Notes under the pieces: generated by a model
Told to the model about the DNA's origin: nothing
Seen by the model: the letters and a program-made list of their open reading frames with translations, nothing else
The model's database searches: none
Part shown: positions 1 to 55,324 of the stretch, in pieces
Layout of the letters: each line of letters starts with the position of its first letter
Position numbering within the stretch: position 1 is the first letter of the stretch
DNA from: Bacteroidia bacterium
GTDB taxonomy: Bacteria; Bacteroidota; Bacteroidia; AKYH767-A; OLB10
DNA length: 55,324 nucleotides
Assembly: GCA_044448905.1 (NCBI GenBank)
Contig: JBIOHJ010000002.1
Coordinates: 1-55,324, forward strand
Direction of reading: 5' to 3'
Made by a program: the position numbers and the translations under genes

Positions 1-225
1 AAATATGCACGACAATATAACTACCCGGTTGTTTATGGCCGTATTAATAAAATAAAGCGTGGCTTTTATGAATTTGAATTTCTTCCAGTGGCTGAAAGTC
101 CGAAGCAAACCACCCAGAGTGAAATAACCGAAACAGTTACCCGGCTTTTGGAAAAGGACATTATTGCCGCTCCCCAATACTGGCTTTGGACACATCGCAG
201 GTGGAAGCATAAACGGATAACCTGA
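1..225 (+). CDS. LpxL/HtrB-type lipid A biosynthesis acyltransferase, C-terminal fragment (5' end outside window)
   Basis: Frame 1 is open from base 1 to TGA 223-225 (absent from the ORF track). My translation ends ...LEKDIIAAPQYWLWTHRRWKHKRIT*, the conserved WLWxHRRWK tail of lysophospholipid/lauroyl acyltransferases. Confidence 0.55.
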   Translation, partial: KYARQYNYPVVYGRINKIKRGFYEFEFLPVAESPKQTTQSEITETVTRLLEKDIIAAPQYWLWTHRRWKHKRIT

Positions 226-395
226 AAAGCCAAGGATGTTTTTCTTATCACATTAATTGGTGATAAAAATATTTTTTTAAAAAAGAAACTTTTTGGGGGT
301 TGAGTGTTTCTTATCCATAATGGGTACCTTATATTCAATCGCACGCAAAATAATACTTACGAATTAAAACCATCTGTTTATTATTCCTGTTTTAT

Positions 396-430
396 CCCGG
401 AAGAAAAAGTTTGTTCTTTCGGGATTTTTT
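396..430 (+). terminator. hairpin plus T-run (candidate intrinsic terminator after the acyltransferase gene)
   Basis: CCCGGAAG (396-403) pairs with CTTTCGGG (416-423) at 7/8, followed by T6 (425-430). Confidence 0.3.
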
Positions 431-437
431 ACTTTTG
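430..437 (+). promoter_or_regulatory. Bacteroidota -7 promoter box TACTTTTG
   Basis: Exact match to TAnnTTTG. Only 4 nt separate it from ATG 442, implying a leaderless or near-leaderless mRNA. Confidence 0.35.
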
Positions 438-441
438 GAAA

Positions 442-786
442 ATGAAAAATAATTATTACCTTTTCCTCCTTTTTATGTTATTTGTCAGTTGTACTTATCG
501 CAAGAAGGAAATTGTTATTGAAGAATGCCCCGTTAAAATAACATATGAAAATAGTGTAAAAGCTATTATTGATTTGCATTGTGCTATCAGCGGATGCCAC
601 GTGAGCGGTTTTGTTATTGGAGATTACACAACTTATGCGGGGATAAAAGCAAAAGTTGATAATGGAACATTTCGATTCAGAATTTTTGAAACAGGAAGCA
701 TGCCGCCAGCCCCACAGCCTCCTTTAAGTGAAGAAGAGCTTACAACTTTAAAATGCTGGCTTGACCAGGGAGCTAACGAAAATTAA
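442..786 (+). CDS. small lipoprotein with cytochrome-c-like (CX4CH) domain
   Basis: ATG 442 gives MKNNYYLFLLFMLFVSC (signal peptide plus lipobox Cys), so the track start at 304 is probably too far upstream. It contains HCAISGCH and a C-terminal MPPxxxPPLSEEELTTLKCWLDQGA motif, like planctomycete-type cytochrome c domains. Confidence 0.6.
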   Translation: MKNNYYLFLLFMLFVSCTYRKKEIVIEECPVKITYENSVKAIIDLHCAISGCHVSGFVIGDYTTYAGIKAKVDNGTFRFRIFETGSMPPAPQPPLSEEELTTLKCWLDQGANEN

Positions 787-2471
787 TTTTTGCATCCCAG
801 CCACCTGCTTAAAAATTCGTTTTCGTTCGCGTTGAGTTGTTGTTTTAAAGTGAGCTTGCAATTATTAAAATAAGTTTTACCATCCGCTTTTAAATTCAAT
901 GTCCTGATTTTCTTTAATGTTAAAACATCAAATGAAATTTCATCATCCGCAAAAATTTCTTTTTCGGTACCGTTCGCTAAAACTATTTCATCATCACGCA
1001 TCATTCCTGCTTTTTCAGCCGGTGAGCCGGGAATTACCGAAACCACTTTATTTCCTTCTTTCATCCTGAATCCAAAACTGCACTCATGTTTTATAGTGGA
1101 AGGAGATTTAATTATTTCGATCCCGGCAATGTTAAGTAATTCTTCAAGCAATAAATCATACGATACAGCCTTATAAACATAGTTGCTGAAAAAAGATTTT
1201 AAAGAAATATTAGCCGTAGATTCACAGATTGTGACAATATCAGTTTCTGAATAACCTTTTTTCTTTTTTCCAAAATCGTTATAAAGAATCCGCATTACAT
1301 CATCAAGCGATTTCGCTGAGGCGGTTGCTTTACGGATTTGAAAATCGAGCATCAGTGCAATTAAACTGCCCTCATCATAAATAGAAGTTTTGCGATTGGG
1401 AACCCCCGGAACATATCCATCAAGCCATGTATCAAAAGAAGATTGCGCAAGTGAATAATTAAACCTGCCATGGTTATCCATGTGTTTTTGCAGGCGCATC
1501 GAAACTTCATTGAGGTATTGTTCAACGTTAAAAAATCCTGTACGTGCTAAAAACAAATCGCCATAGTATGTGGTGAATCCCTCGTACACATAACCCAGAT
1601 GTGAATAATTTTCTTTTGCATAATCATATGGCAACATTTCAACCGGGCGAATTGTTTTTACATTCCATACATGAAATAGTTCGTGCGAAGCAACACCAAC
1701 TAATTCATTATACTGTTCGGTCATTAGCTCCTCACCCGGTCCTATGGCAATCACTGTTGAATTTAAATGTTCTACCCCATGATAAAATTTATAAGGCAAG
1801 ACCTGGATTAGAAAATGATACTCATTTGATGGAATATCGCCCATTGTTTTAATCTGAAATTCTGCGAATGCTTTAAAATCTTTTTCAATGCGTTCAAAAA
1901 CAGGAATACAAGCGCCTTGTATCCAGATGTGAAATGTTTTATCACAAGCAATGAATTGATGATGCTTTAGAGAAGGCGAAGCGATGAATGGTGAATCAAC
2001 CAACTCATCGAAATCACCTGTAGAGAACATATTTTTTTTAATCTCACGTAAACTTCCGGCAACCTTCCAATCGGAAGGGATTTTTAATTCTACTTCGCAT
2101 GGTTCATTTTTTCTTCCCTCAACATACATGCAGCAGTGAACAGGATTTACATAGAGTTGTGATTCATCAAGCCAGCATCCGCCAGCATCCGGCCGCGATG
2201 CGTAATAATTATAGCGGATAATTATTTCTGAGCTTCCTTTTGTTTCAACTTCCCATTTATCTTTTGTAATTTTCTTAAATGGCAATTCGTTTCCGGCTTT
2301 ATCAAAAGCATTCCAGCGTTGAATATTTTTTGCGAAATTTCCTAATTCATAGCGGCCGGGCCTCCATGATGGAAGTTGAAGATAAATTTTATCGTCCGAT
2401 ACATTTTCCACACGCATTTCAATTTCAATGTATTTTGAAAATGCCTGGGGAATTGAAAATATGTATCGCAT
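783..2471 (-). CDS. M61 family glycyl aminopeptidase with C-terminal PDZ domain
   Basis: 562-aa ORF with the zinc motif HELFHVWN, and a PDZ-like GSPAEKAGMMRDDEIVLANG near the C-terminus. Confidence 0.85.
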   Translation of the reverse strand: MRYIFSIPQAFSKYIEIEMRVENVSDDKIYLQLPSWRPGRYELGNFAKNIQRWNAFDKAGNELPFKKITKDKWEVETKGSSEIIIRYNYYASRPDAGGCWLDESQLYVNPVHCCMYVEGRKNEPCEVELKIPSDWKVAGSLREIKKNMFSTGDFDELVDSPFIASPSLKHHQFIACDKTFHIWIQGACIPVFERIEKDFKAFAEFQIKTMGDIPSNEYHFLIQVLPYKFYHGVEHLNSTVIAIGPGEELMTEQYNELVGVASHELFHVWNVKTIRPVEMLPYDYAKENYSHLGYVYEGFTTYYGDLFLARTGFFNVEQYLNEVSMRLQKHMDNHGRFNYSLAQSSFDTWLDGYVPGVPNRKTSIYDEGSLIALMLDFQIRKATASAKSLDDVMRILYNDFGKKKKGYSETDIVTICESTANISLKSFFSNYVYKAVSYDLLLEELLNIAGIEIIKSPSTIKHECSFGFRMKEGNKVVSVIPGSPAEKAGMMRDDEIVLANGTEKEIFADDEISFDVLTLKKIRTLNLKADGKTYFNNCKLTLKQQLNANENEFLSRWLGCKN

Positions 2472-2474
2472 TTG

Positions 2475-2501
2475 ACTTTAAACTTTAAACCTTAAACTTT
2501 C
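2475..2501. repeat. heptanucleotide array ACTTTAA x4 (degenerate)
   Basis: actttaa|actttaa|accttaa|actttc begins 4 nt from the M61 start codon (2469-2471, minus strand). In gene orientation it reads AGTTTAA units upstream of the ATG. Confidence 0.8.
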
Positions 2502-2539
2502 TATTTATCTTCGCACAGCAAAAATAAAAATATAGTGAT

Positions 2540-3928
2540 ATGAATTACGATGTTATTGTGATTGGCAGCGGACCGGGCGGATATGTTGCAGCAATTCGCG
2601 CATCACAACTTGGAATGAAAACAGCAATTGTTGAAAAGGCTGAGCTCGGTGGGGTCTGCCTTAACTGGGGATGCATACCTACAAAAGCGTTATTGAAGAG
2701 TGCACAGGTGTATGAATATTTGTTACACGCTCAGGATTACGGATTGAAAGCAAGCGGAGTGGACAAGGATTTTACAGCAATTGTAAAACGCTCTCGTGGA
2801 GCGGCAGATAAAATGAGCAAAGGAGTTCAATTCCTGATGAAGAAAAATAAAATTGATGTGATTACCGGAACCGGGAAAATAAAGCCAGGAAAAAAGGTTT
2901 CTGTAAACGGTACCGACAACAAGGAAACCATTTATGAAGCCAAACACATTATCCTTGCTACCGGAGCCCGCTCACGCGAATTGCCAAGCTTAAAACAAGA
3001 TGGAAAAAAAATTATCGGCTACCGCGAAGCGATGATTTTGGAAAAACAACCAGCCAGTATGGTTATAGTTGGCTCTGGTGCCATCGGAAGTGAATTTGCA
3101 TATTTTTATAATGCATTGGGAACAAAAGTTACTCTTGTTGAGTTTTTGCCAAACATTGTTCCGGTTGAAGACGAAGAAGTTTCAAAAGCTTTAGAACGGT
3201 CTTTCAAAAAGCAAGGCATTGCAGTAATGACTTCTTCGGAAGTATTAAGTGTTGATGCTTCAGGAGCAAATTGCAAAGTGAAAATTAAAACTCCGAAGGC
3301 AGAAGAAAATATTGAAGCTGAAATTGTATTGAGTGCAGTAGGAATTACAGCTAACCTTGAAAATATTGGGTTGGAGGAAACAGGAATCGCGACCGATAAA
3401 GGAAAAATTTTAGTGAATGATTTTTATCAAACGAACATGCCGGGTTATTATGCAATTGGTGATATTGTTCGGGGTCCTGCACTGGCACATGTCGCTTCTC
3501 ATGAAGCGATTACCTGCGTTGAAAAAATTGCAGGCTTGCATGTTGAGCCGATTGACTACAATAATATTCCCGGGTGTACCTATTGCCAACCTGAAATAGC
3601 TTCAGTAGGAATGACAGAAAAAGCCGCAAAAGAAAAAGGCATTGAAATAAAAGTAGGGAAATTTCCATTCAGTGCTTCGGGTAAAGCAAGTGCTGCAGGC
3701 AATAATGAGGGATTTGTAAAAGTAATTTTCGATGCAAAGTATGGTGAGTGGCTGGGCGCCCATATGATTGGCGCAAATGTAACTGAGATGATAGCCGAAG
3801 TGGTGGCTGCTCGTAAACTTGAAACTACAGGGCACGAAATAATTAAAACTATTCATCCTCATCCAACCATGAGCGAAGCAATTATGGAAGCTGTTGCCGA
3901 AGCATACGGTGAGGTTATTCATATTTAG
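2540..3928 (+). CDS. lpdA: dihydrolipoyl dehydrogenase
   Basis: 462 aa with FAD motif GSGPGGY, redox disulfide GGVCLNWGCIPTK and C-terminal HPHPTMSE. Confidence 0.95.
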   Translation: MNYDVIVIGSGPGGYVAAIRASQLGMKTAIVEKAELGGVCLNWGCIPTKALLKSAQVYEYLLHAQDYGLKASGVDKDFTAIVKRSRGAADKMSKGVQFLMKKNKIDVITGTGKIKPGKKVSVNGTDNKETIYEAKHIILATGARSRELPSLKQDGKKIIGYREAMILEKQPASMVIVGSGAIGSEFAYFYNALGTKVTLVEFLPNIVPVEDEEVSKALERSFKKQGIAVMTSSEVLSVDASGANCKVKIKTPKAEENIEAEIVLSAVGITANLENIGLEETGIATDKGKILVNDFYQTNMPGYYAIGDIVRGPALAHVASHEAITCVEKIAGLHVEPIDYNNIPGCTYCQPEIASVGMTEKAAKEKGIEIKVGKFPFSASGKASAAGNNEGFVKVIFDAKYGEWLGAHMIGANVTEMIAEVVAARKLETTGHEIIKTIHPHPTMSEAIMEAVAEAYGEVIHI

Positions 3929-3970
3929 TGTTTAGTTATGAGTGTTTAGTTATGAGTGTTTAGTTATGAG
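3929..3970. repeat. 14-bp tandem repeat x3 (TGTTTAGTTATGAG, i.e. two 7-mers)
   Basis: Three perfect copies start 1 nt after the lpdA stop TAG (3926-3928). This is the left arm of an inverted repeat with 4093-4115. Confidence 0.9.
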
Positions 3971-3979
3971 ATTTTCCAG

Positions 3980-4051
3980 ATGGATGAACATTTTCGCTTT
4001 GAAGAATTAAAGGTTTATCAAAAATCTTTGGAATTTATTGATCGAGGTTAA
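3980..4051 (+). pseudogene. relic (N-terminal 23 codons) of a four-helix-bundle / 23S rRNA intervening-sequence protein gene
   Basis: ATG 3980 translates to MDEHFRFEELKVYQKSLEFIDRG*. It matches the conserved N-terminus (F.eLkVwQKs.ef) of TIGR02436/PF05635 proteins, which normally have more than 110 aa. Confidence 0.55.
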
Positions 4052-4092
4052 ACCTCTGAACAATAAACTATAGTTATTTTTTTTAAATACTA

Positions 4093-4115
4093 CACACTCA
4101 CAACTAAACACTAAA
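4093..4115. repeat. right inverted arm of the lpdA/asnB junction hairpin
   Basis: The reverse complement tttagtgtttagttgtgagtgtg matches 3924-3946 (tttagtgtttagttatgagtgtt) at 21/23. It ends directly at ATG 4116. Confidence 0.85.
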
Positions 4116-6053
4116 ATGTGCGGAATTGTTGGTATAGTTTCAAAATCAGAAAAAGGAAATATTTTCCTTGATAAAATTTCCGTAGCAACTGATTGCCTTG
4201 CAAAACGAGGTCCTGATAACTCAGGAATTTTTAAGCATAACAACCTTGCGTTAGGCCATCGGAGGCTTTCTATTATAGATGTCTCGAGTGCAGGAGCACA
4301 GCCGATGAGTGACCCTTCGGGGAGGTTTACTATTATTTTTAATGGTGAATTTTTCAATTTCAGAGAACACCGAAGTTTTCTTTTATCAAAGGGTATTAAC
4401 TTAGTTTCGGAAAGCGATACTGAAGTTTTATTGCACCTTTTTATTCTGGAAAAAGAAAAATGTCTCGAAAGACTTAATGGGTTTTTTGCAATGGCTGTTT
4501 ATGATAAGCAGGAAGAGGTGTTATTTCTTGCCCGCGATCGTTTTGGAGTTAAGCCGTTATTAATTTATGAAGATGAAAATGCATTTATGTTTTCTTCTGA
4601 GATGAAAGCGCTGCTTGAGCTTGGAATTAAAAAAGAGCTGGATGAAGCTTCCCTCCTCTCCTACTTTCAGTTGAATTATATTCCACAGCCATATTCTATT
4701 TTTAAAAAAGTAAGAAAGCTCAAACCAGGCTCGTACCTGAAATTTTCAGCAAGACATAAAAAAATAATTGAAGAAAAGTTATTCTATCAAATTCCCTATT
4801 CTGAGAACATTTCAAATATTATTTCCTATGATGATGCAAAAGATAAATTGTATCAGTTAATGGATGCCGCTGTTCAGCGCAGACTGATAAGCGATGTGCC
4901 GCTGGGTTCATTTTTAAGCGGTGGAATTGATTCATCTGTAATTTCCGCTTTAGCAGCACAGCATACTACACACCTTAAAACATTTTCAATTGGTTTTCGT
5001 GATGAACCTATGTTTGATGAAACAAGATATGCGCAGCTGGTTGCAAAAAAGCATAACACAGAACACACTGTTTTCAGTTTAACAAATGATGATTTATTCG
5101 AAGTACTTCATGATGTACTTAATTATATTGACGAACCGTTTGCAGATTCCTCAGCGTTGAATGTTTTTATTTTAAGCAAACAGACACGTAAACATGTAAC
5201 GGTTGCTTTGAGCGGTGATGGCGCTGATGAATTGTTTGGAGGTTATAATAAACACCGTGCTGAATGGATGATTCGTAACGATGTATTTTTTACATCTTCA
5301 ATGAAAATTCTTTCACCTTTATTAAATTTTTTCTCCGGTTCGCGCAATTCAAAATATGGAAACAAGCTAAGACAAATTCACCGTTTCGCAGATGGAACAA
5401 AGTTTTCTTCTGCTGAAAGATATTGGAGATGGTGTGGGTTTGTTGATGAGCGTGCGGCTGAGTATATATTTTTAAACGCGGAGACGCAATGGCGTAAAGA
5501 ATACAAGGAAAGAAAAGATAAAGTAATAAAACACATTATCGGAAATAAGGATTTAAATGATGTACTGCTCGCTGATATGAATTTAGTCTTGCAGGGCGAC
5601 ATGTTAACCAAAGTTGATATGATGAGTATGGCCAACAGCCTGGAAGTTCGTACACCGTTTCTTGATTACGAGGTAGTAAATTTTGCATTTTCACTCCCCT
5701 CCTCTTATAAGATTGACAAAAGTGTTCAGAAAAAAATTGTAAAAGAAACATTCAGGCATTTACTGCCTGATGAAATATTTAATCGCAGCAAACAAGGATT
5801 TGAAGTTCCTTTATTAAAATGGTTTCGCACCGAATTAAAATCAATGATTACTGATGATTTACTGAATGATGATTTTATCCGCCAGCAAAATTTATTTAAT
5901 GTTGAAGAAATTAAAAAATTAAAACAGCAGCTCTTCTCCAATAACCCGGGTGAAATAAGTGCGCGCATTTGGGGACTGATTGTTTTTCAATACTGGTGGA
6001 AAAGGAATATGATTTATTCCGATAATTATCGGGATGAAAATGTGTTAATTTGA
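4116..6053 (+). CDS. asnB: asparagine synthase (glutamine-hydrolysing) family amidotransferase
   Basis: 645 aa with N-terminal MCGIVG (Ntn Cys2) and PP-loop SGGIDSS. It sits next to polysaccharide genes. Confidence 0.9.
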   Translation: MCGIVGIVSKSEKGNIFLDKISVATDCLAKRGPDNSGIFKHNNLALGHRRLSIIDVSSAGAQPMSDPSGRFTIIFNGEFFNFREHRSFLLSKGINLVSESDTEVLLHLFILEKEKCLERLNGFFAMAVYDKQEEVLFLARDRFGVKPLLIYEDENAFMFSSEMKALLELGIKKELDEASLLSYFQLNYIPQPYSIFKKVRKLKPGSYLKFSARHKKIIEEKLFYQIPYSENISNIISYDDAKDKLYQLMDAAVQRRLISDVPLGSFLSGGIDSSVISALAAQHTTHLKTFSIGFRDEPMFDETRYAQLVAKKHNTEHTVFSLTNDDLFEVLHDVLNYIDEPFADSSALNVFILSKQTRKHVTVALSGDGADELFGGYNKHRAEWMIRNDVFFTSSMKILSPLLNFFSGSRNSKYGNKLRQIHRFADGTKFSSAERYWRWCGFVDERAAEYIFLNAETQWRKEYKERKDKVIKHIIGNKDLNDVLLADMNLVLQGDMLTKVDMMSMANSLEVRTPFLDYEVVNFAFSLPSSYKIDKSVQKKIVKETFRHLLPDEIFNRSKQGFEVPLLKWFRTELKSMITDDLLNDDFIRQQNLFNVEEIKKLKQQLFSNNPGEISARIWGLIVFQYWWKRNMIYSDNYRDENVLI

Positions 6054-6124
6054 AAATTATGCATTTAGTTTGCTTTAGAAACTTTTTCATTTCATTCTTA
6101 AATTAATTTACTCTCAAACTATTT

Positions 6125-7312
6125 ATGCCACGTGTTCTAAGGATTATAAACCGATTAAATTTAGGTGGCATTACTTACAATGTATCATATCTTACAAAAT
6201 ATCTGGCACCTGAATTTGAAACCATCCTGGTTTCGGGAATCAAGGAAGATGCTGAGGAAAGTTCAGAGTATATAGTTGAGCAAATGGGAATAAAACCGGT
6301 TTACATTCCTGAAATGCGAAGGGAAATAACATGGAAAAACGATCGGATTGCCTATCAGAAAATCAAAAAATTAATAAAAGAATTTAAACCCGATATAGTT
6401 CATACCCATGCTGCAAAAGCGGGAACGCTCGGAAGGCTTGCTGCTGCCTCGTGCAACGTGAAAATAATATTACATACTTTTCATGGTCATATTTTTCACT
6501 CTTATTTCTCACCGCTGAAAACAAAATTATTTGTCGCAATTGAAAAATATCTTGCTGCTAAAAGTACCCGGATTATAGCAATAAGCGAAAGCCAGAAAAA
6601 GGAATTGTGCGATGAATTCAGAGTTTGCAGAAGTGAAAAGTGCAAAGTAATTCCGCTTGGATTTGACCTGGGACGTTTTACCGAAAACCAACCTGAAAAA
6701 AGAAAGTCATTTCGTGAAGAGTTTAAAATTTCAGACGATGAACTGGCTATTGGGATTATCGGGAGAATCACTCCAATAAAGAATCATGAATTATTTATTA
6801 AAGCATTTTCTAATGCAAAGCAGCTCGCATCAAAAAAAATTAAAGCGATAATTATCGGGGATGGTGAAGATTTGAAAAAGATACAGGTTATTTGCGACAC
6901 ACTTGGATTAAATTATTCCGATAAGGAATCTGTCTCATTTCAAACTGATGTTATTTTTACTTCGTGGATAAAAAATGTGGATTGGGCAATTGCCGGGTTG
7001 GATATAGTTGCAATGACTTCACTGAATGAAGGAACTCCTGTGAGCTTAATTGAAGCGCAGGCAGCATCTAAACCGGTAATAAGTACTAATGTGGGTGGTA
7101 TAATAAATGTTGTAAAAGAAAATGAAACGGGTTTGCTATCTCCATCGGGTGATAGTATTGCTTTTGCACAAAACATATCAAGGCTTGTAAATGATGATGA
7201 TTTGCGCGAAAAAATTTCGCGAGCCGGAGCAGTGAATGTGATAAATAAATTTAATTATACGAGGCTTGTGGAGGAAATGCGAAATCTATACAATGAATTA
7301 TTGAGTATGTGA
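6125..7312 (+). CDS. glycosyltransferase family 4 (GT-B)
   Basis: 395 aa with GGI..NV near the N-terminus and a C-terminal EGTPVSLIEAQAASKPVIST motif (E-x7-E type). Confidence 0.85.
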   Translation: MPRVLRIINRLNLGGITYNVSYLTKYLAPEFETILVSGIKEDAEESSEYIVEQMGIKPVYIPEMRREITWKNDRIAYQKIKKLIKEFKPDIVHTHAAKAGTLGRLAAASCNVKIILHTFHGHIFHSYFSPLKTKLFVAIEKYLAAKSTRIIAISESQKKELCDEFRVCRSEKCKVIPLGFDLGRFTENQPEKRKSFREEFKISDDELAIGIIGRITPIKNHELFIKAFSNAKQLASKKIKAIIIGDGEDLKKIQVICDTLGLNYSDKESVSFQTDVIFTSWIKNVDWAIAGLDIVAMTSLNEGTPVSLIEAQAASKPVISTNVGGIINVVKENETGLLSPSGDSIAFAQNISRLVNDDDLREKISRAGAVNVINKFNYTRLVEEMRNLYNELLSM

Positions 7313-7369
7313 TTCATACAAAATTCAAACCGGAATACGTTTAGAAGTAAGCCGCTATCTAAATTTATT

Positions 7370-7377
7370 TATTTTTG
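7370..7377 (+). promoter_or_regulatory. -7 promoter box TATTTTTG
   Basis: Matches TAnnTTTG, 16 nt upstream of ATG 7394. Confidence 0.3.
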
Positions 7378-7393
7378 TTCAAAATTTAATTCT

Positions 7394-8164
7394 ATGCGAA
7401 AACTAATATTGCTATTAAGTCTTTTATTCCTTGTGAGTTGCCGTTCCATGAATCCAAGTGTGATGTTTAAAGCGAATGCCGATTATCCTTATAAAATTGA
7501 ACAAACTATTGGCAACGTAGAATATAAAATTGCCCCCAATGATATAATCGGCTTAAGCGTTTATACCAATGATGGCTTTAAACTTATTGACCTTACCGCC
7601 AGTACTGCTTCAGTAACAAATTTTGGAACAGGCGGTTTTAGCGGCACAAATGTCCAGTACGTTATTGATATAGAAGGTTTTGTTAAGCTGCCGATCATAG
7701 GAAGAGTAAAACTTAAAGATTTCACCATCAGAGATGCTGAAAAGTTATTGGAAACACAATTTGCCGTTTACTATAATAAACCTTTTGTAATGTTAAGTGT
7801 GCTAAACCGCAGAGTAATGGTTTTTACAGGAACCGGAGGTACAGGAACTGTTGTGACACTTACAAACGAAAATACAACGTTAATTGAAGCGCTTGCTTTG
7901 GCTGGCGGTATTACAGAAACAGGAAAAGCGTATAAGATAAAACTTATCAGGGGTGATTCACGCAACCCGCAGTTACAACTCGTAGACTTATCCACCATAG
8001 AAGGAATGCAACAATCTAATATGCTTCTTCAGGCCAATGATATTATTTATGTGGAACCGGTTCCCAGAATTTCCAACGCAGTACTTGCTCAGATTGTTCC
8101 GATTGTAGGCATTTTAACCAGCGTGCTTCTTATGTATGATATCATAATAAACAGAAGCAAATAA
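7394..8164 (+). CDS. Wza-like polysaccharide export lipoprotein
   Basis: 256 aa with signal LLSLLFLVSC and Poly_export/SLBB-like segments (IAPNDIIGLSVY, LIEALALAGGITETG). Confidence 0.8.
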   Translation: MRKLILLLSLLFLVSCRSMNPSVMFKANADYPYKIEQTIGNVEYKIAPNDIIGLSVYTNDGFKLIDLTASTASVTNFGTGGFSGTNVQYVIDIEGFVKLPIIGRVKLKDFTIRDAEKLLETQFAVYYNKPFVMLSVLNRRVMVFTGTGGTGTVVTLTNENTTLIEALALAGGITETGKAYKIKLIRGDSRNPQLQLVDLSTIEGMQQSNMLLQANDIIYVEPVPRISNAVLAQIVPIVGILTSVLLMYDIIINRSK

Positions 8165-8173
8165 AAATCATTA

Positions 8174-10576
8174 ATGGCAAAAAAGAAAATCACTCCTATA
8201 AACGAGGATTTTGATTTAAAACTTTTCGCAACCATTGCAAAAAAGAATTTTGCATGGTTTGTTAGTTTTATTTTTTCATCGTTTGTCATTGCATTTCTTT
8301 ATCTCCGCTACAACCCTCCGGTTTATGAAGCGGGAACGATAATTAAAATTTCAACCGAAAATCAAGCCGGCCAGATTTTAAATAATAACCGGGATTATTT
8401 TACAGATCAATATACTAATCAGATTGCCGGAGATATTGAACTAATCCGTTCTAAAATAATAGCTGAACGCGCTGTAAAACAACTTCCGTTAAGCGTAAAT
8501 TATTACGCCAAGGGAACGGTGTTGGATATGGAACTTTATAAGTCCTCGCCATTTACCGTTGAAGCCGAAATAAAAGATTCTTCGGTTTATAATAAGCCGT
8601 TCTACCTGGAATTTGATAACAAGTTGTCTTTTGCGCTTTCATTTTCCGAAAAAGCCACCAGCAAGTCCACGCAACATCGGATTAATGAATGGATTGATTT
8701 ACCCGATGTACGATTTAAAGTGGTGGTTACTGACTATGCAAATGTTATGGATCAGCAGCACCAGTTTCAAAAAGAACCTTTTTATTTCATCTTAAGAAAT
8801 GAGGCTGATGTTGCCAGGAGTATTTCAGGCATGCTATCAGTTAGTGTTTTAAACCCTGAAGCTAAAACGATATCCGTAAAACTAAAAGATAAAAGTTCAG
8901 CAAAAGCTGCAGATATTGTTAATATTATTTCGAATGAATTTATTGATTATGATGTGGAAAAAAGCCGTGAGGTAACCAATAAAATTCTCCAGTTCATTAA
9001 TCTTACCATCTCATCGGTTGAGTCTGATCTGGACAATTCTGAAGGCTCAATAGAAAATTTCAGGCGTGCAAATAAATTGATGGATCCTTCAATGGTTGTT
9101 AACCAGATTTCGAATAAAATATGGGACCTTCAAAATAAAAAAATAGACCTTCAGATTGAACACAATATTTATGAAACACTGATAAATGATGTTCTGGCAA
9201 ATAAAGAAATCAGCCAGATGATTCTAAGTATTGTCGGCAAATACAAAGAAAATCAGATTACCAATGCTATTGTCAAATTACAGGAGTTGGTAAATATCCG
9301 CGAAACCACATTAATCCAGGGAACTACCGAAACAGAGATTTATAAAGCCGCCAGCAAAGCGGCTGACAATCAAAAAGAGTTTCTGATCAGTCTCATCCGA
9401 AACCAGCAGGAAGTATTGGGGGATGAAATGAAAAAAGTAAACGAGCAGCTTTCGCAGTTTGATGGCATCTTTGCTACTATGCCCGGCAAACAAGCTCAGT
9501 ACAGCAGGCTTGAAAGATTATTTTCGATTAACGAAAAATTTTATTCGTTGCTTTTGGAAAAGAAAGCTGAGTTTTCTATTGCTGCTGCCGGGTTTGTTGC
9601 TCAAAATCTTTTGCTCGAACCGGCATCAGCATTTACATCACCGGTTTCTCCAAACCGTACATTGGTAATCAGCGTTTGTTTATTGCTCGGTTTTATTGCC
9701 AGTTTCCTGTTAATAATCGTTCGATATCTTTTTTATAATGAAGTTTCATCGCTCGAAGAAATCGAAATGTATACCGATGCTGCATTGCTGGGAATTATTC
9801 CTAAATATAAACGCGAAATTCCAATCTCCCAGTTATTGGTGGATAAAAATCCTAAATCGGTTATAGCGGAAGCTTTCCGTTCAATCCGAACCAATCTCCA
9901 GTTTATTTCCAATGATGAAGGCTCTAAAGTAATTGCGGTTACTTCTACTATTTCTGGCGAAGGCAAAACGTTTAATGCAATTAACCTTGCGGGTGTAATT
10001 GCTTTTTCGGGTAAAAAAGTAGTTATCCTTGATCTTGACATGAGAAAACCCAAAATCCATCTTGGTTTTAACGTTGAAAACAGCCACGGCATCAGCACCC
10101 TGCTGATAGGAAAAGATAAACCTGAAGATTGTATAATAAAAAGTACGCTTGAGAATCTTGACTTTATTACAGCTGGACCTGTGCCTCCCAATCCAAGCGA
10201 ATTGATTATTAATCCACGCATGGATGAATTGCTCAATTATCTCAGAAAAATTTACGACATTATTATAATAGATACGCCACCGGTTGGGATTGTGAGCGAT
10301 GGTATTCCGATTATTCAAAAGGTTGACTACCCGCTTTATATTGTCCGTGCAAATTATTCGCGTAAAATGTTTATTCATAATATTAATAAGATGATTAACG
10401 AAAACAAGGTAACCAACCTGTCAATAATTCTTAATGGTGTTGAAATGCAGAAATTAAAATACGGATATGGTTACGGATACGGATATGGTTACGGATATGG
10501 TTACGGATATTATGAAGAAGATCAAACCGAGCCAACAGTATTTGATCGTATTAAAAAAGTTTTCAGGAAAAACTAA
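8174..10576 (+). CDS. Wzc-like chain-length determinant / tyrosine autokinase
   Basis: 800 aa with two TM segments flanking a long coiled periplasmic region. It has Walker A TSTISGEGKT, A' VVILDLDMRKP, B IIIIDTPPVG and a C-terminal Tyr cluster YGYGYGYGYGYGYGYGYY. Confidence 0.9.
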   Translation: MAKKKITPINEDFDLKLFATIAKKNFAWFVSFIFSSFVIAFLYLRYNPPVYEAGTIIKISTENQAGQILNNNRDYFTDQYTNQIAGDIELIRSKIIAERAVKQLPLSVNYYAKGTVLDMELYKSSPFTVEAEIKDSSVYNKPFYLEFDNKLSFALSFSEKATSKSTQHRINEWIDLPDVRFKVVVTDYANVMDQQHQFQKEPFYFILRNEADVARSISGMLSVSVLNPEAKTISVKLKDKSSAKAADIVNIISNEFIDYDVEKSREVTNKILQFINLTISSVESDLDNSEGSIENFRRANKLMDPSMVVNQISNKIWDLQNKKIDLQIEHNIYETLINDVLANKEISQMILSIVGKYKENQITNAIVKLQELVNIRETTLIQGTTETEIYKAASKAADNQKEFLISLIRNQQEVLGDEMKKVNEQLSQFDGIFATMPGKQAQYSRLERLFSINEKFYSLLLEKKAEFSIAAAGFVAQNLLLEPASAFTSPVSPNRTLVISVCLLLGFIASFLLIIVRYLFYNEVSSLEEIEMYTDAALLGIIPKYKREIPISQLLVDKNPKSVIAEAFRSIRTNLQFISNDEGSKVIAVTSTISGEGKTFNAINLAGVIAFSGKKVVILDLDMRKPKIHLGFNVENSHGISTLLIGKDKPEDCIIKSTLENLDFITAGPVPPNPSELIINPRMDELLNYLRKIYDIIIIDTPPVGIVSDGIPIIQKVDYPLYIVRANYSRKMFIHNINKMINENKVTNLSIILNGVEMQKLKYGYGYGYGYGYGYGYGYYEEDQTEPTVFDRIKKVFRKN
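10460..10513 (+). repeat. 12-bp tandem repeat (TACGGATATGGT-like) encoding the (YG)8 tyrosine tail
   Basis: About 4.5 near-identical copies inside the 3' end of the Wzc-like gene. Confidence 0.85.
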
Positions 10577-10608
10577 CTAGCCCGTCAGGCATTATTTTTT
10601 TAGGAACA

Positions 10609-11151
10609 ATGATTTTTGAGAAGCTTTCAATTGAGGGGTTGGTTTTGATTAGGCCGGATGTATTGCAAGACAATCGCGGTTATTTTTATGAATCTTTTCA
10701 TTATGAAAAATTTGCGGAAGCCGGTTTGCATTTGGATTTTGTACAGGATAACGAATCTTTATCGTCAAAAAATGTTTTGCGTGGTTTGCATTTTCAGCAT
10801 CCGCCATTTGAACAGGGCAAATTGGTGCGTGTAATGCATGGGGCGGTTTTGGATGTGGTTGTTGATTTGCGTAAAAACTCTGCTTCTTACGGAAAACATT
10901 ATAAAGTAGAATTAAATGACACAAACCATACGATGCTTTGGATTCCGCCAGGATTTGCACATGGATTTTTAGCTTTGAGTGATGAATCGGTTTTTTGCTA
11001 TAAGTGCACGGGCGTGTATAATAAGCAGTCGGAATTTGGAATTATATGGAATGATAAAGATTTGAACATTGATTGGGGAATAACCAACCCGGTTGTTTCG
11101 GCAAAAGATCTTGAGCTGGGCAGGTTTAAAGATTATATTTCTGTGTTTTGA
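10609..11151 (+). CDS. rfbC: dTDP-4-dehydrorhamnose 3,5-epimerase
   Basis: 180 aa with D.RG.F.E, RGLH.Q and GFAHGF motifs. Confidence 0.9.
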   Translation: MIFEKLSIEGLVLIRPDVLQDNRGYFYESFHYEKFAEAGLHLDFVQDNESLSSKNVLRGLHFQHPPFEQGKLVRVMHGAVLDVVVDLRKNSASYGKHYKVELNDTNHTMLWIPPGFAHGFLALSDESVFCYKCTGVYNKQSEFGIIWNDKDLNIDWGITNPVVSAKDLELGRFKDYISVF

Positions 11152-11190
11152 TGTTTGATTTTCATTAAAATCAAAATTCAGGTAAATTAG

Positions 11191-11198
11191 TAAGTTTG
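11191..11198 (+). promoter_or_regulatory. -7 promoter box TAAGTTTG
   Basis: Matches TAnnTTTG, 22 nt upstream of ATG 11221. Confidence 0.3.
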
Positions 11199-11220
11199 CA
11201 ATGCCTCACCGCTTTCGATA

Positions 11221-12322
11221 ATGGAAAATTTTTTATCTATACATTATTATAAAATTATTTATTGCGTATTTTTTGTTTGCTCAGTAAGCTTTTCATTTTT
11301 AATGAACAGTCTTTTCCTGCGGTTTTTCTCCACACTTGGCATTCGCAATCAAAATGACGGTACCATTATACGTTGGGGCGCGCAAAGCAAGCCGGCAATT
11401 GGCGGATTATCATTTTATATTTTGTTTCTGATTTCGGTTGCGAGCTATTCTTTTTTCTTTAAACCCACACAGGTTTTTTATAACATGCAGTTTGTGGGGC
11501 TGCTTATTGCAATGGCAATAGGTTTTATTATCGGGTTATATGATGACGCGTATGATACGAGGCCGTTTTTAAAATTTTTCGCCCAGCTGTTGTGCGGGCT
11601 GGCGCTGGTTTTTTCAGGAATGTATATTAAAATTTTTTCTGATGATTACCTCAACTACCTGTTTACTTTGTTTTGGGTGGTGGGCATTATGAATTCGATT
11701 AATATGCTCGATAATATGGATGCTATTACCACGATTGTGGGAATTAATATTGTGATGGGCTCCATCCTGATGATTGTTATTCATAACGATTTTGAAAACA
11801 TGCACCTTATTGTTTTGGTTGGGGTGCTTTCTGCGATGTTTGGTTTTTTATATTACAACTGGCACCCTTCGAAAATGTATATGGGCGATACGGGCAGCCA
11901 GTTCCTGGGTATTTTCCTTGCGGCAATGGGCATTATGTATTTCTGGAATGATAATTATGAGTTGCAAACTCACTCGCAGGCAAAACAATTTATTACGGCT
12001 GTGCTGGCATTTATAATGCCCATATTTAGATACTACGGTGGTTGTTATTAACCGGCTGAGGAAACGAACTTCGCCTTTTGTGGGCGGCAAGGATCATACT
12101 ACTCATGCGTTAGCCATGCTGGGAATGAGCGACCGAGTGGTAGCCATTACTTTTGCCATACTTTCGTTTGTTTCACTTTGTTTGATATATGTGATGAATG
12201 TATATATCCTTGACTGGACGCATACCTATACTGTTATATTTTCAATCTATATACTTACCCTGCTGGGTAGTTTTTTTTATATAACTACAAAAGCGAAGGG
12301 TAAGAAGCTTAAAAAAGTGTAA
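11221..12322 (+). pseudogene. WecA/MraY-family (GT4 polyprenyl-phosphate sugar-1-P transferase) gene with a +1 frameshift near 12019-12024
   Basis: Frame 1 (276 aa) carries NMLDNMDA and MGDTGSQFLG and stops at 12049. Frame 2 reads ..PYLDTTVVVINRLRKRTSPFVGGKDHTTH.. from 12020 to 12322, the expected continuation. The junction lies at a CCC run. Confidence 0.75.
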
Positions 12323-12324
12323 GG

Positions 12325-13251
12325 TTAGTTTTTTACAAACTTTTTTCTCACCCCGTTTATCTCAATAAAATATATTCCGCTTTTTAAGGATTGAATATTG
12401 ATTATTGAAGATTGAAAATTGATTGCGGATTTTAATATTTCTTTTCCCATCATATCATAAATTTTTATTTCTTTTTCCTGAACATTGAACATTGAACATT
12501 GAACTTTTAACTCCTCTCCTGCCGGGTTTGGTGAAATGGTAAATGTGGAAGTGTTATTTGATGTTTCGTTTATGCCGGTGCATAGTGTTAGGGAGACATC
12601 GTCAATATATATATAAGCTCCATGAAAAGCTTCAGAAGTATCTGTTATGACGCTTGTATTTGCATCATCTTTGAAATTTCCGATAATTAAATAATTTTCT
12701 CCTCCGGTGGCAGTGTAGTTACCGCTTATTAAAACCCAATTTATTGTATCTGATATGAATCCGGTAGTATTAATAAGCTGAGGGATATAGACTAAAAGCG
12801 AATCATTATTGATACCATCAATTAACGTATCGGAAAAATAAATACCTATATCATCAGTAATGCTTTGAACCTTATCGGGTGCATTAACATACATTTCAAA
12901 ATGATAACAGGCATTGGCAATTAATGGCGAAATAAAATTTGCTTCTATATATTCCCGGTAATTTGGGAATGCGCTGTCAGCAATAAGTACTATACCGCAA
13001 TAAGCGCCTCCACTATGCGCTTGCTGAGAACCTAATATGTTATCAGGAACACCTACAAATTGGCTACCACATTGATTATAATAATCTACTGAAGCTGCTG
13101 TTGGATTAATCCAAAATAATACAGAATCAAACTGATTCAAACTTGTCGGACATCCTATGTACCCCTCAAACCCCCCATTCGGCACTAAATTTTGCCCCCA
13201 TCCCACGAAAGTGGTTGAAAGTAAAAATAAGATGAATAAATATTTTTTCAT
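12325..13251 (-). CDS. T9SS type A sorting-domain protein (cargo of unknown function), paralog A
   Basis: 308 aa with signal MKKYLFILFLLSTTFVGWGQ, N-terminal NLVPNGGFE.Y.GCP motif, and C-terminal SPNPAGEEL...IKIYDMMGKE...SGIYFIEING CTD. Confidence 0.8.
   Translation of the reverse strand: MKKYLFILFLLSTTFVGWGQNLVPNGGFEGYIGCPTSLNQFDSVLFWINPTAASVDYYNQCGSQFVGVPDNILGSQQAHSGGAYCGIVLIADSAFPNYREYIEANFISPLIANACYHFEMYVNAPDKVQSITDDIGIYFSDTLIDGINNDSLLVYIPQLINTTGFISDTINWVLISGNYTATGGENYLIIGNFKDDANTSVITDTSEAFHGAYIYIDDVSLTLCTGINETSNNTSTFTISPNPAGEELKVQCSMFNVQEKEIKIYDMMGKEILKSAINFQSSIINIQSLKSGIYFIEINGVRKKFVKN
12390..12431. repeat. heptanucleotide array ATTGANN x6 inside CTD coding sequence
   Basis: attgaat|attgatt|attgaag|attgaaa|attgatt|gcggatt; encodes ..SAINFQSSIINIQSL.. 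on the minus strand. Confidence 0.8.
12479..12504. repeat. heptanucleotide array TGAACAT x3.5 inside CTD coding sequence
   Basis: tgaacat x3 then tgaact; encodes VQCSMFNVQ on the minus strand. Confidence 0.85.
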
Positions 13252-13265
13252 GCGTTATTGCCTGC

Positions 13266-14225
13266 CTACCGGCAGGTAGATTTTACAAACTTTTTACGCA
13301 CCCCGTTTATTTCAATAAAATATATTCCGCTGTTTAAAGATTGAATATTGATTATTGAAGATTGAAGATTGATTGCGGATTTTAAAACTTCTTTTCCCAT
13401 CATATCATAAATTTTTATTTCTTTTTCCTGAACATTGAACATTGAACATTGAACATTCAATTCTTCTCCTGCCGGGTTTGGTGAAATGGTAAATGAGGAA
13501 GTGTTATTTGATGTTTCGTTTATGCCGGTTGCGCAGGGGGTGAGGGAGACATCGTCAATGTATAAATATATTCTATTATCAGTTGAGGAGCTATTAACAA
13601 CTATTGTATCAGTATTCATGTCGTCTTTAAAATTTCCAATTATTAGAAAACTTTCTCCTCCCTGAGCAATATAATTTCCACCAACTAAAGTCCAATTTGA
13701 TGAGTCAGGATTATTTCCTGTTATATTGTTAAATTGTGGAGTAAAAGGTAACGGAAGATAATTATTTATCCCTGTAATTGCTGAAACAGAAAAATAGGCG
13801 CCTATTGCATCAGTTGTATATTTAAAAATATCCGCAAGGCTAACTTTCATTTCGAAATGATAACAATTATTAATAATTAAAGATGATATTAAAGGAACCT
13901 CGATATATTCACGATAATTGGCATCATCCGATGAGAAAAGATAAATTCCACAATATGCATTACCGCTTTGTGTTATTTGATAACCAAAAACATTTGAAGG
14001 AACTCCAGCAATTCCATTGCTATTGCAACTATTAAAATAATCTGGTGTACCCGAAATCAGATATATGTTCGTAGCCGGATTCATCCAGAATAAACAAGAA
14101 TCCAGTTGCGCTAAAGAAGGTGGGCATCCCGAATACTGCTCAAACCCCCCATTCGGCACCAAATTTTGCCCCCATCCCACCAAAGTGGTTGATAATAAAC
14201 ATAATAAAAGGGTGAATTTTCTCAT
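13266..14225 (-). CDS. T9SS type A sorting-domain protein, paralog B
   Basis: ATG at 14223-14225 gives MRKFTLLLCLLSTTLVGWGQ (the track start 14234 is a TTG). It has the same architecture as paralog A, and the last ~95 aa are nearly identical. Confidence 0.8.
   Translation of the reverse strand: MRKFTLLLCLLSTTLVGWGQNLVPNGGFEQYSGCPPSLAQLDSCLFWMNPATNIYLISGTPDYFNSCNSNGIAGVPSNVFGYQITQSGNAYCGIYLFSSDDANYREYIEVPLISSLIINNCYHFEMKVSLADIFKYTTDAIGAYFSVSAITGINNYLPLPFTPQFNNITGNNPDSSNWTLVGGNYIAQGGESFLIIGNFKDDMNTDTIVVNSSSTDNRIYLYIDDVSLTPCATGINETSNNTSSFTISPNPAGEELNVQCSMFNVQEKEIKIYDMMGKEVLKSAINLQSSIINIQSLNSGIYFIEINGVRKKFVKSTCR
13340..13381. repeat. heptanucleotide array ATTGANN x6 (copy in paralog B)
   Basis: attgaat|attgatt|attgaag|attgaag|attgatt|gcggatt. 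Confidence 0.8.
13429..13456. repeat. heptanucleotide array TGAACAT x4 (copy in paralog B)
   Basis: Four perfect tgaacat units. Confidence 0.85.
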
Positions 14226-14240
14226 CAAAGCCAATTTAAC

Positions 14241-14408
14241 TTCTGGAAAATCTCCGTTTTCTTCTGGAAAATCTCCGTTTTCTTCTGTAAAAACTCTGTT
14301 TTCTTCTGAAGAATTTCTGTTTTCTTCTGTAAAAACTCTGTTTTCTTCTGGAGAATCTATGTTTTCTTCTGTAGAATTCCTGTTTTCTTCTGTAAAGAAA
14401 CCCTTTTT
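14241..14408. repeat. 8 x 21-bp tandem array (conserved core GTTTTCTTCTG, variable 10 nt)
   Basis: Units: ttctggaaaatctccgttttc (x2), ttctgtaaaaactctgttttc, ttctgaagaatttctgttttc, ttctgtaaaaactctgttttc, ttctggagaatctatgttttc, ttctgtagaattcctgttttc, ttctgtaaagaaaccctttttt. The array fills the gap between the stop of 14418-15359 and the start of 13266-14225. Confidence 0.9.
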
Positions 14409-14417
14409 TACTTTAGT

Positions 14418-15359
14418 TTATTTATGAAACACGCCTTGGTAAGCGGCTTTCTTTTCGTCATTGGGATTATGCAGGGTAACGGTTCCAAATCCTGTAGTAA
14501 TTACAAAAGGTTTACCCGGCTTAAGTACGATAGCAGTACCCGATGCGGTTTTGCCTTTGAATAATTCGAGGTCAAATTCACTTTCATTTATTAAAACACC
14601 TTCGTTAACAAGGTTTGTAAGCACTTTTGACGAACCAATATTTACTAAACCGTTGCGAACTATGCTTCCCTGTGGCGAGTTATCAATGGTATAACCCCAG
14701 TCGCCTGCCTTATTGGGGTTTGCCGCAAAGTTATCTTTCAAAAACCCGCCAATTCCCTGGCTGTGCGTGTTAACGGGGTCTATAAGCGCGTTGCGCTCGC
14801 CATATTTTGTTTCTTTATCAATGGCCATTTGCGCGGCATCCTGGCGGTGGGTGAGCGCGCTGGTGCAATTGGCTTTGTTTACGGTTAAATCAATGTCGGT
14901 ATTGTTGGTTAAAAACCCTTCTAACGGGCTTGTACCCGCAGGAAAGCTGGCGTGCTTATCAATAAGCGCTACTATGGCTGTAATTTTTTCTTCAACCGTT
15001 TTGGGGTACACAATTTTTTTACCGTTAACGGTTACACCCCAGTCGCCCAGCTTGCCAATATTATTTTTATAAAACGATTTTAAAAACTGCACACACTTGC
15101 GATGCTGCGCAAAGGCGGGTTTAAACAGCTTATCGGCTTCTTTGTACAGCTTTTCGCTGTCTTTTCCCAGCTGCTCGGCATCATCGTGTGCGATACCCGC
15201 AGCCGTTACAGCGGCCGCGTCATCGGCAAGCACAATTGAGTTTTCGGCAAGATAGATGTTAAGAATGCTTGCTGCGCCATCGAGCGTATGCTTTGCATTC
15301 ATTTTGTTGAACAAACGAACTTGCAATAAAAATTCGGTAGGATAAATTAATCTGCTCAT
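14418..15359 (-). CDS. hypothetical protein (no family recognised), internally duplicated FLK..F..N..K.GDWG.T motif
   Basis: 313-aa ORF with ATG start and no signal peptide. VQFLKSFYKNNIGKLGDWGVTV aligns with GGFLKDNFAANPNKAGDWGYTI. GC content is locally high. Confidence 0.65.
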   Translation of the reverse strand: MSRLIYPTEFLLQVRLFNKMNAKHTLDGAASILNIYLAENSIVLADDAAAVTAAGIAHDDAEQLGKDSEKLYKEADKLFKPAFAQHRKCVQFLKSFYKNNIGKLGDWGVTVNGKKIVYPKTVEEKITAIVALIDKHASFPAGTSPLEGFLTNNTDIDLTVNKANCTSALTHRQDAAQMAIDKETKYGERNALIDPVNTHSQGIGGFLKDNFAANPNKAGDWGYTIDNSPQGSIVRNGLVNIGSSKVLTNLVNEGVLINESEFDLELFKGKTASGTAIVLKPGKPFVITTGFGTVTLHNPNDEKKAAYQGVFHK

Positions 15360-15502
15360 GATGTTTTAGTTTTTTGAGGGTTAAAATTAAAATGAACAAA
15401 ATTTTGAACCCGAAAGAAAACAATAATTTTTAAATTTTCAAAATAATTTTGAATATATTTTTGATGAATCGAAATCAAAGCTCAAACCCCAAACCTATTT
15501 CA

Positions 15503-15510
15503 TAAATTTG
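15503..15510 (+). promoter_or_regulatory. -7 promoter box TAAATTTG
   Basis: Matches TAnnTTTG, 17 nt upstream of ATG 15528. Confidence 0.3.
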
Positions 15511-15527
15511 CACCCCTTTTGAGATTT

Positions 15528-18104
15528 ATGAGTAAACCGCGCACGATTACCAAACTGGTTTTACTTCTCGTTTTGCTTCCCGCCATCACCCTGGCGCAGC
15601 AAATGACGCGCATACGCGGCAAAATTACCGATGCCGAAACCAAAGAACCCCTGCCATTTGTGAGCGTTGCGTTTGTCGGAAAAAACATAGGCACCGCTAC
15701 CGATTTTGACGGAAGCTTCCTGCTCGAAACACAATGGGGCTCGGGCCAGATAAAAGTTTCGTACGTAGGCTACGAACCGCAGGTAAAAACAGTAATTGAC
15801 GGAAAAACACAAATCATAAACTTCGAGCTTAAAGCAAAAGCTACCCAGCTCAAAGAAGTGGTTGTTACCGATAAAAAGAAATACCGCAATAAAAACAACC
15901 CCGCAGTTGACCTCATAAAAAAAGTGGTGGATAACAAAGACCGCAACCGCAAAGAAGGATTTGATTTTTATAATTACGATAAATACGAAAAAGTTGAATT
16001 CGACCTGAACAACATTACCGAAGATTTTAAAAACAGCAGGGCAATGAAAAAATTCCAGTTTGTTTTTAATTATGTCGATACATCGGAGCTAAACGGAAAA
16101 CCTTACCTGCCGCTTTGGTTTAAAGAAAGCAAATCGAAAGTTTACTACCGCAAAGACCCTCAAAACGAAAAAGAATATTTGCTCGGCACCAAGCAAGTAG
16201 GTTTCGAAGGCTACGTTGACGAGCAGGGCCTGAGCAATTTCATCGAAAACCTTTACCAGGAAATAAATATATACGAAAACAATATTGATTTGCTTACCAA
16301 CCAGTTTGTAAGCCCCATTTCAATCATAGCGCCCACGTATTATAAATTTTTCATAATAGATACACCCACCGTTAGCGGAGTAAAGTGCATAAACCTTGCA
16401 TTCATTACGCGCAACAAATCCGATTGGGGTTTTATGGGTAACCTCTACGTTGTAATGGATTCATCCTATGCCGTAAAGAAAGTTGAAATGGGTATTCCCA
16501 AAGACATTAACCTCAACTGGGTGCAGGGATTAAGAATAGAACAGGAGTATGATACAGTAGCCAATGTGGGAATGATGCTTTCGCGTGATGAGATTACCAT
16601 TGATTTCAACATTTCTAAAAAAGGAAAAGGATTGCAGGGAAAAAAAACCACTTCGTACATAGATTATCATATAAACGAACCGCTGCACGATAGCTTATTC
16701 AGCGGTGTAACACACATCATAAAATCGGACAGCGCCATGGAACGCAGCGAAGAGTTTTGGGAAAACGAGCGTCCCGAAAAACTTACCGAAGCTGAAAGCG
16801 GCATTTACGAAATGATTGACAGCGTTCAGAATGTTCCTGCTTTTAAAAACTTCATGAATGCCCTGTTCCTTGTAATAACAGGTTATACCGATGTGGGTCC
16901 GGTTTCAATTGGCCCGGTAGGTTCATTTTATAGTTTTAATGAAATAGAAGGCTTTCGCGGAAGAGTCGGGTTTAAAACCCTACCTGCATTCAGCAAGAAA
17001 TTCATGTGGGAAACCTTTGCGGCTTACGGGGCTAAAAAAGAATTTAACGAACATGTGTATACCCAAAAAGAACGGTTTAAACATTTCAATGCGGTAACCT
17101 ATACTTTCAACAAAGACAATATAGTTTACCCGTATCATTATATCCGGACATCTTTCGCGCATGATGTTGAAATTCCCGGTCAGAAATTACAATTTGTTTC
17201 CGAAGATAATTTCCTGCTTTCATTCAAGCGTGGCGTTAACGATAAAATGTTTTTTAATGATATAATGAAGTTCGAATATCTGCGCGAACACCGGAGCGGC
17301 CTCACATATAACTTTGTTCTGAAACATCTTGAGCAAAAACCTTTCGGTAATCTTTCCTTTCAGTATGAGCCCGGTGTGCTTGAACCCTTTCAGGGACAGG
17401 TTACTTCCAGCGAACTGATTGTTGATTTGCGCTTCGCTCCCAACGAACGTTTTTACCAGGGAAAAGTTTACCGTGTTCCCATTTTTACAAAACACCCCAT
17501 CTTCAGGCTCACCAGCACGTTTGGGTTCAAAGATGTTTTTAACAGCCAATATAGTTACCAGAATATCCAGTTCGGATTTTTCAAACGCGTTTATGTTTCG
17601 CCTTTTGGCTATGGCGATTTGAATGTTGAAGCCGGAAAAATATTTGGCCGGGTTCCCTATCCGTTGCTCACGTTTCCAAAGGCCAATCAAACGTATTCCT
17701 ACCAGCTCGAGTCGTATAACCTCATGAACTTTCTCGAGTTCATACACGATGAATATGTGGGATTAAATTACCAGCACTTCTTCAACGGATTTTTCTTTAA
17801 TAAAATTCCGCTGCTTAAAGAATTGGAGCTGCGCGAAGCCTGTTCCATAAAAGTATTGTACGGAAGAATTACTGATAACAATAACCCTGCGTATCACCCT
17901 GGCGAACTATTTATATTCCCCATTGATGAAAATGGAAAACCGATTACCTTTACGCTTGAGGGAAAACCTTATATCGAAGTAAGTGCCGGTGTAATGAATG
18001 TGTTTAAAATATTACGGGTGGAAATCATCAAACGGTTAACCTACCTCGATAATCCTAATGTTTCCGATATTGGTTTTAGGGCAAGAGCTAAATTTGATTT
18101 TTAG
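15528..18104 (+). CDS. carboxypeptidase-regulatory-like domain protein of the DUF5686-type (~860 aa, outer-membrane associated)
   Basis: ATG 15528 gives MSKPRTITKLVLLLVLLPAITLAQQ (the track start 15519 is a TTG). It has an N-terminal CarbopepD_reg-like IRGKITDAETKEPLPFVSVAFVG..TDFDGSF. Length and architecture fit my memory of DUF5686 proteins. Confidence 0.7.
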   Translation: MSKPRTITKLVLLLVLLPAITLAQQMTRIRGKITDAETKEPLPFVSVAFVGKNIGTATDFDGSFLLETQWGSGQIKVSYVGYEPQVKTVIDGKTQIINFELKAKATQLKEVVVTDKKKYRNKNNPAVDLIKKVVDNKDRNRKEGFDFYNYDKYEKVEFDLNNITEDFKNSRAMKKFQFVFNYVDTSELNGKPYLPLWFKESKSKVYYRKDPQNEKEYLLGTKQVGFEGYVDEQGLSNFIENLYQEINIYENNIDLLTNQFVSPISIIAPTYYKFFIIDTPTVSGVKCINLAFITRNKSDWGFMGNLYVVMDSSYAVKKVEMGIPKDINLNWVQGLRIEQEYDTVANVGMMLSRDEITIDFNISKKGKGLQGKKTTSYIDYHINEPLHDSLFSGVTHIIKSDSAMERSEEFWENERPEKLTEAESGIYEMIDSVQNVPAFKNFMNALFLVITGYTDVGPVSIGPVGSFYSFNEIEGFRGRVGFKTLPAFSKKFMWETFAAYGAKKEFNEHVYTQKERFKHFNAVTYTFNKDNIVYPYHYIRTSFAHDVEIPGQKLQFVSEDNFLLSFKRGVNDKMFFNDIMKFEYLREHRSGLTYNFVLKHLEQKPFGNLSFQYEPGVLEPFQGQVTSSELIVDLRFAPNERFYQGKVYRVPIFTKHPIFRLTSTFGFKDVFNSQYSYQNIQFGFFKRVYVSPFGYGDLNVEAGKIFGRVPYPLLTFPKANQTYSYQLESYNLMNFLEFIHDEYVGLNYQHFFNGFFFNKIPLLKELELREACSIKVLYGRITDNNNPAYHPGELFIFPIDENGKPITFTLEGKPYIEVSAGVMNVFKILRVEIIKRLTYLDNPNVSDIGFRARAKFDF

Positions 18105-18149
18105 TATGTGGTTATTCGTAAATTCGTACCCATTTGTACTTCATAGATA

Positions 18150-18845
18150 ATGCTGAAAGAAATTGCACAGGAAACCGTTTATAAGATCATAAACCCGCTT
18201 GTAAAGCTATTGGTGCGGATGCATGTTACCCCCAATGCGATAACCACGATCGGGCTTTGCCTGAATATTGCAGCTGCAATTGTTTTTATCATAGGTGCTG
18301 AATTTGGTGAACGTGGTGATTTAAGTTATGTAGGAATTGGCGGTGCCGTTATTTTATTTGCCGGCCTGTTCGATATGCTTGACGGGCAGGTGGCGCGCAT
18401 CGGCAAAATGACTTCACGTTTCGGTGCTTTGTATGATTCGGTTTTAGACCGCTACAGCGAACTGATTATGTTTCTCGGTATTTGTTATTACCTCGTTTCG
18501 CAAAATTATTTTATGAGCTCTTTAATTGCCTTCATGGCGCTTATTGGTTCAATGATGGTGAGTTATACACGCGCTCGTGCCGAAGGGTTAGGTATTCAAT
18601 GCACAGTTGGTTTAATGCAACGGCCTGAGCGTGTTGTTATCATAGGGATTTCTGCAATTGCGTGTGGTATCATTTCTATGTTTATTGGCGGTGACTTCAA
18701 ATACTATGTAAGTTTTCTCCCGTTTTATTTATACGAAACCATTACTTTTTTTACATTTCCTATTCTTATTGTTGCTATCCTTTCGAATTATACAGCAATC
18801 GACAGGCTCAGGTATTGTAAAAAAGAGCTGGAAAATAAAAATTAA
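18150..18845 (+). CDS. CDP-alcohol phosphatidyltransferase (candidate phosphatidylinositol-phosphate synthase)
   Basis: 231-aa polytopic protein with the signature DMLDGQVARIGKMTSRFGALYDSVLDRYSE (DGxxAR..G...D...D). It lies beside an inositol-1-P synthase gene. Confidence 0.8.
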   Translation: MLKEIAQETVYKIINPLVKLLVRMHVTPNAITTIGLCLNIAAAIVFIIGAEFGERGDLSYVGIGGAVILFAGLFDMLDGQVARIGKMTSRFGALYDSVLDRYSELIMFLGICYYLVSQNYFMSSLIAFMALIGSMMVSYTRARAEGLGIQCTVGLMQRPERVVIIGISAIACGIISMFIGGDFKYYVSFLPFYLYETITFFTFPILIVAILSNYTAIDRLRYCKKELENKN

Positions 18846-18861
18846 AAGCCGGGTTTAGTTT

Positions 18862-19446
18862 ATGAAAGAGAAATTTAAATTGATTGCTGCCCTTTGTTTC
18901 ATTATTCATAGCAATTGTTTGTCACAATCGCAGCCTGAAACAACTTTGAATAATATTGTCAACCAAACCATAAAAAATTTTCCAATTCCCCCCCAAAATA
19001 AAAATTCTCTTTTTTACCTTCAGCGAAATAAAAACTCAAATACCATTATTTATGAAGCCAATATTCTGCCGAACGGCAAACTTGATTCGAAAAATCCAGT
19101 GAGCGTTTTCTGGCTTCGTTATACTGAGGGCGGTGAAAAAAAGGAATTGAACTGGATACAACGCTGGCTGGCTTACGGTGTGGATTTTGAGCCGGCTAAA
19201 GATGGTTCCGGAAATTACATCATAACTCCCGTTGCACTTAAACATCGTAAAATAATAGTAAGCATTGACAGTGATGGAAAGGCCAACGCCTGGCTGAACA
19301 TGAACGGAAAAAATGCGCGCCTCAATCGCATTTATGCGCAGGCACAGGAAACAAACTGGTTGCCAACTGTTAAGTTTGTTCAGCTAAAAGGAGAAGATGT
19401 CAAAACAAAACAGGATGTGTATGAGTATATTTTTCCTAAAAAATAG
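18862..19446 (+). CDS. secreted protein, DUF4833-like
   Basis: 194 aa with a signal peptide. The LFYLQRNKNSNTIIYEAN motif and the position next to a CDP-alcohol transferase fit my recollection of DUF4833. The family name is tentative. Confidence 0.5.
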   Translation: MKEKFKLIAALCFIIHSNCLSQSQPETTLNNIVNQTIKNFPIPPQNKNSLFYLQRNKNSNTIIYEANILPNGKLDSKNPVSVFWLRYTEGGEKKELNWIQRWLAYGVDFEPAKDGSGNYIITPVALKHRKIIVSIDSDGKANAWLNMNGKNARLNRIYAQAQETNWLPTVKFVQLKGEDVKTKQDVYEYIFPKK

Positions 19447-19500
19447 TAACTATGAGACTGTTGCTAATTGCTTAATTTACCAATAGGTTAGGAATTATTT

Positions 19501-20430
19501 TTATATTTTTTTCGACAAGCGATAAAACCAGTTGCTAATTCCTGGTTGAGTTAATAGAACTCTTTCCAAAATGGATATAGCCGCTATTGCACAGGTGGCA
19601 CCAAGCAGCACATCAATTATGTAATGATGAAAAGAATAAACAGCCGCGAACCATATGCCGAGTAAAAAAATAATAAATCCTGAAGCAACGGCAGTTTTCA
19701 TTCTACGCTTTATTGCGTAAAAAAGCACAACAACAGGGTAAGCTGCATGCAAAGAAGGCATTGCTGCAAAAATGTTTGCGTTCTTTGAATAAATAGCTCC
19801 AAACAAATTTATCCCAAGCAATTCATCAACCCTTGCAAACCCTGCTGAACTGGAAGCTGCGCTTCGGTAAAATTCAAAACCATATTTTTCAACATACCAG
19901 GGGGGTGCGGCCGGATACAGGTAATAAACAATAAATCCAATAAGATTGGTTAATACAAAAGCATAAGAAAACCGGAGGAAGTAAATTTTATCTTTAAACA
20001 ATAAATAAAAGGCAAAAGCCAGTGGAACAGGTACCCAATTTATATAAAACAATCCGGCAATAACATCGGCTGCGGTACTTTGGTGCATTTTTAAAAATTC
20101 ATTGGGGGTAATCAGAATATTATTTACATGAATTCCAAAACACGATTTCTCCAAGTCATACAAGTCCTTTATATGAACGGTATTAACCGTGTAGTTTGGT
20201 ACTATCCTCATTGCATCATATACAATCCAGTAAATTATAAAAATGAAAAAAGCGGTTATGAACTTGCGTGTAGCCGAATTGAGAAAATAGCAAAAAAGGG
20301 ATAAACAAATTAAAAATATATGGTCGCTTCTGATTCCGACAAAACAACTAATCCATAGGCAATAAATAGTCAACAATAAACCGGCACTTAATAATGATTT
20401 TGAAGAAAAACGATTAAAAGCTATATCCAT
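19501..20430 (-). CDS. PAP2_3 / Aur1-like membrane protein (candidate inositol-phosphoryl-ceramide synthase)
   Basis: Polytopic protein with AMPSLHAAYP and SFHHYIIDVLLG (PAP2 C2/C3-type His/His/Asp). ATG at 20430; an upstream TTG at 20448 is the track start. Confidence 0.65.
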   Translation of the reverse strand: MDIAFNRFSSKSLLSAGLLLTIYCLWISCFVGIRSDHIFLICLSLFCYFLNSATRKFITAFFIFIIYWIVYDAMRIVPNYTVNTVHIKDLYDLEKSCFGIHVNNILITPNEFLKMHQSTAADVIAGLFYINWVPVPLAFAFYLLFKDKIYFLRFSYAFVLTNLIGFIVYYLYPAAPPWYVEKYGFEFYRSAASSSAGFARVDELLGINLFGAIYSKNANIFAAMPSLHAAYPVVVLFYAIKRRMKTAVASGFIIFLLGIWFAAVYSFHHYIIDVLLGATCAIAAISILERVLLTQPGISNWFYRLSKKI

Positions 20431-20638
20431 GAATTCAACAATATTCAATGAAAAATTCGGGTGGTCGAAATTAATAAAGTTAAAGTCAAATGTTAAGGCG
20501 GATGAAGTTTACCTGAATATATAAATAATAAAGTTGTTGAAAACTTAAACATGTTTTTTATCTTAGCAGCGGAAAACGACTTTAATAACTTTAATAAATT
20601 GTTAAGAAATTGTTTGTTTACTATTTGGAAAGAAAATA

Positions 20639-20646
20639 TACCTTTG
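20639..20646 (+). promoter_or_regulatory. -7 promoter box TACCTTTG
   Basis: Matches TAnnTTTG, 31 nt upstream of ATG 20678. TTTG motifs lie 13-29 nt further upstream. Confidence 0.35.
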
Positions 20647-20677
20647 CGAATCTTTTTTGCTTAAACCACATAAAGAA

Positions 20678-21499
20678 ATGAACGAACACAGGGTTCAGTA
20701 TAAAACATTTACACTTAACGGAGACCTCACAGCAGAGCAGATAAATTTCTTTAACAGGAACGGTTTTATTCACTTCAAAAATTTTCTGAACACGAATGAA
20801 GTGACCAGTTTTTGGAAGTCAATTGAATCTGTTCACCAAAGCTGGATTAACGAAAAGAAGGATAAAATTAATGGAATTCCTGTGGTTTTTGGCCAAGATG
20901 AAAAAGGCAATAAAATAGTTCAACGATCACCATTTACTTCGCTGTTCAGCAGTGAATTACGAGAATTAATCAAAAGTGGAAGATTAAAGCCTTTGGTTAA
21001 GTTTCTTTCGCAGGATGATGCACGAATAACCGAAAACGAAAAAGATGGTGTGGTGGTAAACCATTATATAAATCATAAGAACAGCGAACTGAAGCAGATG
21101 GGCTGGCATACCGATAGCGCTCGCGATATATTTTATTTTCAGAAAGTGCAGCCTATGCTTAATGTTGGAATTTACCTTACCGATTCAACTAAAGCGCATG
21201 GTGGTTTGCGTGTGCTTCCTGGTACTCATAAGCAAAGTGTGCGCAGCCTCCTGTTCCGCAAAAAACAATTCATCAGCATGTCTCCCGATAAGAATGAAGT
21301 GCTGGTTGAAGCGCAGGCGGGTGATCTTGTTATTCATCATGGAGCCATCTGGCATCGGGTTGCAATGTCCGAACTGACAGGCGATGCAAGCCGCAGGATT
21401 ACTATGTACATTCCGGTAATTTGTGGTAAGCCCAAAGTAAAAAATATGCACAGTAAAACTCCGTTTTACCACAAGCTGCGTTTCCTTGCCAAAAAATAA
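20678..21499 (+). CDS. phytanoyl-CoA dioxygenase (PhyH) family Fe(II)/2-oxoglutarate oxygenase
   Basis: ATG 20678 (the track start 20657 is a TTG). It has the H-x-D motif in GWHTDSARD and a distal His in HHGAIWHRV. Confidence 0.7.
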   Translation: MNEHRVQYKTFTLNGDLTAEQINFFNRNGFIHFKNFLNTNEVTSFWKSIESVHQSWINEKKDKINGIPVVFGQDEKGNKIVQRSPFTSLFSSELRELIKSGRLKPLVKFLSQDDARITENEKDGVVVNHYINHKNSELKQMGWHTDSARDIFYFQKVQPMLNVGIYLTDSTKAHGGLRVLPGTHKQSVRSLLFRKKQFISMSPDKNEVLVEAQAGDLVIHHGAIWHRVAMSELTGDASRRITMYIPVICGKPKVKNMHSKTPFYHKLRFLAKK

Positions 21500-21565
21500 T
21501 CTTAGGGTTATTTTTTATTTTCATACCTTTAAGCCTTAAAATTTAAATACTAAATTCTTTCAGAC

Positions 21566-22891
21566 ATGTCTTCAATCAATATTAAAGCCCCAACGGGCAA
21601 ACTTGGTATTTTAACTCCCGGAATGGGTGCTGTTGCCACCACCTTTATTGCCGGTGTAATTGCAGTCAGGAGGGGTTTGGGATTACCAGTCGGATCGCTT
21701 ACCCAGTTAGGCGATATTCGACTGGGTAAAAGAACAGAACCGCGCAATCCTAAAATAAAAGATTTTATTCCGCTGCAGGATTTGGAAAATATTGTTTTTG
21801 GTGGTTGGGATATTTTTGAAGATAACGTGTATGAAGCTGCCGTAAAAGCTGCCGTTATTGATCAGAATTTGTTGAACCAGGTTAAGAGTGAATTGGAACA
21901 AATTAAACCCATGAAAGCGGTTTTCGATTCGGCTTGGGTAAAAAATCTTCATGGCACACATATTAAATCCGAAAAAACAAAATGGGATTATGCTGAGGCT
22001 CTGATAAAAGACATCAAAGAATTTAAAGAGAAAAATAAATGCGAACGGCTGGTTATGGTTTGGTGCGGCTCCACCGAGGTATATATCGAAGAAAAAGAAG
22101 TTCATCAGACTATTGAAAAATTTGAAGAAGGGTTAAAGAATAACAGCCCGCACATGGCGCCCAGCATGATTTATGCTTATGCATCCATCAAATGCGGTGT
22201 GCCTTTTGCCAACGGTGCTCCTAACCTGTCGTGCGATGTTCCTGCTTTGGTTGAACTTGCAAAGCTTAATAACGTTCCGGTTGCGGGAAAAGATTTTAAA
22301 ACCGGTCAGACGTTAATGAAAACAATTGTTGCTCCGGGTCTTCGGGCACGCGCATTAGGAATTAAAGGCTGGTTTTCTACCAATATTCTCGGCAATCGTG
22401 ATGGCGAAGTGCTGGATGATCCTTCGAGCTTTAAAACGAAAGAAGTTTCAAAGCTGAGTGTTCTAAAAGATATTTTAGCCCCCGATCAGCATCCAGAACT
22501 TTACAGTAATCTTTATCATAAAGTAAATATCAATTACTACCCTCCGCGTGGTGATAACAAAGAGAGCTGGGATAACATAGATATTTTTGGATGGCTCGGC
22601 TATGAAATGCAGATTAAAATAAATTTTCTTTGCCGCGATTCCATTCTTGCTGCTCCCATTGTTCTTGATCTTGCTTTGTTCCTCGATCTTGCCCAGCGTG
22701 CCGAAATGAGCGGTATCCAGGAATGGCTTTCGTTCTATTTTAAGTCACCGCAAACTGCACCGGGCTTAAATCCGCTTCACGATATTTTTAAGCAGCTGAT
22801 GAAGCTCGAAAATACTTTGCGTCATCTGAAAGGCGAAGATCTGATCACACATCTTGGATTGGATTATTATGAGGAGTATGTGACGCAGTAG
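21566..22891 (+). CDS. myo-inositol-1-phosphate synthase
   Basis: 441 aa, with length and motifs (GxGxVATT Rossmann start, NGAPN, GKDFKTGQT, SILAAP) typical of bacterial/archaeal MIPS. Confidence 0.85.
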   Translation: MSSINIKAPTGKLGILTPGMGAVATTFIAGVIAVRRGLGLPVGSLTQLGDIRLGKRTEPRNPKIKDFIPLQDLENIVFGGWDIFEDNVYEAAVKAAVIDQNLLNQVKSELEQIKPMKAVFDSAWVKNLHGTHIKSEKTKWDYAEALIKDIKEFKEKNKCERLVMVWCGSTEVYIEEKEVHQTIEKFEEGLKNNSPHMAPSMIYAYASIKCGVPFANGAPNLSCDVPALVELAKLNNVPVAGKDFKTGQTLMKTIVAPGLRARALGIKGWFSTNILGNRDGEVLDDPSSFKTKEVSKLSVLKDILAPDQHPELYSNLYHKVNINYYPPRGDNKESWDNIDIFGWLGYEMQIKINFLCRDSILAAPIVLDLALFLDLAQRAEMSGIQEWLSFYFKSPQTAPGLNPLHDIFKQLMKLENTLRHLKGEDLITHLGLDYYEEYVTQ

Positions 22892-22905
22892 GTCATTACT
22901 TTCTT

Positions 22906-23379
22906 ATGAAATTATTTTACAAAATCATTGCTGCCGGTTTTGGAAGTGGCTTTTCACCCATTGCCCCCGGAACGGTTGGCAGTTTGGTTGGATGCTTCCT
23001 TGTTTTTCTCCTCAATTCATTTCTTCCATCTGAAAATTATTTTTTTCAATTGTGCATTGTGCATTGTGGATTGTGCATTCTATTTCTCATCATCGGAATT
23101 ATTTCAATAAACAATTTACAAAGTGAATGGGGTCACGATTCACCAAAGTTTACCGTTGATGAAATTGCCGGCATGTTAATTTCTGTTTTGTTCATTCCAT
23201 TTTCATGGCAAAATATTTTAATCGGGTTTGTGCTGTTCCGTTTCTTTGATATTTTAAAACCCTTTGGCATCCGGCAGCTCGAAAAAGTGCATGGCGGTTG
23301 GGGAGTGATGCTTGATGATGTTCTTGCGGGGATTTTTGCGAATATAATTCTGCAAATAAGTTTACGATTTATTTTTTAA
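22906..23379 (+). CDS. pgpA: phosphatidylglycerophosphatase A family (candidate PIP phosphatase)
   Basis: 157 aa with GSGFSPIAPGTVGS, VDEIAG, FRFFDILKP and MLDDVLAG motifs. Confidence 0.85.
   Translation: MKLFYKIIAAGFGSGFSPIAPGTVGSLVGCFLVFLLNSFLPSENYFFQLCIVHCGLCILFLIIGIISINNLQSEWGHDSPKFTVDEIAGMLISVLFIPFSWQNILIGFVLFRFFDILKPFGIRQLEKVHGGWGVMLDDVLAGIFANIILQISLRFIF
23050..23077. repeat. heptanucleotide array TTGTGCA x4 inside pgpA
   Basis: ttgtgca|ttgtgca|ttgtgga|ttgtgca; encodes QLCIVHCGLCI within a hydrophobic segment. Confidence 0.85.
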
Positions 23380-23385
23380 TTTTAA

Positions 23386-23417
23386 TCTCTGCGCCCTTTG
23401 CGCCTCTGCGTGAAATG
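23386..23417. repeat. CTCTGCG...CTCTGCGTGAAAT element (left copy, includes the ATG of the amidotransferase gene)
   Basis: tctctgcgccctttgcgcctctgcgtgaaatg. An inverted copy lies at 23988-24017 and a direct copy at 24058-24089. Confidence 0.7.
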
Positions 23418-23987
23418 TCCAAAATCCTTATCCTCGACAACTATGATTCCTTCACTTTCAACCTCGTTCATTATGTTGAAAAAATAATTGATGATGAGGT
23501 GGATGTTTTCCGGAACGATGAAATCAGTCTTGTTGAAATTGAGCGATATGAAAAAATAATTCTTTCTCCCGGTCCTGGTTTGCCAAAAGATGCCGGCATT
23601 TTAATTCCATTAATAAAAAAATACGCTCCAACAAAAAAAATTCTCGGTGTGTGCCTCGGCTTGCAGGCAATTGGTGAAGCGTTCGGGGCAAAGCTGAAAA
23701 ACCTGTCCGAAGTGCATCACGGTGTTGCAAGAGAAGTAAACGTTACCGATTCAAATGAAAATCTTTTTACCGGTATTCCCGGAAAATTTAATGCAGGGCG
23801 TTATCATTCCTGGGTAATTGACCGCAGTATGCTTCCCTCCTGCTTAAAAATTACCTCTGCTGATAACAACAATGAAATCATGTCCATTGCTCATTCACAA
23901 TATGATTTAAAAGGAGTTCAGTTTCATCCTGAATCAATTTTGACGGAGTATGGAGAAAAGCTGTTGGAGAACTGGCTGCAAAAATGA
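23415..23987 (+). CDS. anthranilate / aminodeoxychorismate synthase component II (class I glutamine amidotransferase)
   Basis: 190 aa with ILILDNYDSFT, GVCLGLQAI (catalytic Cys) and GVQFHPES. Confidence 0.9.
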   Translation: MSKILILDNYDSFTFNLVHYVEKIIDDEVDVFRNDEISLVEIERYEKIILSPGPGLPKDAGILIPLIKKYAPTKKILGVCLGLQAIGEAFGAKLKNLSEVHHGVAREVNVTDSNENLFTGIPGKFNAGRYHSWVIDRSMLPSCLKITSADNNNEIMSIAHSQYDLKGVQFHPESILTEYGEKLLENWLQK

Positions 23988-24017
23988 TTTCATGCAGAGT
24001 TCGCTGAGGTGCAGAGG
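23988..24017. repeat. inverted copy of the CTCTGCRTGAAA element
   Basis: The reverse complement cctctgcacctcagcgaactctgcatgaaa aligns with 23387-23415. The terminal ctctgc[g/a]tgaaa matches 12/13, and the difference is G-U compatible. Confidence 0.65.
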
Positions 24018-24072
24018 AAACAGAAAAATTGAACAATTTATTTCTTTTTCTCAGCCAACTCTGTTTCTCTGC
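24011..24072. repeat. long hairpin (12-bp stem, 37-nt loop)
   Basis: gcagaggaaacag (24011-24023) pairs with ctgtttctctgc (24061-24072), leaving one bulged G. Confidence 0.7.
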
Positions 24073-24126
24073 GGGCTCCGCGTGAAATAGATTTTTCCTA
24101 CTTTCACAACTTCAAATCCAGCCATC

Positions 24127-25905
24127 ATGAAAAAGCTCCTCGCTTCCCTCCTGTTTATTTCTACACTATTCATTTTAATTTACAGCTGCTCAAAGGATGA
24201 AATGAGCGGACATGGCGGTGGAAATCCTAATACAATCCGAACAACTATCAGCGGAATGGTGCTGGATGAAAATAATGCTGCAATTAATAATGTTACCATA
24301 ACCGCGTATTCGCAAACAACAACCACCAACCAGTACGGTGTTTTTGTTTTGAAGGATGTGAATATAAATAAAGACCGCTGCATAATTCATTTCACAAAGG
24401 CAGGATATTTTAACCGCACTCATGCTTTTATTTCTTCCGCAAATACGGTTAATTATGTGCGGGTAGTTTTGATAAGCAACGCGCAAACTCATACTTTACA
24501 AGCAACATTAGGAGGCACAGTAACTCTTCCTGATAATTCTTCTATACAATTTGCGCCCAACTCTTTTGTGACTGCAGCGGGAACGGCATATACCGGAATA
24601 GTCAACTTAACGGTAAAACATCTTTCACCCGATGCTGCCAACTTTGGCTTTATGATTCCCGGTGGGGATTTGGCAGGGCAAAATCTGAATGGCGATGATG
24701 TTGCTCTTGTAACTTACGGCATGATGGGTATTGAGTTAAAAGGAAGCAGCGGAGAAACACTGCAGTTAGCTTCCGGAACCACCGCAACACTAACCTTGTC
24801 TATTGCCGCGTCTCAGGTTGCAACTGCTCCGGCAACAATACCACTTTGGTATTTTGATGAAACCACTTCGTTGTGGAAAGAAGAAGGCACTGCAACTAAA
24901 GTTGGAAATAATTATGTGGGAACGGTGCAGCACTTTAGCTGGTGGAATTGTGATTATCCATGTGGAATGGCATATATAAATGGAAAAGTTGTGGATTGCG
25001 AAGGTAGTCCATTGGCGAATATTTTCGTAACAATAATTGCATCCAATGGTTATTCAACTTTCGTAGTAACCAATCAAAATGGAGTTTATACTATTTTAAT
25101 TGCTGCTGGATTTTCTTCAACCGTACAGGTTATAACAACTAACAATCCATGGCTTACTCAAAACAGTCAATTGGAAAATATTCCGGCTTTGACTGCCGGA
25201 CAAACTTATAATGTTCCTGATTTAGGAATTCCGTGCCCTACACGTGTGATTGGAACAATTAAAACTTGTGCAGGTGAAAATACTTTAGGTATCGTATTTA
25301 TTTTTAATGGAAATGGATTTAGCAATTATTATGCAACTGAAACAGGTTTATTTAATATTCCTGTTATTGAGAATGCCCAGCTTGAATTACTCGCATTTAA
25401 CAATTTAATCAGTAATCAGCAAATTATAACAAGCCTTGTTGCACCAAATACTTTAGATGTAGGTAATCTTCTTTTATGTGATTCAACAATTTTCATGGGT
25501 AATAATTTTGTTCTTAATGGTGGTTCATTTTCAAATCAATCATTCAATATATCAGCTACTTCGGCAACCGCCCAGTTTTATGGAGCAGCGCAACCGATTG
25601 TTATACAAATTCATGGAACTGCCTTACCGGACTATCAAATTGATTACAGTTTATTATTAAATGATACACTTCCGGGTGTATATACTTTACCCGGAGTTGG
25701 AACTATTTTTTTTAATATATATAGCAATACAAATATTTTTAGTGTTTATTCAACAGGCGGTCAATTATCGTTAATTCAAGTTGATCCGGTAGGTGGAAGA
25801 GTTAAAGGCAATTACCTTGGTTTGGGAATGTGTTCAGATAGCTTAGCAGCATCAACATTCTCGGTTTCTATTTCAGGCAACTTCGATGTCTTAAGAACCC
25901 AATAA
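24127..25905 (+). CDS. lipoprotein with carboxypeptidase-regulatory-like domains, function unknown
   Basis: 592 aa with signal plus lipobox LFILIYSC, and ISGMVLDENNAAINNVTITAY..TNQYGVFVLKDV (CarbopepD_reg-like). Confidence 0.7.
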   Translation: MKKLLASLLFISTLFILIYSCSKDEMSGHGGGNPNTIRTTISGMVLDENNAAINNVTITAYSQTTTTNQYGVFVLKDVNINKDRCIIHFTKAGYFNRTHAFISSANTVNYVRVVLISNAQTHTLQATLGGTVTLPDNSSIQFAPNSFVTAAGTAYTGIVNLTVKHLSPDAANFGFMIPGGDLAGQNLNGDDVALVTYGMMGIELKGSSGETLQLASGTTATLTLSIAASQVATAPATIPLWYFDETTSLWKEEGTATKVGNNYVGTVQHFSWWNCDYPCGMAYINGKVVDCEGSPLANIFVTIIASNGYSTFVVTNQNGVYTILIAAGFSSTVQVITTNNPWLTQNSQLENIPALTAGQTYNVPDLGIPCPTRVIGTIKTCAGENTLGIVFIFNGNGFSNYYATETGLFNIPVIENAQLELLAFNNLISNQQIITSLVAPNTLDVGNLLLCDSTIFMGNNFVLNGGSFSNQSFNISATSATAQFYGAAQPIVIQIHGTALPDYQIDYSLLLNDTLPGVYTLPGVGTIFFNIYSNTNIFSVYSTGGQLSLIQVDPVGGRVKGNYLGLGMCSDSLAASTFSVSISGNFDVLRTQ

Positions 25906-25946
25906 CTTTCCTTCTTTTCATCCCAAAAATTCCTTTCCTAATCTTT

Positions 25947-26023
25947 CCTGTCAGGTCGCGAAGCCTCTGACAGGTTTCAGAATAGAAATTTAAACCTGAC
26001 AGGAGAAGTGCTACCTTGTCTGG
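25947..26023. repeat. three copies of CCTGACAGG arranged as two hairpins
   Basis: cctgtcag (25947-54) pairs perfectly with ctgacagg (25967-74). cctgacagg (25995-26003) pairs imperfectly with ccttgtctgg (26014-23). Confidence 0.65.
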
Positions 26024-26115
26024 TTACAACTAAATCAATCTTGGTATTAACACTGTGTTAATAATTTAATCTTTGCCATCCGTATTTTATTAACGAGTTT
26101 TGTGCGCAACCTCCA

Positions 26116-26136
26116 ACTGTAAACTGTAAACTTTGA
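26116..26136. repeat. heptanucleotide array ACTGTAA x3
   Basis: actgtaa|actgtaa|actttga; the last unit contains the TTG start at 26133. Confidence 0.75.
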
Positions 26137-26975
26137 ACTCTTCCCAACTCCAATCCCTCTGCACACAAGTCCGCAGGGACATCCTCCGCATGACACACGG
26201 TGCGCAAAGCGGTCATCCCGGGGGCTCGCTCGGCTGCACCGAGTTTATGGTGGCTTTATATTTCGAAATTCTAAAGCACAAGCCAAAACCCTGGAGCATG
26301 GATGGCATTGGCGAAGATGTTTTCTTTCTTTCCAACGGGCATATTTCACCCGTATGGTACAGCGTGCTTTCGCGTTCGGGGTATTTTGATGTGAAAGAAT
26401 TATCCAGCTTCCGCAAAATAAATTCGCGACTTCAGGGGCATCCCGCCACTCACGAAGGCTTACCCGGTATCAGAGTGGCTTCGGGTTCGCTGGGGCAGGG
26501 ATTAAGTGTTGCCATTGGTGCCGCGCTTGCAAAAAAATTAAATAACGATTCCAATATTGTTTACAGCCTTCACGGGGATGGTGAGCTTAACGAAGGGCAG
26601 ATTTGGGAAGCCGTAATATTTGCCGCAGCTAAAAAGGTGGATAATCTTATTTCGACTGTTGACTGGAATGGTCAGCAGATTGACGGAGCAACAAAAGATG
26701 TGTTGCCTACTGGCGATTTAAAACCCAAATGGGAAGCATTCGGCTGGAAAGTTTTTGAAATGGATGGTGGTAACATTGAAGAAGTAATTTCTACATTAAA
26801 ACTTGCCAAGCAACATACCGGGAAAGGACAACCCATCGTTATACTTATGAAAACCGTAATGGGACAAGGCGTAGATTTTATGATGCACACCCATAAATGG
26901 CACGGAGTAGCTCCAAATGATGAGCAACTACAGAAAGCCCTTTCACAATTGCCCGAAACGGTTGGAGATTATTGA
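26133..26975 (+). CDS. transketolase, N-terminal (TPP-binding) subunit
   Basis: 280 aa with SGHPGGSLG and GDGELNEGQIWEA. The only in-frame start after stop 26127-26129 and before the conserved region is TTG 26133. Confidence 0.9.
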   Translation: MNSSQLQSLCTQVRRDILRMTHGAQSGHPGGSLGCTEFMVALYFEILKHKPKPWSMDGIGEDVFFLSNGHISPVWYSVLSRSGYFDVKELSSFRKINSRLQGHPATHEGLPGIRVASGSLGQGLSVAIGAALAKKLNNDSNIVYSLHGDGELNEGQIWEAVIFAAAKKVDNLISTVDWNGQQIDGATKDVLPTGDLKPKWEAFGWKVFEMDGGNIEEVISTLKLAKQHTGKGQPIVILMKTVMGQGVDFMMHTHKWHGVAPNDEQLQKALSQLPETVGDY

Positions 26976-26976
26976 A

Positions 26977-28401
26977 ATGAGAGTATCAAGTATCAGGTAT
27001 CAAGTATCAAGACTCACTAAGTTCTTGTTTACTAAAAAAATTTTTTTGTCTTGCTACTTGATACTTGCTACTAATGTCTCCATCTCCCAAAAACGTCCTG
27101 AACAACCCCGACAATTAACACGTATCCTCTTCCTCTTCGATGCTTCGCAAAGCATGTTGGCTCAGTGGCAAAGTAATTCGCGGTTTATAATTGCAAAAAA
27201 AATGCTTGGCGAAATGGTTGACAGTTTGCAGCAACTGGACAATCTTGAATTGGCTTTAAGAGTATATGGGCATCAAAAACCATTTCCTCCGCAGGATTGC
27301 GATGATACAAAGCTCGAAGTTCCTTTCGGAAGCTTAAACGGATTTGAAATCAAAAAACGGTTAAATGAAATAAAAGCCAGCGGTACCACTCCCATTGCAT
27401 TGTCATTGGAACAATGTGGAAAAGATTTTCCGGAAACACCTTCACGAAACATTATCATTTTAATTACCGATGGCATTGAAGAATGTAACGGTGATCCGTG
27501 TGCCGTTTCCTACCAGTTGCAAAAAAGAGGAATTGTTTTAAAACCTTTTGTGATTGGAGTAGGAGCAACAAAGGATTTCGCCAAAGCGTTTGAATGCGTG
27601 GGAAATTATTACGATGCTGCCGAAGAAAGTTCTTTCAAAGCAGTTTTTAATGTGGTGATTTCGCAAGCGCTCAATAATACAAGCATGCAGGTAAACCTGC
27701 TTGATGTTTATGGCAAGCCAACTGAAACAAATGTAGGAATGACTTTTTACGATGTGTTTTCAGGAGCCATCCGTTACAATTATATTCACACCATGAATGC
27801 AAAAGGCGTTCCCGATACCGTTAAAGTTGATCCGTTAAGCACATATAAAATTGTTGTGCATACGTTGCCTTCTGTCAGTAAAGACAGTGTGAAAGTTGTT
27901 CCCGGCAAGCATACCATTGTAGGCATTGACGCACCGCAGGGTGATTTACTGTTGAAGCTCGAAGGGTCGAGCGATTACAGGAACCTGCAGGCAATTGTCC
28001 GCAAGCATAATGAAATGCCAACGCTTAATGTGCAATCCTTCAACATCAAAGAAAGATATTTAATTGGCAAATACGATTTGGAAATACTTACGCTTCCGCG
28101 AATGTATATTGGCAATGTTGACATCTCGCAAAGCAAAACAACAACTGTAGAAATTCCCAAACCCGGCATTGCGACTCTCATTGCAAACAATCCAGGCTAC
28201 GGAGGAATTTATGTGGAAGAAGACAATAAGCTGAAATGGATTTACAGCATGGATGAAAATTTATCGCGCGAAAGCGTGGTGCTGCAACCGGGAAAATATC
28301 ATGCTGTTTTCCGCCCCAAAAATTCGAGAGAAAGCATTTATACTGTGGATAAAATATTTCGTATAGCCAGCGGAGCCTCTATTTCAGTGAACCTTTATTA
28401 A
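26977..28401 (+). CDS. von Willebrand factor A domain protein
   Basis: ATG 26977 lies 1 nt after the tktN stop. An alternative in-frame TTG at 27025 would give MFTKKIFLSCYLILATNVSISQ. MIDAS-like LFLFDASQSM precedes a VWA fold segment (..ITDGIEECNGDP). Confidence 0.75.
   Translation: MRVSSIRYQVSRLTKFLFTKKIFLSCYLILATNVSISQKRPEQPRQLTRILFLFDASQSMLAQWQSNSRFIIAKKMLGEMVDSLQQLDNLELALRVYGHQKPFPPQDCDDTKLEVPFGSLNGFEIKKRLNEIKASGTTPIALSLEQCGKDFPETPSRNIIILITDGIEECNGDPCAVSYQLQKRGIVLKPFVIGVGATKDFAKAFECVGNYYDAAEESSFKAVFNVVISQALNNTSMQVNLLDVYGKPTETNVGMTFYDVFSGAIRYNYIHTMNAKGVPDTVKVDPLSTYKIVVHTLPSVSKDSVKVVPGKHTIVGIDAPQGDLLLKLEGSSDYRNLQAIVRKHNEMPTLNVQSFNIKERYLIGKYDLEILTLPRMYIGNVDISQSKTTTVEIPKPGIATLIANNPGYGGIYVEEDNKLKWIYSMDENLSRESVVLQPGKYHAVFRPKNSRESIYTVDKIFRIASGASISVNLY
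26982..27072. repeat. heptamer-built hairpin (AGTATCA x5 arm, inverted AGTAGCA/AGTATCA arm)
   Basis: 26989-27013 matches the reverse complement of 27048-27072 at 22/25. The loop is 27014-27047. Confidence 0.8.
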
Positions 28402-28431
28402 ACATACAACCTAAATCGAAATTAAAATTTT

Positions 28432-29415
28432 ATGAAGAAGTTTTCATACACCGAAAAAAAAGATACCCGTTCGGGCTTTGGTGCCGGGCTGCTTGAATTG
28501 GGAAAAACAAACCCAAATGTAGTTGCACTTGCTGCCGACCTTGCCGGTTCATTAAAAATGGATGCGTTTCAAAAAGAATTTCCTGACCGGTTTTTCCAAT
28601 GTGGGGTTGCCGAAGCCAATATGATGGGCATTGCAGCAGGGTTAACCATAGGCGGTAAAATTCCTTTTACGGGAACTTTTGCAAACTTTTCTACCGGTCG
28701 TGTATATGACCAGATTCGTCAGTCTATTGCATACTCAAATAAAAATGTAAAAATATGTGCGTCACATGCAGGATTAACGTTAGGGGAAGATGGTGCGACA
28801 CACCAGATTCTTGAAGACATTGGAATGATGCGCATGCTTCCACATATGACAGTAATCTCACCATGCGATTATAACCAGACGAAAGCGGCAACCATTGCTA
28901 TTGCAAAATATATTGGTCCTGTTTACCTGAGATTTGGCCGCCCATCATGGCCTGTGTTTACTGATGTGAATCAAAAATTTGAAATCGGCAAAGCAGAAAT
29001 TTTTTGCGAGGGAAATGATGTTTCCATTTTTGCAACCGGGCATATGGTTTGGAAAGCACTCGAAGCCGCAGAGAAATTAACCGAAATGGGAATTGATGCC
29101 GAAGTAATAAATATCCATACCATTAAACCATTGGACGAAAAAGCCATCTTACAATCAGTGAAAAAAACAAAATGTGTGGTTACAGCCGAAGAACATCAAA
29201 TTAATGGAGGGTTGGGTGATGTCATTTGTCACGTGCTTTCAAAAAATTACCCTGTTCCGGTTGAGATTATAGGTGTAAATGATACGTTTGGCGAAAGCGG
29301 AACTCCGGAGCAATTGCTCGAGAAGTATGGATTGAGTTCAGATAGGATTATAAGAGCTGCCGAAAAAGTTATATCACGCAAACACATTGGCAATGGAGTT
29401 GGAGTGCATGCATGA
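28432..29415 (+). CDS. transketolase, C-terminal (pyrimidine-binding) subunit
   Basis: 327 aa with FQCGVAEANMMGIAAGL, HAGLTLGEDGATHQ and IHTIKPLD. Confidence 0.9.
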   Translation: MKKFSYTEKKDTRSGFGAGLLELGKTNPNVVALAADLAGSLKMDAFQKEFPDRFFQCGVAEANMMGIAAGLTIGGKIPFTGTFANFSTGRVYDQIRQSIAYSNKNVKICASHAGLTLGEDGATHQILEDIGMMRMLPHMTVISPCDYNQTKAATIAIAKYIGPVYLRFGRPSWPVFTDVNQKFEIGKAEIFCEGNDVSIFATGHMVWKALEAAEKLTEMGIDAEVINIHTIKPLDEKAILQSVKKTKCVVTAEEHQINGGLGDVICHVLSKNYPVPVEIIGVNDTFGESGTPEQLLEKYGLSSDRIIRAAEKVISRKHIGNGVGVHA

Positions 29416-29492
29416 TGTTGGATTTTGACCTGTCCCGTTTTTCCCGGGATATTTATGTTCAAACTTTACAATTTTCCATTTTCGATTAACCA

Positions 29493-30035
29493 ATGCCCGA
29501 CATCAGCGACATTGAATTACTTCAGCAATTTCGTAATGAAACTACCCGGAACACCGCTTTCAATTCCATTGTAAAAAAATACCAACAGAAAATTTATTAT
29601 CAAATCAGGCGTATTGTTATTGATCATGATGATGCTCACGATGTAGTGCAGAATACTTTTATTAAAGTGTGGAAAGGGCTGGATAATTTTCGCGAAGATT
29701 CGCAGCTTTTCACCTGGATGTACCGTATTGCAACCAATGAATCCATTACATTTCTCAAGCAAAAAAAGTCAAAAATCCATATTTCATTTGATGAAGTTGA
29801 ATATGACTTAGTTTCTCATCTTGATGGTAATCCGAATTTCAAAGGTGATATTATTCAGATGAAACTGCAGCAGGCTATATTAACTTTGCCCGCAAAACAG
29901 CGCCTTGTTTTCAATATGAAATATTTTGATGACATGAAATATGAGGAGATGGAGAAAGTGCTTGGTACTTCCGTTGGTGCTCTCAAAGCCTCGTACCATC
30001 ATGCAGTTAAAAAGATTGAGAAATTTCTGACTTAA
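29493..30035 (+). CDS. ECF-type RNA polymerase sigma-70 factor
   Basis: 180 aa with region 2 (DAHDVVQNTFIKVW, WMYRIATN) and region 4 (LPAKQRLVFNMKYFDDMKYEEMEKVLG). Confidence 0.9.
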   Translation: MPDISDIELLQQFRNETTRNTAFNSIVKKYQQKIYYQIRRIVIDHDDAHDVVQNTFIKVWKGLDNFREDSQLFTWMYRIATNESITFLKQKKSKIHISFDEVEYDLVSHLDGNPNFKGDIIQMKLQQAILTLPAKQRLVFNMKYFDDMKYEEMEKVLGTSVGALKASYHHAVKKIEKFLT

Positions 30036-30096
30036 GATTAAACTATCTCACCTATATTCTATCTAAATCACAAATGCGGCAAATACCGGAAATAAA

Positions 30097-30558
30097 ATGA
30101 AAAGTACTCAGAATATACCCGATGAACTAAAGGATGCACCACTGTTGAATAAAATCAGCCGTGAAAACCCTTTCCGTGTTCCTGACGGTTATTTCAATTC
30201 TCTGCCTTCCGATGTCGCTGAAAAAATTGCGCTGGAAAAAGCTAAATCTGTAAAAATTATTTTTATCAGGAGAATTTTGCAAACCAAATATGCTGTTGCT
30301 GCATGCCTTCTCATCGCGGCACTAATTTCAGGTGTAATTTATTTTAACCAAAATAAAACAGTAGTGAATGAACAACTTGCACTTACTACAGATGACATTT
30401 CTAGTTCAATTTATTTTGATGACATTGATGAAAGTATTTTGGTTGAAGAGCTTTCACAAATAAACAACGAATCTTCAACAGATGAGCAAGCTAAAGAAAT
30501 TGAAAATTATTTAATAGAAACTCAAACTGATATTTCACATTACGTAAATGAATTATAA
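30097..30558 (+). CDS. single-pass membrane protein, possible anti-sigma factor
   Basis: 153 aa with one TM (YAVAACLLIAALISGVIYF). It lies immediately downstream of the ECF sigma gene. No zinc-finger anti-sigma motif was seen. Confidence 0.5.
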   Translation: MKSTQNIPDELKDAPLLNKISRENPFRVPDGYFNSLPSDVAEKIALEKAKSVKIIFIRRILQTKYAVAACLLIAALISGVIYFNQNKTVVNEQLALTTDDISSSIYFDDIDESILVEELSQINNESSTDEQAKEIENYLIETQTDISHYVNEL

Positions 30559-30559
30559 A

Positions 30560-31045
30560 ATGAAAAACAAGCTATTATCCTTGCCGGCTATATGCATGCT
30601 GGTGACTTCATTAAGCATTGCTCAACCCGGAGAAAAAATGGAAGAACGAAAAGAGAACATTGAAGCAATGAAAATAGGCTTCCTCACTAAACGACTTGAT
30701 CTTACCCCCGATGAAGCAAAAACTTTCTGGCCCGTTTATAATCAGTTCCAGAACGAGCTGGAAGCACTCCGAAAATCAAGACGCGGTGAGAGAAAAGAAG
30801 CCAAAGATGAGTTCGCTAATATGCCCGACAAAGACGTGGAGAAAATGGTAGATGGCGAAATTGCCTTTCGGCAGAACGAGCTCGACATTATGAAAAAATA
30901 TCATGCGCAATTCAAGCAGGTGCTTCCAATAAAAAAGGTTGCATCACTTTACCGTACTGAAGAAGATTTCAAACGTGAACTTTTAAACCGTTTGCAAGAC
31001 CGCAAAAAGGAAATGCGCGACCACCCAAAGGGGCCAGGGAGATAA
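30560..31045 (+). CDS. periplasmic Spy/CpxP-like helical protein
   Basis: ATG 30560 lies 1 nt after the previous stop. It has a signal peptide followed by a charged helical sequence with LTPDEAKTFWPVYNQF, typical of the third gene of Bacteroidota ECF modules. Confidence 0.55.
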   Translation: MKNKLLSLPAICMLVTSLSIAQPGEKMEERKENIEAMKIGFLTKRLDLTPDEAKTFWPVYNQFQNELEALRKSRRGERKEAKDEFANMPDKDVEKMVDGEIAFRQNELDIMKKYHAQFKQVLPIKKVASLYRTEEDFKRELLNRLQDRKKEMRDHPKGPGR

Positions 31046-31066
31046 AAAATCGAAAAAAATATTTAT

Positions 31067-31094
31067 GGGAGATTTTTTCTCCCTTTTTTATTTT
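31067..31094 (+). terminator. intrinsic terminator
   Basis: GGGAGA (31067-72) / TCTCCC (31078-83) with a T5 loop, followed by TTTTTTATTTT. Confidence 0.6.
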
Positions 31095-31130
31095 CATTTT
31101 TGTCCTGAGTATAAATTATTCTTTCTTATT

Positions 31131-31138
31131 TACTTTTG
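31131..31138 (+). promoter_or_regulatory. -7 promoter box TACTTTTG
   Basis: Matches TAnnTTTG, 4 nt from ATG 31143. Confidence 0.35.
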
Positions 31139-31142
31139 CTCC

Positions 31143-32318
31143 ATGCTCACCAACCGACAGCTTTTTTTAAATCACATTGCGCAAACTTCCGATTCTCCGA
31201 TTATGCTTGAAATTGTAAAAGCAAACGGAATTGAATTAACAGACGTAAACGGTAAAAAATACATCGACCTGATTTCTGGAATTTCGGTAAGTAATGTAGG
31301 GCATTGTCATCCTGAAGTTGTTGACGCAATAAAAAAACAATTGGATAATTATATGCACCTGATGGTATATGGCGAATATATTCAGTCGCCACAGGTGCAA
31401 TTTGCGAAGTCATTAACTGATCTTCTTCCTGAAAACTTAAATACTGTTTATTTTGTAAATTCAGGAAGTGAAGCAATTGAAGGAGCAATGAAGCTTGCAA
31501 AACGATTTACGGGACGTACTGAAATTATTGCATTCAAAAATGCTTATCATGGAAGTACCCAGGGTGCATTGAGCTTAAACAGCAATGAGTATTTCAAAAA
31601 CCCGTTTCGTCCGTTGCTGCCTGATATCAGGTTTATAGAATTCAATAATAAAAATGATTTAAAAATAATTTCAGAGAAAACTGCATGTGTTGTTGCTGAA
31701 GTTTTGCAGGGTGAAGCCGGTTCAATTATTCCTGGGAACGGCTTCAACAAATTATTACGAGAACGATGTAATGAAACGGGAACATTATTAATTTCTGATG
31801 AAGCGCAAACCGGTTTTGGCAGAACTGGAACTATGTTTGCTTTTGAGCAGCATGATTTTGTTCCTGATATATTAGTTCTGGCAAAAAGTTTAGGTGGCGG
31901 AATGCCGTTAGGAACATTTATCTCATCAAAAAAAATAATGAGCAGCCTTACAAATAACCCTGCGCTTGGTCACATCACAACATTTGGTGGCCACCCGGTA
32001 TCGTGCGCAGCTGGATTGGCTACATTAAATATTATTTTAAAAATGAACCTTAAAGATGTAAACGAAAAAGAAAAACTATTCAGAAAAAACCTGGTTCATC
32101 CAAAAATTAAAAATATAACAGGACAGGGATTGTTGCTTGCTGTTGAATTTGAAAATATTAACATTAACAAAAAAATAATCAAAAGCTGCATTGGAAATGG
32201 CGTAATTGTGGATTGGTTTTTATTTGCAGAGCATAAAATGCGTATCGCTCCTCCTCTTACAATTACCAATGATTGCATAATTGATTGTTGTAAAGTAATT
32301 TTGAAATCCTTAGGTTGA
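31143..32318 (+). CDS. class III PLP-dependent aminotransferase (acetylornithine/ornithine aminotransferase-like)
   Basis: ATG 31143 gives MLTNRQLF (the track start 31065 adds an implausible leader). Motifs: NSGSEAIEGA, LISDEAQTGFGRTG and LAKSLGGGMPLG (PLP Lys). Confidence 0.85.
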   Translation: MLTNRQLFLNHIAQTSDSPIMLEIVKANGIELTDVNGKKYIDLISGISVSNVGHCHPEVVDAIKKQLDNYMHLMVYGEYIQSPQVQFAKSLTDLLPENLNTVYFVNSGSEAIEGAMKLAKRFTGRTEIIAFKNAYHGSTQGALSLNSNEYFKNPFRPLLPDIRFIEFNNKNDLKIISEKTACVVAEVLQGEAGSIIPGNGFNKLLRERCNETGTLLISDEAQTGFGRTGTMFAFEQHDFVPDILVLAKSLGGGMPLGTFISSKKIMSSLTNNPALGHITTFGGHPVSCAAGLATLNIILKMNLKDVNEKEKLFRKNLVHPKIKNITGQGLLLAVEFENININKKIIKSCIGNGVIVDWFLFAEHKMRIAPPLTITNDCIIDCCKVILKSLG

Positions 32319-32344
32319 AATTAATAGTAAAAATATTCCTGAAT

Positions 32345-32379
32345 ATCAAACATCAAACTTTAAACTTCAAACTCAAAAA
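32345..32379. repeat. heptanucleotide array (ATCAAAC/TTTAAAC/TTCAAAC) x5
   Basis: atcaaac|atcaaac|tttaaac|ttcaaac|tcaaaaa; ends 1 nt before ATG 32381. Confidence 0.8.
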
Positions 32380-32380
32380 T

Positions 32381-33055
32381 ATGAACGTACTAATTGTAGA
32401 AGACGAACGCAGCCTTTCGCACGAAATTGAAATATTTCTATCTAAGGAAGGCTATCATTGCGATGTAGCCTTTAATGGTAAGACTGCAGGTGAAAAAATT
32501 TTTGTCAGTAATTACGATTTTGTTTTGCTCGATCTTGGTTTGCCTGATGTGGATGGCTTACAAATATTAAAAGAAGCTAAAGCAGGAGGGTGTGAATCAG
32601 CATTCATTATTTTAACTGCACGCGGTGGCGTGGATGATAAAATAAAAGGGCTTGAAATGGGTGCCGATGATTACCTTGCTAAACCCTTTTCATTGATGGA
32701 ATTGCAGGCTCGTATGCAGGCGATTTTAAGACGTAAGCATGGATTAAAATCCAATACGATGCAGATAAAAGATATGATAATGGATATAAATAACAGGACA
32801 GTACACCATAATGGGAATCTTGTGAATCTTACCAAAAAAGAATTCGATTTGCTGCATTACCTTGCCCTTCATCGCAACCGTGTGCTTACCCGCATGCAGC
32901 TTACCGAACATATATGGGGCGATACGATGGAAGATGATTACGATTCAAATTATATTGATGTGCATATTAAAAACCTTCGTAAAAAACTTGCTGCACATTG
33001 CAATATAGATTGGTTTGAAACAGTGAGAGGAATTGGCTATCGATTCAATATCTAA
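32381..33055 (+). CDS. OmpR-family response regulator
   Basis: MNVLIVEDE.., phospho-acceptor LLDLGLPDVDG, and a winged-helix C-terminus ..VRGIGYRF. Confidence 0.9.
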   Translation: MNVLIVEDERSLSHEIEIFLSKEGYHCDVAFNGKTAGEKIFVSNYDFVLLDLGLPDVDGLQILKEAKAGGCESAFIILTARGGVDDKIKGLEMGADDYLAKPFSLMELQARMQAILRRKHGLKSNTMQIKDMIMDINNRTVHHNGNLVNLTKKEFDLLHYLALHRNRVLTRMQLTEHIWGDTMEDDYDSNYIDVHIKNLRKKLAAHCNIDWFETVRGIGYRFNI

Positions 33056-33095
33056 AGAACAATCCTTATCCGCCCCTTTTCTTAAAACTTTTAAT

Positions 33096-34442
33096 TTGAA
33101 AATACAACTCAAGTTAGTTATCTATAATGCTTTTTCAAAAGCATTGATTATTGCTGCGTTTGGGTTGCTACTTCCGATTTTTGTTCAGAAAGTTGTTTAC
33201 ACTCATACCGATAACAGGCTTGAAGCCCGGAAAGATCTTATTCTTGAGAAAATAAAACGCGGTGGTCTTGACCAGGCATTGCTCGAAGAAGATTGCAGTT
33301 TTGATGACTATAATATTTTTAAGGAAGAATTTGTTTCCATACAACCGTTAACAATTAATCCCGATTCCGTTCCTGCTTCTTCTCTATCAAACGAAGTCTG
33401 GAATATTGAAGGAAACAATCCCCGGGAGCATCGTGTTATCCGACAGCCTTTTTTGTATGACAACCAATGGTACGAGTTAAACATCGGAGAAGGTTTATCA
33501 ACTATTGATACGCTCAAAAAAACCATAATCACCTTTACATTGCTCACCATGATAATTGTGATTTTAATTTCGGTTTTTGTTGATATCGGTTTTGTGAGGA
33601 TGGTGCTCAAGCCTTTTAATAAAATTGTCTCGACAAAACTGAAAGCTGTTAAAGACCCGTCTGCATTTGATTATACACCTGTCCACAGTTCAACGTATGA
33701 ATTCCGCTACATGGATGAAAGCATAAATGAGTTGATGAAAAAAACAAAGGAAGCTTTTGCGATTGAAAGAGAATTTATTTCGAACGTTTCACATGAGCTC
33801 CTCACTCCTATTTCCATATTGCAAAACCGTTTGGAAAATTTAGTTGCCGATAGCAATACTCCTCATGAAGTTTCTTTAAAAATTATTGAATCTCAAAAAA
33901 CATTAAGCAGGCTTAGTCGAATTATTAAGGCGCTTCTGCTTATTTCTAAAATTGAAAATGAGCAGTATTTAAAAAATGATTCGGTTGAAATCGGTTCGCT
34001 TGTTGATGAAGTGCTGAGTGAAATTGAAGAAAGGCTTCAACAGAAAAATATTCAGGTAAAAAAATTAATTTATGATGACTTTTTTTTCTCACCATGCAAT
34101 AAATCTTTAATTCATACCTTACTATTTAATTTGATTAACAATGCCATTAAATACAATAAAGAAGACGGCACCATAACACTTACAGGTAGAATTAAAGAAC
34201 AAAAATATATTTTGGAAATAGCCGACACCGGCATTGGCATAGACAATATCCAGTTATCTAAAATCTTCGATCGTTTCAGAAAACTGCACACCGGGGATGA
34301 AACCAGCTACGGACTTGGTCTTGCAATAGTTAAAACCATCACAACTTTTCATAAACTGACAATTGATGTTCATTCAGAGTTACATAAAGGCTCATCATTT
34401 GTAATTGGTTTTCCACTTCCTGAAAGTAACATTACTGACTAA
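33096..34442 (+). CDS. sensor histidine kinase
   Basis: H-box FISNVSHELLTPIS, N-box NLINNAIKYN and G-boxes DTGIGI / GLGLAIV. The start is uncertain: TTG 33096 (MKIQLKLVIYNAF..) or TTG 33033, which overlaps the regulator gene. Confidence 0.85.
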   Translation: MKIQLKLVIYNAFSKALIIAAFGLLLPIFVQKVVYTHTDNRLEARKDLILEKIKRGGLDQALLEEDCSFDDYNIFKEEFVSIQPLTINPDSVPASSLSNEVWNIEGNNPREHRVIRQPFLYDNQWYELNIGEGLSTIDTLKKTIITFTLLTMIIVILISVFVDIGFVRMVLKPFNKIVSTKLKAVKDPSAFDYTPVHSSTYEFRYMDESINELMKKTKEAFAIEREFISNVSHELLTPISILQNRLENLVADSNTPHEVSLKIIESQKTLSRLSRIIKALLLISKIENEQYLKNDSVEIGSLVDEVLSEIEERLQQKNIQVKKLIYDDFFFSPCNKSLIHTLLFNLINNAIKYNKEDGTITLTGRIKEQKYILEIADTGIGIDNIQLSKIFDRFRKLHTGDETSYGLGLAIVKTITTFHKLTIDVHSELHKGSSFVIGFPLPESNITD

Positions 34443-34506
34443 CTCTTCATATTTAATTCATTGACATGTCCCCAATTTTGCACTATTAAAATCAGTTTAA
34501 TTTAAA

Positions 34507-34752
34507 ATGAAAAGAATTCTTTTAACATTGCTTGTTTTGCAAATGACAACGCTTCTATTTGCACAAAGCAATACTCAATTAAAAGATCAAAGTGTTCCTA
34601 ATTCTAATAGGGAAATTAAAAAAAATACTGCACCCTCAAGAAATATTTTGGATAAAAATAATAATCCTGCTAAAAGAAATACAGTTATTTACAGAAGCAA
34701 TACTAAAGAAAAAGCTGTTCCTGTAAAAAGAACAACACAAAAAGTCAGATAA
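34507..34752 (+). CDS. small secreted basic protein, unknown function
   Basis: 81 aa with a signal peptide ending LLFAQS, then a low-complexity N/K/R-rich sequence. Confidence 0.45.
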   Translation: MKRILLTLLVLQMTTLLFAQSNTQLKDQSVPNSNREIKKNTAPSRNILDKNNNPAKRNTVIYRSNTKEKAVPVKRTTQKVR

Positions 34753-34795
34753 ACAAAAAATAGTTTTTCATAAGTGGTTAGTTTTATGAAGGTCA

Positions 34796-34832
34796 CCCCG
34801 CGAGAACGAAAGTTCCGCGGGGTTTTTATTTT
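34796..34832. terminator. intrinsic terminator between convergent genes
   Basis: CCCCGCG (34796-802) / CGCGGGG (34816-22), followed by TTTTTATTTT. Confidence 0.7.
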
Positions 34833-35191
34833 CAGAATTCACCTGTTGCAAGCATAACTAAAGTGCATGCATCCATATACTTGATATTATTTTGATTCAG
34901 GAAAGTAACCAATTCCGGATTCTCAGCACCGGGATTAAAAATCACCCGTTCAGGTTTAAGCTGAATAATATAATCAAAGTACTCCTTCTGATTTACCGGA
35001 TTTAAATATATGGTAATGGTGTGCAGATTTTCTACCTCTGTTTTTCCGGTTACAATATCAACATCGGCAATTTTACCTCTCTTTTTACCAATTGCAAACA
35101 CAGGATATTCTTTTTCACGCAGTCGCAATATAGCCAGGTGAGAATACCGTGATGGGTTTTCAGACGCACCGATTACAAGCGTTTTTTTCAT
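34832..35191 (-). CDS. CoA-binding domain protein
   Basis: 119 aa with KKTLVIGASENPSRYSHLA (Rossmann-like CoA-binding motif). It overlaps the MFS gene stop by 4 nt. Confidence 0.75.
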   Translation of the reverse strand: MKKTLVIGASENPSRYSHLAILRLREKEYPVFAIGKKRGKIADVDIVTGKTEVENLHTITIYLNPVNQKEYFDYIIQLKPERVIFNPGAENPELVTFLNQNNIKYMDACTLVMLATGEF

Positions 35192-36414
35192 TCTGTATAA
35201 TCAAGATCTTTGCCATACGTTTCTTTTGTGGCAGCAATTGCAAATAGCGATAGCAGTATACATACAATCCCTATAATTACACCTGCTGTCCATAATCCAA
35301 AAGAAGTTTTCAGCCCGGCAATTGAAAACCGGATTACCTCAGTAGTTCCGCGGACAAAATTGGGTGCTGTGGTTGTAACGGTTGCCCGAAGGTTGGTTCC
35401 AAACTGCTCTGAAGCATTTGCCATAAATATCGCCCACAGGCCGCCCATTGAAACCCCTATCAATAAAATAATTGCATAAAAAGAATTTGCTGAAATACCT
35501 TTTCCAAAAAAATATAATGAAACGAAAAGCGTCAATGAGCCACATGCGAGAAACAATGCTTTTTTTCTCGAACGTAATCTCTCCGAGAGATATCCGAAAA
35601 GCAAGCTGCCCAAAGATGCACCAACGTAATGAAACATCACCGCTTTACCACCAATAATTTTTTCAGTAATTCCCAAAGCGTCTGCAGCATATTTTTCTGA
35701 CTGAACGGCTAATTGGCTGATAACATACCAAACCGGAATCCCGATAAGGATACATGCAATGTATTTTTTGAAACGATGAACCGAAGTAAACAATGAAAAA
35801 AACTGACCACGCTTTACATTTTCCTGTTTCGTTTTATGAAACATTCCTGATTCGTAAACACTGATTCGCATAATCAGTAACAGCAAACCCAAACCACCGC
35901 CAACAAAATATGCCATTCTCCAATCAAAGAAATCGGCAATAAAAAATCCGAGAACTGCACCCGCTATTCCAATGCCTGAAACAATACTGGTACCAGTGCC
36001 CCGCGATTCTTTTGTCATAACTTCGGATACAAGGGTAATACCTACTCCCAATTCACCGGCTAACCCTATTCCTGAAAAAAACCTCATCCATTCATATTGT
36101 TGAACGGTTTGCACAAAACCATTTGCAATATTGGCAATCGAATAAAGCAATATTGTAAGAAACAAAGTTGACAAACGCCCTTTCTTATCTCCCAACACAC
36201 CCCAAATAATTCCTCCTATTAGCATTCCAATCATTTGTATGCCTAACAATCTGCCTCCTACATCAAAAATCATTTCATCAGGAACACCTATATCTTTAAG
36301 ACTGGGCTTCATGACAATACCAAAAAGAATCAGGTCATAGATATCTACAAAATATCCGAGCGCTGCAACAATAACAATAATGTTAAAAGGATTTTTGGTA
36401 GTTAAGTGTTTCAT
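35188..36414 (-). CDS. MFS transporter
   Basis: 408 aa, about 12 TM segments, with GVLGDKKGR (MFS motif A-like). Confidence 0.85.
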   Translation of the reverse strand: MKHLTTKNPFNIIVIVAALGYFVDIYDLILFGIVMKPSLKDIGVPDEMIFDVGGRLLGIQMIGMLIGGIIWGVLGDKKGRLSTLFLTILLYSIANIANGFVQTVQQYEWMRFFSGIGLAGELGVGITLVSEVMTKESRGTGTSIVSGIGIAGAVLGFFIADFFDWRMAYFVGGGLGLLLLIMRISVYESGMFHKTKQENVKRGQFFSLFTSVHRFKKYIACILIGIPVWYVISQLAVQSEKYAADALGITEKIIGGKAVMFHYVGASLGSLLFGYLSERLRSRKKALFLACGSLTLFVSLYFFGKGISANSFYAIILLIGVSMGGLWAIFMANASEQFGTNLRATVTTTAPNFVRGTTEVIRFSIAGLKTSFGLWTAGVIIGIVCILLSLFAIAATKETYGKDLDYTE

Positions 36415-36469
36415 CTAAAACAAAATCGGATGCTAAGAAATAAAATTAATATGACTGATAAAAATAAAA

Positions 36470-36477
36470 TATCTTTG
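36470..36477 (+). promoter_or_regulatory. -7 promoter box TATCTTTG (tRNA-Ser promoter candidate)
   Basis: Matches TAnnTTTG, 42 nt upstream of the tRNA 5' end. Confidence 0.35.
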
Positions 36478-36519
36478 AACGCTTAAGAATGTTTAACACA
36501 ATTGTTTTATTTTTTACAC

Positions 36520-36604
36520 GGAGAGGTGTCAGAGTGGTCGAATGTGCCTGATTCGAAATCAGGTGTGCCGCAAGGTACCGGGGGTTCGAATCCCTCCCTC
36601 TCCG
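36520..36604 (+). tRNA. tRNA-Ser (anticodon CGA)
   Basis: Hand-folded: acceptor GGAGAGG/CCTCTCC, anticodon stem CCTGA/TCAGG with loop TTCGAAA, long variable arm GTGCC-GCAA-GGTAC, T-arm GGGGG-TTCGAAT-CCCTC, discriminator G. No CCA is encoded. Confidence 0.9.
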
Positions 36605-36745
36605 CTTTTCTGCCTGATTTTGAAGAAATGGACATGTCTCATTGATTCATATAAATTTTATTTTGATTGGTGACATTAAAATGTGACGTGAAATATACTG
36701 TTTAATCTTCCGATTTTAGTATCTTAGCAACTAAATTAAAACACA

Positions 36746-38215
36746 ATGAAAGTAAAACCGAAATATTATTTTCTTTTGTTAATATTTATACTACCATCGG
36801 TTGCCAAATCTAAAAATTTAAATGCCTGGCTTGACGTGAAAACATTTTACTCCGTTGAGAAAGGTCCTTATATCGAAACGTACTTATCTGTTGCCGGTAA
36901 AAGCGCGGTGTTTAAAAAAAATAGTCAGGGCGAATTCCAGGCATCAATTGAAGTTTCACTTGCTTTTAAATTAAATAACGAAATCAAATATTTTGATAAA
37001 TATAATTTGCTGAGTCCGCAAATTTCGGATACTTCAAATATTGATTTTAATTTTCTTGATGAGCAACGTGTTCAACTCGAAAATGGGAATTATGTTTTGG
37101 AACTCAGTATTTCCGATCGTAATTCAACAAACAAACCATTTACACACAGCCAGGCAATAAAAATTGAATATTATCCGAATATTATCAGCATCTCGGATAT
37201 TGAGTTGGTGGAAAATTATAAAAAGTCTGAAGCAGTTTCTCAGCTATCTAAGAATGGTTACGATATTATCCCCCGTGTTAATAATTTCTATTCCGAAAAC
37301 ACAGGGACCCTTAAATTTTATGCTGAAATATACAATACCGATATGGTCTTGTTAAGCGAACCCTTTCTTCTTACATATTTTATTGAAACAACTGAGAATA
37401 AACGAATCGTTGAAAAATTTAAAGCGTTCAGTAAACAGCAATCAAAAAAGTTAAATGTATTGCTTAGCGAATTTCCGATTACAGATCTCCCATCGGGAAA
37501 TTATAACCTGATAGTGGAAGTGCGGAATAAACAAAATGATATTATTGCTTTTAAGGAAGTTTTTTTTCAGCGAAGTAATATTGTCGCTGACAGAACTTAT
37601 AGTGCAGAATACCAAAACGCTGATATTACCAATACTTTTGTGGCGGGCTATACCAATGCCGACACCCTTGCTGATTATATTAAATCGTTACGCCCCATAT
37701 CCAATTCATTTGAAGTTGCTTTTGCTTCAAACAAATTAAAAACGGCTGATGTTAAGCTGATGCAGCAATTTTTTTACGATTTCTGGATAAAAAGAAATGC
37801 AGCCGATCCGGGAAGGGCATGGGCTGAATATTATGATATGGTTATTCGTGTAAATAACGATTTTAAAACACTTAATAAAAAGGGATATGAAACTGAACGC
37901 GGGAGGGTTTATCTTCAATATGGTCCCCCTAATAACATGCAGCGCGAATACCACGAACCCAGTTCCTATCCTTATGAAATATGGCACTATTATAAAATTG
38001 GCAGTCAAACAAACCGGAAATTTGTTTTTTATAATTCCGACTTAATTACAAATGATTTTGCGCTCCTTCATTCAGACGCTCAGGGTGAAACTTACGAAAA
38101 CCAATGGCAGCTGAGATTGCAAAAACGTGATACGCAGACCCGCGATATGGATAGCGATATTAAAATTGACGATTTCGGACAAAACGCTGATCAGAATTTT
38201 ACCAATCCCAAATAA
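36746..38215 (+). CDS. GWxTD domain protein
   Basis: 489 aa with a signal peptide. The C-terminal KKGYETERGRVYLQYGPPNNM....YPYEIWHY fits the GWxTD signature (here GYETE). Confidence 0.65.
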   Translation: MKVKPKYYFLLLIFILPSVAKSKNLNAWLDVKTFYSVEKGPYIETYLSVAGKSAVFKKNSQGEFQASIEVSLAFKLNNEIKYFDKYNLLSPQISDTSNIDFNFLDEQRVQLENGNYVLELSISDRNSTNKPFTHSQAIKIEYYPNIISISDIELVENYKKSEAVSQLSKNGYDIIPRVNNFYSENTGTLKFYAEIYNTDMVLLSEPFLLTYFIETTENKRIVEKFKAFSKQQSKKLNVLLSEFPITDLPSGNYNLIVEVRNKQNDIIAFKEVFFQRSNIVADRTYSAEYQNADITNTFVAGYTNADTLADYIKSLRPISNSFEVAFASNKLKTADVKLMQQFFYDFWIKRNAADPGRAWAEYYDMVIRVNNDFKTLNKKGYETERGRVYLQYGPPNNMQREYHEPSSYPYEIWHYYKIGSQTNRKFVFYNSDLITNDFALLHSDAQGETYENQWQLRLQKRDTQTRDMDSDIKIDDFGQNADQNFTNPK

Positions 38216-38236
38216 AAAAAAACAATTGTTTATTGA

Positions 38237-38280
38237 ACCGCGGCATTTGTTAGTTTATGTCGCGGTTTTCTTTTTTATTT
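38237..38280 (+). terminator. intrinsic terminator
   Basis: ACCGCGGCAT (38237-46) / ATGTCGCGGT (38257-66) pair at 9/10, followed by TTTCTTTTTTATTT. Confidence 0.65.
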
Positions 38281-38354
38281 GCCATTTGATTCTCTAAAAA
38301 AAAATTGCCTTTGCAATTGCACTGCCTTGTGAGACAAAACGAAATATAAGTTTG

Positions 38355-39371
38355 ATGAAAATTGCTGTTGTAATTCTGAATTGGAATGGGAAAGAACTTT
38401 TGCAAAAGTTTTTACCTGCAATTATAAACCACTCATCTTCTATTGCTGAAATAATAATCGCAGATAATGGCTCAGCAGATGATTCGGTAAATTTTCTGAA
38501 AACAAATTTTCCGGAAATAAGGCTTGAAATTTTTGAAAAGAATTACGGTTTTTCCGGAGGTTATAACAAAGCATTAAAAAAAATAAATGCCCATTATTTT
38601 ATTCTCCTGAATTCAGATGTTGAAATCACTCCTGGCTGGATTGAACCCATCATTAACATGATGGAATCTGACACAAACATAGCTGCTTGCCAACCGAAAA
38701 TAAAATCTTTTCATAATAAAAACCTTTTCGAGCATGCTGGCGCTTCGGGTGGATTTATTGACAAGTACGGTTACCCGTTTTGCCGTGGAAGGTTTTTTAA
38801 TACTCTCGAACAAGATGGAAGGCAATACGATGATGTAAAAGAAATTTTCTGGGCAACCGGTGCATGCCTTTTTATCCGTTCAAAAGTTTTTACAGATCTT
38901 GGAGGATTTGATGAAGAATTCTTCGCTCACATGGAAGAAATAGATCTTTGCTGGCGCATCCAGTACGCAGGTTATAAAATTTTTTGCGTACCACAATCAG
39001 TGGTTTATCATATTGGCGGTGGCACACTCCCCAAAAAAAATCCACATAAAACTTATTTGAATTTTCGAAATAACCTGATGATGATTCATAAGAACCTGCC
39101 ATCCTCTTCCGTTTATATCACAATTATTATTCGATTGCTGTTAGACGGAATTGCCGGAATAAAATTTTTATTTGATGGCGATTGGAAAGATTGCATTGCA
39201 GTATTCAAAGCGCATATTTATTTTTATTCGCGCTTATTACAACGAAATAAAATCAGAACACAATCACAAAAAGAAGTATTGAATAAACAGGTAGCAACCA
39301 TTTATAATAAAAGCATTGTAATGGATTATTTCATTCGTGGAAAAAAATATTTTTCCCAATTGAAGTTTTAA
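38355..39371 (+). CDS. glycosyltransferase family 2
   Basis: MKIAVVILNWNG.., ADNGSADDS, LLNSDVE and EEIDLCWR motifs. Confidence 0.85.
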   Translation: MKIAVVILNWNGKELLQKFLPAIINHSSSIAEIIIADNGSADDSVNFLKTNFPEIRLEIFEKNYGFSGGYNKALKKINAHYFILLNSDVEITPGWIEPIINMMESDTNIAACQPKIKSFHNKNLFEHAGASGGFIDKYGYPFCRGRFFNTLEQDGRQYDDVKEIFWATGACLFIRSKVFTDLGGFDEEFFAHMEEIDLCWRIQYAGYKIFCVPQSVVYHIGGGTLPKKNPHKTYLNFRNNLMMIHKNLPSSSVYITIIIRLLLDGIAGIKFLFDGDWKDCIAVFKAHIYFYSRLLQRNKIRTQSQKEVLNKQVATIYNKSIVMDYFIRGKKYFSQLKF

Positions 39372-39416
39372 TTACTTAACACCTTAATCTCCAAATTACT
39401 TTTTTCTATATTTCAT

Positions 39417-40028
39417 ATGAAAATAATTTGCGTTGGTAGAAATTATGCCGAGCATGCCAGGGAGCTTAACAACCCGGTTAACGAAACCCCTGTTATTTTT
39501 ATGAAGCCGGAAACTGCCCTGATTCAAAAGAGGCAGCCGTTTTTTCTGCCTCAGTTTTCAAATGAAATTCATCACGAAGTGGAATTGGTGCTTCGGATAA
39601 ACCGTACCGGCAAAAACATTGCTGAAAAATACGCGCTTAAATATTTTAACGAAATAACAGTGGGTATTGATTTTACTGCCCGCGATTTTCAGCAGCAGCT
39701 AAAAGCGAAAGGGCTTCCATGGGAATTATCAAAAGGATTTGACGGGTCGGGGCCTGTTGGCGAATTTATCCCGGTAAATCAATTTGATTCTTTAAAAAAC
39801 ATTTCATTTCACCTGAACGTTAACCATGAGCTTAAACAAAAAGGCAACAGCTCAGGTATGATTTTTTCGTTTGAGAAAATAATCTCGTATGTCTCTTCAT
39901 TCATCACACTTAAAAACGGAGATCTCATTTTCACCGGAACGCCTTCGGGGGTAGCCAAAGTAAAACCCGGTGATAAACTGGAAGCTTTTATCAGCGAAAA
40001 AAAATTATTGACCGTAAATGTCAGGTAA
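39417..40028 (+). CDS. fumarylacetoacetate hydrolase (FAH) family protein
   Basis: 203 aa with MKIICVGRNYAEHA, HHEVELV and GDLIFTGTPSGV. Confidence 0.85.
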   Translation: MKIICVGRNYAEHARELNNPVNETPVIFMKPETALIQKRQPFFLPQFSNEIHHEVELVLRINRTGKNIAEKYALKYFNEITVGIDFTARDFQQQLKAKGLPWELSKGFDGSGPVGEFIPVNQFDSLKNISFHLNVNHELKQKGNSSGMIFSFEKIISYVSSFITLKNGDLIFTGTPSGVAKVKPGDKLEAFISEKKLLTVNVR

Positions 40029-40134
40029 GATTTTTTCTTATTCACATCACCCCCTTAAAACTTTTTACTAATTTTAAACAATCTTAGTGCAGGTAATTTA
40101 TAATATTGTATTCTTCAGCATTTGAATTCTTGAA

Positions 40135-42579
40135 ATGAAACATTTTTATAGAAAGATATTTCTCTTACTGTTCATCTTTTCATTTGCTGCAAATGTAAAG
40201 GCAACACATATTGTGGGTGGAGAATTGTATTATGAATTTATAAACCCACTCACAAATACATATCGCATTACATTGGTCGTATACCGCGACTGTTATACTG
40301 GTGTTCCCCCATTCGACCCGGTTGCATCAATAGGAATTTTCAACCAGTTTAACCAACTATATACCGAATTGTGTGTAAGTGTCAGCCCCGATTCGATAAC
40401 CATTCCTCCTACAATCGTTTCTCCCTGTTTTATTCCTCCTACAGATGTTTGTTATCGTAAAGCTTATTACACAACTACTGTAAATTTACCTCCCGTTCAG
40501 GGTGGATACCAGCTTTCATACCAACGCTGCTGTCGTAATTACTCTATTTTGAATATTCAGACTCCGCTCGATGTCGGCATTACGATTTACGCAACTATTC
40601 CCGGTACAGGAAATCATCAAAACAGCAACCCGGTCTTTGATACGATTCCTCCGCCAAATGCAACTCATCCCATATTACCGCCCCCATTCCTTTGTTTAGG
40701 TGTACCGTTTGTTTGGGATAATTCTGCCATTGATGCAGATGGTGATTCTTTAGTTTATGAATTGTGCCAGCCTTTTGTTGGTGCTGAAAATATCGCCTGT
40801 GGTGCAGCTCCCTGCGGTTTCTCATTAACATGCGGACCGGTTCCACATCCTCCTTTTAATCCTCCCTATTCCAGTGTGCAATGGCAAACGCCTTTTTCGC
40901 TTGGAAATTTACTTGGCGGGATACCTTTATCTATCAACCCGGTTACAGGAATTTTGACCTGTACGCCAAACACCATCGGGCAGTTTGTAATTGGTGTCTG
41001 TGTAAATGAATACAGGAATGGAGTGTTTTTGAGCAAAACGAGAAGAGATTTTCAACTGAATGTAGTGCCATGTCCTTCGCTGGTTGTAGCAGCTTTACAA
41101 TCACCGATAGTTAATTGCATTGACTCAACAGTAATATTTCTAAATCAAAGTATCGGTGCGGGGAGTTACTTCTGGAATTTCGGTGACCCTACTCAAACAA
41201 ATGACACTTCGCATGCAGTGAGCCCCACATATACTTATCCTGACACAGGAACTTATATTGTAACTTTAATAGCTTATTCAAGCTTTAATCCTGGTTGTGC
41301 TGATACCACCACGGGAGTGTTTCACATCTTTCCTCCTTTCGATGCCGATTTTTCATTTTCTCAAACAGCCTGCTCTTATACAATTAATTTTTTCGATACC
41401 ACTATTAATAATGGGGGAGGAACAACTTCAATCTGGAACTGGACGTTCGGTGATGGTACAACTTCAGTGCTGCAAGACCCAGTTCATACGTACAATAATG
41501 CGGGGACTTATACAGTTACTTTGTATGCTACTTCCAATCGGGGATGCGAAGACACAATAGTAAAAACCGTGCAGGTTTTATCTCTTCCGTCTCTACAAAC
41601 AAACCTTGCCAAGCCGGTGAGTTGCACGAACGATTGTGATGCTTCGGCTACCGCATTACCTTCTGGCGGAACCCCTCCTTATTCTTATCAATGGAACGAT
41701 CCGAATAACCAGACCACACAAACGGCAACCAACCTTTGTTCGGGTACATATACAGTTCTTGTTACTGATTCAAATGGTTGTACCGCATCAATATTAATCT
41801 CTATCAGTAATCCACCACCCTTGTCATTAAATGTTTCTTCAACTGATGCATATTGCGGTGGAAGATGTTATGGAACTGCAACAGTTAGCCCTTCTGGGGG
41901 AACCCCGCCTTACGGTTACATTTGGAACGATCCGCAAAGTCAAACCACTCAAATGGCGATCGGTCTATGCGTGGATAGTTTTACAGTAGTTATTACGGAT
42001 GCTCATGGTTGCACAAAAACGGATAGTGTGGCAGTGCACTACAGTGACTACATTCCACCGCTTAATGCAACAGTGAGCGATGATACAATTTTTGAAGGGC
42101 AAACTGTTCAGATTATTTCTACTGTTTATATGAACGGAACCTATACATGGAATCCTCCAACAGGATTAAGCAGTACAATCATTAGCAACCCTACTGCAAC
42201 TCCTCCTGTTTCTTTTATAACTTATGTTGTAGAATATGTTGACAGCAATGGCTGCGAAAACAGGGATTCAGTAAATATTGTTGTGAGAAATGTAACCTGT
42301 GTTGAGCCTGAGTTATTTATTCCAAATGCATTTACCCCTAACAGTGACAATAATAACGATATACTTTATGTACGCGGAAATACAATTAAGGAATTACTCT
42401 TCAGAATTTATAACCGCTGGGGTGAAAAAGTTTTTGAAACAGTAAATCCCGGTCAGGGATGGGATGCCACATATAAAGGAAAATCTGTAATGCCCGGTGT
42501 GTATGATTATTATTTTGAAGCCACATGTTATGATAATAATAAATTTTTTAAGAAAGGAAACGTAACGGTAATAAAATGA
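40135..42579 (+). CDS. T9SS type B (gliding-motility-associated C-terminal domain) surface protein with PKD and SprB-type repeats
   Basis: 814 aa with N-terminal THIVGGELYYE..YRDC module, two PKD-like repeats (WNFGD..., WTFGDG...), two SGGTPPY..W repeats, and the C-terminal IPNAFTPNSDNNNDILYV...NRWGEKVF...GWD...PGVYDYY domain. Confidence 0.85.
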   Translation: MKHFYRKIFLLLFIFSFAANVKATHIVGGELYYEFINPLTNTYRITLVVYRDCYTGVPPFDPVASIGIFNQFNQLYTELCVSVSPDSITIPPTIVSPCFIPPTDVCYRKAYYTTTVNLPPVQGGYQLSYQRCCRNYSILNIQTPLDVGITIYATIPGTGNHQNSNPVFDTIPPPNATHPILPPPFLCLGVPFVWDNSAIDADGDSLVYELCQPFVGAENIACGAAPCGFSLTCGPVPHPPFNPPYSSVQWQTPFSLGNLLGGIPLSINPVTGILTCTPNTIGQFVIGVCVNEYRNGVFLSKTRRDFQLNVVPCPSLVVAALQSPIVNCIDSTVIFLNQSIGAGSYFWNFGDPTQTNDTSHAVSPTYTYPDTGTYIVTLIAYSSFNPGCADTTTGVFHIFPPFDADFSFSQTACSYTINFFDTTINNGGGTTSIWNWTFGDGTTSVLQDPVHTYNNAGTYTVTLYATSNRGCEDTIVKTVQVLSLPSLQTNLAKPVSCTNDCDASATALPSGGTPPYSYQWNDPNNQTTQTATNLCSGTYTVLVTDSNGCTASILISISNPPPLSLNVSSTDAYCGGRCYGTATVSPSGGTPPYGYIWNDPQSQTTQMAIGLCVDSFTVVITDAHGCTKTDSVAVHYSDYIPPLNATVSDDTIFEGQTVQIISTVYMNGTYTWNPPTGLSSTIISNPTATPPVSFITYVVEYVDSNGCENRDSVNIVVRNVTCVEPELFIPNAFTPNSDNNNDILYVRGNTIKELLFRIYNRWGEKVFETVNPGQGWDATYKGKSVMPGVYDYYFEATCYDNNKFFKKGNVTVIK

Positions 42580-43637
42580 GTTTAAAGTTCAAGATTCAAA
42601 GTTCAAAGTTTTTGTTTCCGGTTTACGGTTTCAGAATTTTGTCTTCTCTCATTTGTCTTTTGTTATTTGCCTTTTCTAATGCCCAGGACATTCACTTTTC
42701 TCAATTCACCAAATCACCTTTGAATCTGAATCCGTCATACACAGGTCTTTTCGATGGCGATTTTCGGTTTGGAGGAATTCATCGCAACCAGTGGAAATCA
42801 GTGACGGTTCCTTATAAAACATTTTCAGGATATTTTGATATGAATACTGCTCTCGCAAATAGTAAAGACAGCCGCATAGGTGCGGGCATTTTGATTAATA
42901 ATGATAAAGCCGGAGATTCGGAATATGGAATTACCGGAGCAGCACTATCTGGTTCCATGATTAAAAGTCTCGGCAGTGATGCTGTGCATTTTCTTTCGGG
43001 TGGATTGCAGTTAGGATTTGTTCAGCAAAGCTTTAATTATTCAAAACTCACTTTTGATAACCAGTTTAACGGAGATGTTTTTGATCCGACAATTCCTGTT
43101 TCTGAAAATTTTACCGATGATAAATATATTTATTTCGATTTATCAGCCGGCATAGGATGGATGTACACGGTGAATGAAAAACTAAACCTCGGGGCTGGCG
43201 TGGGTATATTTCATATCAACAAACCGAAGCAGACTTTTATGAATGATGAGGATTCGAAACTTGACCAGAAAATTTCTTTTGATGCGCGCAGCATGATTGC
43301 TGTTCATGAAAAGGTTTATCTGTTGCCTGGAATTTTATTTTCCACCCAGGATAAATTTCAGGAGTTCGATTTGGGAAGCAATGTGAAATTTATTCTCAAT
43401 GAAAATCCTGGAAAAAAAATCAACCTGTATGCAGGGGGATTTGTTCGTACCAAAGACGCGATTATTTTTTCTGCCGGGTTTGATTACAATGAGTTGAACT
43501 TCGGTTTCAGCTATGATATGAACACTTCCGATTTGAAGCGAGCAAGCAACAACCGTGGTGGATACGAAGTTTCACTCACTTACATTATTAAAAAAGTAAA
43601 ACCGGTCGGTATTCATCCGCCATGCCCGGTTTACTGA
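42576..43637 (+). CDS. PorP/SprF family T9SS membrane protein
   Basis: 353 aa with AQDIHFSQFTKSPLNLNPSYTG and a C-terminal GGYEVSLTY beta-barrel end. Its ATG overlaps the upstream stop (ATGA). Confidence 0.85.
   Translation: MSLKFKIQSSKFLFPVYGFRILSSLICLLLFAFSNAQDIHFSQFTKSPLNLNPSYTGLFDGDFRFGGIHRNQWKSVTVPYKTFSGYFDMNTALANSKDSRIGAGILINNDKAGDSEYGITGAALSGSMIKSLGSDAVHFLSGGLQLGFVQQSFNYSKLTFDNQFNGDVFDPTIPVSENFTDDKYIYFDLSAGIGWMYTVNEKLNLGAGVGIFHINKPKQTFMNDEDSKLDQKISFDARSMIAVHEKVYLLPGILFSTQDKFQEFDLGSNVKFILNENPGKKINLYAGGFVRTKDAIIFSAGFDYNELNFGFSYDMNTSDLKRASNNRGGYEVSLTYIIKKVKPVGIHPPCPVY
42579..42676. repeat. about 14 consecutive heptanucleotide units in one register covering the PorP/SprF N-terminus
   Basis: agtttaa|agttcaa|gattcaa|agttcaa|agttttt|gtttccg|gtttacg|gtttcag|aattttg|tcttctc|tcatttg|tcttttg|ttatttg|ccttttc. 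Confidence 0.7.
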
Positions 43638-43639
43638 AA

Positions 43640-43667
43640 GATTTAAAGTTTAAAGTTTAAAGTTTTT
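43640..43667. repeat. heptanucleotide array AGTTTAA x4
   Basis: gatttaa|agtttaa|agtttaa|agttttt, lying between the PorP stop (43635-37) and ATG 43669. Confidence 0.85.
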
Positions 43668-43668
43668 T

Positions 43669-45630
43669 ATGACCAGGAATCTTTTTCTAGCCTTTGTTTT
43701 TATTTTGTTTTCCGGTTCTGTTTTTTCGCAGACGTATAAAGCATACGTAAATGCGGGAGAAAATGCATTTAACGATGGAGATTATTATTCGGCAACTGAA
43801 TACTTTCAGAAAGCAATTTACTTTGAAAACAATGATGCCACGTTATTTTTTAAAATGGCTGAAGCCTCCCGGTTATTTAATGACTATTATGGCGCTTCGT
43901 ATTGGTACAACCAGACGGTTCTGAATGATAAAGACAATCTTTTTCCGATCGCCCTGTTTTATCTTGCCGAAATGAATAAGATGCGCGGTGAATACGAGGT
44001 GGCAAAAAATCATTTTTACCGGTATTACACTGAACATGCTGCCGACAGTAATTTCTTTTCGATGCGTGCGCGCGAAGAAATCAAATCGTGTGAAGATGCA
44101 TGGAAGATGATGAAGGATACGGTTCCTGCAGATGTAAAAAATATTGGCAACAAAATAAATACTGTGTATTCCGATTTCGCTCCGCATAATATGAAAGACA
44201 GCATCCTGTATTTTTCTTCCCTGCGTTTTGAAAATAAAGATCCTAAATCAGGCAAGACAAAAAATTTCGTTACAAAAATTCTTGCATCAAAAGAAACAAA
44301 ACCAAATTCATTTCGCGAACCGGTTCCGCTTGATACCCTTTTATTTAATCCCGCGGAATTCCATAATGCGAACACGGCTTTCAGCAATGATTACAAACTG
44401 ATGGTTTTTGCACGATGCACTCCATTGAATTATTCCGAAATGCGCTGCGAATTATATGAAAGCAAAAATGTAAAAGGCAAATGGAGCGAACCTGAACGTT
44501 TGAATGATTCCATCAATCTGAAGGATTACACAGCTACACAACCATCTCTTGCCAACAATGGCGCAGAAGGATATATGCTCTATTTTGTTTCTAACCGCCC
44601 CGGTGGAGAGGGGAAACTTGATATATGGAAGTCTTTTATTTCAACGGAGGGGAAATATTCGCAGCCTGAAAATTTGAGTAGTGAAATCAATTCAGCAGAT
44701 GATGATGTTACTCCGTTTTATCATCTCGCAACACAAACACTTTATTTCAGTTCCAACCGCGTGAATACATTGGGCGGCTATGATATTTTCAAATCAAAAC
44801 AAACCGGAGTGACTTTTTCTACTCCCGAAAATGCCGGTTATCCGGTAAACAGCAGCACCAATGATTTATATTTCAGTCTTGACAATGATAGCAAACAAGG
44901 ATTGTTGAGTTCCAACCGTACCGGTTCCCTGTACATTAAAGCTAAAACATGCTGCTACGATATTTATACTTTTAAAATGTCTGAAACAGAACCCGTGGTT
45001 GTTGATACCGTAGATACCACTGCAGTAGTTGTGGCTCCTCCAAAACCAATCGAAGTGGCGAAACAATTATTGCCGCTTCAATTATATTTCCACAACGATG
45101 AACCCGAACCGAAAACCATAAAAGAATTTACTCTGAAAAATTACCAGAAGCTTTACGCTGATTATATTGCAATGAAACCGGAATATGAAAAAGAATTTTC
45201 GAAAGGTTTGAGTGGGGATGAAAAGCAAAAAGCAATTGCATCAGTAAATAATTTTTTCGACACCATTGTTACCGGCAATTACAACCGTCTTGAAATTTTT
45301 TCCGGCTTGCTGCTCGAAGAACTGAATGACGGAAAGAAAATACAAATTACTGTACGCGGCTCTGCCAGCCCGTTAGCCAAAGCTGATTACAATGTTCATT
45401 TATCCAAACGAAGAATTTCAGCTTTCTTGAATTACCTGAAAGTTTATGGTGACGGAGCTATCAACAACTTTATTAAAACCAAAATGCTCACCGTTGTTGA
45501 AGATCCTGCAGGTGAAACATATTCGAAGCAAAGCGTTAGCGACAATTATCATGACCAACGGAATTCTGTGTACTCCCCTGCCGCTGCCATCGAGAGAAGA
45601 ATCGAGGTGATTGATGTAAAAAGGGAGTAA
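43669..45630 (+). CDS. OmpA-family protein with TPR and TolB-like beta-propeller repeats
   Basis: 653 aa with a signal peptide, TPR-like N-terminus, repeated ..YFSSNR..GG.DI. blades, and a C-terminal OmpA-like VRGSASPLAKADYNVHLSKRR. Confidence 0.75.
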   Translation: MTRNLFLAFVFILFSGSVFSQTYKAYVNAGENAFNDGDYYSATEYFQKAIYFENNDATLFFKMAEASRLFNDYYGASYWYNQTVLNDKDNLFPIALFYLAEMNKMRGEYEVAKNHFYRYYTEHAADSNFFSMRAREEIKSCEDAWKMMKDTVPADVKNIGNKINTVYSDFAPHNMKDSILYFSSLRFENKDPKSGKTKNFVTKILASKETKPNSFREPVPLDTLLFNPAEFHNANTAFSNDYKLMVFARCTPLNYSEMRCELYESKNVKGKWSEPERLNDSINLKDYTATQPSLANNGAEGYMLYFVSNRPGGEGKLDIWKSFISTEGKYSQPENLSSEINSADDDVTPFYHLATQTLYFSSNRVNTLGGYDIFKSKQTGVTFSTPENAGYPVNSSTNDLYFSLDNDSKQGLLSSNRTGSLYIKAKTCCYDIYTFKMSETEPVVVDTVDTTAVVVAPPKPIEVAKQLLPLQLYFHNDEPEPKTIKEFTLKNYQKLYADYIAMKPEYEKEFSKGLSGDEKQKAIASVNNFFDTIVTGNYNRLEIFSGLLLEELNDGKKIQITVRGSASPLAKADYNVHLSKRRISAFLNYLKVYGDGAINNFIKTKMLTVVEDPAGETYSKQSVSDNYHDQRNSVYSPAAAIERRIEVIDVKRE

Positions 45631-45646
45631 TCTCAGCTACGCAAAT

Positions 45647-46051
45647 TCATTTCTTTTTCGATTTACCTATTGATCTCAGTTTCTCTTTTTCTAAATTTTC
45701 TCTGACCCGGAATTTTACAATCTTACTAATTAAGCCAAAAGGTATTGGTTTATCTATCGGAAATTTGACTGTACCTTTAGAGCTCTCATAAGATGAAAGT
45801 TCTTTTTCGAATGTTATTATTCCTGATGATACAGGATAAAATCCGATATGATTTTTCCAGGCAGCAAAATAAACCAGCATGCCATGATATTTGAATGCAG
45901 GCATCTGATAGCTGATTGCCTCTTCGGCACCAAGTGCAGCTGCTTTAATTGTTTGCCGTAATTTATCGAGCGCCTTTCTTGCTTTTTCAGGTTGCGAAAT
46001 AATATACTCGTCAATATTTTTTGGCGGACTCAATTTACTGATTCTTTCCAT
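45647..46051 (-). CDS. DUF1801 (YdhG-like) domain protein
   Basis: 134 aa with ISYQMPAFKYHGMLVYFAAWKNHIGFYP. Confidence 0.7.
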   Translation of the reverse strand: MERISKLSPPKNIDEYIISQPEKARKALDKLRQTIKAAALGAEEAISYQMPAFKYHGMLVYFAAWKNHIGFYPVSSGIITFEKELSSYESSKGTVKFPIDKPIPFGLISKIVKFRVRENLEKEKLRSIGKSKKK

Positions 46052-46057
46052 GACACT

Positions 46058-46486
46058 TTAATTGTATTGCATTTGATTTTTGTCGAAATGGAGCAGCCAG
46101 TGATTCCCATACTTATCAGTAAGGTCACCGAATAATGCTCCCCAAAAAGTATTTTCCAACGGATGTGTTGCCTTCCCGCCCGATGAAAGTTTTTTGTAGG
46201 AAGCATTAATTTCTTGTTCGCTGCTGCAGTTCAACATCAGCGAAACCCCATTCCCTTTTTTGAGGCCTTCTTCACTCACCATGTCAGAAGCCATCAGTAT
46301 CAATGCGCCTTTCGTCAGCGTAGAATGTAAAATATATTCTTTCATTTGTGGCGGCATCTTATCAGCCATTGGCGATTCACCAATGGTTTGAAGCGAGAGC
46401 TCCCCTCCCAGGCATTCTTTGTAGAACTTCATCGCTTCACGACAATTGCCATTAAATGTTAAATACGAATTAATATTTGTTGCCAT
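46058..46486 (-). CDS. VOC-superfamily (PhnB/YjdN-like glyoxalase fold) protein
   Basis: 142 aa with YLTFNGNCREAMKFYKECLGG and FWGALFGDLTDKYGNHWLL. Confidence 0.75.
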   Translation of the reverse strand: MATNINSYLTFNGNCREAMKFYKECLGGELSLQTIGESPMADKMPPQMKEYILHSTLTKGALILMASDMVSEEGLKKGNGVSLMLNCSSEQEINASYKKLSSGGKATHPLENTFWGALFGDLTDKYGNHWLLHFDKNQMQYN

Positions 46487-46493
46487 TATTGTT

Positions 46494-47333
46494 TTACGCT
46501 TCCATCAATTTTTGAAGGTCAAACTTTTTCATTTTCATAAACGTCTGCATGACTCTTGGAGCTTTCCCAGGGTCGGTCATAAGTTTACCTAAGACAGCAG
46601 GAACAATTTGCCACGAAACACCAAACTTATCTTTCAGCCAGCCGCACATGCTTTCTTCTCCGCCTTCGGTAAGCTTGTTCCAGTAGTAATCTATTTCTTT
46701 TTGTGTTTCGCAATTCACCACAAGAGAAACTCCTTCGGTAAAAGTATAATCATGAACTCCCGGTCCATCCATTGCAATCATGTGATATTTATTAATGTTA
46801 AATTCTGAATACATCACCTTTCCTGCATTCGCCTTATCTTCCTGCGGATAGTGCATCAATAAATCTGTAGCAGAATTATCAAAAACAGAAGTATAAAATT
46901 TAACAGCTTCTTCAGCTTTGCCAAACTTGTTGCCGGTAAATAACATAGAAGGCCTTATTTGTGGCTTGTCGCCCTTCTCGTTAACAACAGATATCTGCCA
47001 GGTCATTCCAAACTTGTCCTGGAGCCAGCCGTATCTTTCGCTCCACGGTTGTTTATCAATAGGGATTAATGCTTTTCCGCCATCAATTAATTTATTCCAT
47101 GTGTCGTTGGTTTCGTTTATGGATTCGAATGTTGTGAAAATTGAAATGGCAGGAGTGATCTTAAACATTGGTCCGCCATTTAAACCCATAAATTTTTTTC
47201 CGTTCAGTTCAAAATTTATAACCATTGGCGTGTCAACAGTTACTTTTGAATTTTTAAAAATGGAGCAGTAAAAATCTGCTGCGGCTTTGGCTTGTCCGTC
47301 AAACCATAAGCAGGGATAAATTTGATTTGTCAT
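46494..47333 (-). CDS. tandem 3-demethylubiquinone-9 3-methyltransferase-like (VOC fold) domain protein
   Basis: 279 aa in two repeats ending ..YGWLQDKFGMTWQI and ..CGWLKDKFGVSWQI. Confidence 0.75.
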   Translation of the reverse strand: MTNQIYPCLWFDGQAKAAADFYCSIFKNSKVTVDTPMVINFELNGKKFMGLNGGPMFKITPAISIFTTFESINETNDTWNKLIDGGKALIPIDKQPWSERYGWLQDKFGMTWQISVVNEKGDKPQIRPSMLFTGNKFGKAEEAVKFYTSVFDNSATDLLMHYPQEDKANAGKVMYSEFNINKYHMIAMDGPGVHDYTFTEGVSLVVNCETQKEIDYYWNKLTEGGEESMCGWLKDKFGVSWQIVPAVLGKLMTDPGKAPRVMQTFMKMKKFDLQKLMEA

Positions 47334-47364
47334 TGTTTTTTGTTTTAATGGTTTATATTAATTC

Positions 47365-48243
47365 TTAAGCTTCACATAACTCTTTTAACTTGTTTAAGGC
47401 TTTGGGCCACGTGTCCATAAAATATTGTTTGTATTCCACATTAGAATCCATTGAAACCGCAAACAAGGTTTTGCCATTATTTTCAGTAAAAAAGTAATTC
47501 TCTGTTGCTCCAGCCCATCCTTCTACCTCTGCGCCTGTGGTTATTTCATTTCCATTTTTAACTATGCCAAGGTGCTCAATAGATACCACCTTTGCAGGAA
47601 TATTTTCTTTTATCCTGCTTACCATGCCACCCATTTCACCATTCTCACCGGGACCAAGGAACAGTATTTTTGAACCTTTTTCCCACGAGCCTTTAAAATG
47701 CGAGCCTGGTGAAAACACTGCCGTCCATTGATCATATGTACCTTTGTTAATCATTGTGTTATATATCTTTTCCGCAGTGGCATTTATGCTGATATCAAAT
47801 TTTAAAACTTCCAGATCTTTGTAAGACTCAGTGTATTTCTTAAAGTTGTTTAAAATAGCCTGCCAGCCTCCACGCTGCATTTCAACGGGGTTTTCGTTTT
47901 CGGCTTCAAAAATTGAAACCACTTTTGTTACATTGTCCTGTTTTGTAAAGTTTACTTTCACTTTTCTGCCGTCACCGATGGTATAGGCAATCAGTTCATT
48001 TGTTTTTACTTCGTCATACACTCCGCCAAAATCGAAACCGAAGCCGCCATCCTTTGCTTCCATTCTCGACAAGAATTTTCCGCCCACACGCAAATCATTT
48101 TCTGCATGTGGCGTGTGCCAGTCATCGGATGCGTTATTCCATTTTGTAATGTGTTCTGGCAAAGTCCAGAGTTTCCAAACTTTTTCTACAGGAGCGTTTA
48201 TTGTCGCCTCTACTGTAATCATGGTTTTTTCTAATGTTGTCAT
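47365..48243 (-). CDS. tandem SRPBCC (AHSA1/START-like) domain protein
   Basis: 292 aa with ITVEATINAPVEKVWKLWTLPEHITKWN and a second, similar half. Confidence 0.75.
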   Translation of the reverse strand: MTTLEKTMITVEATINAPVEKVWKLWTLPEHITKWNNASDDWHTPHAENDLRVGGKFLSRMEAKDGGFGFDFGGVYDEVKTNELIAYTIGDGRKVKVNFTKQDNVTKVVSIFEAENENPVEMQRGGWQAILNNFKKYTESYKDLEVLKFDISINATAEKIYNTMINKGTYDQWTAVFSPGSHFKGSWEKGSKILFLGPGENGEMGGMVSRIKENIPAKVVSIEHLGIVKNGNEITTGAEVEGWAGATENYFFTENNGKTLFAVSMDSNVEYKQYFMDTWPKALNKLKELCEA

Positions 48244-48359
48244 TTTATTTATTTTTTAGTGATGATTAATTTGATAATGCAAAGATGCAGGCTTAAAACG
48301 AAAATCTGTACTGTACGAAAACGACATTTTAGGGGGTTGATTGCGACAAATACTCTTTT

Positions 48360-48367
48360 TACCTTTG
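48360..48367 (+). promoter_or_regulatory. -7 promoter box TACCTTTG
   Basis: Matches TAnnTTTG, 4 nt from ATG 48372. Confidence 0.35.
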
Positions 48368-48371
48368 CGGG

Positions 48372-49336
48372 ATGAAAAACGTATCCATCCTCATCCCCGA
48401 AACTGCAGTGATAGAAGCTGTGGCTGATCCGCATTATATGTTTAAAGCCGTGAACCAGTTTTTACAGTCATCAGGAAAACGGCCTTTGTTTAATGTTCAG
48501 CTGGTAGGACTTAAAAAAGAAGTAAAATTGGAAAACAGCCTGTATTCTGTTCACACGGAAAAACTTTTGAAAGATGTGAAAAAAACCGATTTGATTTTTA
48601 TTCCCGCTTTGAGCGGTGATATGAAAACTGCATTGAAGCTGAACAAAGATTTTGTGCCGTGGATTGTGCATCAGTATAAACATGGAGCAGAAGTAGCTTC
48701 ACTGTGCATTGGCGCTTTTCTGCTCGCCTCCACAGGATTGCTCAATGGAAAAAAATGTTCTTCGCATTGGAATTCCGCCAATGAATTCAGGGAAATGTTT
48801 CCTGATGTGGATCTGGTTGATGGAAGCATCATTACCGAAGAACAGGGAATTTATTCAAGCGGGGGTGCCAATTCCTATTGGAGCCTGCTTTTATATCTCG
48901 TTGAAAAATATACCGACCGCGATACGCTATACTTGCATCCAAATTTTTTGCTGTGGATATTGACAGAGACAGCCAGGCAGCGTTCATGATGTTTGAAGGA
49001 CAAAAAAATCATGAAGATGTTGAAATAAAAAAAGCGCAGGAGTTTATTGAGAAAAATTACCAGGATAAAATAAGTGTTAATCAATTAGCGGATAAGTTTG
49101 CCATTGGCAGAAGAAGTTTTGAGCGAAGATTTAAAAAAGCAACTAACAATACGGTTGTTGAATACATGCAGCGTGTAAAAATTGAAGCTGCCAAACGAAG
49201 CTTTGAAAGCAGCCGGAAAAATATTAATGAAGTGATGTTTGATGTGGGTTATACAGATACAAAAGCGTTCCGTACCGTATTTAAAAAAATAACCGGGCTT
49301 ACACCGATTGAGTACCGAAATAAATATAATAAATAG
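48372..49336 (+). pseudogene. GlxA-type (DJ-1/PfpI + AraC HTH) transcriptional regulator with a frameshift near 48920-48930
   Basis: Frame 3 encodes the DJ-1/PfpI domain (SLCIGAFLLASTGLLNGKKCSSHW) and ends at 48989. Frame 2 reads ILASKFFAVDIDRDSQAAFMMFEGQKNHED... then the HTH (ISVNQLADKFAIGRRSFERRFKK, GYTDTKAFRTVFKK). The two parts join if one base is restored after ..DRDT. Confidence 0.75.
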
Positions 49337-49589
49337 GTAATTGCAGAGTAGAGATAACGTAAAAGAAAGAGGAAGATATTCGTTGGTGTTAAGATAATTT
49401 ACCTACAACAGCTTAAAATATGTTTTGCCGTTTACAACGGTATCTTAGTTCTTCGGCAACTTCCGAAGGGAGAATGTTTAGAATAAAACCGTCCTGGTTT
49501 TTTAAAATTTGTTTCAGAAATGAGTATATCTGGTTTTCTTCAATTTTCGATCCAACATAAACCAAAACGATTTATAATTTTTCGGAAAA

Positions 49590-51104
49590 TCAGTAGTGTG
49601 AAATTAATTTTGCTGACTTAATTTCATTGGAATAAATCGCATTCAGATTATACATTCCATTCGTGATTGTATGATTTACAGGAAATGCAAAAGTATTTGA
49701 TCCTTTTTTGCCGGCAACGACCTTTGAGAAAACAGCAGCCCCGATAGCACTGTATAATTTCAGCGTAACAAATCCATTTTCAGGAATAGTGAACACGATT
49801 TTGAATTCATTTGAATGCGAATTAAAATGTACATAATTTATTTCGAACAAACTATCATTATTATAAATTGTATTCCAATGTGAATGCGAAAAACTACCAT
49901 CAAAATCTGTTTGTTTAATTCTGTAAAATGAAGTGCCGTAATACGGGTTTTTATCAACCATATTATATTCATTTACCGATGTTGAATTTACTGCTCCATT
50001 GATAATGCCAATTGATTCTATTTCATTTAAATCCTTTGAGCGTTCAACTGTAAAATAATTATTGTTTGTTTCGCTTGCTGTTTTCCACTTCAAATTCACA
50101 TGCTTTTGTTTTACCAGGTGTGCCTCAAATGAAAGTAATTGAACAGGAAGTGGGAAGGCTGACTGAGATAATGTATAAGGGCCAAACAGGGTTATACCAG
50201 GAGAAGTGACTGTATTTAAAGCCGTATTATTTGATTGAAATGGCACAGGGGCTTCCCATCCGCTGGAATACCGTTGAGCAACCAGCCCTGTTTCGCCATT
50301 TGCAGGCGCTTCGGCATCACCATAAGTAAAAGTAACCGTAAGTGTTCCGCTTGCACCGGTTTTATCTAACTGCCAAAAGCGGTCTACTACATTTGCGCTG
50401 TTGTCGCTACCAGATGGACCATTCATATTGGCAACCGCATTTGGTGTTACGGGATAAGGAGTATTATCCGCAGCAGAAGGATAGGTTGATGTAGTTAAAT
50501 TTCCGATGGTGCCGGCAGTAAGATCAAGTGTCAGCGGGATAAAAGTTCCATCTGCTTTAGCATAAGGAATAACGTGCGCGCCTGTTGTACTGCCTATATT
50601 CCATTGCACTTTGCTCGAATTATCAACTTGTTCAGATATCAAAACGCCATTTGTGTAACCAATGCCTGTAGTTGCCGGATTGGATATAGTGACTGTATGA
50701 GAATTAAGATCTACCGGTCCGTTTGTTAATGTAAGAATGTTTGATACTTCTGTATTTATATTAACCGTAACACCATTTGATGCTTTATCTACTTCAGCAT
50801 TATAAAATGTAGTGCCCGTTGTGCCACTGATGTTTTGTGCAGTGGTTCCCCAAAAAGTTACTTTCCCTGTACCTGTAGGATAGGAACCATCATTTATCCA
50901 ATCACCTTTTAAATAAAAGTCACCATTATTTTCGGAGCTTCCGGTGGCGGAAGTAGTAAATGAACCTTCATCTGATACAATTGTCCCTGTGGAAATATAC
51001 ATCGTACCCGTATTAATTGCATTATCCTGTGTGTATCCTTTTTGAATAAAAAGGAAAGTTAAAAATGAACTTGCTATCAGTAAATATCGTTCGGTTCTTA
51101 TCAT
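49590..51104 (-). CDS. secreted surface protein with probable T9SS type A C-terminal domain
   Basis: ATG 51104 gives MIRTERYLLIASSFLTFLFIQKGYTQ (the track start 51149 is a TTG). It has an internal LPVQLLSFEA..LKWKTASETNNNYFTVERS..YRIKQTDFDG domain and a C-terminal beta-sandwich ending ..GMYNLNAIYSNEIKSAKLI. Confidence 0.7.
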   Translation of the reverse strand: MIRTERYLLIASSFLTFLFIQKGYTQDNAINTGTMYISTGTIVSDEGSFTTSATGSSENNGDFYLKGDWINDGSYPTGTGKVTFWGTTAQNISGTTGTTFYNAEVDKASNGVTVNINTEVSNILTLTNGPVDLNSHTVTISNPATTGIGYTNGVLISEQVDNSSKVQWNIGSTTGAHVIPYAKADGTFIPLTLDLTAGTIGNLTTSTYPSAADNTPYPVTPNAVANMNGPSGSDNSANVVDRFWQLDKTGASGTLTVTFTYGDAEAPANGETGLVAQRYSSGWEAPVPFQSNNTALNTVTSPGITLFGPYTLSQSAFPLPVQLLSFEAHLVKQKHVNLKWKTASETNNNYFTVERSKDLNEIESIGIINGAVNSTSVNEYNMVDKNPYYGTSFYRIKQTDFDGSFSHSHWNTIYNNDSLFEINYVHFNSHSNEFKIVFTIPENGFVTLKLYSAIGAAVFSKVVAGKKGSNTFAFPVNHTITNGMYNLNAIYSNEIKSAKLISHY

Positions 51105-51152
51105 AAATCTAATTAGTTCAAAGGTCAATAGACAATACAGAATAATCAATAA

Positions 51153-52679
51153 TTACTGCACCAGTGAAACTATTCTCCAGAAAGATCCGGTGTAAACAAG
51201 CACAGCACCACCGTCACCTGTGATTGTTACGTTTGCCCCTGAGCCGGTTATAATTCGATTTGCTGCCACACTAAGTGTATTGTTAGTTAATACCAGGTTT
51301 CCGCCAGAATTGCTTACATAAAGCACCAGTCCGTCATAAGGTGTGTCAAAACCTGATATTGTTTTTGCTGAAGCATGAGAGAAATACAATACTGTTTTAC
51401 CTGAGCGGGCATAGTCATTTATAGCACCATTGCTCGTACTGTTGTTGTAGGGAGTAAAAAGAATATCACCATTCACATGCAATTTAGCATTGGGTGTAGG
51501 ATAACCAATACCCACGTTCACCGCATTTGCTGTTAATGAATCTCCTAAAACCATACTGTTGCTGGCTCCCACTTTTGCATTATACCCGATGGCTGTTGAA
51601 TTGGACCAGGCAACCGATGTTGCATTGGCGCTGTCTCCGATATAAGTATTGTACGAACCGGTATTGTTTGTCCTGCCTGCTCCGTAACCAATCGCAGTGT
51701 TATAGCTGCCCCTTGTACTTTCAAGTGCTAATGCTCCGTATGCAACATTATACGAACCGTTCCTGTTTTGGAGCAGGCTGTTAAAACCGTAGGCTGAGTT
51801 ATAGGTGCCGGTGGTGTCATTAAATAATGATTGATAACCGAATGAAGAGCTTCCTGACCCTGTAAGATTTCTGCTGAGTGCTGAGACTCCTACAGCTGTA
51901 TTTAATGAACCGGTAATCATTGATGCCAATGCGCCTGCTCCCACTCCAGTGTTACTACCACCCGTAGTATTAGCCACAAGGGCACCATTACCTAAGCCGG
52001 TGTTGGAAACTCCGGTGGTATTTGCATAAAGTGCCCTATAGCCAAACGCTACCGTGGTGCTTGCGGTATTATTAAAGCAAGCACCATAACCAACAGCCGT
52101 TACCCACAATGGGTTGGTTGCTGAATATCCTGCACTGTCGCCAATAAAAACATTTCGCGATCCTGTTTTACAGCTGCGTCCTGCCATGTGCCCGATGATT
52201 GTATTGTAATTACCTGTTGTTATTGAATCACCTGCCCTATAACCAAAAAATGCATTCTGTAAAGTGTTATCAATTCTTCCTGCCTTCTGATTGTTTACTT
52301 TAAAAGTTAAAGGGATATCATCAGTTGTACCAAGGAAATTAGAACCGTCATCAACAGTACCAGCGTTTCCTGTGGTAAGCCAACCGGTACTGGTAAAAGG
52401 TGTCCATGCGCTTCCATTATAATACCAAAAACCTGCAGAACCATCGGTCTGGTAAATTAAAAGACCAGTCGCAGGTGAACTGATGGCAGTTTTCTGAGCG
52501 GCTGTCATTCTTGGTGCTAACATTCCTTTTGTTGTTGAGGTAAGATCAAGGATGGAAGATGCGGTTGGACTTGTTGTCCCGATACCAACCTGGGCTTCTG
52601 CCTGCTTATTATTAATTAATAAAAATACCATAAAAACCCAGGCTATTTTTAGAAGGTTTTTTTTCTTTTTGGTGTTCAT
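51153..52679 (-). CDS. secreted protein with YadA-head-like (NTAxG / SxAxG) repeats
   Basis: 508 aa with a signal peptide and an N-terminal VGIGTTSP...KGMLAPRMT...GLLIYQTD...WYYNGSAW module. About 12 degenerate 14-15-aa repeats (NTAVGVSAL, NSAYGFNSL, NVAYGALAL, NTAIGYGAG, STAIGYNAK) resemble trimeric-autotransporter head motifs. Confidence 0.65.
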   Translation of the reverse strand: MNTKKKKNLLKIAWVFMVFLLINNKQAEAQVGIGTTSPTASSILDLTSTTKGMLAPRMTAAQKTAISSPATGLLIYQTDGSAGFWYYNGSAWTPFTSTGWLTTGNAGTVDDGSNFLGTTDDIPLTFKVNNQKAGRIDNTLQNAFFGYRAGDSITTGNYNTIIGHMAGRSCKTGSRNVFIGDSAGYSATNPLWVTAVGYGACFNNTASTTVAFGYRALYANTTGVSNTGLGNGALVANTTGGSNTGVGAGALASMITGSLNTAVGVSALSRNLTGSGSSSFGYQSLFNDTTGTYNSAYGFNSLLQNRNGSYNVAYGALALESTRGSYNTAIGYGAGRTNNTGSYNTYIGDSANATSVAWSNSTAIGYNAKVGASNSMVLGDSLTANAVNVGIGYPTPNAKLHVNGDILFTPYNNSTSNGAINDYARSGKTVLYFSHASAKTISGFDTPYDGLVLYVSNSGGNLVLTNNTLSVAANRIITGSGANVTITGDGGAVLVYTGSFWRIVSLVQ

Positions 52680-52732
52680 AAAGCATGTATATTAAAAAGT
52701 AACATTTAGAAATAAATCATAAGCATTATATC

Positions 52733-52757
52733 TGACAAAATTGATTTCGTTTTGTCA
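52733..52757. promoter_or_regulatory. perfect 8-bp inverted repeat TGACAAAA-N9-TTTTGTCA (candidate operator)
   Basis: Lies 54-78 nt upstream of the 51153-52679 start codon, inside a ~700-bp AT-rich divergent intergenic region. Confidence 0.35.
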
Positions 52758-53373
52758 ATTTAATCAAACAACTTACAGTTTTATAAATTCAATAAAGATT
52801 CATTGATTTGAGAAAAAAGCAATCAACGTAAATAGTAGAAATTATCATTGATTATTTTGAATCTATTCCAAAAGACCATTAATGAGAGGAGAAATAAATG
52901 CACTGATCAACCGTATTAATTACAACTTAAAATGCTTTTTTAGCTCTTTACAGTTTTAAAAAACATGATTATTTAAAAATCTTACACTTTATTTTTGAGA
53001 ATTCTGACCCCAAAAGGGAATTTTTAAAGCTCTTAAATACTATTCTGTCATTTCAATATTGCAAAACGGCCGATTCCCGTCATCTCTTTTTCTATCAACC
53101 CGGCTTGTCCTTAATTAACATTATATTGTTGGTATCTTGTATTGATTCATTGAGTCTCGCCTTAAGATTATTATCTAAGATTGCAAGGGTTATACCGGGT
53201 CGCGATATGCTTATACTTAATGCTTCTATATCATCGGGTTCAAGAATTAGTCTTTTTCAGCATTCAGTTCATCCAAAAAACTGAACAGGATTATGTCGAT
53301 TCACATTCTTCTTCATATATTAAATTAACAAACAACAAACAAATAATTTCTAAACTCTTAAAAAAAAACTATT

Positions 53374-54417
53374 ATGAAAAAAACAAAAAAACAATTTAGC
53401 ATGTTACGTGTTGCATTTTGCCTGTTGGCTTTAATCTGTACAGGATTCAATTATTCCAATGCCCAGCCTTACCAGGATAATGATTTTGATGGTTATGGTT
53501 CCACCATCACTGACCCGGGAGGTGTAGCCAATAATCTTGATTGCGATGACTTTTGCTCAACATGTTACCCGGGAGCTACGGAAATCCTGGACGGATTGGA
53601 TAATGATTGCGATTTCCTTATTGATAATGGCCTTATGACAGTGAATGTCGGTGCGGATGCAACCAGCCTTTTCGGGTATGCGGCCGGGCAGGATATATCA
53701 AGATCAGTCAGCATAAGCAACGGTTATCCTCCTTTTACTTATACCTGGACCATGGACCGCGCGCTCATTTGCAATTTTTTTAATTCTGCCGGTGACGAAT
53801 TGTTTTATGGTGGCACTTGCGCTAATAATATTTGCCCGGGATCGGGTTCTCCAGTATCAGCACCTTCATGCGATGGTTCAACCATTAATTGCCGTTTGCT
53901 TGCCAGCGCTACCGTTTGTGTTACTGTTACTGATGCACAGAATTCAACAGCATCTGACTGCTTCGTTATATTTGCTGAAGATGCACGGTGTCATAGCGGC
54001 AACAATTCAAAAATCAATGTTTGCCACAGCACCGGAAGCTCATCTAACCCATGGGTGCAGATTTGCATTAGCGAAAATGCATTGTCTGCTCACCTGAGTC
54101 ATAATGCAGGTGATTATGTTGGAATTTGCGATGCTCGCCTTGCTGGTAATGCTGACCAGGGTTCCGGTGAATTTGCAGTTAATCCAAATCCTTCCGCAGG
54201 CCAGTTTACAATTCAATACCACAGCGATGTTATTTCACAGCTTAGAATCAACGTTACTGATCTCGTTGGACAAGTTGTTTATCGTGAAAACGTAAGCGAT
54301 TTTTCAGGACATCTGAACAAACAGATTGATCTTGGCTTTTTGAGCGCTGGTATTTATATGATAAATATTGAAAATGGAAGCAATCAATCTTTCCGAAAAA
54401 TAATTTTGGAAAAATAG
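53374..54417 (+). CDS. Cys-rich T9SS type A sorting-domain protein with MopE-like putative metal-binding motif
   Basis: 347 aa with a signal peptide, DNDFDGYG...DCDD....YPGATEILDGLDNDCDFLIDNG, and the C-terminal NPNPSAGQFTIQ...VTDLVGQVVY...AGIYMINIENG CTD. Confidence 0.75.
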   Translation: MKKTKKQFSMLRVAFCLLALICTGFNYSNAQPYQDNDFDGYGSTITDPGGVANNLDCDDFCSTCYPGATEILDGLDNDCDFLIDNGLMTVNVGADATSLFGYAAGQDISRSVSISNGYPPFTYTWTMDRALICNFFNSAGDELFYGGTCANNICPGSGSPVSAPSCDGSTINCRLLASATVCVTVTDAQNSTASDCFVIFAEDARCHSGNNSKINVCHSTGSSSNPWVQICISENALSAHLSHNAGDYVGICDARLAGNADQGSGEFAVNPNPSAGQFTIQYHSDVISQLRINVTDLVGQVVYRENVSDFSGHLNKQIDLGFLSAGIYMINIENGSNQSFRKIILEK

Positions 54418-54495
54418 TAATTAATAATTCTGAGCTTCTTCCGGGTCTTTCGATTCTTACGAAGACCGGGGAAACACGGAAATTTACAGGATAAA

Positions 54496-54522
54496 CCGGG
54501 AACGTTGTTCCCGGTTTTTTTT
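54496..54522 (+). terminator. intrinsic terminator
   Basis: CCGGGAAC (54496-503) / GTTCCCGG (54507-14) pair perfectly with a 3-nt loop, followed by T8. Confidence 0.8.
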
Positions 54523-54847
54523 ATTGTATTCCAGTACTGTTCACATACTGAAGTACAGAATTCAGATGATGAAAGAAAGAATAATTGGTTTTAGCTGGTG
54601 ATAAAAGCAAATAGGTTGTAACCTGGCAGATGAAATAATAAATGCTATACGTTAGTACACTACATTTTAATGTGAGCAGCTTTTCTGTAACAAACCAAAA
54701 CGCTACAACGTCATAGTTTATGTAATTAAAATTTTAATGATAAGATTAACTTTCGTTTAACAAAGTTTAACCCAACGTTAACGAAAAATAAAAATATGGA
54801 ATGCAATTTTGCAATTAATTATTATTAACCAATTAAAAATAAAAAAA

Positions 54848-55324
54848 ATGAATGCTACAAAAAAAATCAAATCATTGTTTGCAGGAGCAACATGGATCCT
54901 GCTGGGTGTATTAATCACTTCTTCTGGTGTGAATGCGCAGGCTGTAATTAAAGGAGATGCGACAGAAGATGCAAAGCAGATGATAAAGGAACTGAATGAG
55001 AAAATGGCGGAAGCATTCCGCTCGGGTGACATGATAAAAGTTGCAGATTTTTATGCTGATGATGCAACCGTAATTATCCCGGGAGGAAAAAAAATTGAAG
55101 GCAGGAAAGCGATTTATGAATACCTCACTACGTTAAAAAATTCAAAAGAATTTAAAACAGAAGTAAGCGATGTAAACGGCAGCGGAAAAATGCTTTACCA
55201 GGTAGGAACAGTTACATTTACCGCTGATAAGAACGGAAGCCCCGAAACCTATTCATCTAACCAGGTGAAAGTATGGAAACGCGGTTCCGGGTGGGATTAT
55301 AAAATTTCAATTGACAGTTATAAT
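54848..55324 (+). CDS. SnoaL-like / DUF4440 (NTF2 fold) secreted protein, 3' end outside window
   Basis: Absent from the ORF track (no stop in window). ATG 54848 gives MNATKKIKSLFAGATWILLGVLITSSGVNAQA..., then ..LNEKMAEAFRSGDMIKVADFYADDATVIIPGGKKIEGRKAIYEYL..., typical of DUF4440. It is open for 159 codons to the window end. Confidence 0.7.
   Translation, partial: MNATKKIKSLFAGATWILLGVLITSSGVNAQAVIKGDATEDAKQMIKELNEKMAEAFRSGDMIKVADFYADDATVIIPGGKKIEGRKAIYEYLTTLKNSKEFKTEVSDVNGSGKMLYQVGTVTFTADKNGSPETYSSNQVKVWKRGSGWDYKISIDSYN

Follow-up and report, generated by a model that had tools for sequence, protein, structure and literature searches.

Results

Period-7 arrays of the window

The stretch of DNA analysed here, 55,324 nt from a Bacteroidia bacterium and hereafter called the window, carries short tandem arrays of 7-nt units both between genes and inside them. 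All ten arrays listed in an earlier note on this DNA were recovered, with TRF and by reading the sequence, either exactly where the note had placed them or a few bases off. Several stand alone next to start codons. The array (ACTTTAA)x3.7 at 2475-2501, which is AAC-type on the plus strand and GTTTAAA-type on the minus strand, lies in a 68-nt divergent spacer, 3 nt from the ATG of the M61 gene (minus strand) and 38 nt before the ATG of lpdA. An AAC-type array at 32345-32379 (plus strand), made up of ATCAAAC twice followed by TTTAAAC, TTCAAAC and TCAAAAA, ends 1 nt before the ATG of a response regulator at 32381. The GTT-type array (AAAGTTT)x4 at 43637-43667 (plus strand) takes up all 31 nt that separate the PorP stop codon from the ATG at 43669; like the array at 32345 and an arm at 4089 described below, it ends 1 nt before an ATG. 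The AAC-type array at 26115-26136 (plus strand), at the TTG start of tktN, is indeed present, but with only (AACTGTA)x2.6 and a degenerate unit it is weak on its own. When folded as RNA the solo arrays, including those at 2475, 32345 and 43637, are unstructured.

Other arrays lie within coding sequence. Two are found in the T9SS C-terminal sorting domain of the minus-strand ORF 12325-13251: about five to six copies of ATTGANN at 12390-12431, and (TGAACAT)x3.7 at 12479-12504, which reads GTTCAAT on the coding strand, encodes VQCSMFNVQ and lies in a region with less structure than its shuffles (z +2.2 and +2.7). Both have paralogous copies, the first at 13340-13381 in the minus-strand ORF 13266-14234, inside a 249-nt repeat that is 95% identical, and the second, seen in the repeat comparison, at 13429-13457 as (TGAACAT)x4.1. 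In pgpA, (ATTGTGC)x4.4 at 23049-23079 (plus strand) occupies a variable, hydrophobic membrane segment. It had been suggested that 21-nt, three-unit insertions may account for the tolerance of arrays in coding DNA; this is not borne out for pgpA, where the array adds no length relative to homologues. At 42579-42677 (plus strand), 14 GTT-type units code for the first 34 residues, the signal peptide, of a PorP/SprF protein; they begin with the final base of the TGA stop codon upstream (42577-42579), which overlaps the ATG at 42576. These units keep a single register, as had been claimed: identity is 0.62 at a lag of 7 and 0.60 at a lag of 14, and 0.2-0.3 at other lags.

Periods of 7 or 14 account for 22 of the 48 TRF rows in the window. 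We also applied our own lag-identity detector, at scores of at least 12 and at least 10, with 100 dinucleotide-preserving shuffles as the control. At the higher threshold the window contains 7 period-7 arrays where the shuffles contain a mean of 0.02 (maximum 1), which places them about 350-fold above expectation; at the lower threshold there are 9 against 0.21 expected. At scores of at least 12, the window yielded no array of periods 4-6, 8-11, 13 or 15 and one each of periods 12 and 14, the latter being the array at 3927, and period 7 alone is enriched among periods 4 to 15. The view that codon structure does not produce the 7-nt period is supported, as is the clustering at gene boundaries, where five of the nine arrays scoring at least 10 fall within the intergenic 8.8% of the window. 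Array density is 0.16/kb, far higher than the 0.02-0.04/kb of the non-module parts of other genomes. As a description of the unit, GTTYNNR or its complement fits better than the WGTNNNN originally put forward. Units of the AGTTYAA type occur at six of the ten listed items, in the 55 kb of the genome that the window covers; AGTGTTT, AGTATCA, ATTGTGC and ATTGANN are found as well, and a GTT/AAC core is absent from 3 of the 10 arrays.

Hairpin modules within the window

Two arrays have complementary partners that were absent from the earlier list, at 4089-4115 and 27050-27072. The 5' arm of the first module, (AGTGTTTAGTTATG)x3.1 at 3924-3970 (plus strand), shares bases with the stop codon of lpdA (TAG, 3926-3928). 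Its 3' arm at 4089-4115 (plus strand; ACTACACACTCACAACTAAACACTAAA) ends 1 nt before the asnB ATG at 4116. Positions 3924-3950 pair with 4089-4115 over 27 nt at 93% complementarity, and the module as a whole (3924-4115) folds at dG -55.3 with z -6.8. In the loop, at 3980-4051 on the plus strand, is an ORF remnant of 23 codons, MDEHFRFEELKVYQKSLEFIDRG followed by a stop, of which residues 3-19 align to positions 3-19 of the PF05635 HMM (a-priori E 4.6e-4; 8 of 5000 shuffles reach its score). The remnant has no Pfam match, and in a PF05635 scan of the whole window it is the second-best fragment, with a non-significant E of 3.1. Judged by this alignment, the ORF is probably the N-terminal relic of a PF05635 gene. 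In a relative (L141), a decaying PF05635 pseudogene with heptamer arms lies directly 3' of lpdA.

The second hairpin, at 26982-27072, contains no ORF and folds at dG -29.5 with z -5.25. Its 5' arm, (AGTATCA)x4.3 at 26982-27016 (plus strand), starts 6 nt past the tktN stop codon, and its 3' arm, (CTTGCTA/CTTGATA)x3.3 at 27050-27072 (plus strand), lies in the putative signal-peptide region of a VWA gene. No intact PF05635 gene is present within the window, and no rRNA either, Rfam finding a tRNA only.

PF05635 genes and their flanking arrays

An intact module lies 1.2 kb upstream of the window start, on a contig (L001) of a second assembly, GCA_025450795.1, that extends beyond it. There, a PF05635 gene (L001 4170-4559; 23S-rRNA-IVS protein, Avd-like; Pfam E 3e-31, TIGR02436 E 1.6e-28) is flanked by inverted arrays, (TAGTGTT)x7 on one side and complementary AAACGCT-type units on the other, and the whole module folds with a closing stem between the arms (z -3.8).

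We compiled 80 Bacteroidota loci holding a PF05635 gene. Arrays of period 7 or 14 accompany the gene, lying within 150 nt of it in 58 of the 80 loci and on both sides in 34. Up to 300 nt from the gene, period-7 arrays reach 1.91/kb, 53 times the 0.036/kb found elsewhere, and seemingly "far" arrays adjoin additional PF05635 paralogues. Periods 8 and 10 are mildly raised near the gene (0.32 and 0.16 per kb); period 7 alone attains such a density and such a fold difference. The two arms match each other within a locus, with a median self-complementarity score of 18 against 8 across loci, and 69% of loci score above the 95th percentile of cross-locus pairs. The arms are also polar: GTT is found in 36 of 40 upstream arrays and AAC in 35 of 41 downstream arrays, compared with 12-14% of random heptamers. 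Modules abut the neighbouring genes, the 5' arm beginning a median of 4 nt past the upstream stop codon and the 3' arm ending a median of 13.5 nt before the next ATG, and 58 of 66 are co-oriented with both neighbours. The same layout occurs on Nostoc and Geminocystis plasmids and in Riemerella. Mismatches in the arms show no sense-strand G.U bias (71 vs 71) and thus do not demonstrate selection on an RNA stem; the arm data fit a hairpin at the DNA level, or a common process generating both arrays, equally well.

Stability, inheritance and change in 7-nt steps

Two contigs of the second assembly match the window at 99.7% (L001) and 99.96% (L168) identity, with 22 point differences (19 in L001, 3 in L168), a 24-nt indel and a 1-nt indel between them and the window. 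The arrays checked, namely the first four of the original list (those at 2475 and 3924, and those at 12390 and 12479 with their paralogous copies) and the eighth (32345, on L168), are all present and base-identical, those at 2475 and 12390 being matched in L001. The arrays are therefore not assembly artefacts, and none of the 5 compared between the assemblies changes copy number. Orthologous arrays are also conserved across species and hold their copy number at about 85% nucleotide divergence. Together with the agreement of the two assemblies, this supports the earlier suggestion that the arrays are old, as well as stable, and not active microsatellites.

Between relatives, as a comparison of orthologous junctions reveals, unit number changes in steps of 7 nt: 7-nt indels in the arms distinguish L064 from L078, and at one site L100 has a single copy of GTTAGAC where L092 has 7.5. 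In the latter, the one solo case that was traced, a local seed was amplified in situ with no gene nearby. Presence is sporadic among relatives, with arrays in L078 and L021 that are absent from the same junction in L064. PF05635 gene pairs with more than 75% nucleotide identity all lie in homologous flanks, and the gene is conserved as much as its neighbours or more; by these comparisons the modules look vertically inherited. The earlier suggestion that the arrays are footprints of an insertion cassette was a correct lead in linking them to hairpins at 3924-4115 and 26982-27072. As regards insertion it is only partly right, given the apparent vertical inheritance of the modules and the origin of at least one solo array by in-situ amplification.

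Discussion

Heptanucleotide repeats have served as fingerprinting targets in cyanobacteria since about 1990, and the cyanobacterial STRR repeats were reportedly described by Mazel in that year. To our knowledge, such repeats have been catalogued in several phyla with neither a genetic partner nor a mechanism assigned. PF05635 "four-helix-bundle / S23 / IVS" proteins, stand-alone relatives of the Avd protein of diversity-generating retroelements (DGRs), likewise rank with the most frequent small genes in Bacteroidota and Cyanobacteria that lack an explanation. The window arrays had been thought to belong to no described class of element, which is incorrect: heptanucleotide repeats adjoining start codons have been described in Cyanobacteria, Beggiatoaceae and Bacteroidetes (PMC4679880; for Cyanobacteria also a Nostoc preprint), heptanucleotide long SSRs are credited to Mrazek 2007 as cited in PMC4679880, and the S23p IVS of Coxiella contains 2-3 heptamers and is cleaved by RNase III at the first repeat (PMC4990558).

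The arrays of the window belong to this STRR / LSSR / TAACTGA class. They are head-to-tail repeats of an exact 7-nt unit, in 2 to tens of copies across the class, mostly intergenic and a few nucleotides from start codons, in both orientations and at times within ORFs, with indels in 7-nt increments between strains or relatives and a sporadic phyletic distribution. They differ in unit, GTTYNNR/AGTTYAA here as opposed to TAACTGA or CCCCAGT, and in setting: the class is described as free-standing and without a genetic partner, whereas in Bacteroidota most arrays are inverted pairs around PF05635 genes. In this respect they resemble the S23p IVS of Leptospira and Coxiella (PMC4990558), in which the loop of a long terminal-inverted-repeat stem contains a PF05635 ORF, tandem heptamers 5' of the ORF vary in copy number by 7-nt steps between strains, and inheritance is vertical once the element is acquired. 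The S23p IVS, however, is inserted in helix 9, 25 or 45 of 23S rRNA, while the copies described here lie between protein-coding genes of operons, both arms consist wholly of heptamer arrays, and the window copies lack an intact ORF. PF05635 proteins have been described as Avd-like (PMC10053308) and are homologues of the DGR protein; bAvd Pfam matches were obtained for the Nostoc (L165, L163) and L050 paralogues but not for the L001 protein, and, in contrast to a DGR setting, neither a reverse transcriptase nor a template/variable repeat pair was noticed next to the modules, and the module neighbours that we looked at are housekeeping genes (for example purK-purE, lepA with Fe-S assembly, nrdA-nrdB). 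Our literature search found no paper that generally links heptamer arrays to PF05635 genes.

On balance, we favour the view that the arrays are STRR-type heptamers whose main habitat in Bacteroidota is a hairpin module enclosing a PF05635 ORF. Such a module would run from an upstream stop codon through (GTTYNNR)n, an ORF of about 125 aa matching PF05635/TIGR02436 ("four-helix-bundle", S23p, Avd-like) and (YNNRAAC)n up to the start codon that follows, and would occupy the spacer that separates two genes of the same direction. Because the arrays are mutually complementary, the ORF would lie in the loop of a long hairpin, like that of the S23p-type IVS of 23S rRNA. In a polycistronic RNA, the stem of the paired arms could isolate the inserted ORF or bring about its excision, possibly through RNase III in analogy to the mapped cleavage of the Coxiella IVS, and could keep the stop and start codons of the neighbouring genes adjacent. 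Slipped-strand mispairing would add units to the arrays or remove them, 7 nt at a time. The window appears to hold every stage but the intact gene, namely a decayed module, a gene-less hairpin and solo arrays of one unit family, the last of which fill short spacers or have been absorbed into weakly constrained coding segments, as in the PorP/SprF signal peptide, the membrane segment of pgpA and the sorting domains of the T9SS. Solo arrays may be half-modules or independent expansions, acting at most as structure-free A/U-rich leaders. Weighing against this view are the lack of an intact PF05635 gene in the window, the marginal support for the loop remnant, the even G.U counts of the arm mismatches, the three arrays with no GTT/AAC core, the traced solo array that grew from a local seed, and an array density in the window that exceeds that of non-module DNA elsewhere.

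Chance, or low-complexity sequence of an AT-rich genome, has practically no claim as an explanation: GC content is 37.7% and the two-copy TRF rows at 1256, 45221 and 53327 are at chance level, but the shuffle controls already refute it, with period 7 alone enriched, and the second assembly keeps the arrays. It is also very improbable that the arrays are contingency loci that switch adjacent genes by high-frequency slippage. The precedent proposed for this, the hmw repeats of Haemophilus influenzae, shares tandem 7-bp units upstream of surface-protein genes, and the window does have short tandem units, both by start codons and where surface and T9SS proteins have their signal-peptide regions, with indels in 7-nt steps over evolutionary time. 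Yet hmw repeats are perfect, long and hypervariable, while the window arrays are short, have degenerate units and do not vary between two assemblies in which SNPs and a 24-nt indel are found elsewhere; orthologous copies keep their number despite wide divergence, and many arrays adjoin housekeeping genes (lpdA, tkt, purK-purE). The hmw parallel fits poorly, since no length polymorphism was found. We give somewhat more, though still little, credence to the arrays being ends or footprints of a mobile cassette (MITE, transposon or integron), with heptamers as stacked target-site duplications or recombinase core sites. Inverted terminal arrays look like transposon ends, and presence is sporadic among relatives. 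The integron core and inverse core are the 7-bp sequences GTTRRRY and RYYYAAC, a polarity echoed by the GTT...AAC order of the arms; integron cassettes also carry a small promoter-less ORF, with GTT-type sequence upstream and AAC-type downstream, and complementary hairpin-forming elements. Here, however, the ORF is within the hairpin rather than beside it, unlike an attC cassette, the arms are tandem arrays, and modules occur singly. We saw no evidence of mobility, nor, in a non-systematic look, a transposase or integrase beside the modules; close PF05635 pairs always share homologous flanks, near-identical copies in different contexts were not found, and L092 against L100 represents in-situ amplification and not insertion.

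Another possibility, which we regard as unlikely though well above the preceding ones, is that a trans-acting factor, possibly the PF05635 protein itself, binds to the arrays and reads nucleic acid in a 7-nt register. Gene-adjacent arrays would then autoregulate the gene, and the solo ones at start codons would make up a regulon under post-transcriptional control, in line with a proposal made for TAACTGA repeats. The recurrence of the AGTTYAA family at six separate window sites, the abutment of start codons, the homology of PF05635 to the nucleic-acid-binding DGR protein Avd and the association of arrays with PF05635 across three phyla are all consistent with this, as are the dominance of one heptamer in Beggiatoa (PMC4679880) and, in Nostoc, the altered reporter output upon deletion of heptamer repeats, where a binding partner was postulated (Nostoc preprint). 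On the other hand, arrays point either way with respect to the gene downstream and are found in coding sequence as well, units differ between loci of one genome (AGTGTTT, AGTATCA, AGTTYAA), and a single-strand binder does not need strict arm complementarity.

The link between arrays and PF05635 genes also matters for annotation, since the arms can pass for CRISPR-like or microsatellite arrays, shift start-codon calls, and be absorbed into signal peptides and sorting domains. If arrays and PF05635 genes form one module, the puzzles of the heptamer repeats and of PF05635 become testable together. A more speculative idea, which we hold only tentatively and think rather improbable, is that PF05635 proteins and heptamer arrays constitute one conserved protein-nucleic-acid system spanning Bacteroidota, Cyanobacteria and the Coxiella IVS. 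The protein might recognise, or help to generate, arrays in a 7-nt register, with gene-adjacent arrays as its cis site and, as trans targets, the solo arrays of STRR type that lie at start codons in their hundreds. If true, this would explain the STRRs and provide a function for stand-alone homologues of Avd.

Period-7 arrays in the window are non-random and stable

All ten short tandem repeats of 7-nt period (arrays) listed in an earlier note on this DNA were recovered with Tandem Repeats Finder and by reading the sequence directly, either in place or displaced by a few bases. Period 7 or 14 was reported in 22 of the 48 Tandem Repeats Finder rows for the window. Enrichment was measured with a lag-identity detector at score cut-offs of ≥12 and ≥10, using 100 dinucleotide-preserving shuffles as the control. 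At a score of ≥12, the window contains 7 period-7 arrays (shuffles: mean 0.02, maximum 1), one array each of periods 12 and 14, and none of periods 4-6, 8-11, 13 or 15; at ≥10, it contains 9 period-7 arrays against 0.21 expected from the shuffles. The excess over shuffled controls is therefore borne out, as is the single register proposed for the array at 42579-42677, whose 14 units give a lag-7 identity of 0.62 versus 0.2-0.3 at other lags. Intergenic DNA makes up 8.8% of the window, yet it holds 5 of the 9 arrays scoring ≥10. No known RNA family was found at any array in Rfam.

As a background set we used the lpdA loci of relatives from metagenomes, in which 10 period-7 arrays occur in 500 kb. 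The density in the window (0.16/kb) is about eight times that of these unselected relatives (0.02/kb). The relatives share only 73-79% amino-acid identity and have lost most of the synteny (asnB is kept in one locus and M61 in three), so the lpdA junction of the window could not be compared in filled and empty states.

A second assembly of the same organism (NCBI GCA_025450795.1) provides a check. Its contigs L001 and L168 match the window at 99.7% and 99.96% identity, and arrays 1-4 and 8 of the earlier note (beginning at 2475, 3929, 12390 and 13340, 12479 and 13429, and 32345) are the same base for base. The differences outside the arrays consist of SNPs and two indels, one of 24 nt within a 12/18-nt coding repeat and one of 1 nt. 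Given the enrichment, the shuffle controls and this identity, the window arrays are real, non-random, specific to period 7, and stable.

The coding repeat at 10459-10510 (TACGGATATGGT; ORF 8174-10576) encodes YGYG within the C-terminal, Tyr-rich tail of a protein of 800 aa, whose neighbour is a Poly_export gene; the second assembly has 24 nt more of this repeat (808 aa), the sole length polymorphism seen between the two. At 12025 the window has one T more than L001, which splits a PF00953 glycosyltransferase, unbroken in L001 (339 aa), into ORFs 11221-12051 and 12038-12322, through either a frameshift or an assembly error. The few SNPs relative to L001 are clustered at 2641-2665, 4842-4901 and 12175-12247 (for example, 10 differences in 72 nt), which suggests recombination tracts or strain mixtures.

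Two window arrays form hairpins, and an intact module lies upstream

The earlier note had hinted at hairpin-forming cassettes, and two arrays do have inverted partners: 3924-3950 pairs with 4089-4115 (27 nt, 93% complementary), and 26982-27004 pairs with 27050-27072. Folded as RNA, 3920-4118 reaches -55.3 kcal/mol (z -6.8), with a closing stem that begins at the lpdA stop codon and stops one nucleotide short of the asnB ATG; 26976-27076 reaches -29.5 kcal/mol (z -5.25). The loop of 3924-4115 encodes MDEHFRFEELKVYQKSLEFIDRG*, a 23-residue peptide whose residues 3-19 align with positions 3-19 of the HMM for PF05635, the 23S_rRNA_IVP or Avd-like 'four helix bundle' family. The a-priori HMM E-value of 4.6e-4, a score reached by 8 of 5000 shuffles, is only suggestive; the peptide is not significant in a blind window-wide HMM scan (E 3.1) and has no match in Pfam.

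An intact counterpart lies just outside the window. L001 extends 5.7 kb past the window start and carries, ~1.2 kb upstream of the window, a complete 129-aa PF05635 gene (Pfam PF05635, E 3e-31; TIGR02436, 'four helix bundle protein', E 1.6e-28), whose product has 2GSC as its closest solved structure by sequence. One flank of this gene is (TAGTGTT)x7, and the other consists of AAACGCT, AAACCCC, AAACTCT and AAACGCA units, the reverse complement of NNNGTTT units. Over its full 536 nt, this element folds so that the two arms pair in a closing stem (z -3.8). We call such a PF05635 ORF, bracketed by two complementary heptamer arms in the spacer between genes, a module. The element at 3924-4115 is probably a decayed module, and that at 26982-27072, located between tktN and a VWA-domain gene, is a hairpin without a gene. 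The VWA-domain gene (start 26977 or 27025, end 28401), which the hairpin precedes, separates the halves of a split transketolase at 26133-29415 (tktN 26133-26975, tktC 28432-29415).

Heptamer arms flank PF05635 genes across Bacteroidota

A search with the L001 PF05635 protein against one genome per species gave 80 Bacteroidota loci (52-62% identity, 684,772 nt in total). These contain 117 period-7 arrays, compared with 38 for the next commonest non-multiple period, and most of the 117 (82) are no more than 150 nt away from the PF05635 gene. An array of period 7 or 14 lies within this distance in 58 of the 80 loci, on both flanks in 34. Some seemingly distant arrays flank additional PF05635 paralogues (L046 2749-3150, L050 766-1128, L067 2463-2822). 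Once every PF05635 ORF had been mapped, the density of period-7 arrays came to 1.91/kb up to 300 nt from an ORF and to 0.036/kb in the rest of the sequence; near these ORFs, the density is somewhat raised for periods 8 and 10 as well (0.32 and 0.16 per kb), well below period 7.

Modules have complementary arms of fixed polarity, are co-oriented with their neighbours, and abut gene boundaries. When an upstream flank is aligned locally with the reverse complement of a downstream flank, the median score is 18 if both come from one locus and 8 if they come from different loci, and the own-arm match exceeds the cross-locus 95th percentile in 69% of loci. GTT occurs in 36/40 upstream arrays and AAC in 35/41 downstream arrays (random heptamers, 12-14%), and the unit logo is G-T-T-(T/C)-N-N-(A/G). 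Since the order with the GTT arm first is the same on both strands, polarity belongs to the hairpin rather than to the orientation of the gene. Both neighbours share the orientation of the module in 58 of 66 cases; median distances are 4 nt from the upstream stop codon to the beginning of the 5' arm and 13.5 nt from the end of the 3' arm to the next ATG. This exact fit into operon spacers accounts for the placement of arrays at start and stop codons that the earlier note had described.

Several Chitinophagaceae loci have the arrangement purK-[module]-purE in common. At L039 5622-6949, dinB (Y-family polymerase IV) lies directly downstream of a PF05635 module and has direct AACCTGN heptamer arrays on both flanks. 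Bacteroidota-like modules were also seen on contigs labelled as Paceibacterota, Agrobacterium, Cloacimonadales and Bifidobacteriaceae MAGs (L008, L018, L060, L075), which may reflect binning contamination or horizontal transfer.

Similar arms occur in other phyla, and the Coxiella IVS has matching features

By tblastn against plasmids, we found genes annotated 'four helix bundle protein' on plasmids of Nostoc, Geminocystis and Riemerella. Each of the six genes inspected lies between short-repeat arrays that are complementary to one another; in four of the six, the period is clearly 7. The arms are (AGTAGGG/AGTGGGG)n and (CCCTACT)n in Nostoc edaphicum, (AAGGGAA)n and (TTCCCTT)n in Geminocystis, and (GGTTTAA/GGTTCAA)n plus its complement in Riemerella; N. 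punctiforme and Nostoc sp. C052 have (AGTCAGG/AGTCAGA)n, with downstream complementarity limited to a short stretch, and Nostoc sp. ATCC 53789 (L162) has purine-rich GGGAAAA-type arms of irregular ~6-7-nt period. These units are like those of the STRRs, the heptanucleotide tandem repeats of cyanobacteria.

The S23p-type intervening sequence (IVS) of the Coxiella 23S rRNA has a 28-bp terminal stem, a PF05635 ORF in the loop and, upstream of this ORF, GACAGAT heptamers repeated two or three times in tandem, their number varying among strains (PMC4990558). It thus resembles the modules in its terminal stem, its ORF in the loop and its tandem heptamers.

Arrays change in 7-nt steps and expand in situ, and modules are inherited and decay

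Orthologous arms of L064 and L078, two related loci, differ by single 7-nt indels, and other orthologous arm pairs keep their copy number at ~85% nucleotide identity. After the lpdA stop codon, locus L100 has a single seed, TAGACGTGAGAC (3350-3365), where its closest relative L092 has a solo (GTTAGAC)x7.5 array (3677-3729), between the stop codon and an intrinsic terminator that is the same in both. The L092 array is an in-situ amplification of the local seed, with no PF05635 gene nearby.

Recent mobility of modules was considered and set aside: all PF05635 gene pairs with >75% nucleotide identity sit in homologous flanks and give no evidence of it. The gene is also conserved as much as its neighbours or more (95.5% versus 84-88% for L064/L078), and modules therefore appear to be inherited vertically. 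Decay does occur. In L141 (a relative at 75% amino-acid identity), a PF05635 pseudogene at 4387-4840 (HMM E 1.4e-9, stop codons within) directly follows the lpdA stop codon, between arms of AGTAGAA/AGTAGAT and ACTACTTCCTACT; it lies on the same side of lpdA as the putative decayed module of the window, the downstream gene differs, and no DNA or peptide homology to the window loop was found. L078 has a gene-less heptamer mini-hairpin where L064 has an unrelated spacer.

Solo and coding arrays of the window

Arrays without an inverted partner (solo arrays) at 2475, 26115, 32345 and 43637 fill or almost fill short spacers. Others are coding: the one at 42579-42677, which comes after the upstream stop codon, is translated as the PorP/SprF signal peptide, those at 12390, 12479, 13340 and 13429 lie inside the T9SS sorting domains of two paralogues, and that at 23049 falls within PgpA, in a membrane segment of variable sequence. 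For the last, a 21-nt insertion was ruled out, as there is no length difference from homologues. The AGTTYAA unit family occurs at six window sites and in PF05635 arms of other Bacteroidota. Solo arrays lack RNA structure (z +0.1 to +2.7), and their polarity (GTT-type following a stop codon, AAC-type preceding a start codon; 3:0 and 3:1) involves too few cases for significance.

The adjacent T9SS-sorted paralogues have a 249-nt 3' end in common (12331-12579 and 13281-13529, 95% identical, both heptamer arrays included), and the remainder of the genes is diverged, a pattern suggestive of gene conversion or of partial duplication in the recent past. A 21-nt repeat (CTTCTGTAAAATCTCTGTTTT, x7.5) at 14240-14396, upstream of the start of the minus-strand ORF 14418-15359, has a period of 3x7, yet no 7-nt sub-period was detected in it; the ORF has no Pfam match.

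Possible mechanism and relation to known repeats

By homology with the IVSs of Coxiella and Leptospira, the operon transcript would contain a stem made of the two paired arms, which RNase III would cut and which would also keep the neighbours' stop and start codons together. Selection on the arms at the RNA level was not detected: G.U-type and A.C-type mismatches are equally frequent (71 vs 71). The arms may instead pair as a hairpin in DNA, or a common process may simply form arrays on both sides of the gene. Solo arrays could be half-modules or else independent expansions.

The earlier note had suggested that these arrays belong to no described class of element, which is wrong: they fall into a known descriptive class of heptamer repeats. 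Heptamer direct repeats a few nt from start codons have been reported in Beggiatoaceae, 15 Cyanobacteria and 5 Bacteroidetes, with 7-nt-step indels between Cyanothece strains and with a translational regulator as the proposed role (PMC4679880); among long SSRs, heptanucleotides make up the most common class (Mrazek, as summarised in PMC4679880). A preprint on Nostoc 7120 describes a modest effect of such repeats on a reporter and postulates a binding partner. Within the full-text literature covered, which did not extend to Elhai 2008 on small dispersed Nostoc repeats, no paper was found that links heptamer repeats to PF05635 genes in general, and the Coxiella report (PMC4990558) is the one such link that was found. 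A figure legend of a large clustering study includes '23S rRNA IVP' among CRISPR-array-linked proteins (PMC10910872); as a speculation from that legend, the CRISPR-like repeats scored there might in fact be the heptamer arrays on either side of such genes.

The structural link between the arrays and PF05635/Avd-like genes is strong and, as far as we could check, is generalised here for the first time. The arrays therefore count as a variant, not described before, of the S23p-IVS kind, and the link to PF05635 gives the STRR problem a testable partner.

Follow-up and report, generated by a model that had tools for sequence, protein, structure and literature searches.

The 187-base spacer between two metabolic genes, lpdA and asnB, is very probably a decayed copy of a heptamer-armed cassette carrying a PF05635 ('23S rRNA IVS protein') gene. 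Here, an architecture resembling that of the intervening sequences (IVS) of ribosomal RNA occupies an ordinary mRNA junction and has decayed, with the gene gone and the arms intact. All features concerned are on the forward strand of the window, by which is meant the whole stretch of DNA that was analysed (55,324 nucleotides). The upstream gene, lpdA (2540..3928 in the open reading frame list), encodes a dihydrolipoyl dehydrogenase of 462 aa with the Pfam domains Pyr_redox_2 (E=7e-70) and Pyr_redox_dim (E=1e-38), and the downstream gene (4116..6053) encodes an asnB-type asparagine synthase of 645 aa (Asn_synthase, E=1e-92; GATase_7), being the first gene of a glycosyltransferase-rich cluster. 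Tandem Repeats Finder (TRF) and a search for direct and inverted repeats delimit a left arm (3924..3970) that opens with TTTAG and continues with three perfect copies of the 14-mer TGTTTAGTTATGAG, itself made up of the heptamers TGTTTAG and TTATGAG. The TAG stop of lpdA (3926-3928) lies within the first repeat unit of this arm, which overlaps the lpdA stop by 5 nt. The right arm (4089..4115), detected both as the partner of an inverted-repeat pair and in the RNA fold, is the reverse complement of the left one and ends on the base preceding the asnB ATG (4116), at a distance of 0 nt, so that the two arms abut the neighbouring stop and start. As paired, the inverted arms (3924-3950 and 4089-4115) are 27 nt long and 93% complementary (25/27), with two alternative registers using the remaining 14-mer copies, and have a period-7 score of 0.70 and a period-14 score of 0.85.

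Between the arms, a 9-nt leader read from the sequence, ATTTTCCAG (3971..3979), extends from the left arm to the ATG of the relic. It is followed by the 5' remnant of a PF05635 four-helix-bundle (4HB) gene (3980..4045), comprising codons 1-21 (MDEHFRFEELKVYQKSLEFID) and a junction codon, and by a probable 3' remnant (4046..4079) with the last ~8 codons, the stop and a 3' untranslated stretch of the same gene. The 23-codon relic ORF (3980-4051) translates to MDEHFRFEELKVYQKSLEFIDRG*. An earlier sequence-only reading had given the lpdA stop, the asnB start and the ORF with these same coordinates and sequences. The 23-nt inverted repeat that it described, matching at 21/23, is contained in the 27-nt arms, and the further 14-mer copies that it noticed between the arms agree with the TRF result for 3927-3970 (period 14, 3.1 copies, 100% matches).

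The same arrangement is observed around intact members of the gene family. The sequence-only reading had proposed to test whether intact PF05635 genes are flanked by heptamer-periodic inverted arms abutting neighbouring stop and start codons, and such arms flank 7/7 intact PF05635 genes in this genome. When the relic is counted with the seven intact cassettes, both arms are located at most 16 nt from the neighbouring stop and start in six of the eight. Each of the eight cassettes has a different heptamer. At the intact genes, the intergenic space out to the adjacent stop and start codons is for the most part taken up by the arms, and armed cassettes occur inside operons, such as between nuoF and nuoG or between paaA and paaB. 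In relatives, a flanking inverted repeat scoring at least 14 has been detected at 18 of 36 PF05635 loci, compared to 0 of 144 shifted controls, and the design with inverted heptamer-periodic arms on both sides at 17-18 of the 36. Decay with retention of the arms is common in these relatives, complete genomes included, with arms retained in 9 of the 16 copies that have stops or truncations. Moreover, the metagenomic homologues closest to the relic bear arms of a related AGTT-type unit. No published description of heptamer-armed 4HB cassettes at gene junctions was found.

Under the proposed explanation, an intact cassette would consist of an upstream heptamer array, a gene of ~120 codons and, downstream, a second array reverse-complementary to the first, so that the whole insert would close into a long stem, with its base at the stop of the upstream gene and the start of the downstream gene. 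In the copy at lpdA-asnB, ~290 bp would have been lost inside the gene, leaving the first 21 codons, probably also the last ~8, and arms that still match at 25 of 27 positions. The near-consensus state of the remnant, together with the three perfect 14-mer copies, suggests that both the deletion and the slippage expansion of the left array are recent. As regards mobility, a search for signs of it revealed no target-site duplication, enzyme or parent copy.

Heptamer periodicity is not confined to these cassettes. The genome contains 117 period-7 arrays, compared to 8 or fewer for each of the periods 5, 6 and 8-13, and the units AAACTGT and TAAACTG are common. Some of the arrays are situated within the coding sequence of T9SS C-terminal domains (CTD), and one resembles an intrinsic terminator. 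Approximately 25 heptamer-periodic hairpins, with loops of 1-125 nt, have no recognisable 4HB relic; in the other 16 short-loop heptamer hairpins, searches with the subfamily and broad profiles found none. The sequence-only reading had named such cassettes as a possible origin of the heptamer arms elsewhere in the window, but no other hairpin loop carries a relic. The one at lpdA-asnB is a rare intermediate between cassettes that carry a gene and the numerous 7-base-repeat hairpins of this genome that are empty. A broader reading can be put forward tentatively, as a possibility that we would not favour at present, in which cassettes enter operon junctions as units, lose the gene through an internal deletion and leave their arms behind, the relic being an intermediate captured midway. 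The long-unexplained, genome-wide excess of 7-nt tandem repeats and heptamer hairpins at the gene boundaries of Bacteroidota would derive from such leftover arms, a view that could be extended to Cyanobacteria and Beggiatoaceae, with the stems then co-opted as insulators, coupling devices or terminators.

The order of events could also have been the opposite, with the heptamer hairpins being host junction elements (terminators, insulators or mRNA stabilisers) and the 4HB genes, or a fragment in this case, landing later in the apical loop. The arms within 3924-4115 would then not be part of a one-unit cassette. The ~25 hairpins lacking a recognisable relic agree with this order, as do the arrays inside CTD coding sequence, the terminator-like array and the contents of the lpdA-asnB junction in two relatives: a different, gene-less heptamer hairpin in G033, the nearest relative, and two heptamers on the left side only in G017. 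We nonetheless consider it unlikely, since the arms occur at every intact 4HB gene of the genome and never at shifted control positions, and the AGTT-type arms of the nearest metagenomic homologues are related in unit to those of the relic. Repeated exact landing in loops would, in addition, need a targeting at least as special as that of a unitary cassette.

Comparison of the same junction in relatives is consistent with a decayed cassette. The sequence-only reading had taken the spacer to be an insertion, and its sequence is indeed not conserved, the lpdA-asnB junction being only 6-8 nt long in two genomes (G057 and G022) and of other lengths and content in others. The nearest genomes belong to a different genus, with ~81-84% nucleotide identity in the flanks. 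No 4HB relic was found in the lpdA-asnB spacers of 10 relatives, and no intact parent cassette at this junction in any relative. A 4HB gene is present beside lpdA in 0 of 160 more distant lpdA loci (80 from genomes and 80 from metagenomes), of which the best matches are only ~84% identical at the protein level. Homology between the loop of the G033 hairpin and that of the relic was considered and is not significant (p = 0.26-0.41); when the whole spacers including the arms are compared, p = 0.003 is obtained with mononucleotide shuffles, which is regarded as a composition effect. The larger junction inserts of G042 and G056 are unrelated opposite-strand genes, namely an mscL-like gene and one for a secreted protein.

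The possibility that the deletion, or the entire spacer, is a mis-assembly of a repeat-rich region, with the real genome holding an intact cassette or none, was also weighed. The genome is metagenome-assembled (89% complete, 225 contigs) and heptamer arrays are difficult to assemble. Such an error is nevertheless very unlikely here, considering that the end-points of the deletion are in unique coding sequence, outside the repeats, that the flanking lpdA and asnB genes are intact and syntenic in 12 relatives, and that arm-retaining decayed copies are also met with in complete genomes.

The decayed-cassette explanation further depends on the identity of the relic ORF, which the sequence-only reading had matched to the N-terminus of 4HB proteins (TIGR02436/PF05635). 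This resemblance is upheld, although the peptide is too short for the curated Pfam and NCBIfam models, which give no match at E<=10 whether it is read as 23 aa or as 31 aa. The family assignment rests on custom profiles and on nucleotide identity. A subfamily profile was built from 119 homologues and searched against the 91,778 six-frame ORFs of the genome, where the relic ORF ranks 6th (23.7 bits, E=2e-4, HMM positions 3-22). With a broad profile it ranks 8th, directly behind the seven intact genes (E=0.0019), the next ORF having E=3.7. The relic peptide is 65-88% identical to its homologues over 17-20 residues, always at their N-termini and from the Met region onward, and bases 3998-4050 are identical to the intact metagenomic cassette L038 at 44 of 53 nt (83%). 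The whole-genome PF05635 scan lists the seven intact genes only, and a full four-helix domain of ~110-130 aa with the GxxRxxxSxxxNxxE motif (PMC3936711) is lacking in the relic, from which the motif region is deleted. Judged from these sequence comparisons, the ORF at 3980-4051 genuinely represents part of a PF05635 4HB gene, without being a functional member of the family. The last ~8 codons of that gene probably survive as well, at marginal significance (p ~0.01-0.02), given that the 3' remnant aligns locally with the 3' end of the intact C88 cassette (GGTTTAATCAAATCAATAAACTGATTATTATTT) with a score of 15 (p=0.0085, or p=0.019 as the best of three targets). Survival of these codons would imply the internal deletion of ~290 bp, and the 3' remnant has been shifted out of frame by the loss of 1 nt, from which the TAA at 4049-4051 results. 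That the hairpin arose through in-place slippage of local heptamers, around an ORF with a chance likeness to a 4HB N-terminus, fits the silence of the curated models, the shortness of the peptide and the AT-rich region but is scarcely credible in view of the genome ranks with their clear gap above noise, the alignment invariably at the homologues' extreme N-terminus, the 83% nucleotide identity and the position of the ORF in the loop of the arm type enclosing all intact family members.

Among known systems, the closest published analogue of the relic cassette is the ORF-bearing 23S rRNA intervening sequence. Sequences of this kind were reportedly described by Ralph and McClelland in 1993, and are also found in Leptospira and as the Xanthomonas/Brucella type. 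To our knowledge, the IVS carrying the 4HB gene family in 23S rRNA have been known for 30 years, with their origin and mobility unexplained. In both cases a gene for a PF05635-family protein, or its relic, is located in the loop and terminal inverted repeats close the insert, here with arms of 27 nt. In Coxiella burnetii, the IVS has a 28-bp stem with tandem heptamers adjoining the S23p ORF (Warrier et al., 2016, PMC4990558). Heptamer copy number varies among strains, and in one strain the stem persists despite a 176-bp internal deletion in the ORF (PMC4990558). The relic shares with it both the tandem heptamers beside the ORF and the decay of the ORF while the stem stays. Excision by RNase III has been demonstrated for the Coxiella IVS (PMC4990558), whereas for the relic stem it is a prediction. 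In contrast to the 23S IVS, which occupy helix 25 or 45 of the rRNA, the relic cassette is situated between two protein genes in mRNA, and its arms are made up wholly of heptamer/14-mer units and include the stop codon of one neighbour and the pre-start bases of the other.

Other systems resemble the locus in part. The TAACTGA repeats of Beggiatoaceae, Cyanobacteria and some Bacteroidetes form intergenic direct arrays of heptamers, which essentially lack inverted partners (1 of 170 sets) and were not linked to any gene family (MacGregor, 2015, PMC4679880). The present arrays have in common with these a strong, lineage-specific excess of 7-nt tandem repeats a few nt from start codons, and differ in forming inverted pairs that enclose a gene or relic. 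The units AAACTGT and TAAACTG of this genome are related to TAACTGA. The cyanobacterial STRR are comparable intergenic arrays of heptamer direct repeats. It has also been reported that 23S_rRNA_IVP genes occur inside cas operons, for instance between cmr3 and cmr2, where the gene was read as a functional partner of nucleases and no arms or heptamers were reported (Zhang and Ye, 2013, PMC3936711). A PF05635 gene is likewise wedged between two presumably co-transcribed genes here, although it is found in housekeeping operons of unrelated kinds and the copy at lpdA-asnB is dead. Finally, MITEs and other non-autonomous elements are similar as short inserts bounded by inverted repeats and present or absent at a conserved junction. 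Unlike MITEs, the relic has no target-site duplication (flanks ...TTCATA | ATGTGC...), and the cassettes share no terminal sequence, each having its own heptamer, and no cognate transposase was identified.

Taken together, the locus links IVS-type 4HB genes, their operon positions and the strong heptamer excess at gene boundaries in some phyla, which are separate topics in the literature found. It also offers a testable idea of how an insert of 200-500 nt could be lodged between closely linked genes and cause no polar damage, in that the stem would juxtapose the upstream stop and the downstream start. The locus being a dead remnant, its direct physiological importance is probably small, and we view the element as a decaying passenger rather than an evolved regulator.

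With the 4HB gene dead, the stem in the presumed lpdA-asnB co-transcript would be the part still able to act. The sequence-only reading proposed that the RNA be folded in silico, and a stem far beyond chance expectation is predicted: the fold of 211 nt has an energy of -57.3 kcal/mol, compared to -34.5 +/- 3.5 for shuffles (z = -6.6), with 0 of 200 shuffles as good. In this fold the right arm pairs with 3920-3950, the predicted stem spans the lpdA stop and the asnB AUG, and the AUG is paired with the CAU of the penultimate lpdA codon. A stem of 27-33 bp would seal the insert and juxtapose the lpdA UAG and the asnB AUG, which would let an operon accommodate the insert. On reaching the UAG, located within the stem, a terminating ribosome would open the base of the stem and expose the asnB AUG, so that translation of asnB would be coupled to that of lpdA. 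The length of the stem would also suffice for RNase III to act on it, as it does on intervening sequences in 23S rRNA. Possible present roles of the modelled stem are insulation of the insert, translational coupling between lpdA and asnB, or service as a target for RNase III cleavage. Within the lpdA-asnB spacer, the Bacteroidetes -7 promoter motif (TAnnTTTG) and a promoter scan gave nothing; no intrinsic terminator (GC-rich stem with a U-run) is present at the arms, AUGUGCGG coming after the stem, and Rfam has no match over 3700-4400. Mismatches between the arms of 24 cassettes, read on the sense strand, display no G-U excess (G-U 13, A-C 12) and hence no specific sign that an RNA stem is under selection; processes acting on DNA could account for the upkeep or the formation of the arms. 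A homologue of rnc is present in the genome.

The spacer between lpdA (2540-3928, forward strand, Pyr_redox_2 and Pyr_redox_dim) and asnB (4116-6053, forward strand, Asn_synthase and GATase_7) is supported as a decayed, internally deleted member of a class of cassettes resembling intervening sequences (IVS), lodged in an operon junction. As first described from the sequence, and as borne out by TRF and inverted-repeat searches of 3924-4115, the left arm (3924-3970, forward strand) consists of TTTAG, which includes the lpdA stop TAG at 3926-3928, followed by three perfect copies of TGTTTAGTTATGAG (period 14, 3.1 copies, 100% matches by TRF). The right arm (4089-4115, forward strand) is the reverse complement of 3924-3950 at 25 of 27 positions, its last base adjoining the asnB ATG. 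Two extra pairing registers are available, since the left array outlasts the right in length. When folded in silico, the RNA from 3915 to 4125 reaches -57.3 kcal/mol against -34.5 +/- 3.5 in dinucleotide shuffles (z = -6.6), with the lpdA UAG and the asnB AUG both inside the outer stem of the predicted fold. No Rfam family, sigma-70-like promoter, Bacteroidetes TAnnTTTG motif or intrinsic terminator has been found in this spacer.

The 23-codon ORF at 3980-4051 gave no match to Pfam-A or NCBIfam at E<=10, and its assignment to the four-helix-bundle (4HB) proteins was therefore tested separately. With a subfamily profile for which 119 homologues were collected, starting from one of the intact members in the genome under study, the ORF ranked 6th (E=2e-4, 23.7 bits) among all 91,778 stop-to-stop ORFs of at least 20 aa in six frames of that genome, its DEHFRFEELKVYQKSLEFID being aligned to profile positions 3-22 (consensus eekfkfeelkvyqksldfvd). 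A broader profile combined intact genes from this genome and related ones with a varied selection of the homologues; here the relic came 8th (E=0.0019), directly behind the seven intact genes, and the following ORF had E=3.7. By BLASTP-short, the peptide matches the extreme N-termini of homologues only (65-88% identity over 17-20 residues). Its closest relatives are P0007 and P0008, the proteins of the cassettes on metagenome contigs L038 and L040; bases 3998-4050 are identical to the intact L038 cassette at 44 of 53 nt. The homology ends past codon 21, and 4046-4079 aligns with the 3' end (GGTTTAATCAAATCAATAAACTGATTATTATTT: final eight codons, stop and flank) of the gene in the intact cassette on contig C88 (p = 0.0085 for this target, 0.019 as the best of three targets). 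On the simplest reading, the gene would have undergone an internal deletion of ~290 bp, with a later 1-nt loss creating the TAA at 4049-4051. These alignments firmly support a 5' remnant of a 4HB gene in the spacer, and moderately a putative 3' remnant at 4046-4079.

A scan for PF05635, the 23S rRNA IVS protein family, detected seven intact genes in the 3.19-Mb assembly, and inverted heptamer arrays flank all seven, each with a different unit (GGCAATG; CAGTAAT; CAGTAGT/CAGTGGG; GTCAAAA; TTGAAGA; TTTCAAT; TAATTTC). When the relic is counted, both arms lie <=16 nt from the neighbouring stop and start in six of eight cassettes. Among the host junctions are nuoF-nuoG, paaA-paaB and the gap preceding accD, and thus the cassettes sit within housekeeping operons. 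This genome has 117 tandem arrays of period 7, compared to 1-8 for each of periods 5, 6 and 8-13 and 53 for period 14; among 46 clusters of heptamer-periodic inverted repeats, a clear group with loops of ~380-480 nt corresponds to the seven intact cassettes. PF05635 is also present in 51 of 60 related genomes from this taxonomic family and order (0-14 copies per genome), where a flanking inverted repeat scoring >=14 occurs at 18 of 36 PF05635 loci, 17 of these repeats being heptamer-periodic, and this score was reached at none of 144 control positions shifted within the same loci. Arms are retained in 9 of 16 relatives' copies with stop codons or truncations, which indicates that they often outlive the gene. 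On the JGI metagenome contig L039, the called 4HB ORF reads through the right heptamer arm (1870-1935, CTACCCT units), so that the arm encodes the tail of the 144-aa product.

In at least 12 related genomes, asnB lies directly 3' of lpdA. The spacer following the stop measures 6 nt in G057 and 8 nt in G022; in eight other relatives it is 36-142 nt long, and in G042 and G056 it holds unrelated opposite-strand genes. In the nearest genome (G033, of another genus, with flanks 81-84% identical at the nucleotide level), the junction carries a gene-less hairpin whose heptamers (AAGTTTA/AGGTTT) are unlike those of the relic and whose loop of ~80 nt shows no significant similarity to the relic loop; its congener G017 has merely two heptamers, on the left side. 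These hairpins may be further-decayed descendants of the relic's insertion or else independent events. A recognisable 4HB fragment is absent from the relatives' spacers examined, and no 4HB gene adjoins lpdA at any of 160 more distant loci from genome and metagenome collections. Taking into account these short or different spacers and the lack of a 4HB fragment, the insert is lineage-specific rather than conserved unchanged across distant relatives. The sequence-only reading, which had proposed a cassette with a 4HB N-terminus and had suggested checking whether intact PF05635 genes are flanked by heptamer-periodic arms at stop and start codons, stands in its main points: the arms, the homology, the armed intact copies and the lineage-specific insert.

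At nuoF-nuoG, a 4HB cassette occurs both in this genome (C49:9486-9944, GTCAAAA arms) and in G048, of another family (locus L232, G048:C28:5370-6100, AAGTATG/AAGTAAT arms), with different arms and proteins ~40% identical, whereas the gap is 0-20 nt in most relatives. This pattern fits recurrent insertion; conceivably, though, the insertion is ancient and has been lost many times. In G004, a 4HB gene is placed after nuoG rather than in the gap.

Among published systems, the ORF-bearing 23S rRNA IVS comes closest. That of Coxiella has a 28-bp terminal stem and tandem GACAGAT heptamers ahead of the S23p ORF, with heptamer number differing among strains and a 176-bp internal ORF deletion in one strain, and is excised by RNase III (PMC4990558). 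The relic shares its protein family, stem-loop design, heptamers and mode of decay, but does not lie in rRNA, the defining feature of the IVS. Heptamer direct repeats adjoining start codons have been reported in Beggiatoaceae, Cyanobacteria and some Bacteroidetes (PMC4679880), with neither inverted partners nor a linked gene described, and PF05635 genes have been noted within cas operons with arms unmentioned (PMC3936711). No description of heptamer-armed 4HB cassettes at mRNA junctions was found in full-text searches of the literature.

It is likely that lpdA and asnB are co-transcribed, as supported by the 6-8 nt spacers in relatives. In the transcript, the stem would form and bring the lpdA UAG beside the asnB AUG, and a ribosome terminating at the UAG could melt the stem base, permitting asnB initiation. 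Alternatively, the stem may be cut by RNase III, by analogy with the 23S IVS (PMC4990558); rnc is present in the genome. Because seven is not a multiple of three, a stop triplet in a thrice-repeated heptamer shows in all three frames, a design by which the arms could stop any upstream reading frame. Arm mismatches in 24 cassettes, read on the sense strand, comprise 13 G-U and 12 A-C pairs and thus carry no strand-specific signature of RNA-level selection; a DNA-level origin of arm complementarity is possible. The relic locus itself probably has no function or only an incidental one; it is of value as an intermediate state and as a simple system for testing stem action.

Around 25 of the heptamer-periodic clusters in this genome have loops of 1-125 nt, and a recognisable gene fragment was found in the lpdA-asnB hairpin only. 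The AGTTCGG units of some gene-less hairpins (C112:5661-5742; C92:11332-11427; C200:612-749; C3:39867-39919) are identical to the arms of the L038 and L040 cassettes. The relic as one clear intermediate, together with arms outlasting genes, suggests rather than demonstrates that empty hairpins derive from cassettes. The C200 hairpin combines AGTTATG, AGTTTTT and AGTTCGG units. Another hairpin (C54:1634-1713) has three to four copies of the relic's own unit TTTAGTG and a 33-nt loop; located 24 nt past the stop of a T9SS-type protein gene and followed by a T-run, it resembles an intrinsic terminator. Heptamer-periodic inverted repeats (AGTTTAC/AAACTGY type, AGTTCGG) also occur in sequence coding for T9SS C-terminal sorting domains (C85:13666-13782; C112:4049-4163; C92:11332-11427; C91:6391-6496; window 12390-12504 and 13340-13457), between a PNPAKE-like motif and the ...IDVS..NG... 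strand, a position in which both arms are translated. At 26982-27072 of the window, an AGTATCA-unit hairpin with a loop of ~34-45 nt, in which no 4HB relic was found, fills the stop-to-start gap between two genes. Further repeats in the window comprise a 21-nt unit (3 x 7), CTTCTGTAAAATCTCTGTTTT, with 7.5 copies at 85% identity (14240-14396), and the heptamer ATTGTGC with 4.4 copies by TRF (23049-23079).

Follow-up and report, generated by a model that had tools for sequence, protein, structure and literature searches.

A 21-bp-period non-coding array that accompanies genes of a 313-amino-acid protein family in Bacteroidia

Introduction

The 192-nt spacer between a gene for a 313-aa protein (P0001) and a gene for a T9SS cargo protein (cargo gene B) in a Bacteroidia bacterium is entirely occupied by a tandem array with a period of 21 bp. 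This arrangement raises two questions, namely to which of its two neighbors the array belongs and what it may do there. An earlier reading of this DNA (the original prediction) treated the array chiefly as an attribute of the T9SS cargo gene and listed as candidate roles a cooperative binding platform for a regulator, an iteron-like element, a copy-number-variable expression rheostat and a structured intercistronic RNA. Here these proposals are examined by comparing the array in the window (the whole stretch of 55,324 nt that was analysed) with the arrays beside homologous genes, with the other arrays of the same genome and with described repeat systems.

Structure of the array and its locus

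The window array is a real, non-coding array with strict two-helical-turn phasing. TRF places it at a period of 21 with 7.5 copies, 85% matches, 0% indels and a score of 209, in agreement with the phasing originally claimed. The count of eight 21-bp units was correct as to the period and the strict spacing, but the eighth unit is a truncated copy, so that the array consists of seven full units and a partial one. More specifically, the core GTTTTCTTCTG (plus strand) occurs seven times without mismatch, starting at 14256, 14277, 14298, 14319, 14340, 14361 and 14382 and thus spaced by exactly 21 bp, and on the gene (minus) strand a full unit reads CAGAAGAAAAC followed by 10 variable nt. When up to one mismatch is allowed, the core has 11 matches in the window against 1.77 expected, a number reached in none of 100 shuffles. 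The proposed architecture of constant core and variable linker is borne out by the seven exact 11-nt cores, the invariant run of 11 nt exceeding the expectation for shuffled positions (contiguous-run test, p=0.014). Units 1 and 2 are identical as described (both GAAAATCTCC), as are units 3 and 5 (both TAAAAACTCT), and the GGAAAATC units contain the described TTTTC-N5-GAAAA dyads. On the sense strand the window array has a purine/A-rich unit.

The borders of the array were also correctly described (Table 1). It begins about 10-20 nt from the stop codon of the 313-aa gene (14418-14420) and ends 15 nt before ATG 14225, a gap that leaves no room for a canonical promoter between the array and cargo gene B. 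The truncated unit keeps only CAGAAG of the core on the minus strand (CTTCTG on the plus strand) and is followed on the minus strand by AAATTGGCTTTG and then by ATG 14225. The second cargo paralogue, as had been noted, is without an array.

Table 1. Position of the array, its borders and its neighbors in the window
Feature	Position	Strand	Basis or remark
313-aa gene (P0001)	14418..15359	-	ORF; family almost uniform in length
T9SS cargo gene B, 319 aa	13266..14225	-	signal peptide at ATG 14225, C-terminal Por_Secre_tail
T9SS cargo gene A, 308 aa	12325..13251	-	second cargo paralogue, same putative operon, no own array
21-bp-period array	14240..14396	-	TRF, pattern search against shuffles, sequence, core-run test
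Truncated gene-proximal unit	14238..14255	-	GGAGATTTTCCAGAAGTT (minus strand), from sequence
Short spacer, TAA stop of 313-aa gene to first full unit	14397..14417	-	ACTAAAGTAAAAAAGGGTTTC (minus strand); sequence, 21-nt register layout
Exact Bacteroidota-type -7 box TAGGTTTG	15490..15497	-	consensus match only, not evidence of function

The sole exact -7 box (TAnnTTTG) upstream of the 313-aa gene on the minus strand is TAGGTTTG, about 130 nt away, and between 14225 and 15359 the only exact box on this strand lies within coding sequence. Because there is one such box upstream of the 313-aa gene and none between the genes, the simplest reading at this locus would be one transcript that runs from the 313-aa gene through the array into the cargo genes. 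A scan for sigma-70 promoters and terminators stayed at chance level, the consensus being ill-suited to Bacteroidota.

The original prediction had also proposed a search for the core elsewhere in the genome. No other copy at 21-bp spacing was found in 3.19 Mb, save a relic of 2.3 units on contig 71, which is without genes and in which the junction CAGAAGTTAAATTG of the truncated unit is found again. Over 6.9 kb the sequence matches a second public assembly at 99.84% (10 mismatches, 1 gap), and the array there is the same base for base; the copy number is therefore stable as far as seen in the two assemblies.

Association of the array with the 313-aa gene family

Comparison of homologous loci identifies the array as a constant companion of the upstream 313-aa gene and not of the downstream secreted-protein gene. 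A 21-bp periodicity is present just past the stop codon in all 41 homologues examined, clear in 37 and weak in 4. This sample comprises 17 genomic homologues, the 2 closest metagenomic homologues, 16 further paralogues and 6 family representatives; it covers at least seven genomes as well as unrelated metagenome contigs and extends down to about 20% protein identity. The array lies 3' of the stop codon in 17 of 17 genomic homologues, in both of the closest metagenomic homologues and in all six representatives, which come from unrelated samples and were picked at random from different ranks of an exhaustive profile search. The array is clear in 12 of the 16 further paralogues, and a lag of 21 scored best in every one of the 16 (lags 15-27 tested). 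By contrast, just 3 of the 10 cargo-B-like genes of the window's own genome have an upstream array, and two of these three follow a P0001-type gene. An array that accompanies the 313-aa gene at 41 of 41 loci against 3 of 10 cargo-B-like genes can no longer be regarded as an attribute chiefly of the T9SS cargo gene.

In the module formed by this pairing, the 313-aa gene is followed, 0-250 nt past its stop codon, by about 3-10 non-coding tandem units; where loci were aligned in register, the start of the array is mostly 0-90 nt from the stop. The unit sequence is private to each locus, and the array of the contig-37 paralogue, a protein 64% identical to that of the window, is a different one. 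A T9SS cargo gene, of varying kind, is found 3' of the array at 7 of roughly 23 family loci with enough downstream sequence (our count), and at other loci the downstream neighbor is a housekeeping gene several hundred bases off or a convergent gene. The distance from the array to the next Bacteroidota-type -7 box likewise varies, from 48 to 330 nt, with no fixed spacing. Because the position near the stop codon is kept while the downstream neighbors and the distance to the -7 box vary, the array is best described as tied to the 3' end of the 313-aa gene, upstream of which no second array was found.

Six loci contain both direct and inverted sub-arrays, some of them flanking a terminator-like palindrome, a layout that by analogy is operator- or iteron-like. 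At two loci (L042 and L043) a terminator-like hairpin, identified by eye and unscored, lies between the stop codon and the array, so that the array there may lie outside the mRNA of the gene. At another locus (L130) a spurious 181-aa ORF had been called over the inverted array. Several of the metagenome contigs end within an array.

The loci that carry the module sit among unrelated housekeeping genes, for example queA, NAD kinase, gcvP and bamA/uppS. The surroundings of the modules showed no transposase, integrase or terminal repeats, and a search for empty sites by way of orthologues of the neighboring DUF5686 gene recovered no cassette boundaries, synteny stopping at DUF5686. Of 146 genomes of the order, 7 have members of the family, as does, by a weak match, 1 of 400 other sampled genomes of the phylum. 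Where the family occurs, a genome often has several copies, three genomes having 12, 10 and 7.

Sequence turnover and folding of the arrays

The unit sequence turns over fast while the period and position of the array persist. Between arrays that accompany proteins of 78-84% identity, the best-register unit identity is 11-19 of 21, and at protein identities of 50% or less it is no higher than after shuffling, at about 10 of 21. Agreement is more frequent at positions that are invariant in the arrays of both relatives than at the others (odds ratio 1.8, p=0.002). Across 21 arrays the invariant positions are clustered in contiguous cores (Fisher-combined p=6e-8, median run 8), and these cores span a contiguous 8-14 nt, one every two helical turns. 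A route by which units may be replaced is suggested by the array at one locus (L077), where a new variant makes up 10 near-identical units (97% matches), after which come a single window-type unit, TTTCCAGAAGAAAAC, and a relic signal-peptide fragment; judged from its sequence, this array looks like a recent amplification. Phased A-tracts are not a universal property of the arrays, as several (L037 and L044), inspected by eye, are without any A4 or T4 tract.

The arrays do not share an RNA fold. Over 31 arrays the mean folding z on the sense strand is -0.4, with no common tendency and no strand preference, and for several arrays of about 160 nt the predicted folding amounts to only -3 to -5 kcal/mol. 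The window array itself reaches z values of -2.5 (sense) and -3.9 (antisense) owing to its GAAAA/TTTTC dyads, which are absent from the homologous arrays. The proposal of a structured intercistronic RNA made from these segments therefore drew on a peculiarity of the window copy and does not extend to its homologues, several of which are almost without predicted structure. A described RNA family was rejected as well, since Rfam covariance models gave no match up to E=1 on either strand of positions 12000-16000.

Arrays of the same period elsewhere in the genome and order

Arrays with this period are numerous in the genome. Its 3.19 Mb hold about 70 non-coding arrays with a period of 21, 42 or 63, compared with roughly 2,900 genes. 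Of the TRF rows with three or more copies, 68 have a period of 21, 37 one of 42 and 13 one of 63, against only 1-2 each for periods 18, 19, 20 and 22. These arrays have 3-20 units and unrelated cores; hardly any lie inside long ORFs, and a dozen are without any open frame. The recurrence of exactly 21 in unrelated sequences points to the DNA helical repeat, as twice 10.5 bp keeps a long array in phase. In flank statistics that use simple ATG-to-stop ORF calls, 41 of the 45 arrays with two called neighbors lie in spacers holding at least one gene start, and 14 of 51 adjoin the start of a T9SS cargo gene.

About 68 other arrays of the genome have no neighboring P0001 gene. Some precede multi-copy families of no assigned function whose products combine a helical N-terminal part with a small C-terminal beta-sandwich. 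One of these families (cluster 4) is found in 17 of 146 genomes, among them all seven P0001 carriers, and its genes have arrays upstream, also in a genome that lacks P0001 (G025). Thus, P0001 cannot account for the whole class of arrays, because many have no P0001 neighbor and some occur in P0001-less genomes. HHalign comparison of the P0001 family with the other array-adjacent families gave probabilities of at most 2.4% and hence no homology. The AlphaFold models of P0001 and the cluster 4 protein nevertheless follow the same order, short helices and a long helix twice and then a beta-sandwich of about 85 residues, within 312-313 residues; this likeness in predicted secondary structure is suggestive only. 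About 100 kb sampled from P0001-less relatives contained no such array, a sample too small to weigh.

The 313-aa protein

Sequence searches place P0001 in no named family. There was no match to Pfam, NCBIfam, PHROG or PDB sequences, none of 29 family members matched Pfam or NCBIfam, and the named relatives are exclusively "hypothetical protein" entries from Bacteroidia metagenome bins. No signal peptide was found on P0001. In the AF2 model (pLDDT 93.6) the protein is elongated, with two repeats, each of short helices, a 53-residue helix and a GDWG hairpin, followed by a C-terminal cupin-like beta-sandwich. Foldseek matched only the C-terminal 85 residues or so, to cupins; the helical part had no match, and no HTH, winged-helix, RHH or other classical DNA-binding fold was detected. 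By our arithmetic on the predicted model, the 53-residue helices measure about 80 A, compared with 71 A for 21 bp of DNA.

In the exhaustive profile search the family comprised 596 clusters at 50% identity; among the full-length entries listed, nearly every one has a length of 311-316 aa. This near-constant length across very divergent sequences suggests a geometric constraint. The family alignment has the same C-terminal end in every member. Isoelectric points in the family range from 5.3 to 9.6, and the net charge of the C-terminal domain, which lies between 0 and +14 in the 29 members checked, is positive in 28, neutral in one and never acidic. A tblastn search with P0001 of 72,556 plasmid and 50,697 phage records found nothing.

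Comparison with known repeat systems

The iterons of theta-replicating plasmids and phages such as P1 (incA), mini-F (incC), R6K, RK2 and pSC101 are direct repeats of about 17-22 bp spaced by about two helical turns and exposed on one face of the DNA. They have a conserved core and a variable rest, their sequence is private to each replicon, some origins add inverted copies, and in P1 incA and F incC the iteron array lies directly downstream of the rep gene. In geometry and layout they are the nearest parallel to the window array, which shares the direct repeats of about two turns, the conserved core with a variable remainder, the private sequence and the order of gene and then array. The module differs in that P0001 lacks a Rep_3 or winged-helix signature and has only cupin-like matches, and in that it is chromosomal, lies among housekeeping genes, occurs up to 12 times per genome and has no plasmid or phage match. 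Nothing obvious in the way of an AT-rich unwinding element or DnaA boxes is present in the 192-nt spacer. An iteron-type replication origin was therefore rejected; the repeats fit, but there is no Rep protein and no plasmid or phage context.

Partition centromeres offer a second parallel. F sopC (downstream of sopB), R1 parC and pBtoxis tubC are tandem arrays of sites beside the gene for the protein that coats them; SopB, of 323 aa, is followed by the 12 x 43-bp sopC, and specificity is private to each system. The P0001 module has the same order of gene and array as sopB and sopC and would share their private specificity. However, no ParA, ParM or TubZ NTPase gene adjoins it among the neighbors scanned, and P0001 was not found on plasmids. 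With neither an NTPase partner nor a ParB, HTH or RHH fold in P0001, a partition centromere was likewise rejected.

Type III toxin-antitoxin systems (ToxIN) also combine a short array, private to the locus, with one adjacent protein gene, the repeats being of about 34-36 nt, upstream of the toxin gene and with a defined RNA fold. Here the units are of 21 nt, the array is downstream of the gene and no RNA fold is shared (mean z -0.4), nor was there a ToxN/AbiQ-like match, and this system was set aside. The sites of LytTR response regulators, 9-bp direct repeats with a 12-bp spacer, are also 21 bp apart from center to center, but they occur in pairs and follow a family-wide consensus, whereas the arrays of this genome have 3-20 units and an unrelated core in each. 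CRISPR arrays consist of identical repeats of 23-50 nt with unrelated spacers and have cas genes nearby; this assignment fails here in that the 11-nt cores and 10-nt variable parts are variants of one consensus and the neighbors include no cas genes.

In the full-text literature we could not find a description of bacterial 21-bp arrays of this kind or of the pairing of such an array with a gene. The nearest is BrickBuilt, a minisatellite-MITE of Porphyromonas gingivalis that forms intergenic, non-coding arrays of 23-nt units, many per genome, the copies of which have one common unit sequence, leader and tail subunits and inverted-repeat ends (Klein et al. 2015, PMC4596501). The arrays described here resemble it in having a unit of about two helical turns and in being intergenic, non-coding and multi-copy in a Bacteroidota genome, but they have a period of 21, a private unit in each array and no common flanks that could be seen, and the P0001-associated ones are tied to one gene family. 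A BrickBuilt-type MITE was rejected because the window core at 21-bp spacing is unique in the genome and the roughly 70 arrays have unrelated units.

Possible explanations of the array

The reading that we tentatively prefer, while giving it rather less than an even chance, is that the array is a docking lattice, presented on one face of the DNA, to which a sequence-specific protein binds, probably the one encoded by the adjacent gene. A DNA lattice of this kind is favored by how sharply the period is fixed at 21 bp, by the contiguous cores, by the inverted sub-arrays and by the absence of an RNA fold. Cores that recur every two helical turns would all lie on one face of the duplex, where a sequence-specific protein could bind them cooperatively. 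Since the link between gene and array is absolute, P0001 is the first candidate for the binder, and it would most likely act near the site of its synthesis. At the window locus the lattice fills the spacer ahead of cargo gene B, and its occupancy may gate transcription from the 313-aa gene into both cargo genes. The comparisons show the array itself, its period and non-coding nature, its constant linkage to the gene, the core and linker architecture, the fast turnover of sequence under a conserved period and position, and the lack of a common RNA fold; that the array acts as DNA, that a protein binds it, that P0001 is this protein and that cargo expression is regulated are inferred. Against the docking lattice, no nucleic-acid-binding fold was detected in P0001, and the wide range of isoelectric points in the family and the many arrays with no P0001 gene beside them also speak against it. 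Moreover, the units differ even between arrays whose proteins are 78-84% identical, and so either specificity must co-evolve very fast or the sequence of the unit matters little.

A fairly unlikely alternative is that the arrays are sequence-indifferent minisatellites. A lineage-specific process (slippage, unequal exchange or an enzyme that measures off two turns) would make and homogenize arrays in 21-bp steps, and these would be tolerated or used only for a phase-neutral length or DNA shape, staying beside the 313-aa gene as a co-moving or co-inherited cassette. The roughly 70 arrays with unrelated units and one period in one genome, the fast turnover of unit sequence, the 10 near-identical units beside one old window-type unit at L077, the gene-less relic on contig 71, the placement of modules amid unrelated housekeeping genes and the patchy multi-copy families (7 of 146 genomes, up to 12 copies each) are all in keeping with it. 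Without selection, however, it is difficult to see why the module should keep its position in paralogues that are about 20% identical, and the variable positions are grouped in the linker rather than evenly spread, while the cores are preferentially kept between relatives. A mobile cassette is also at odds with the lack of any transposase, integrase or terminal repeats seen and of any empty site recovered. Alternatively, the array may act at the level of RNA, as a 3' UTR, a cargo leader or both, its unstructured repeated motifs offering a platform to an RNA-binding protein (possibly P0001) by which the translation or stability of the cargo mRNA would be controlled. Its argument is that with a gap of 15 nt before ATG 14225 and no canonical -7 box between the genes on that strand, the array must be part of the cargo mRNA. 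At L076 and L031, as at the window locus, the array reaches up to the cargo start codon, so that at these three loci it is almost certainly transcribed; the purine/A-rich sense strand of the window unit and the cargo gene that comes next after the array at 7 of roughly 23 loci would also suit this explanation. Opposed to it are the want of a conserved secondary structure, strand preference or Rfam family, an exact period of 21 in unrelated arrays that has no explanation in RNA, the inverted sub-arrays, the hairpins before the array at L042 and L043 (seen by eye, unscored) and the many family arrays with a convergent or a distant unrelated gene downstream. We regard an RNA-level role as unlikely, although the abutting cargo start at the window locus, L076 and L031 leaves it some probability.

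Under the rheostat of the original prediction, or a phase-variation switch, gain and loss of units would tune read-through or promoter spacing for the cargo gene. Tandem arrays in general are prone to slippage, unit number ranges from 3 to 10 among orthologous arrays, and breaks of metagenome contigs inside arrays could be read in the same way. This is nonetheless very unlikely, as the array is unchanged in the second assembly despite 10 substitutions and 1 gap in 6.9 kb (n=2), and as non-identical units slow slippage; furthermore, a step of two full turns keeps the helical phase, which makes unit gain or loss a poor on/off switch. Translation of the array was also considered, because it is open in the frame of both flanking genes with a single TAA between them and would encode heptapeptide repeats (TEENRNS...) joining the two ORFs by read-through. 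Yet cargo B has its own complete signal peptide at ATG 14225, every family member ends at the same C-terminus, the flanking genes are out of frame at L030, L031 and L076 (one in frame out of four being the chance expectation), a dozen of the genome's arrays lack any open frame and inverted sub-arrays exist. Frame continuity is not conserved in homologues, which contradicts a coding heptad repeat; the open frame in the window is a coincidence, and we give read-through hardly any credence.

The original interpretation is thus upheld in part. The cooperative binding platform, or iteron-like element, still appears to be the best-fitting reading, while ownership by the cargo gene, the structured RNA and the rheostat are not supported. 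A more specific form of the docking lattice, quite unlikely as it is and drawn from the predicted models, would make P0001 and its relatives a new class of sequence-specific lattice proteins, whose rod-shaped protomers, one per 21-bp unit, polymerize head-to-tail along their private array into a short nucleoprotein filament that serves as a locus-private switch or insulator for adjacent T9SS cargo and surface-protein genes; the 53-residue helices, at about 80 A, would roughly match the 71 A of two DNA turns. The similarly built families beside other arrays would perhaps belong to this class too.

Implications

For annotation, arrays of this kind break assemblies and attract spurious ORF calls. 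If the docking-lattice reading holds, some uncultured Bacteroidota carry dozens of private modules of a protein and its array. Such modules would constitute a regulatory or architectural layer built without known DNA-binding folds or repeat families, part of which would be wired to T9SS cargo.

Tandem arrays in the genome and at homologous loci

The genome that contains the window carries approximately 70 non-coding tandem arrays with a period of 21, 42 or 63 bp across all of its contigs, and the unit sequences of these arrays are unrelated to one another. Among periods of at least 9 bp, 21 is more frequent than any other single period. Some of the arrays are built from palindromic units, for example TTCTGCGGATCCGCAGAA on contig C7. 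A recurring arrangement in this genome is divergent: a T9SS cargo gene and a small unknown gene of the helical-plus-beta-sandwich type point away from each other, and a 21-bp array occupies the spacer they share.

Six loci (L035, L037, L039, L079, L092 and L130) carry, downstream of their homologue of the 313-aa gene, first a direct array and then an inverted one with the same core; at L035 and L037 the two are separated by a terminator-like palindrome (GACTTTTAC...GTAAAAGTC).

Coordinates of the repeat features (C, contig of the same genome; L, locus or metagenome contig)
Feature	Location
Own-genome arrays, examples	C1:60445-60684; C49:1141-1578; C73:9607-10058
Divergent cargo / helical-plus-beta-sandwich layout, examples	C13:30314-30492; C151:3141-3433; C31:15235-15474; C112:2475-2669
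Relic of window-type array	C71:2234-2289 (L029 1509-1556)
Array region of L077	3970-4276
7-bp tandem repeats (ATTGAAT, TGAACAT)	window 12390-12504 and 13337-13457

The 7-bp repeats lie within the regions encoding the C-terminal sorting domains of both cargo paralogues, which are nearly identical there. The ATTGAAT/TGAACAT repeats are also present in the contig-37 paralogue.

Observations on assemblies

A second assembly of the locus (L075) differs from the window by 10 substitutions and one gap over approximately 11417-18359, and the glycosyltransferase-4 gene is called at 276 aa in the window versus at least 339 aa in L075. A frameshift in this gene may reflect a difference between assemblies or between strains. 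Metagenome contigs L126 and L129 terminate within or just past the array, showing that short-read assemblies are broken by these arrays. On L130, the 181-aa gene call that spans the array region on the opposite strand is probably spurious.

Possible traces of array turnover

On C71, 2.3 units of the window-type array are left as a relic, which shares the junction CAGAAGTTAAATTG with the window array. The relic sits where a fatty-acid desaturase gene and a response-regulator gene converge, between their 3' ends, and neither a 313-aa gene nor a cargo gene adjoins it.

The metagenome contig L077 encodes a 55% homologue of the 313-aa protein, and its array region comprises 10 near-identical units followed by one window-type unit (TTTCCAGAAGAAAAC). 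After this last unit comes a relic of a cargo signal peptide, 23 codons in length (MKKIILLIGLLSAALVGKGQNL*), immediately before an intact cargo gene. This array-cargo junction looks like the footprint of a cassette replacement.
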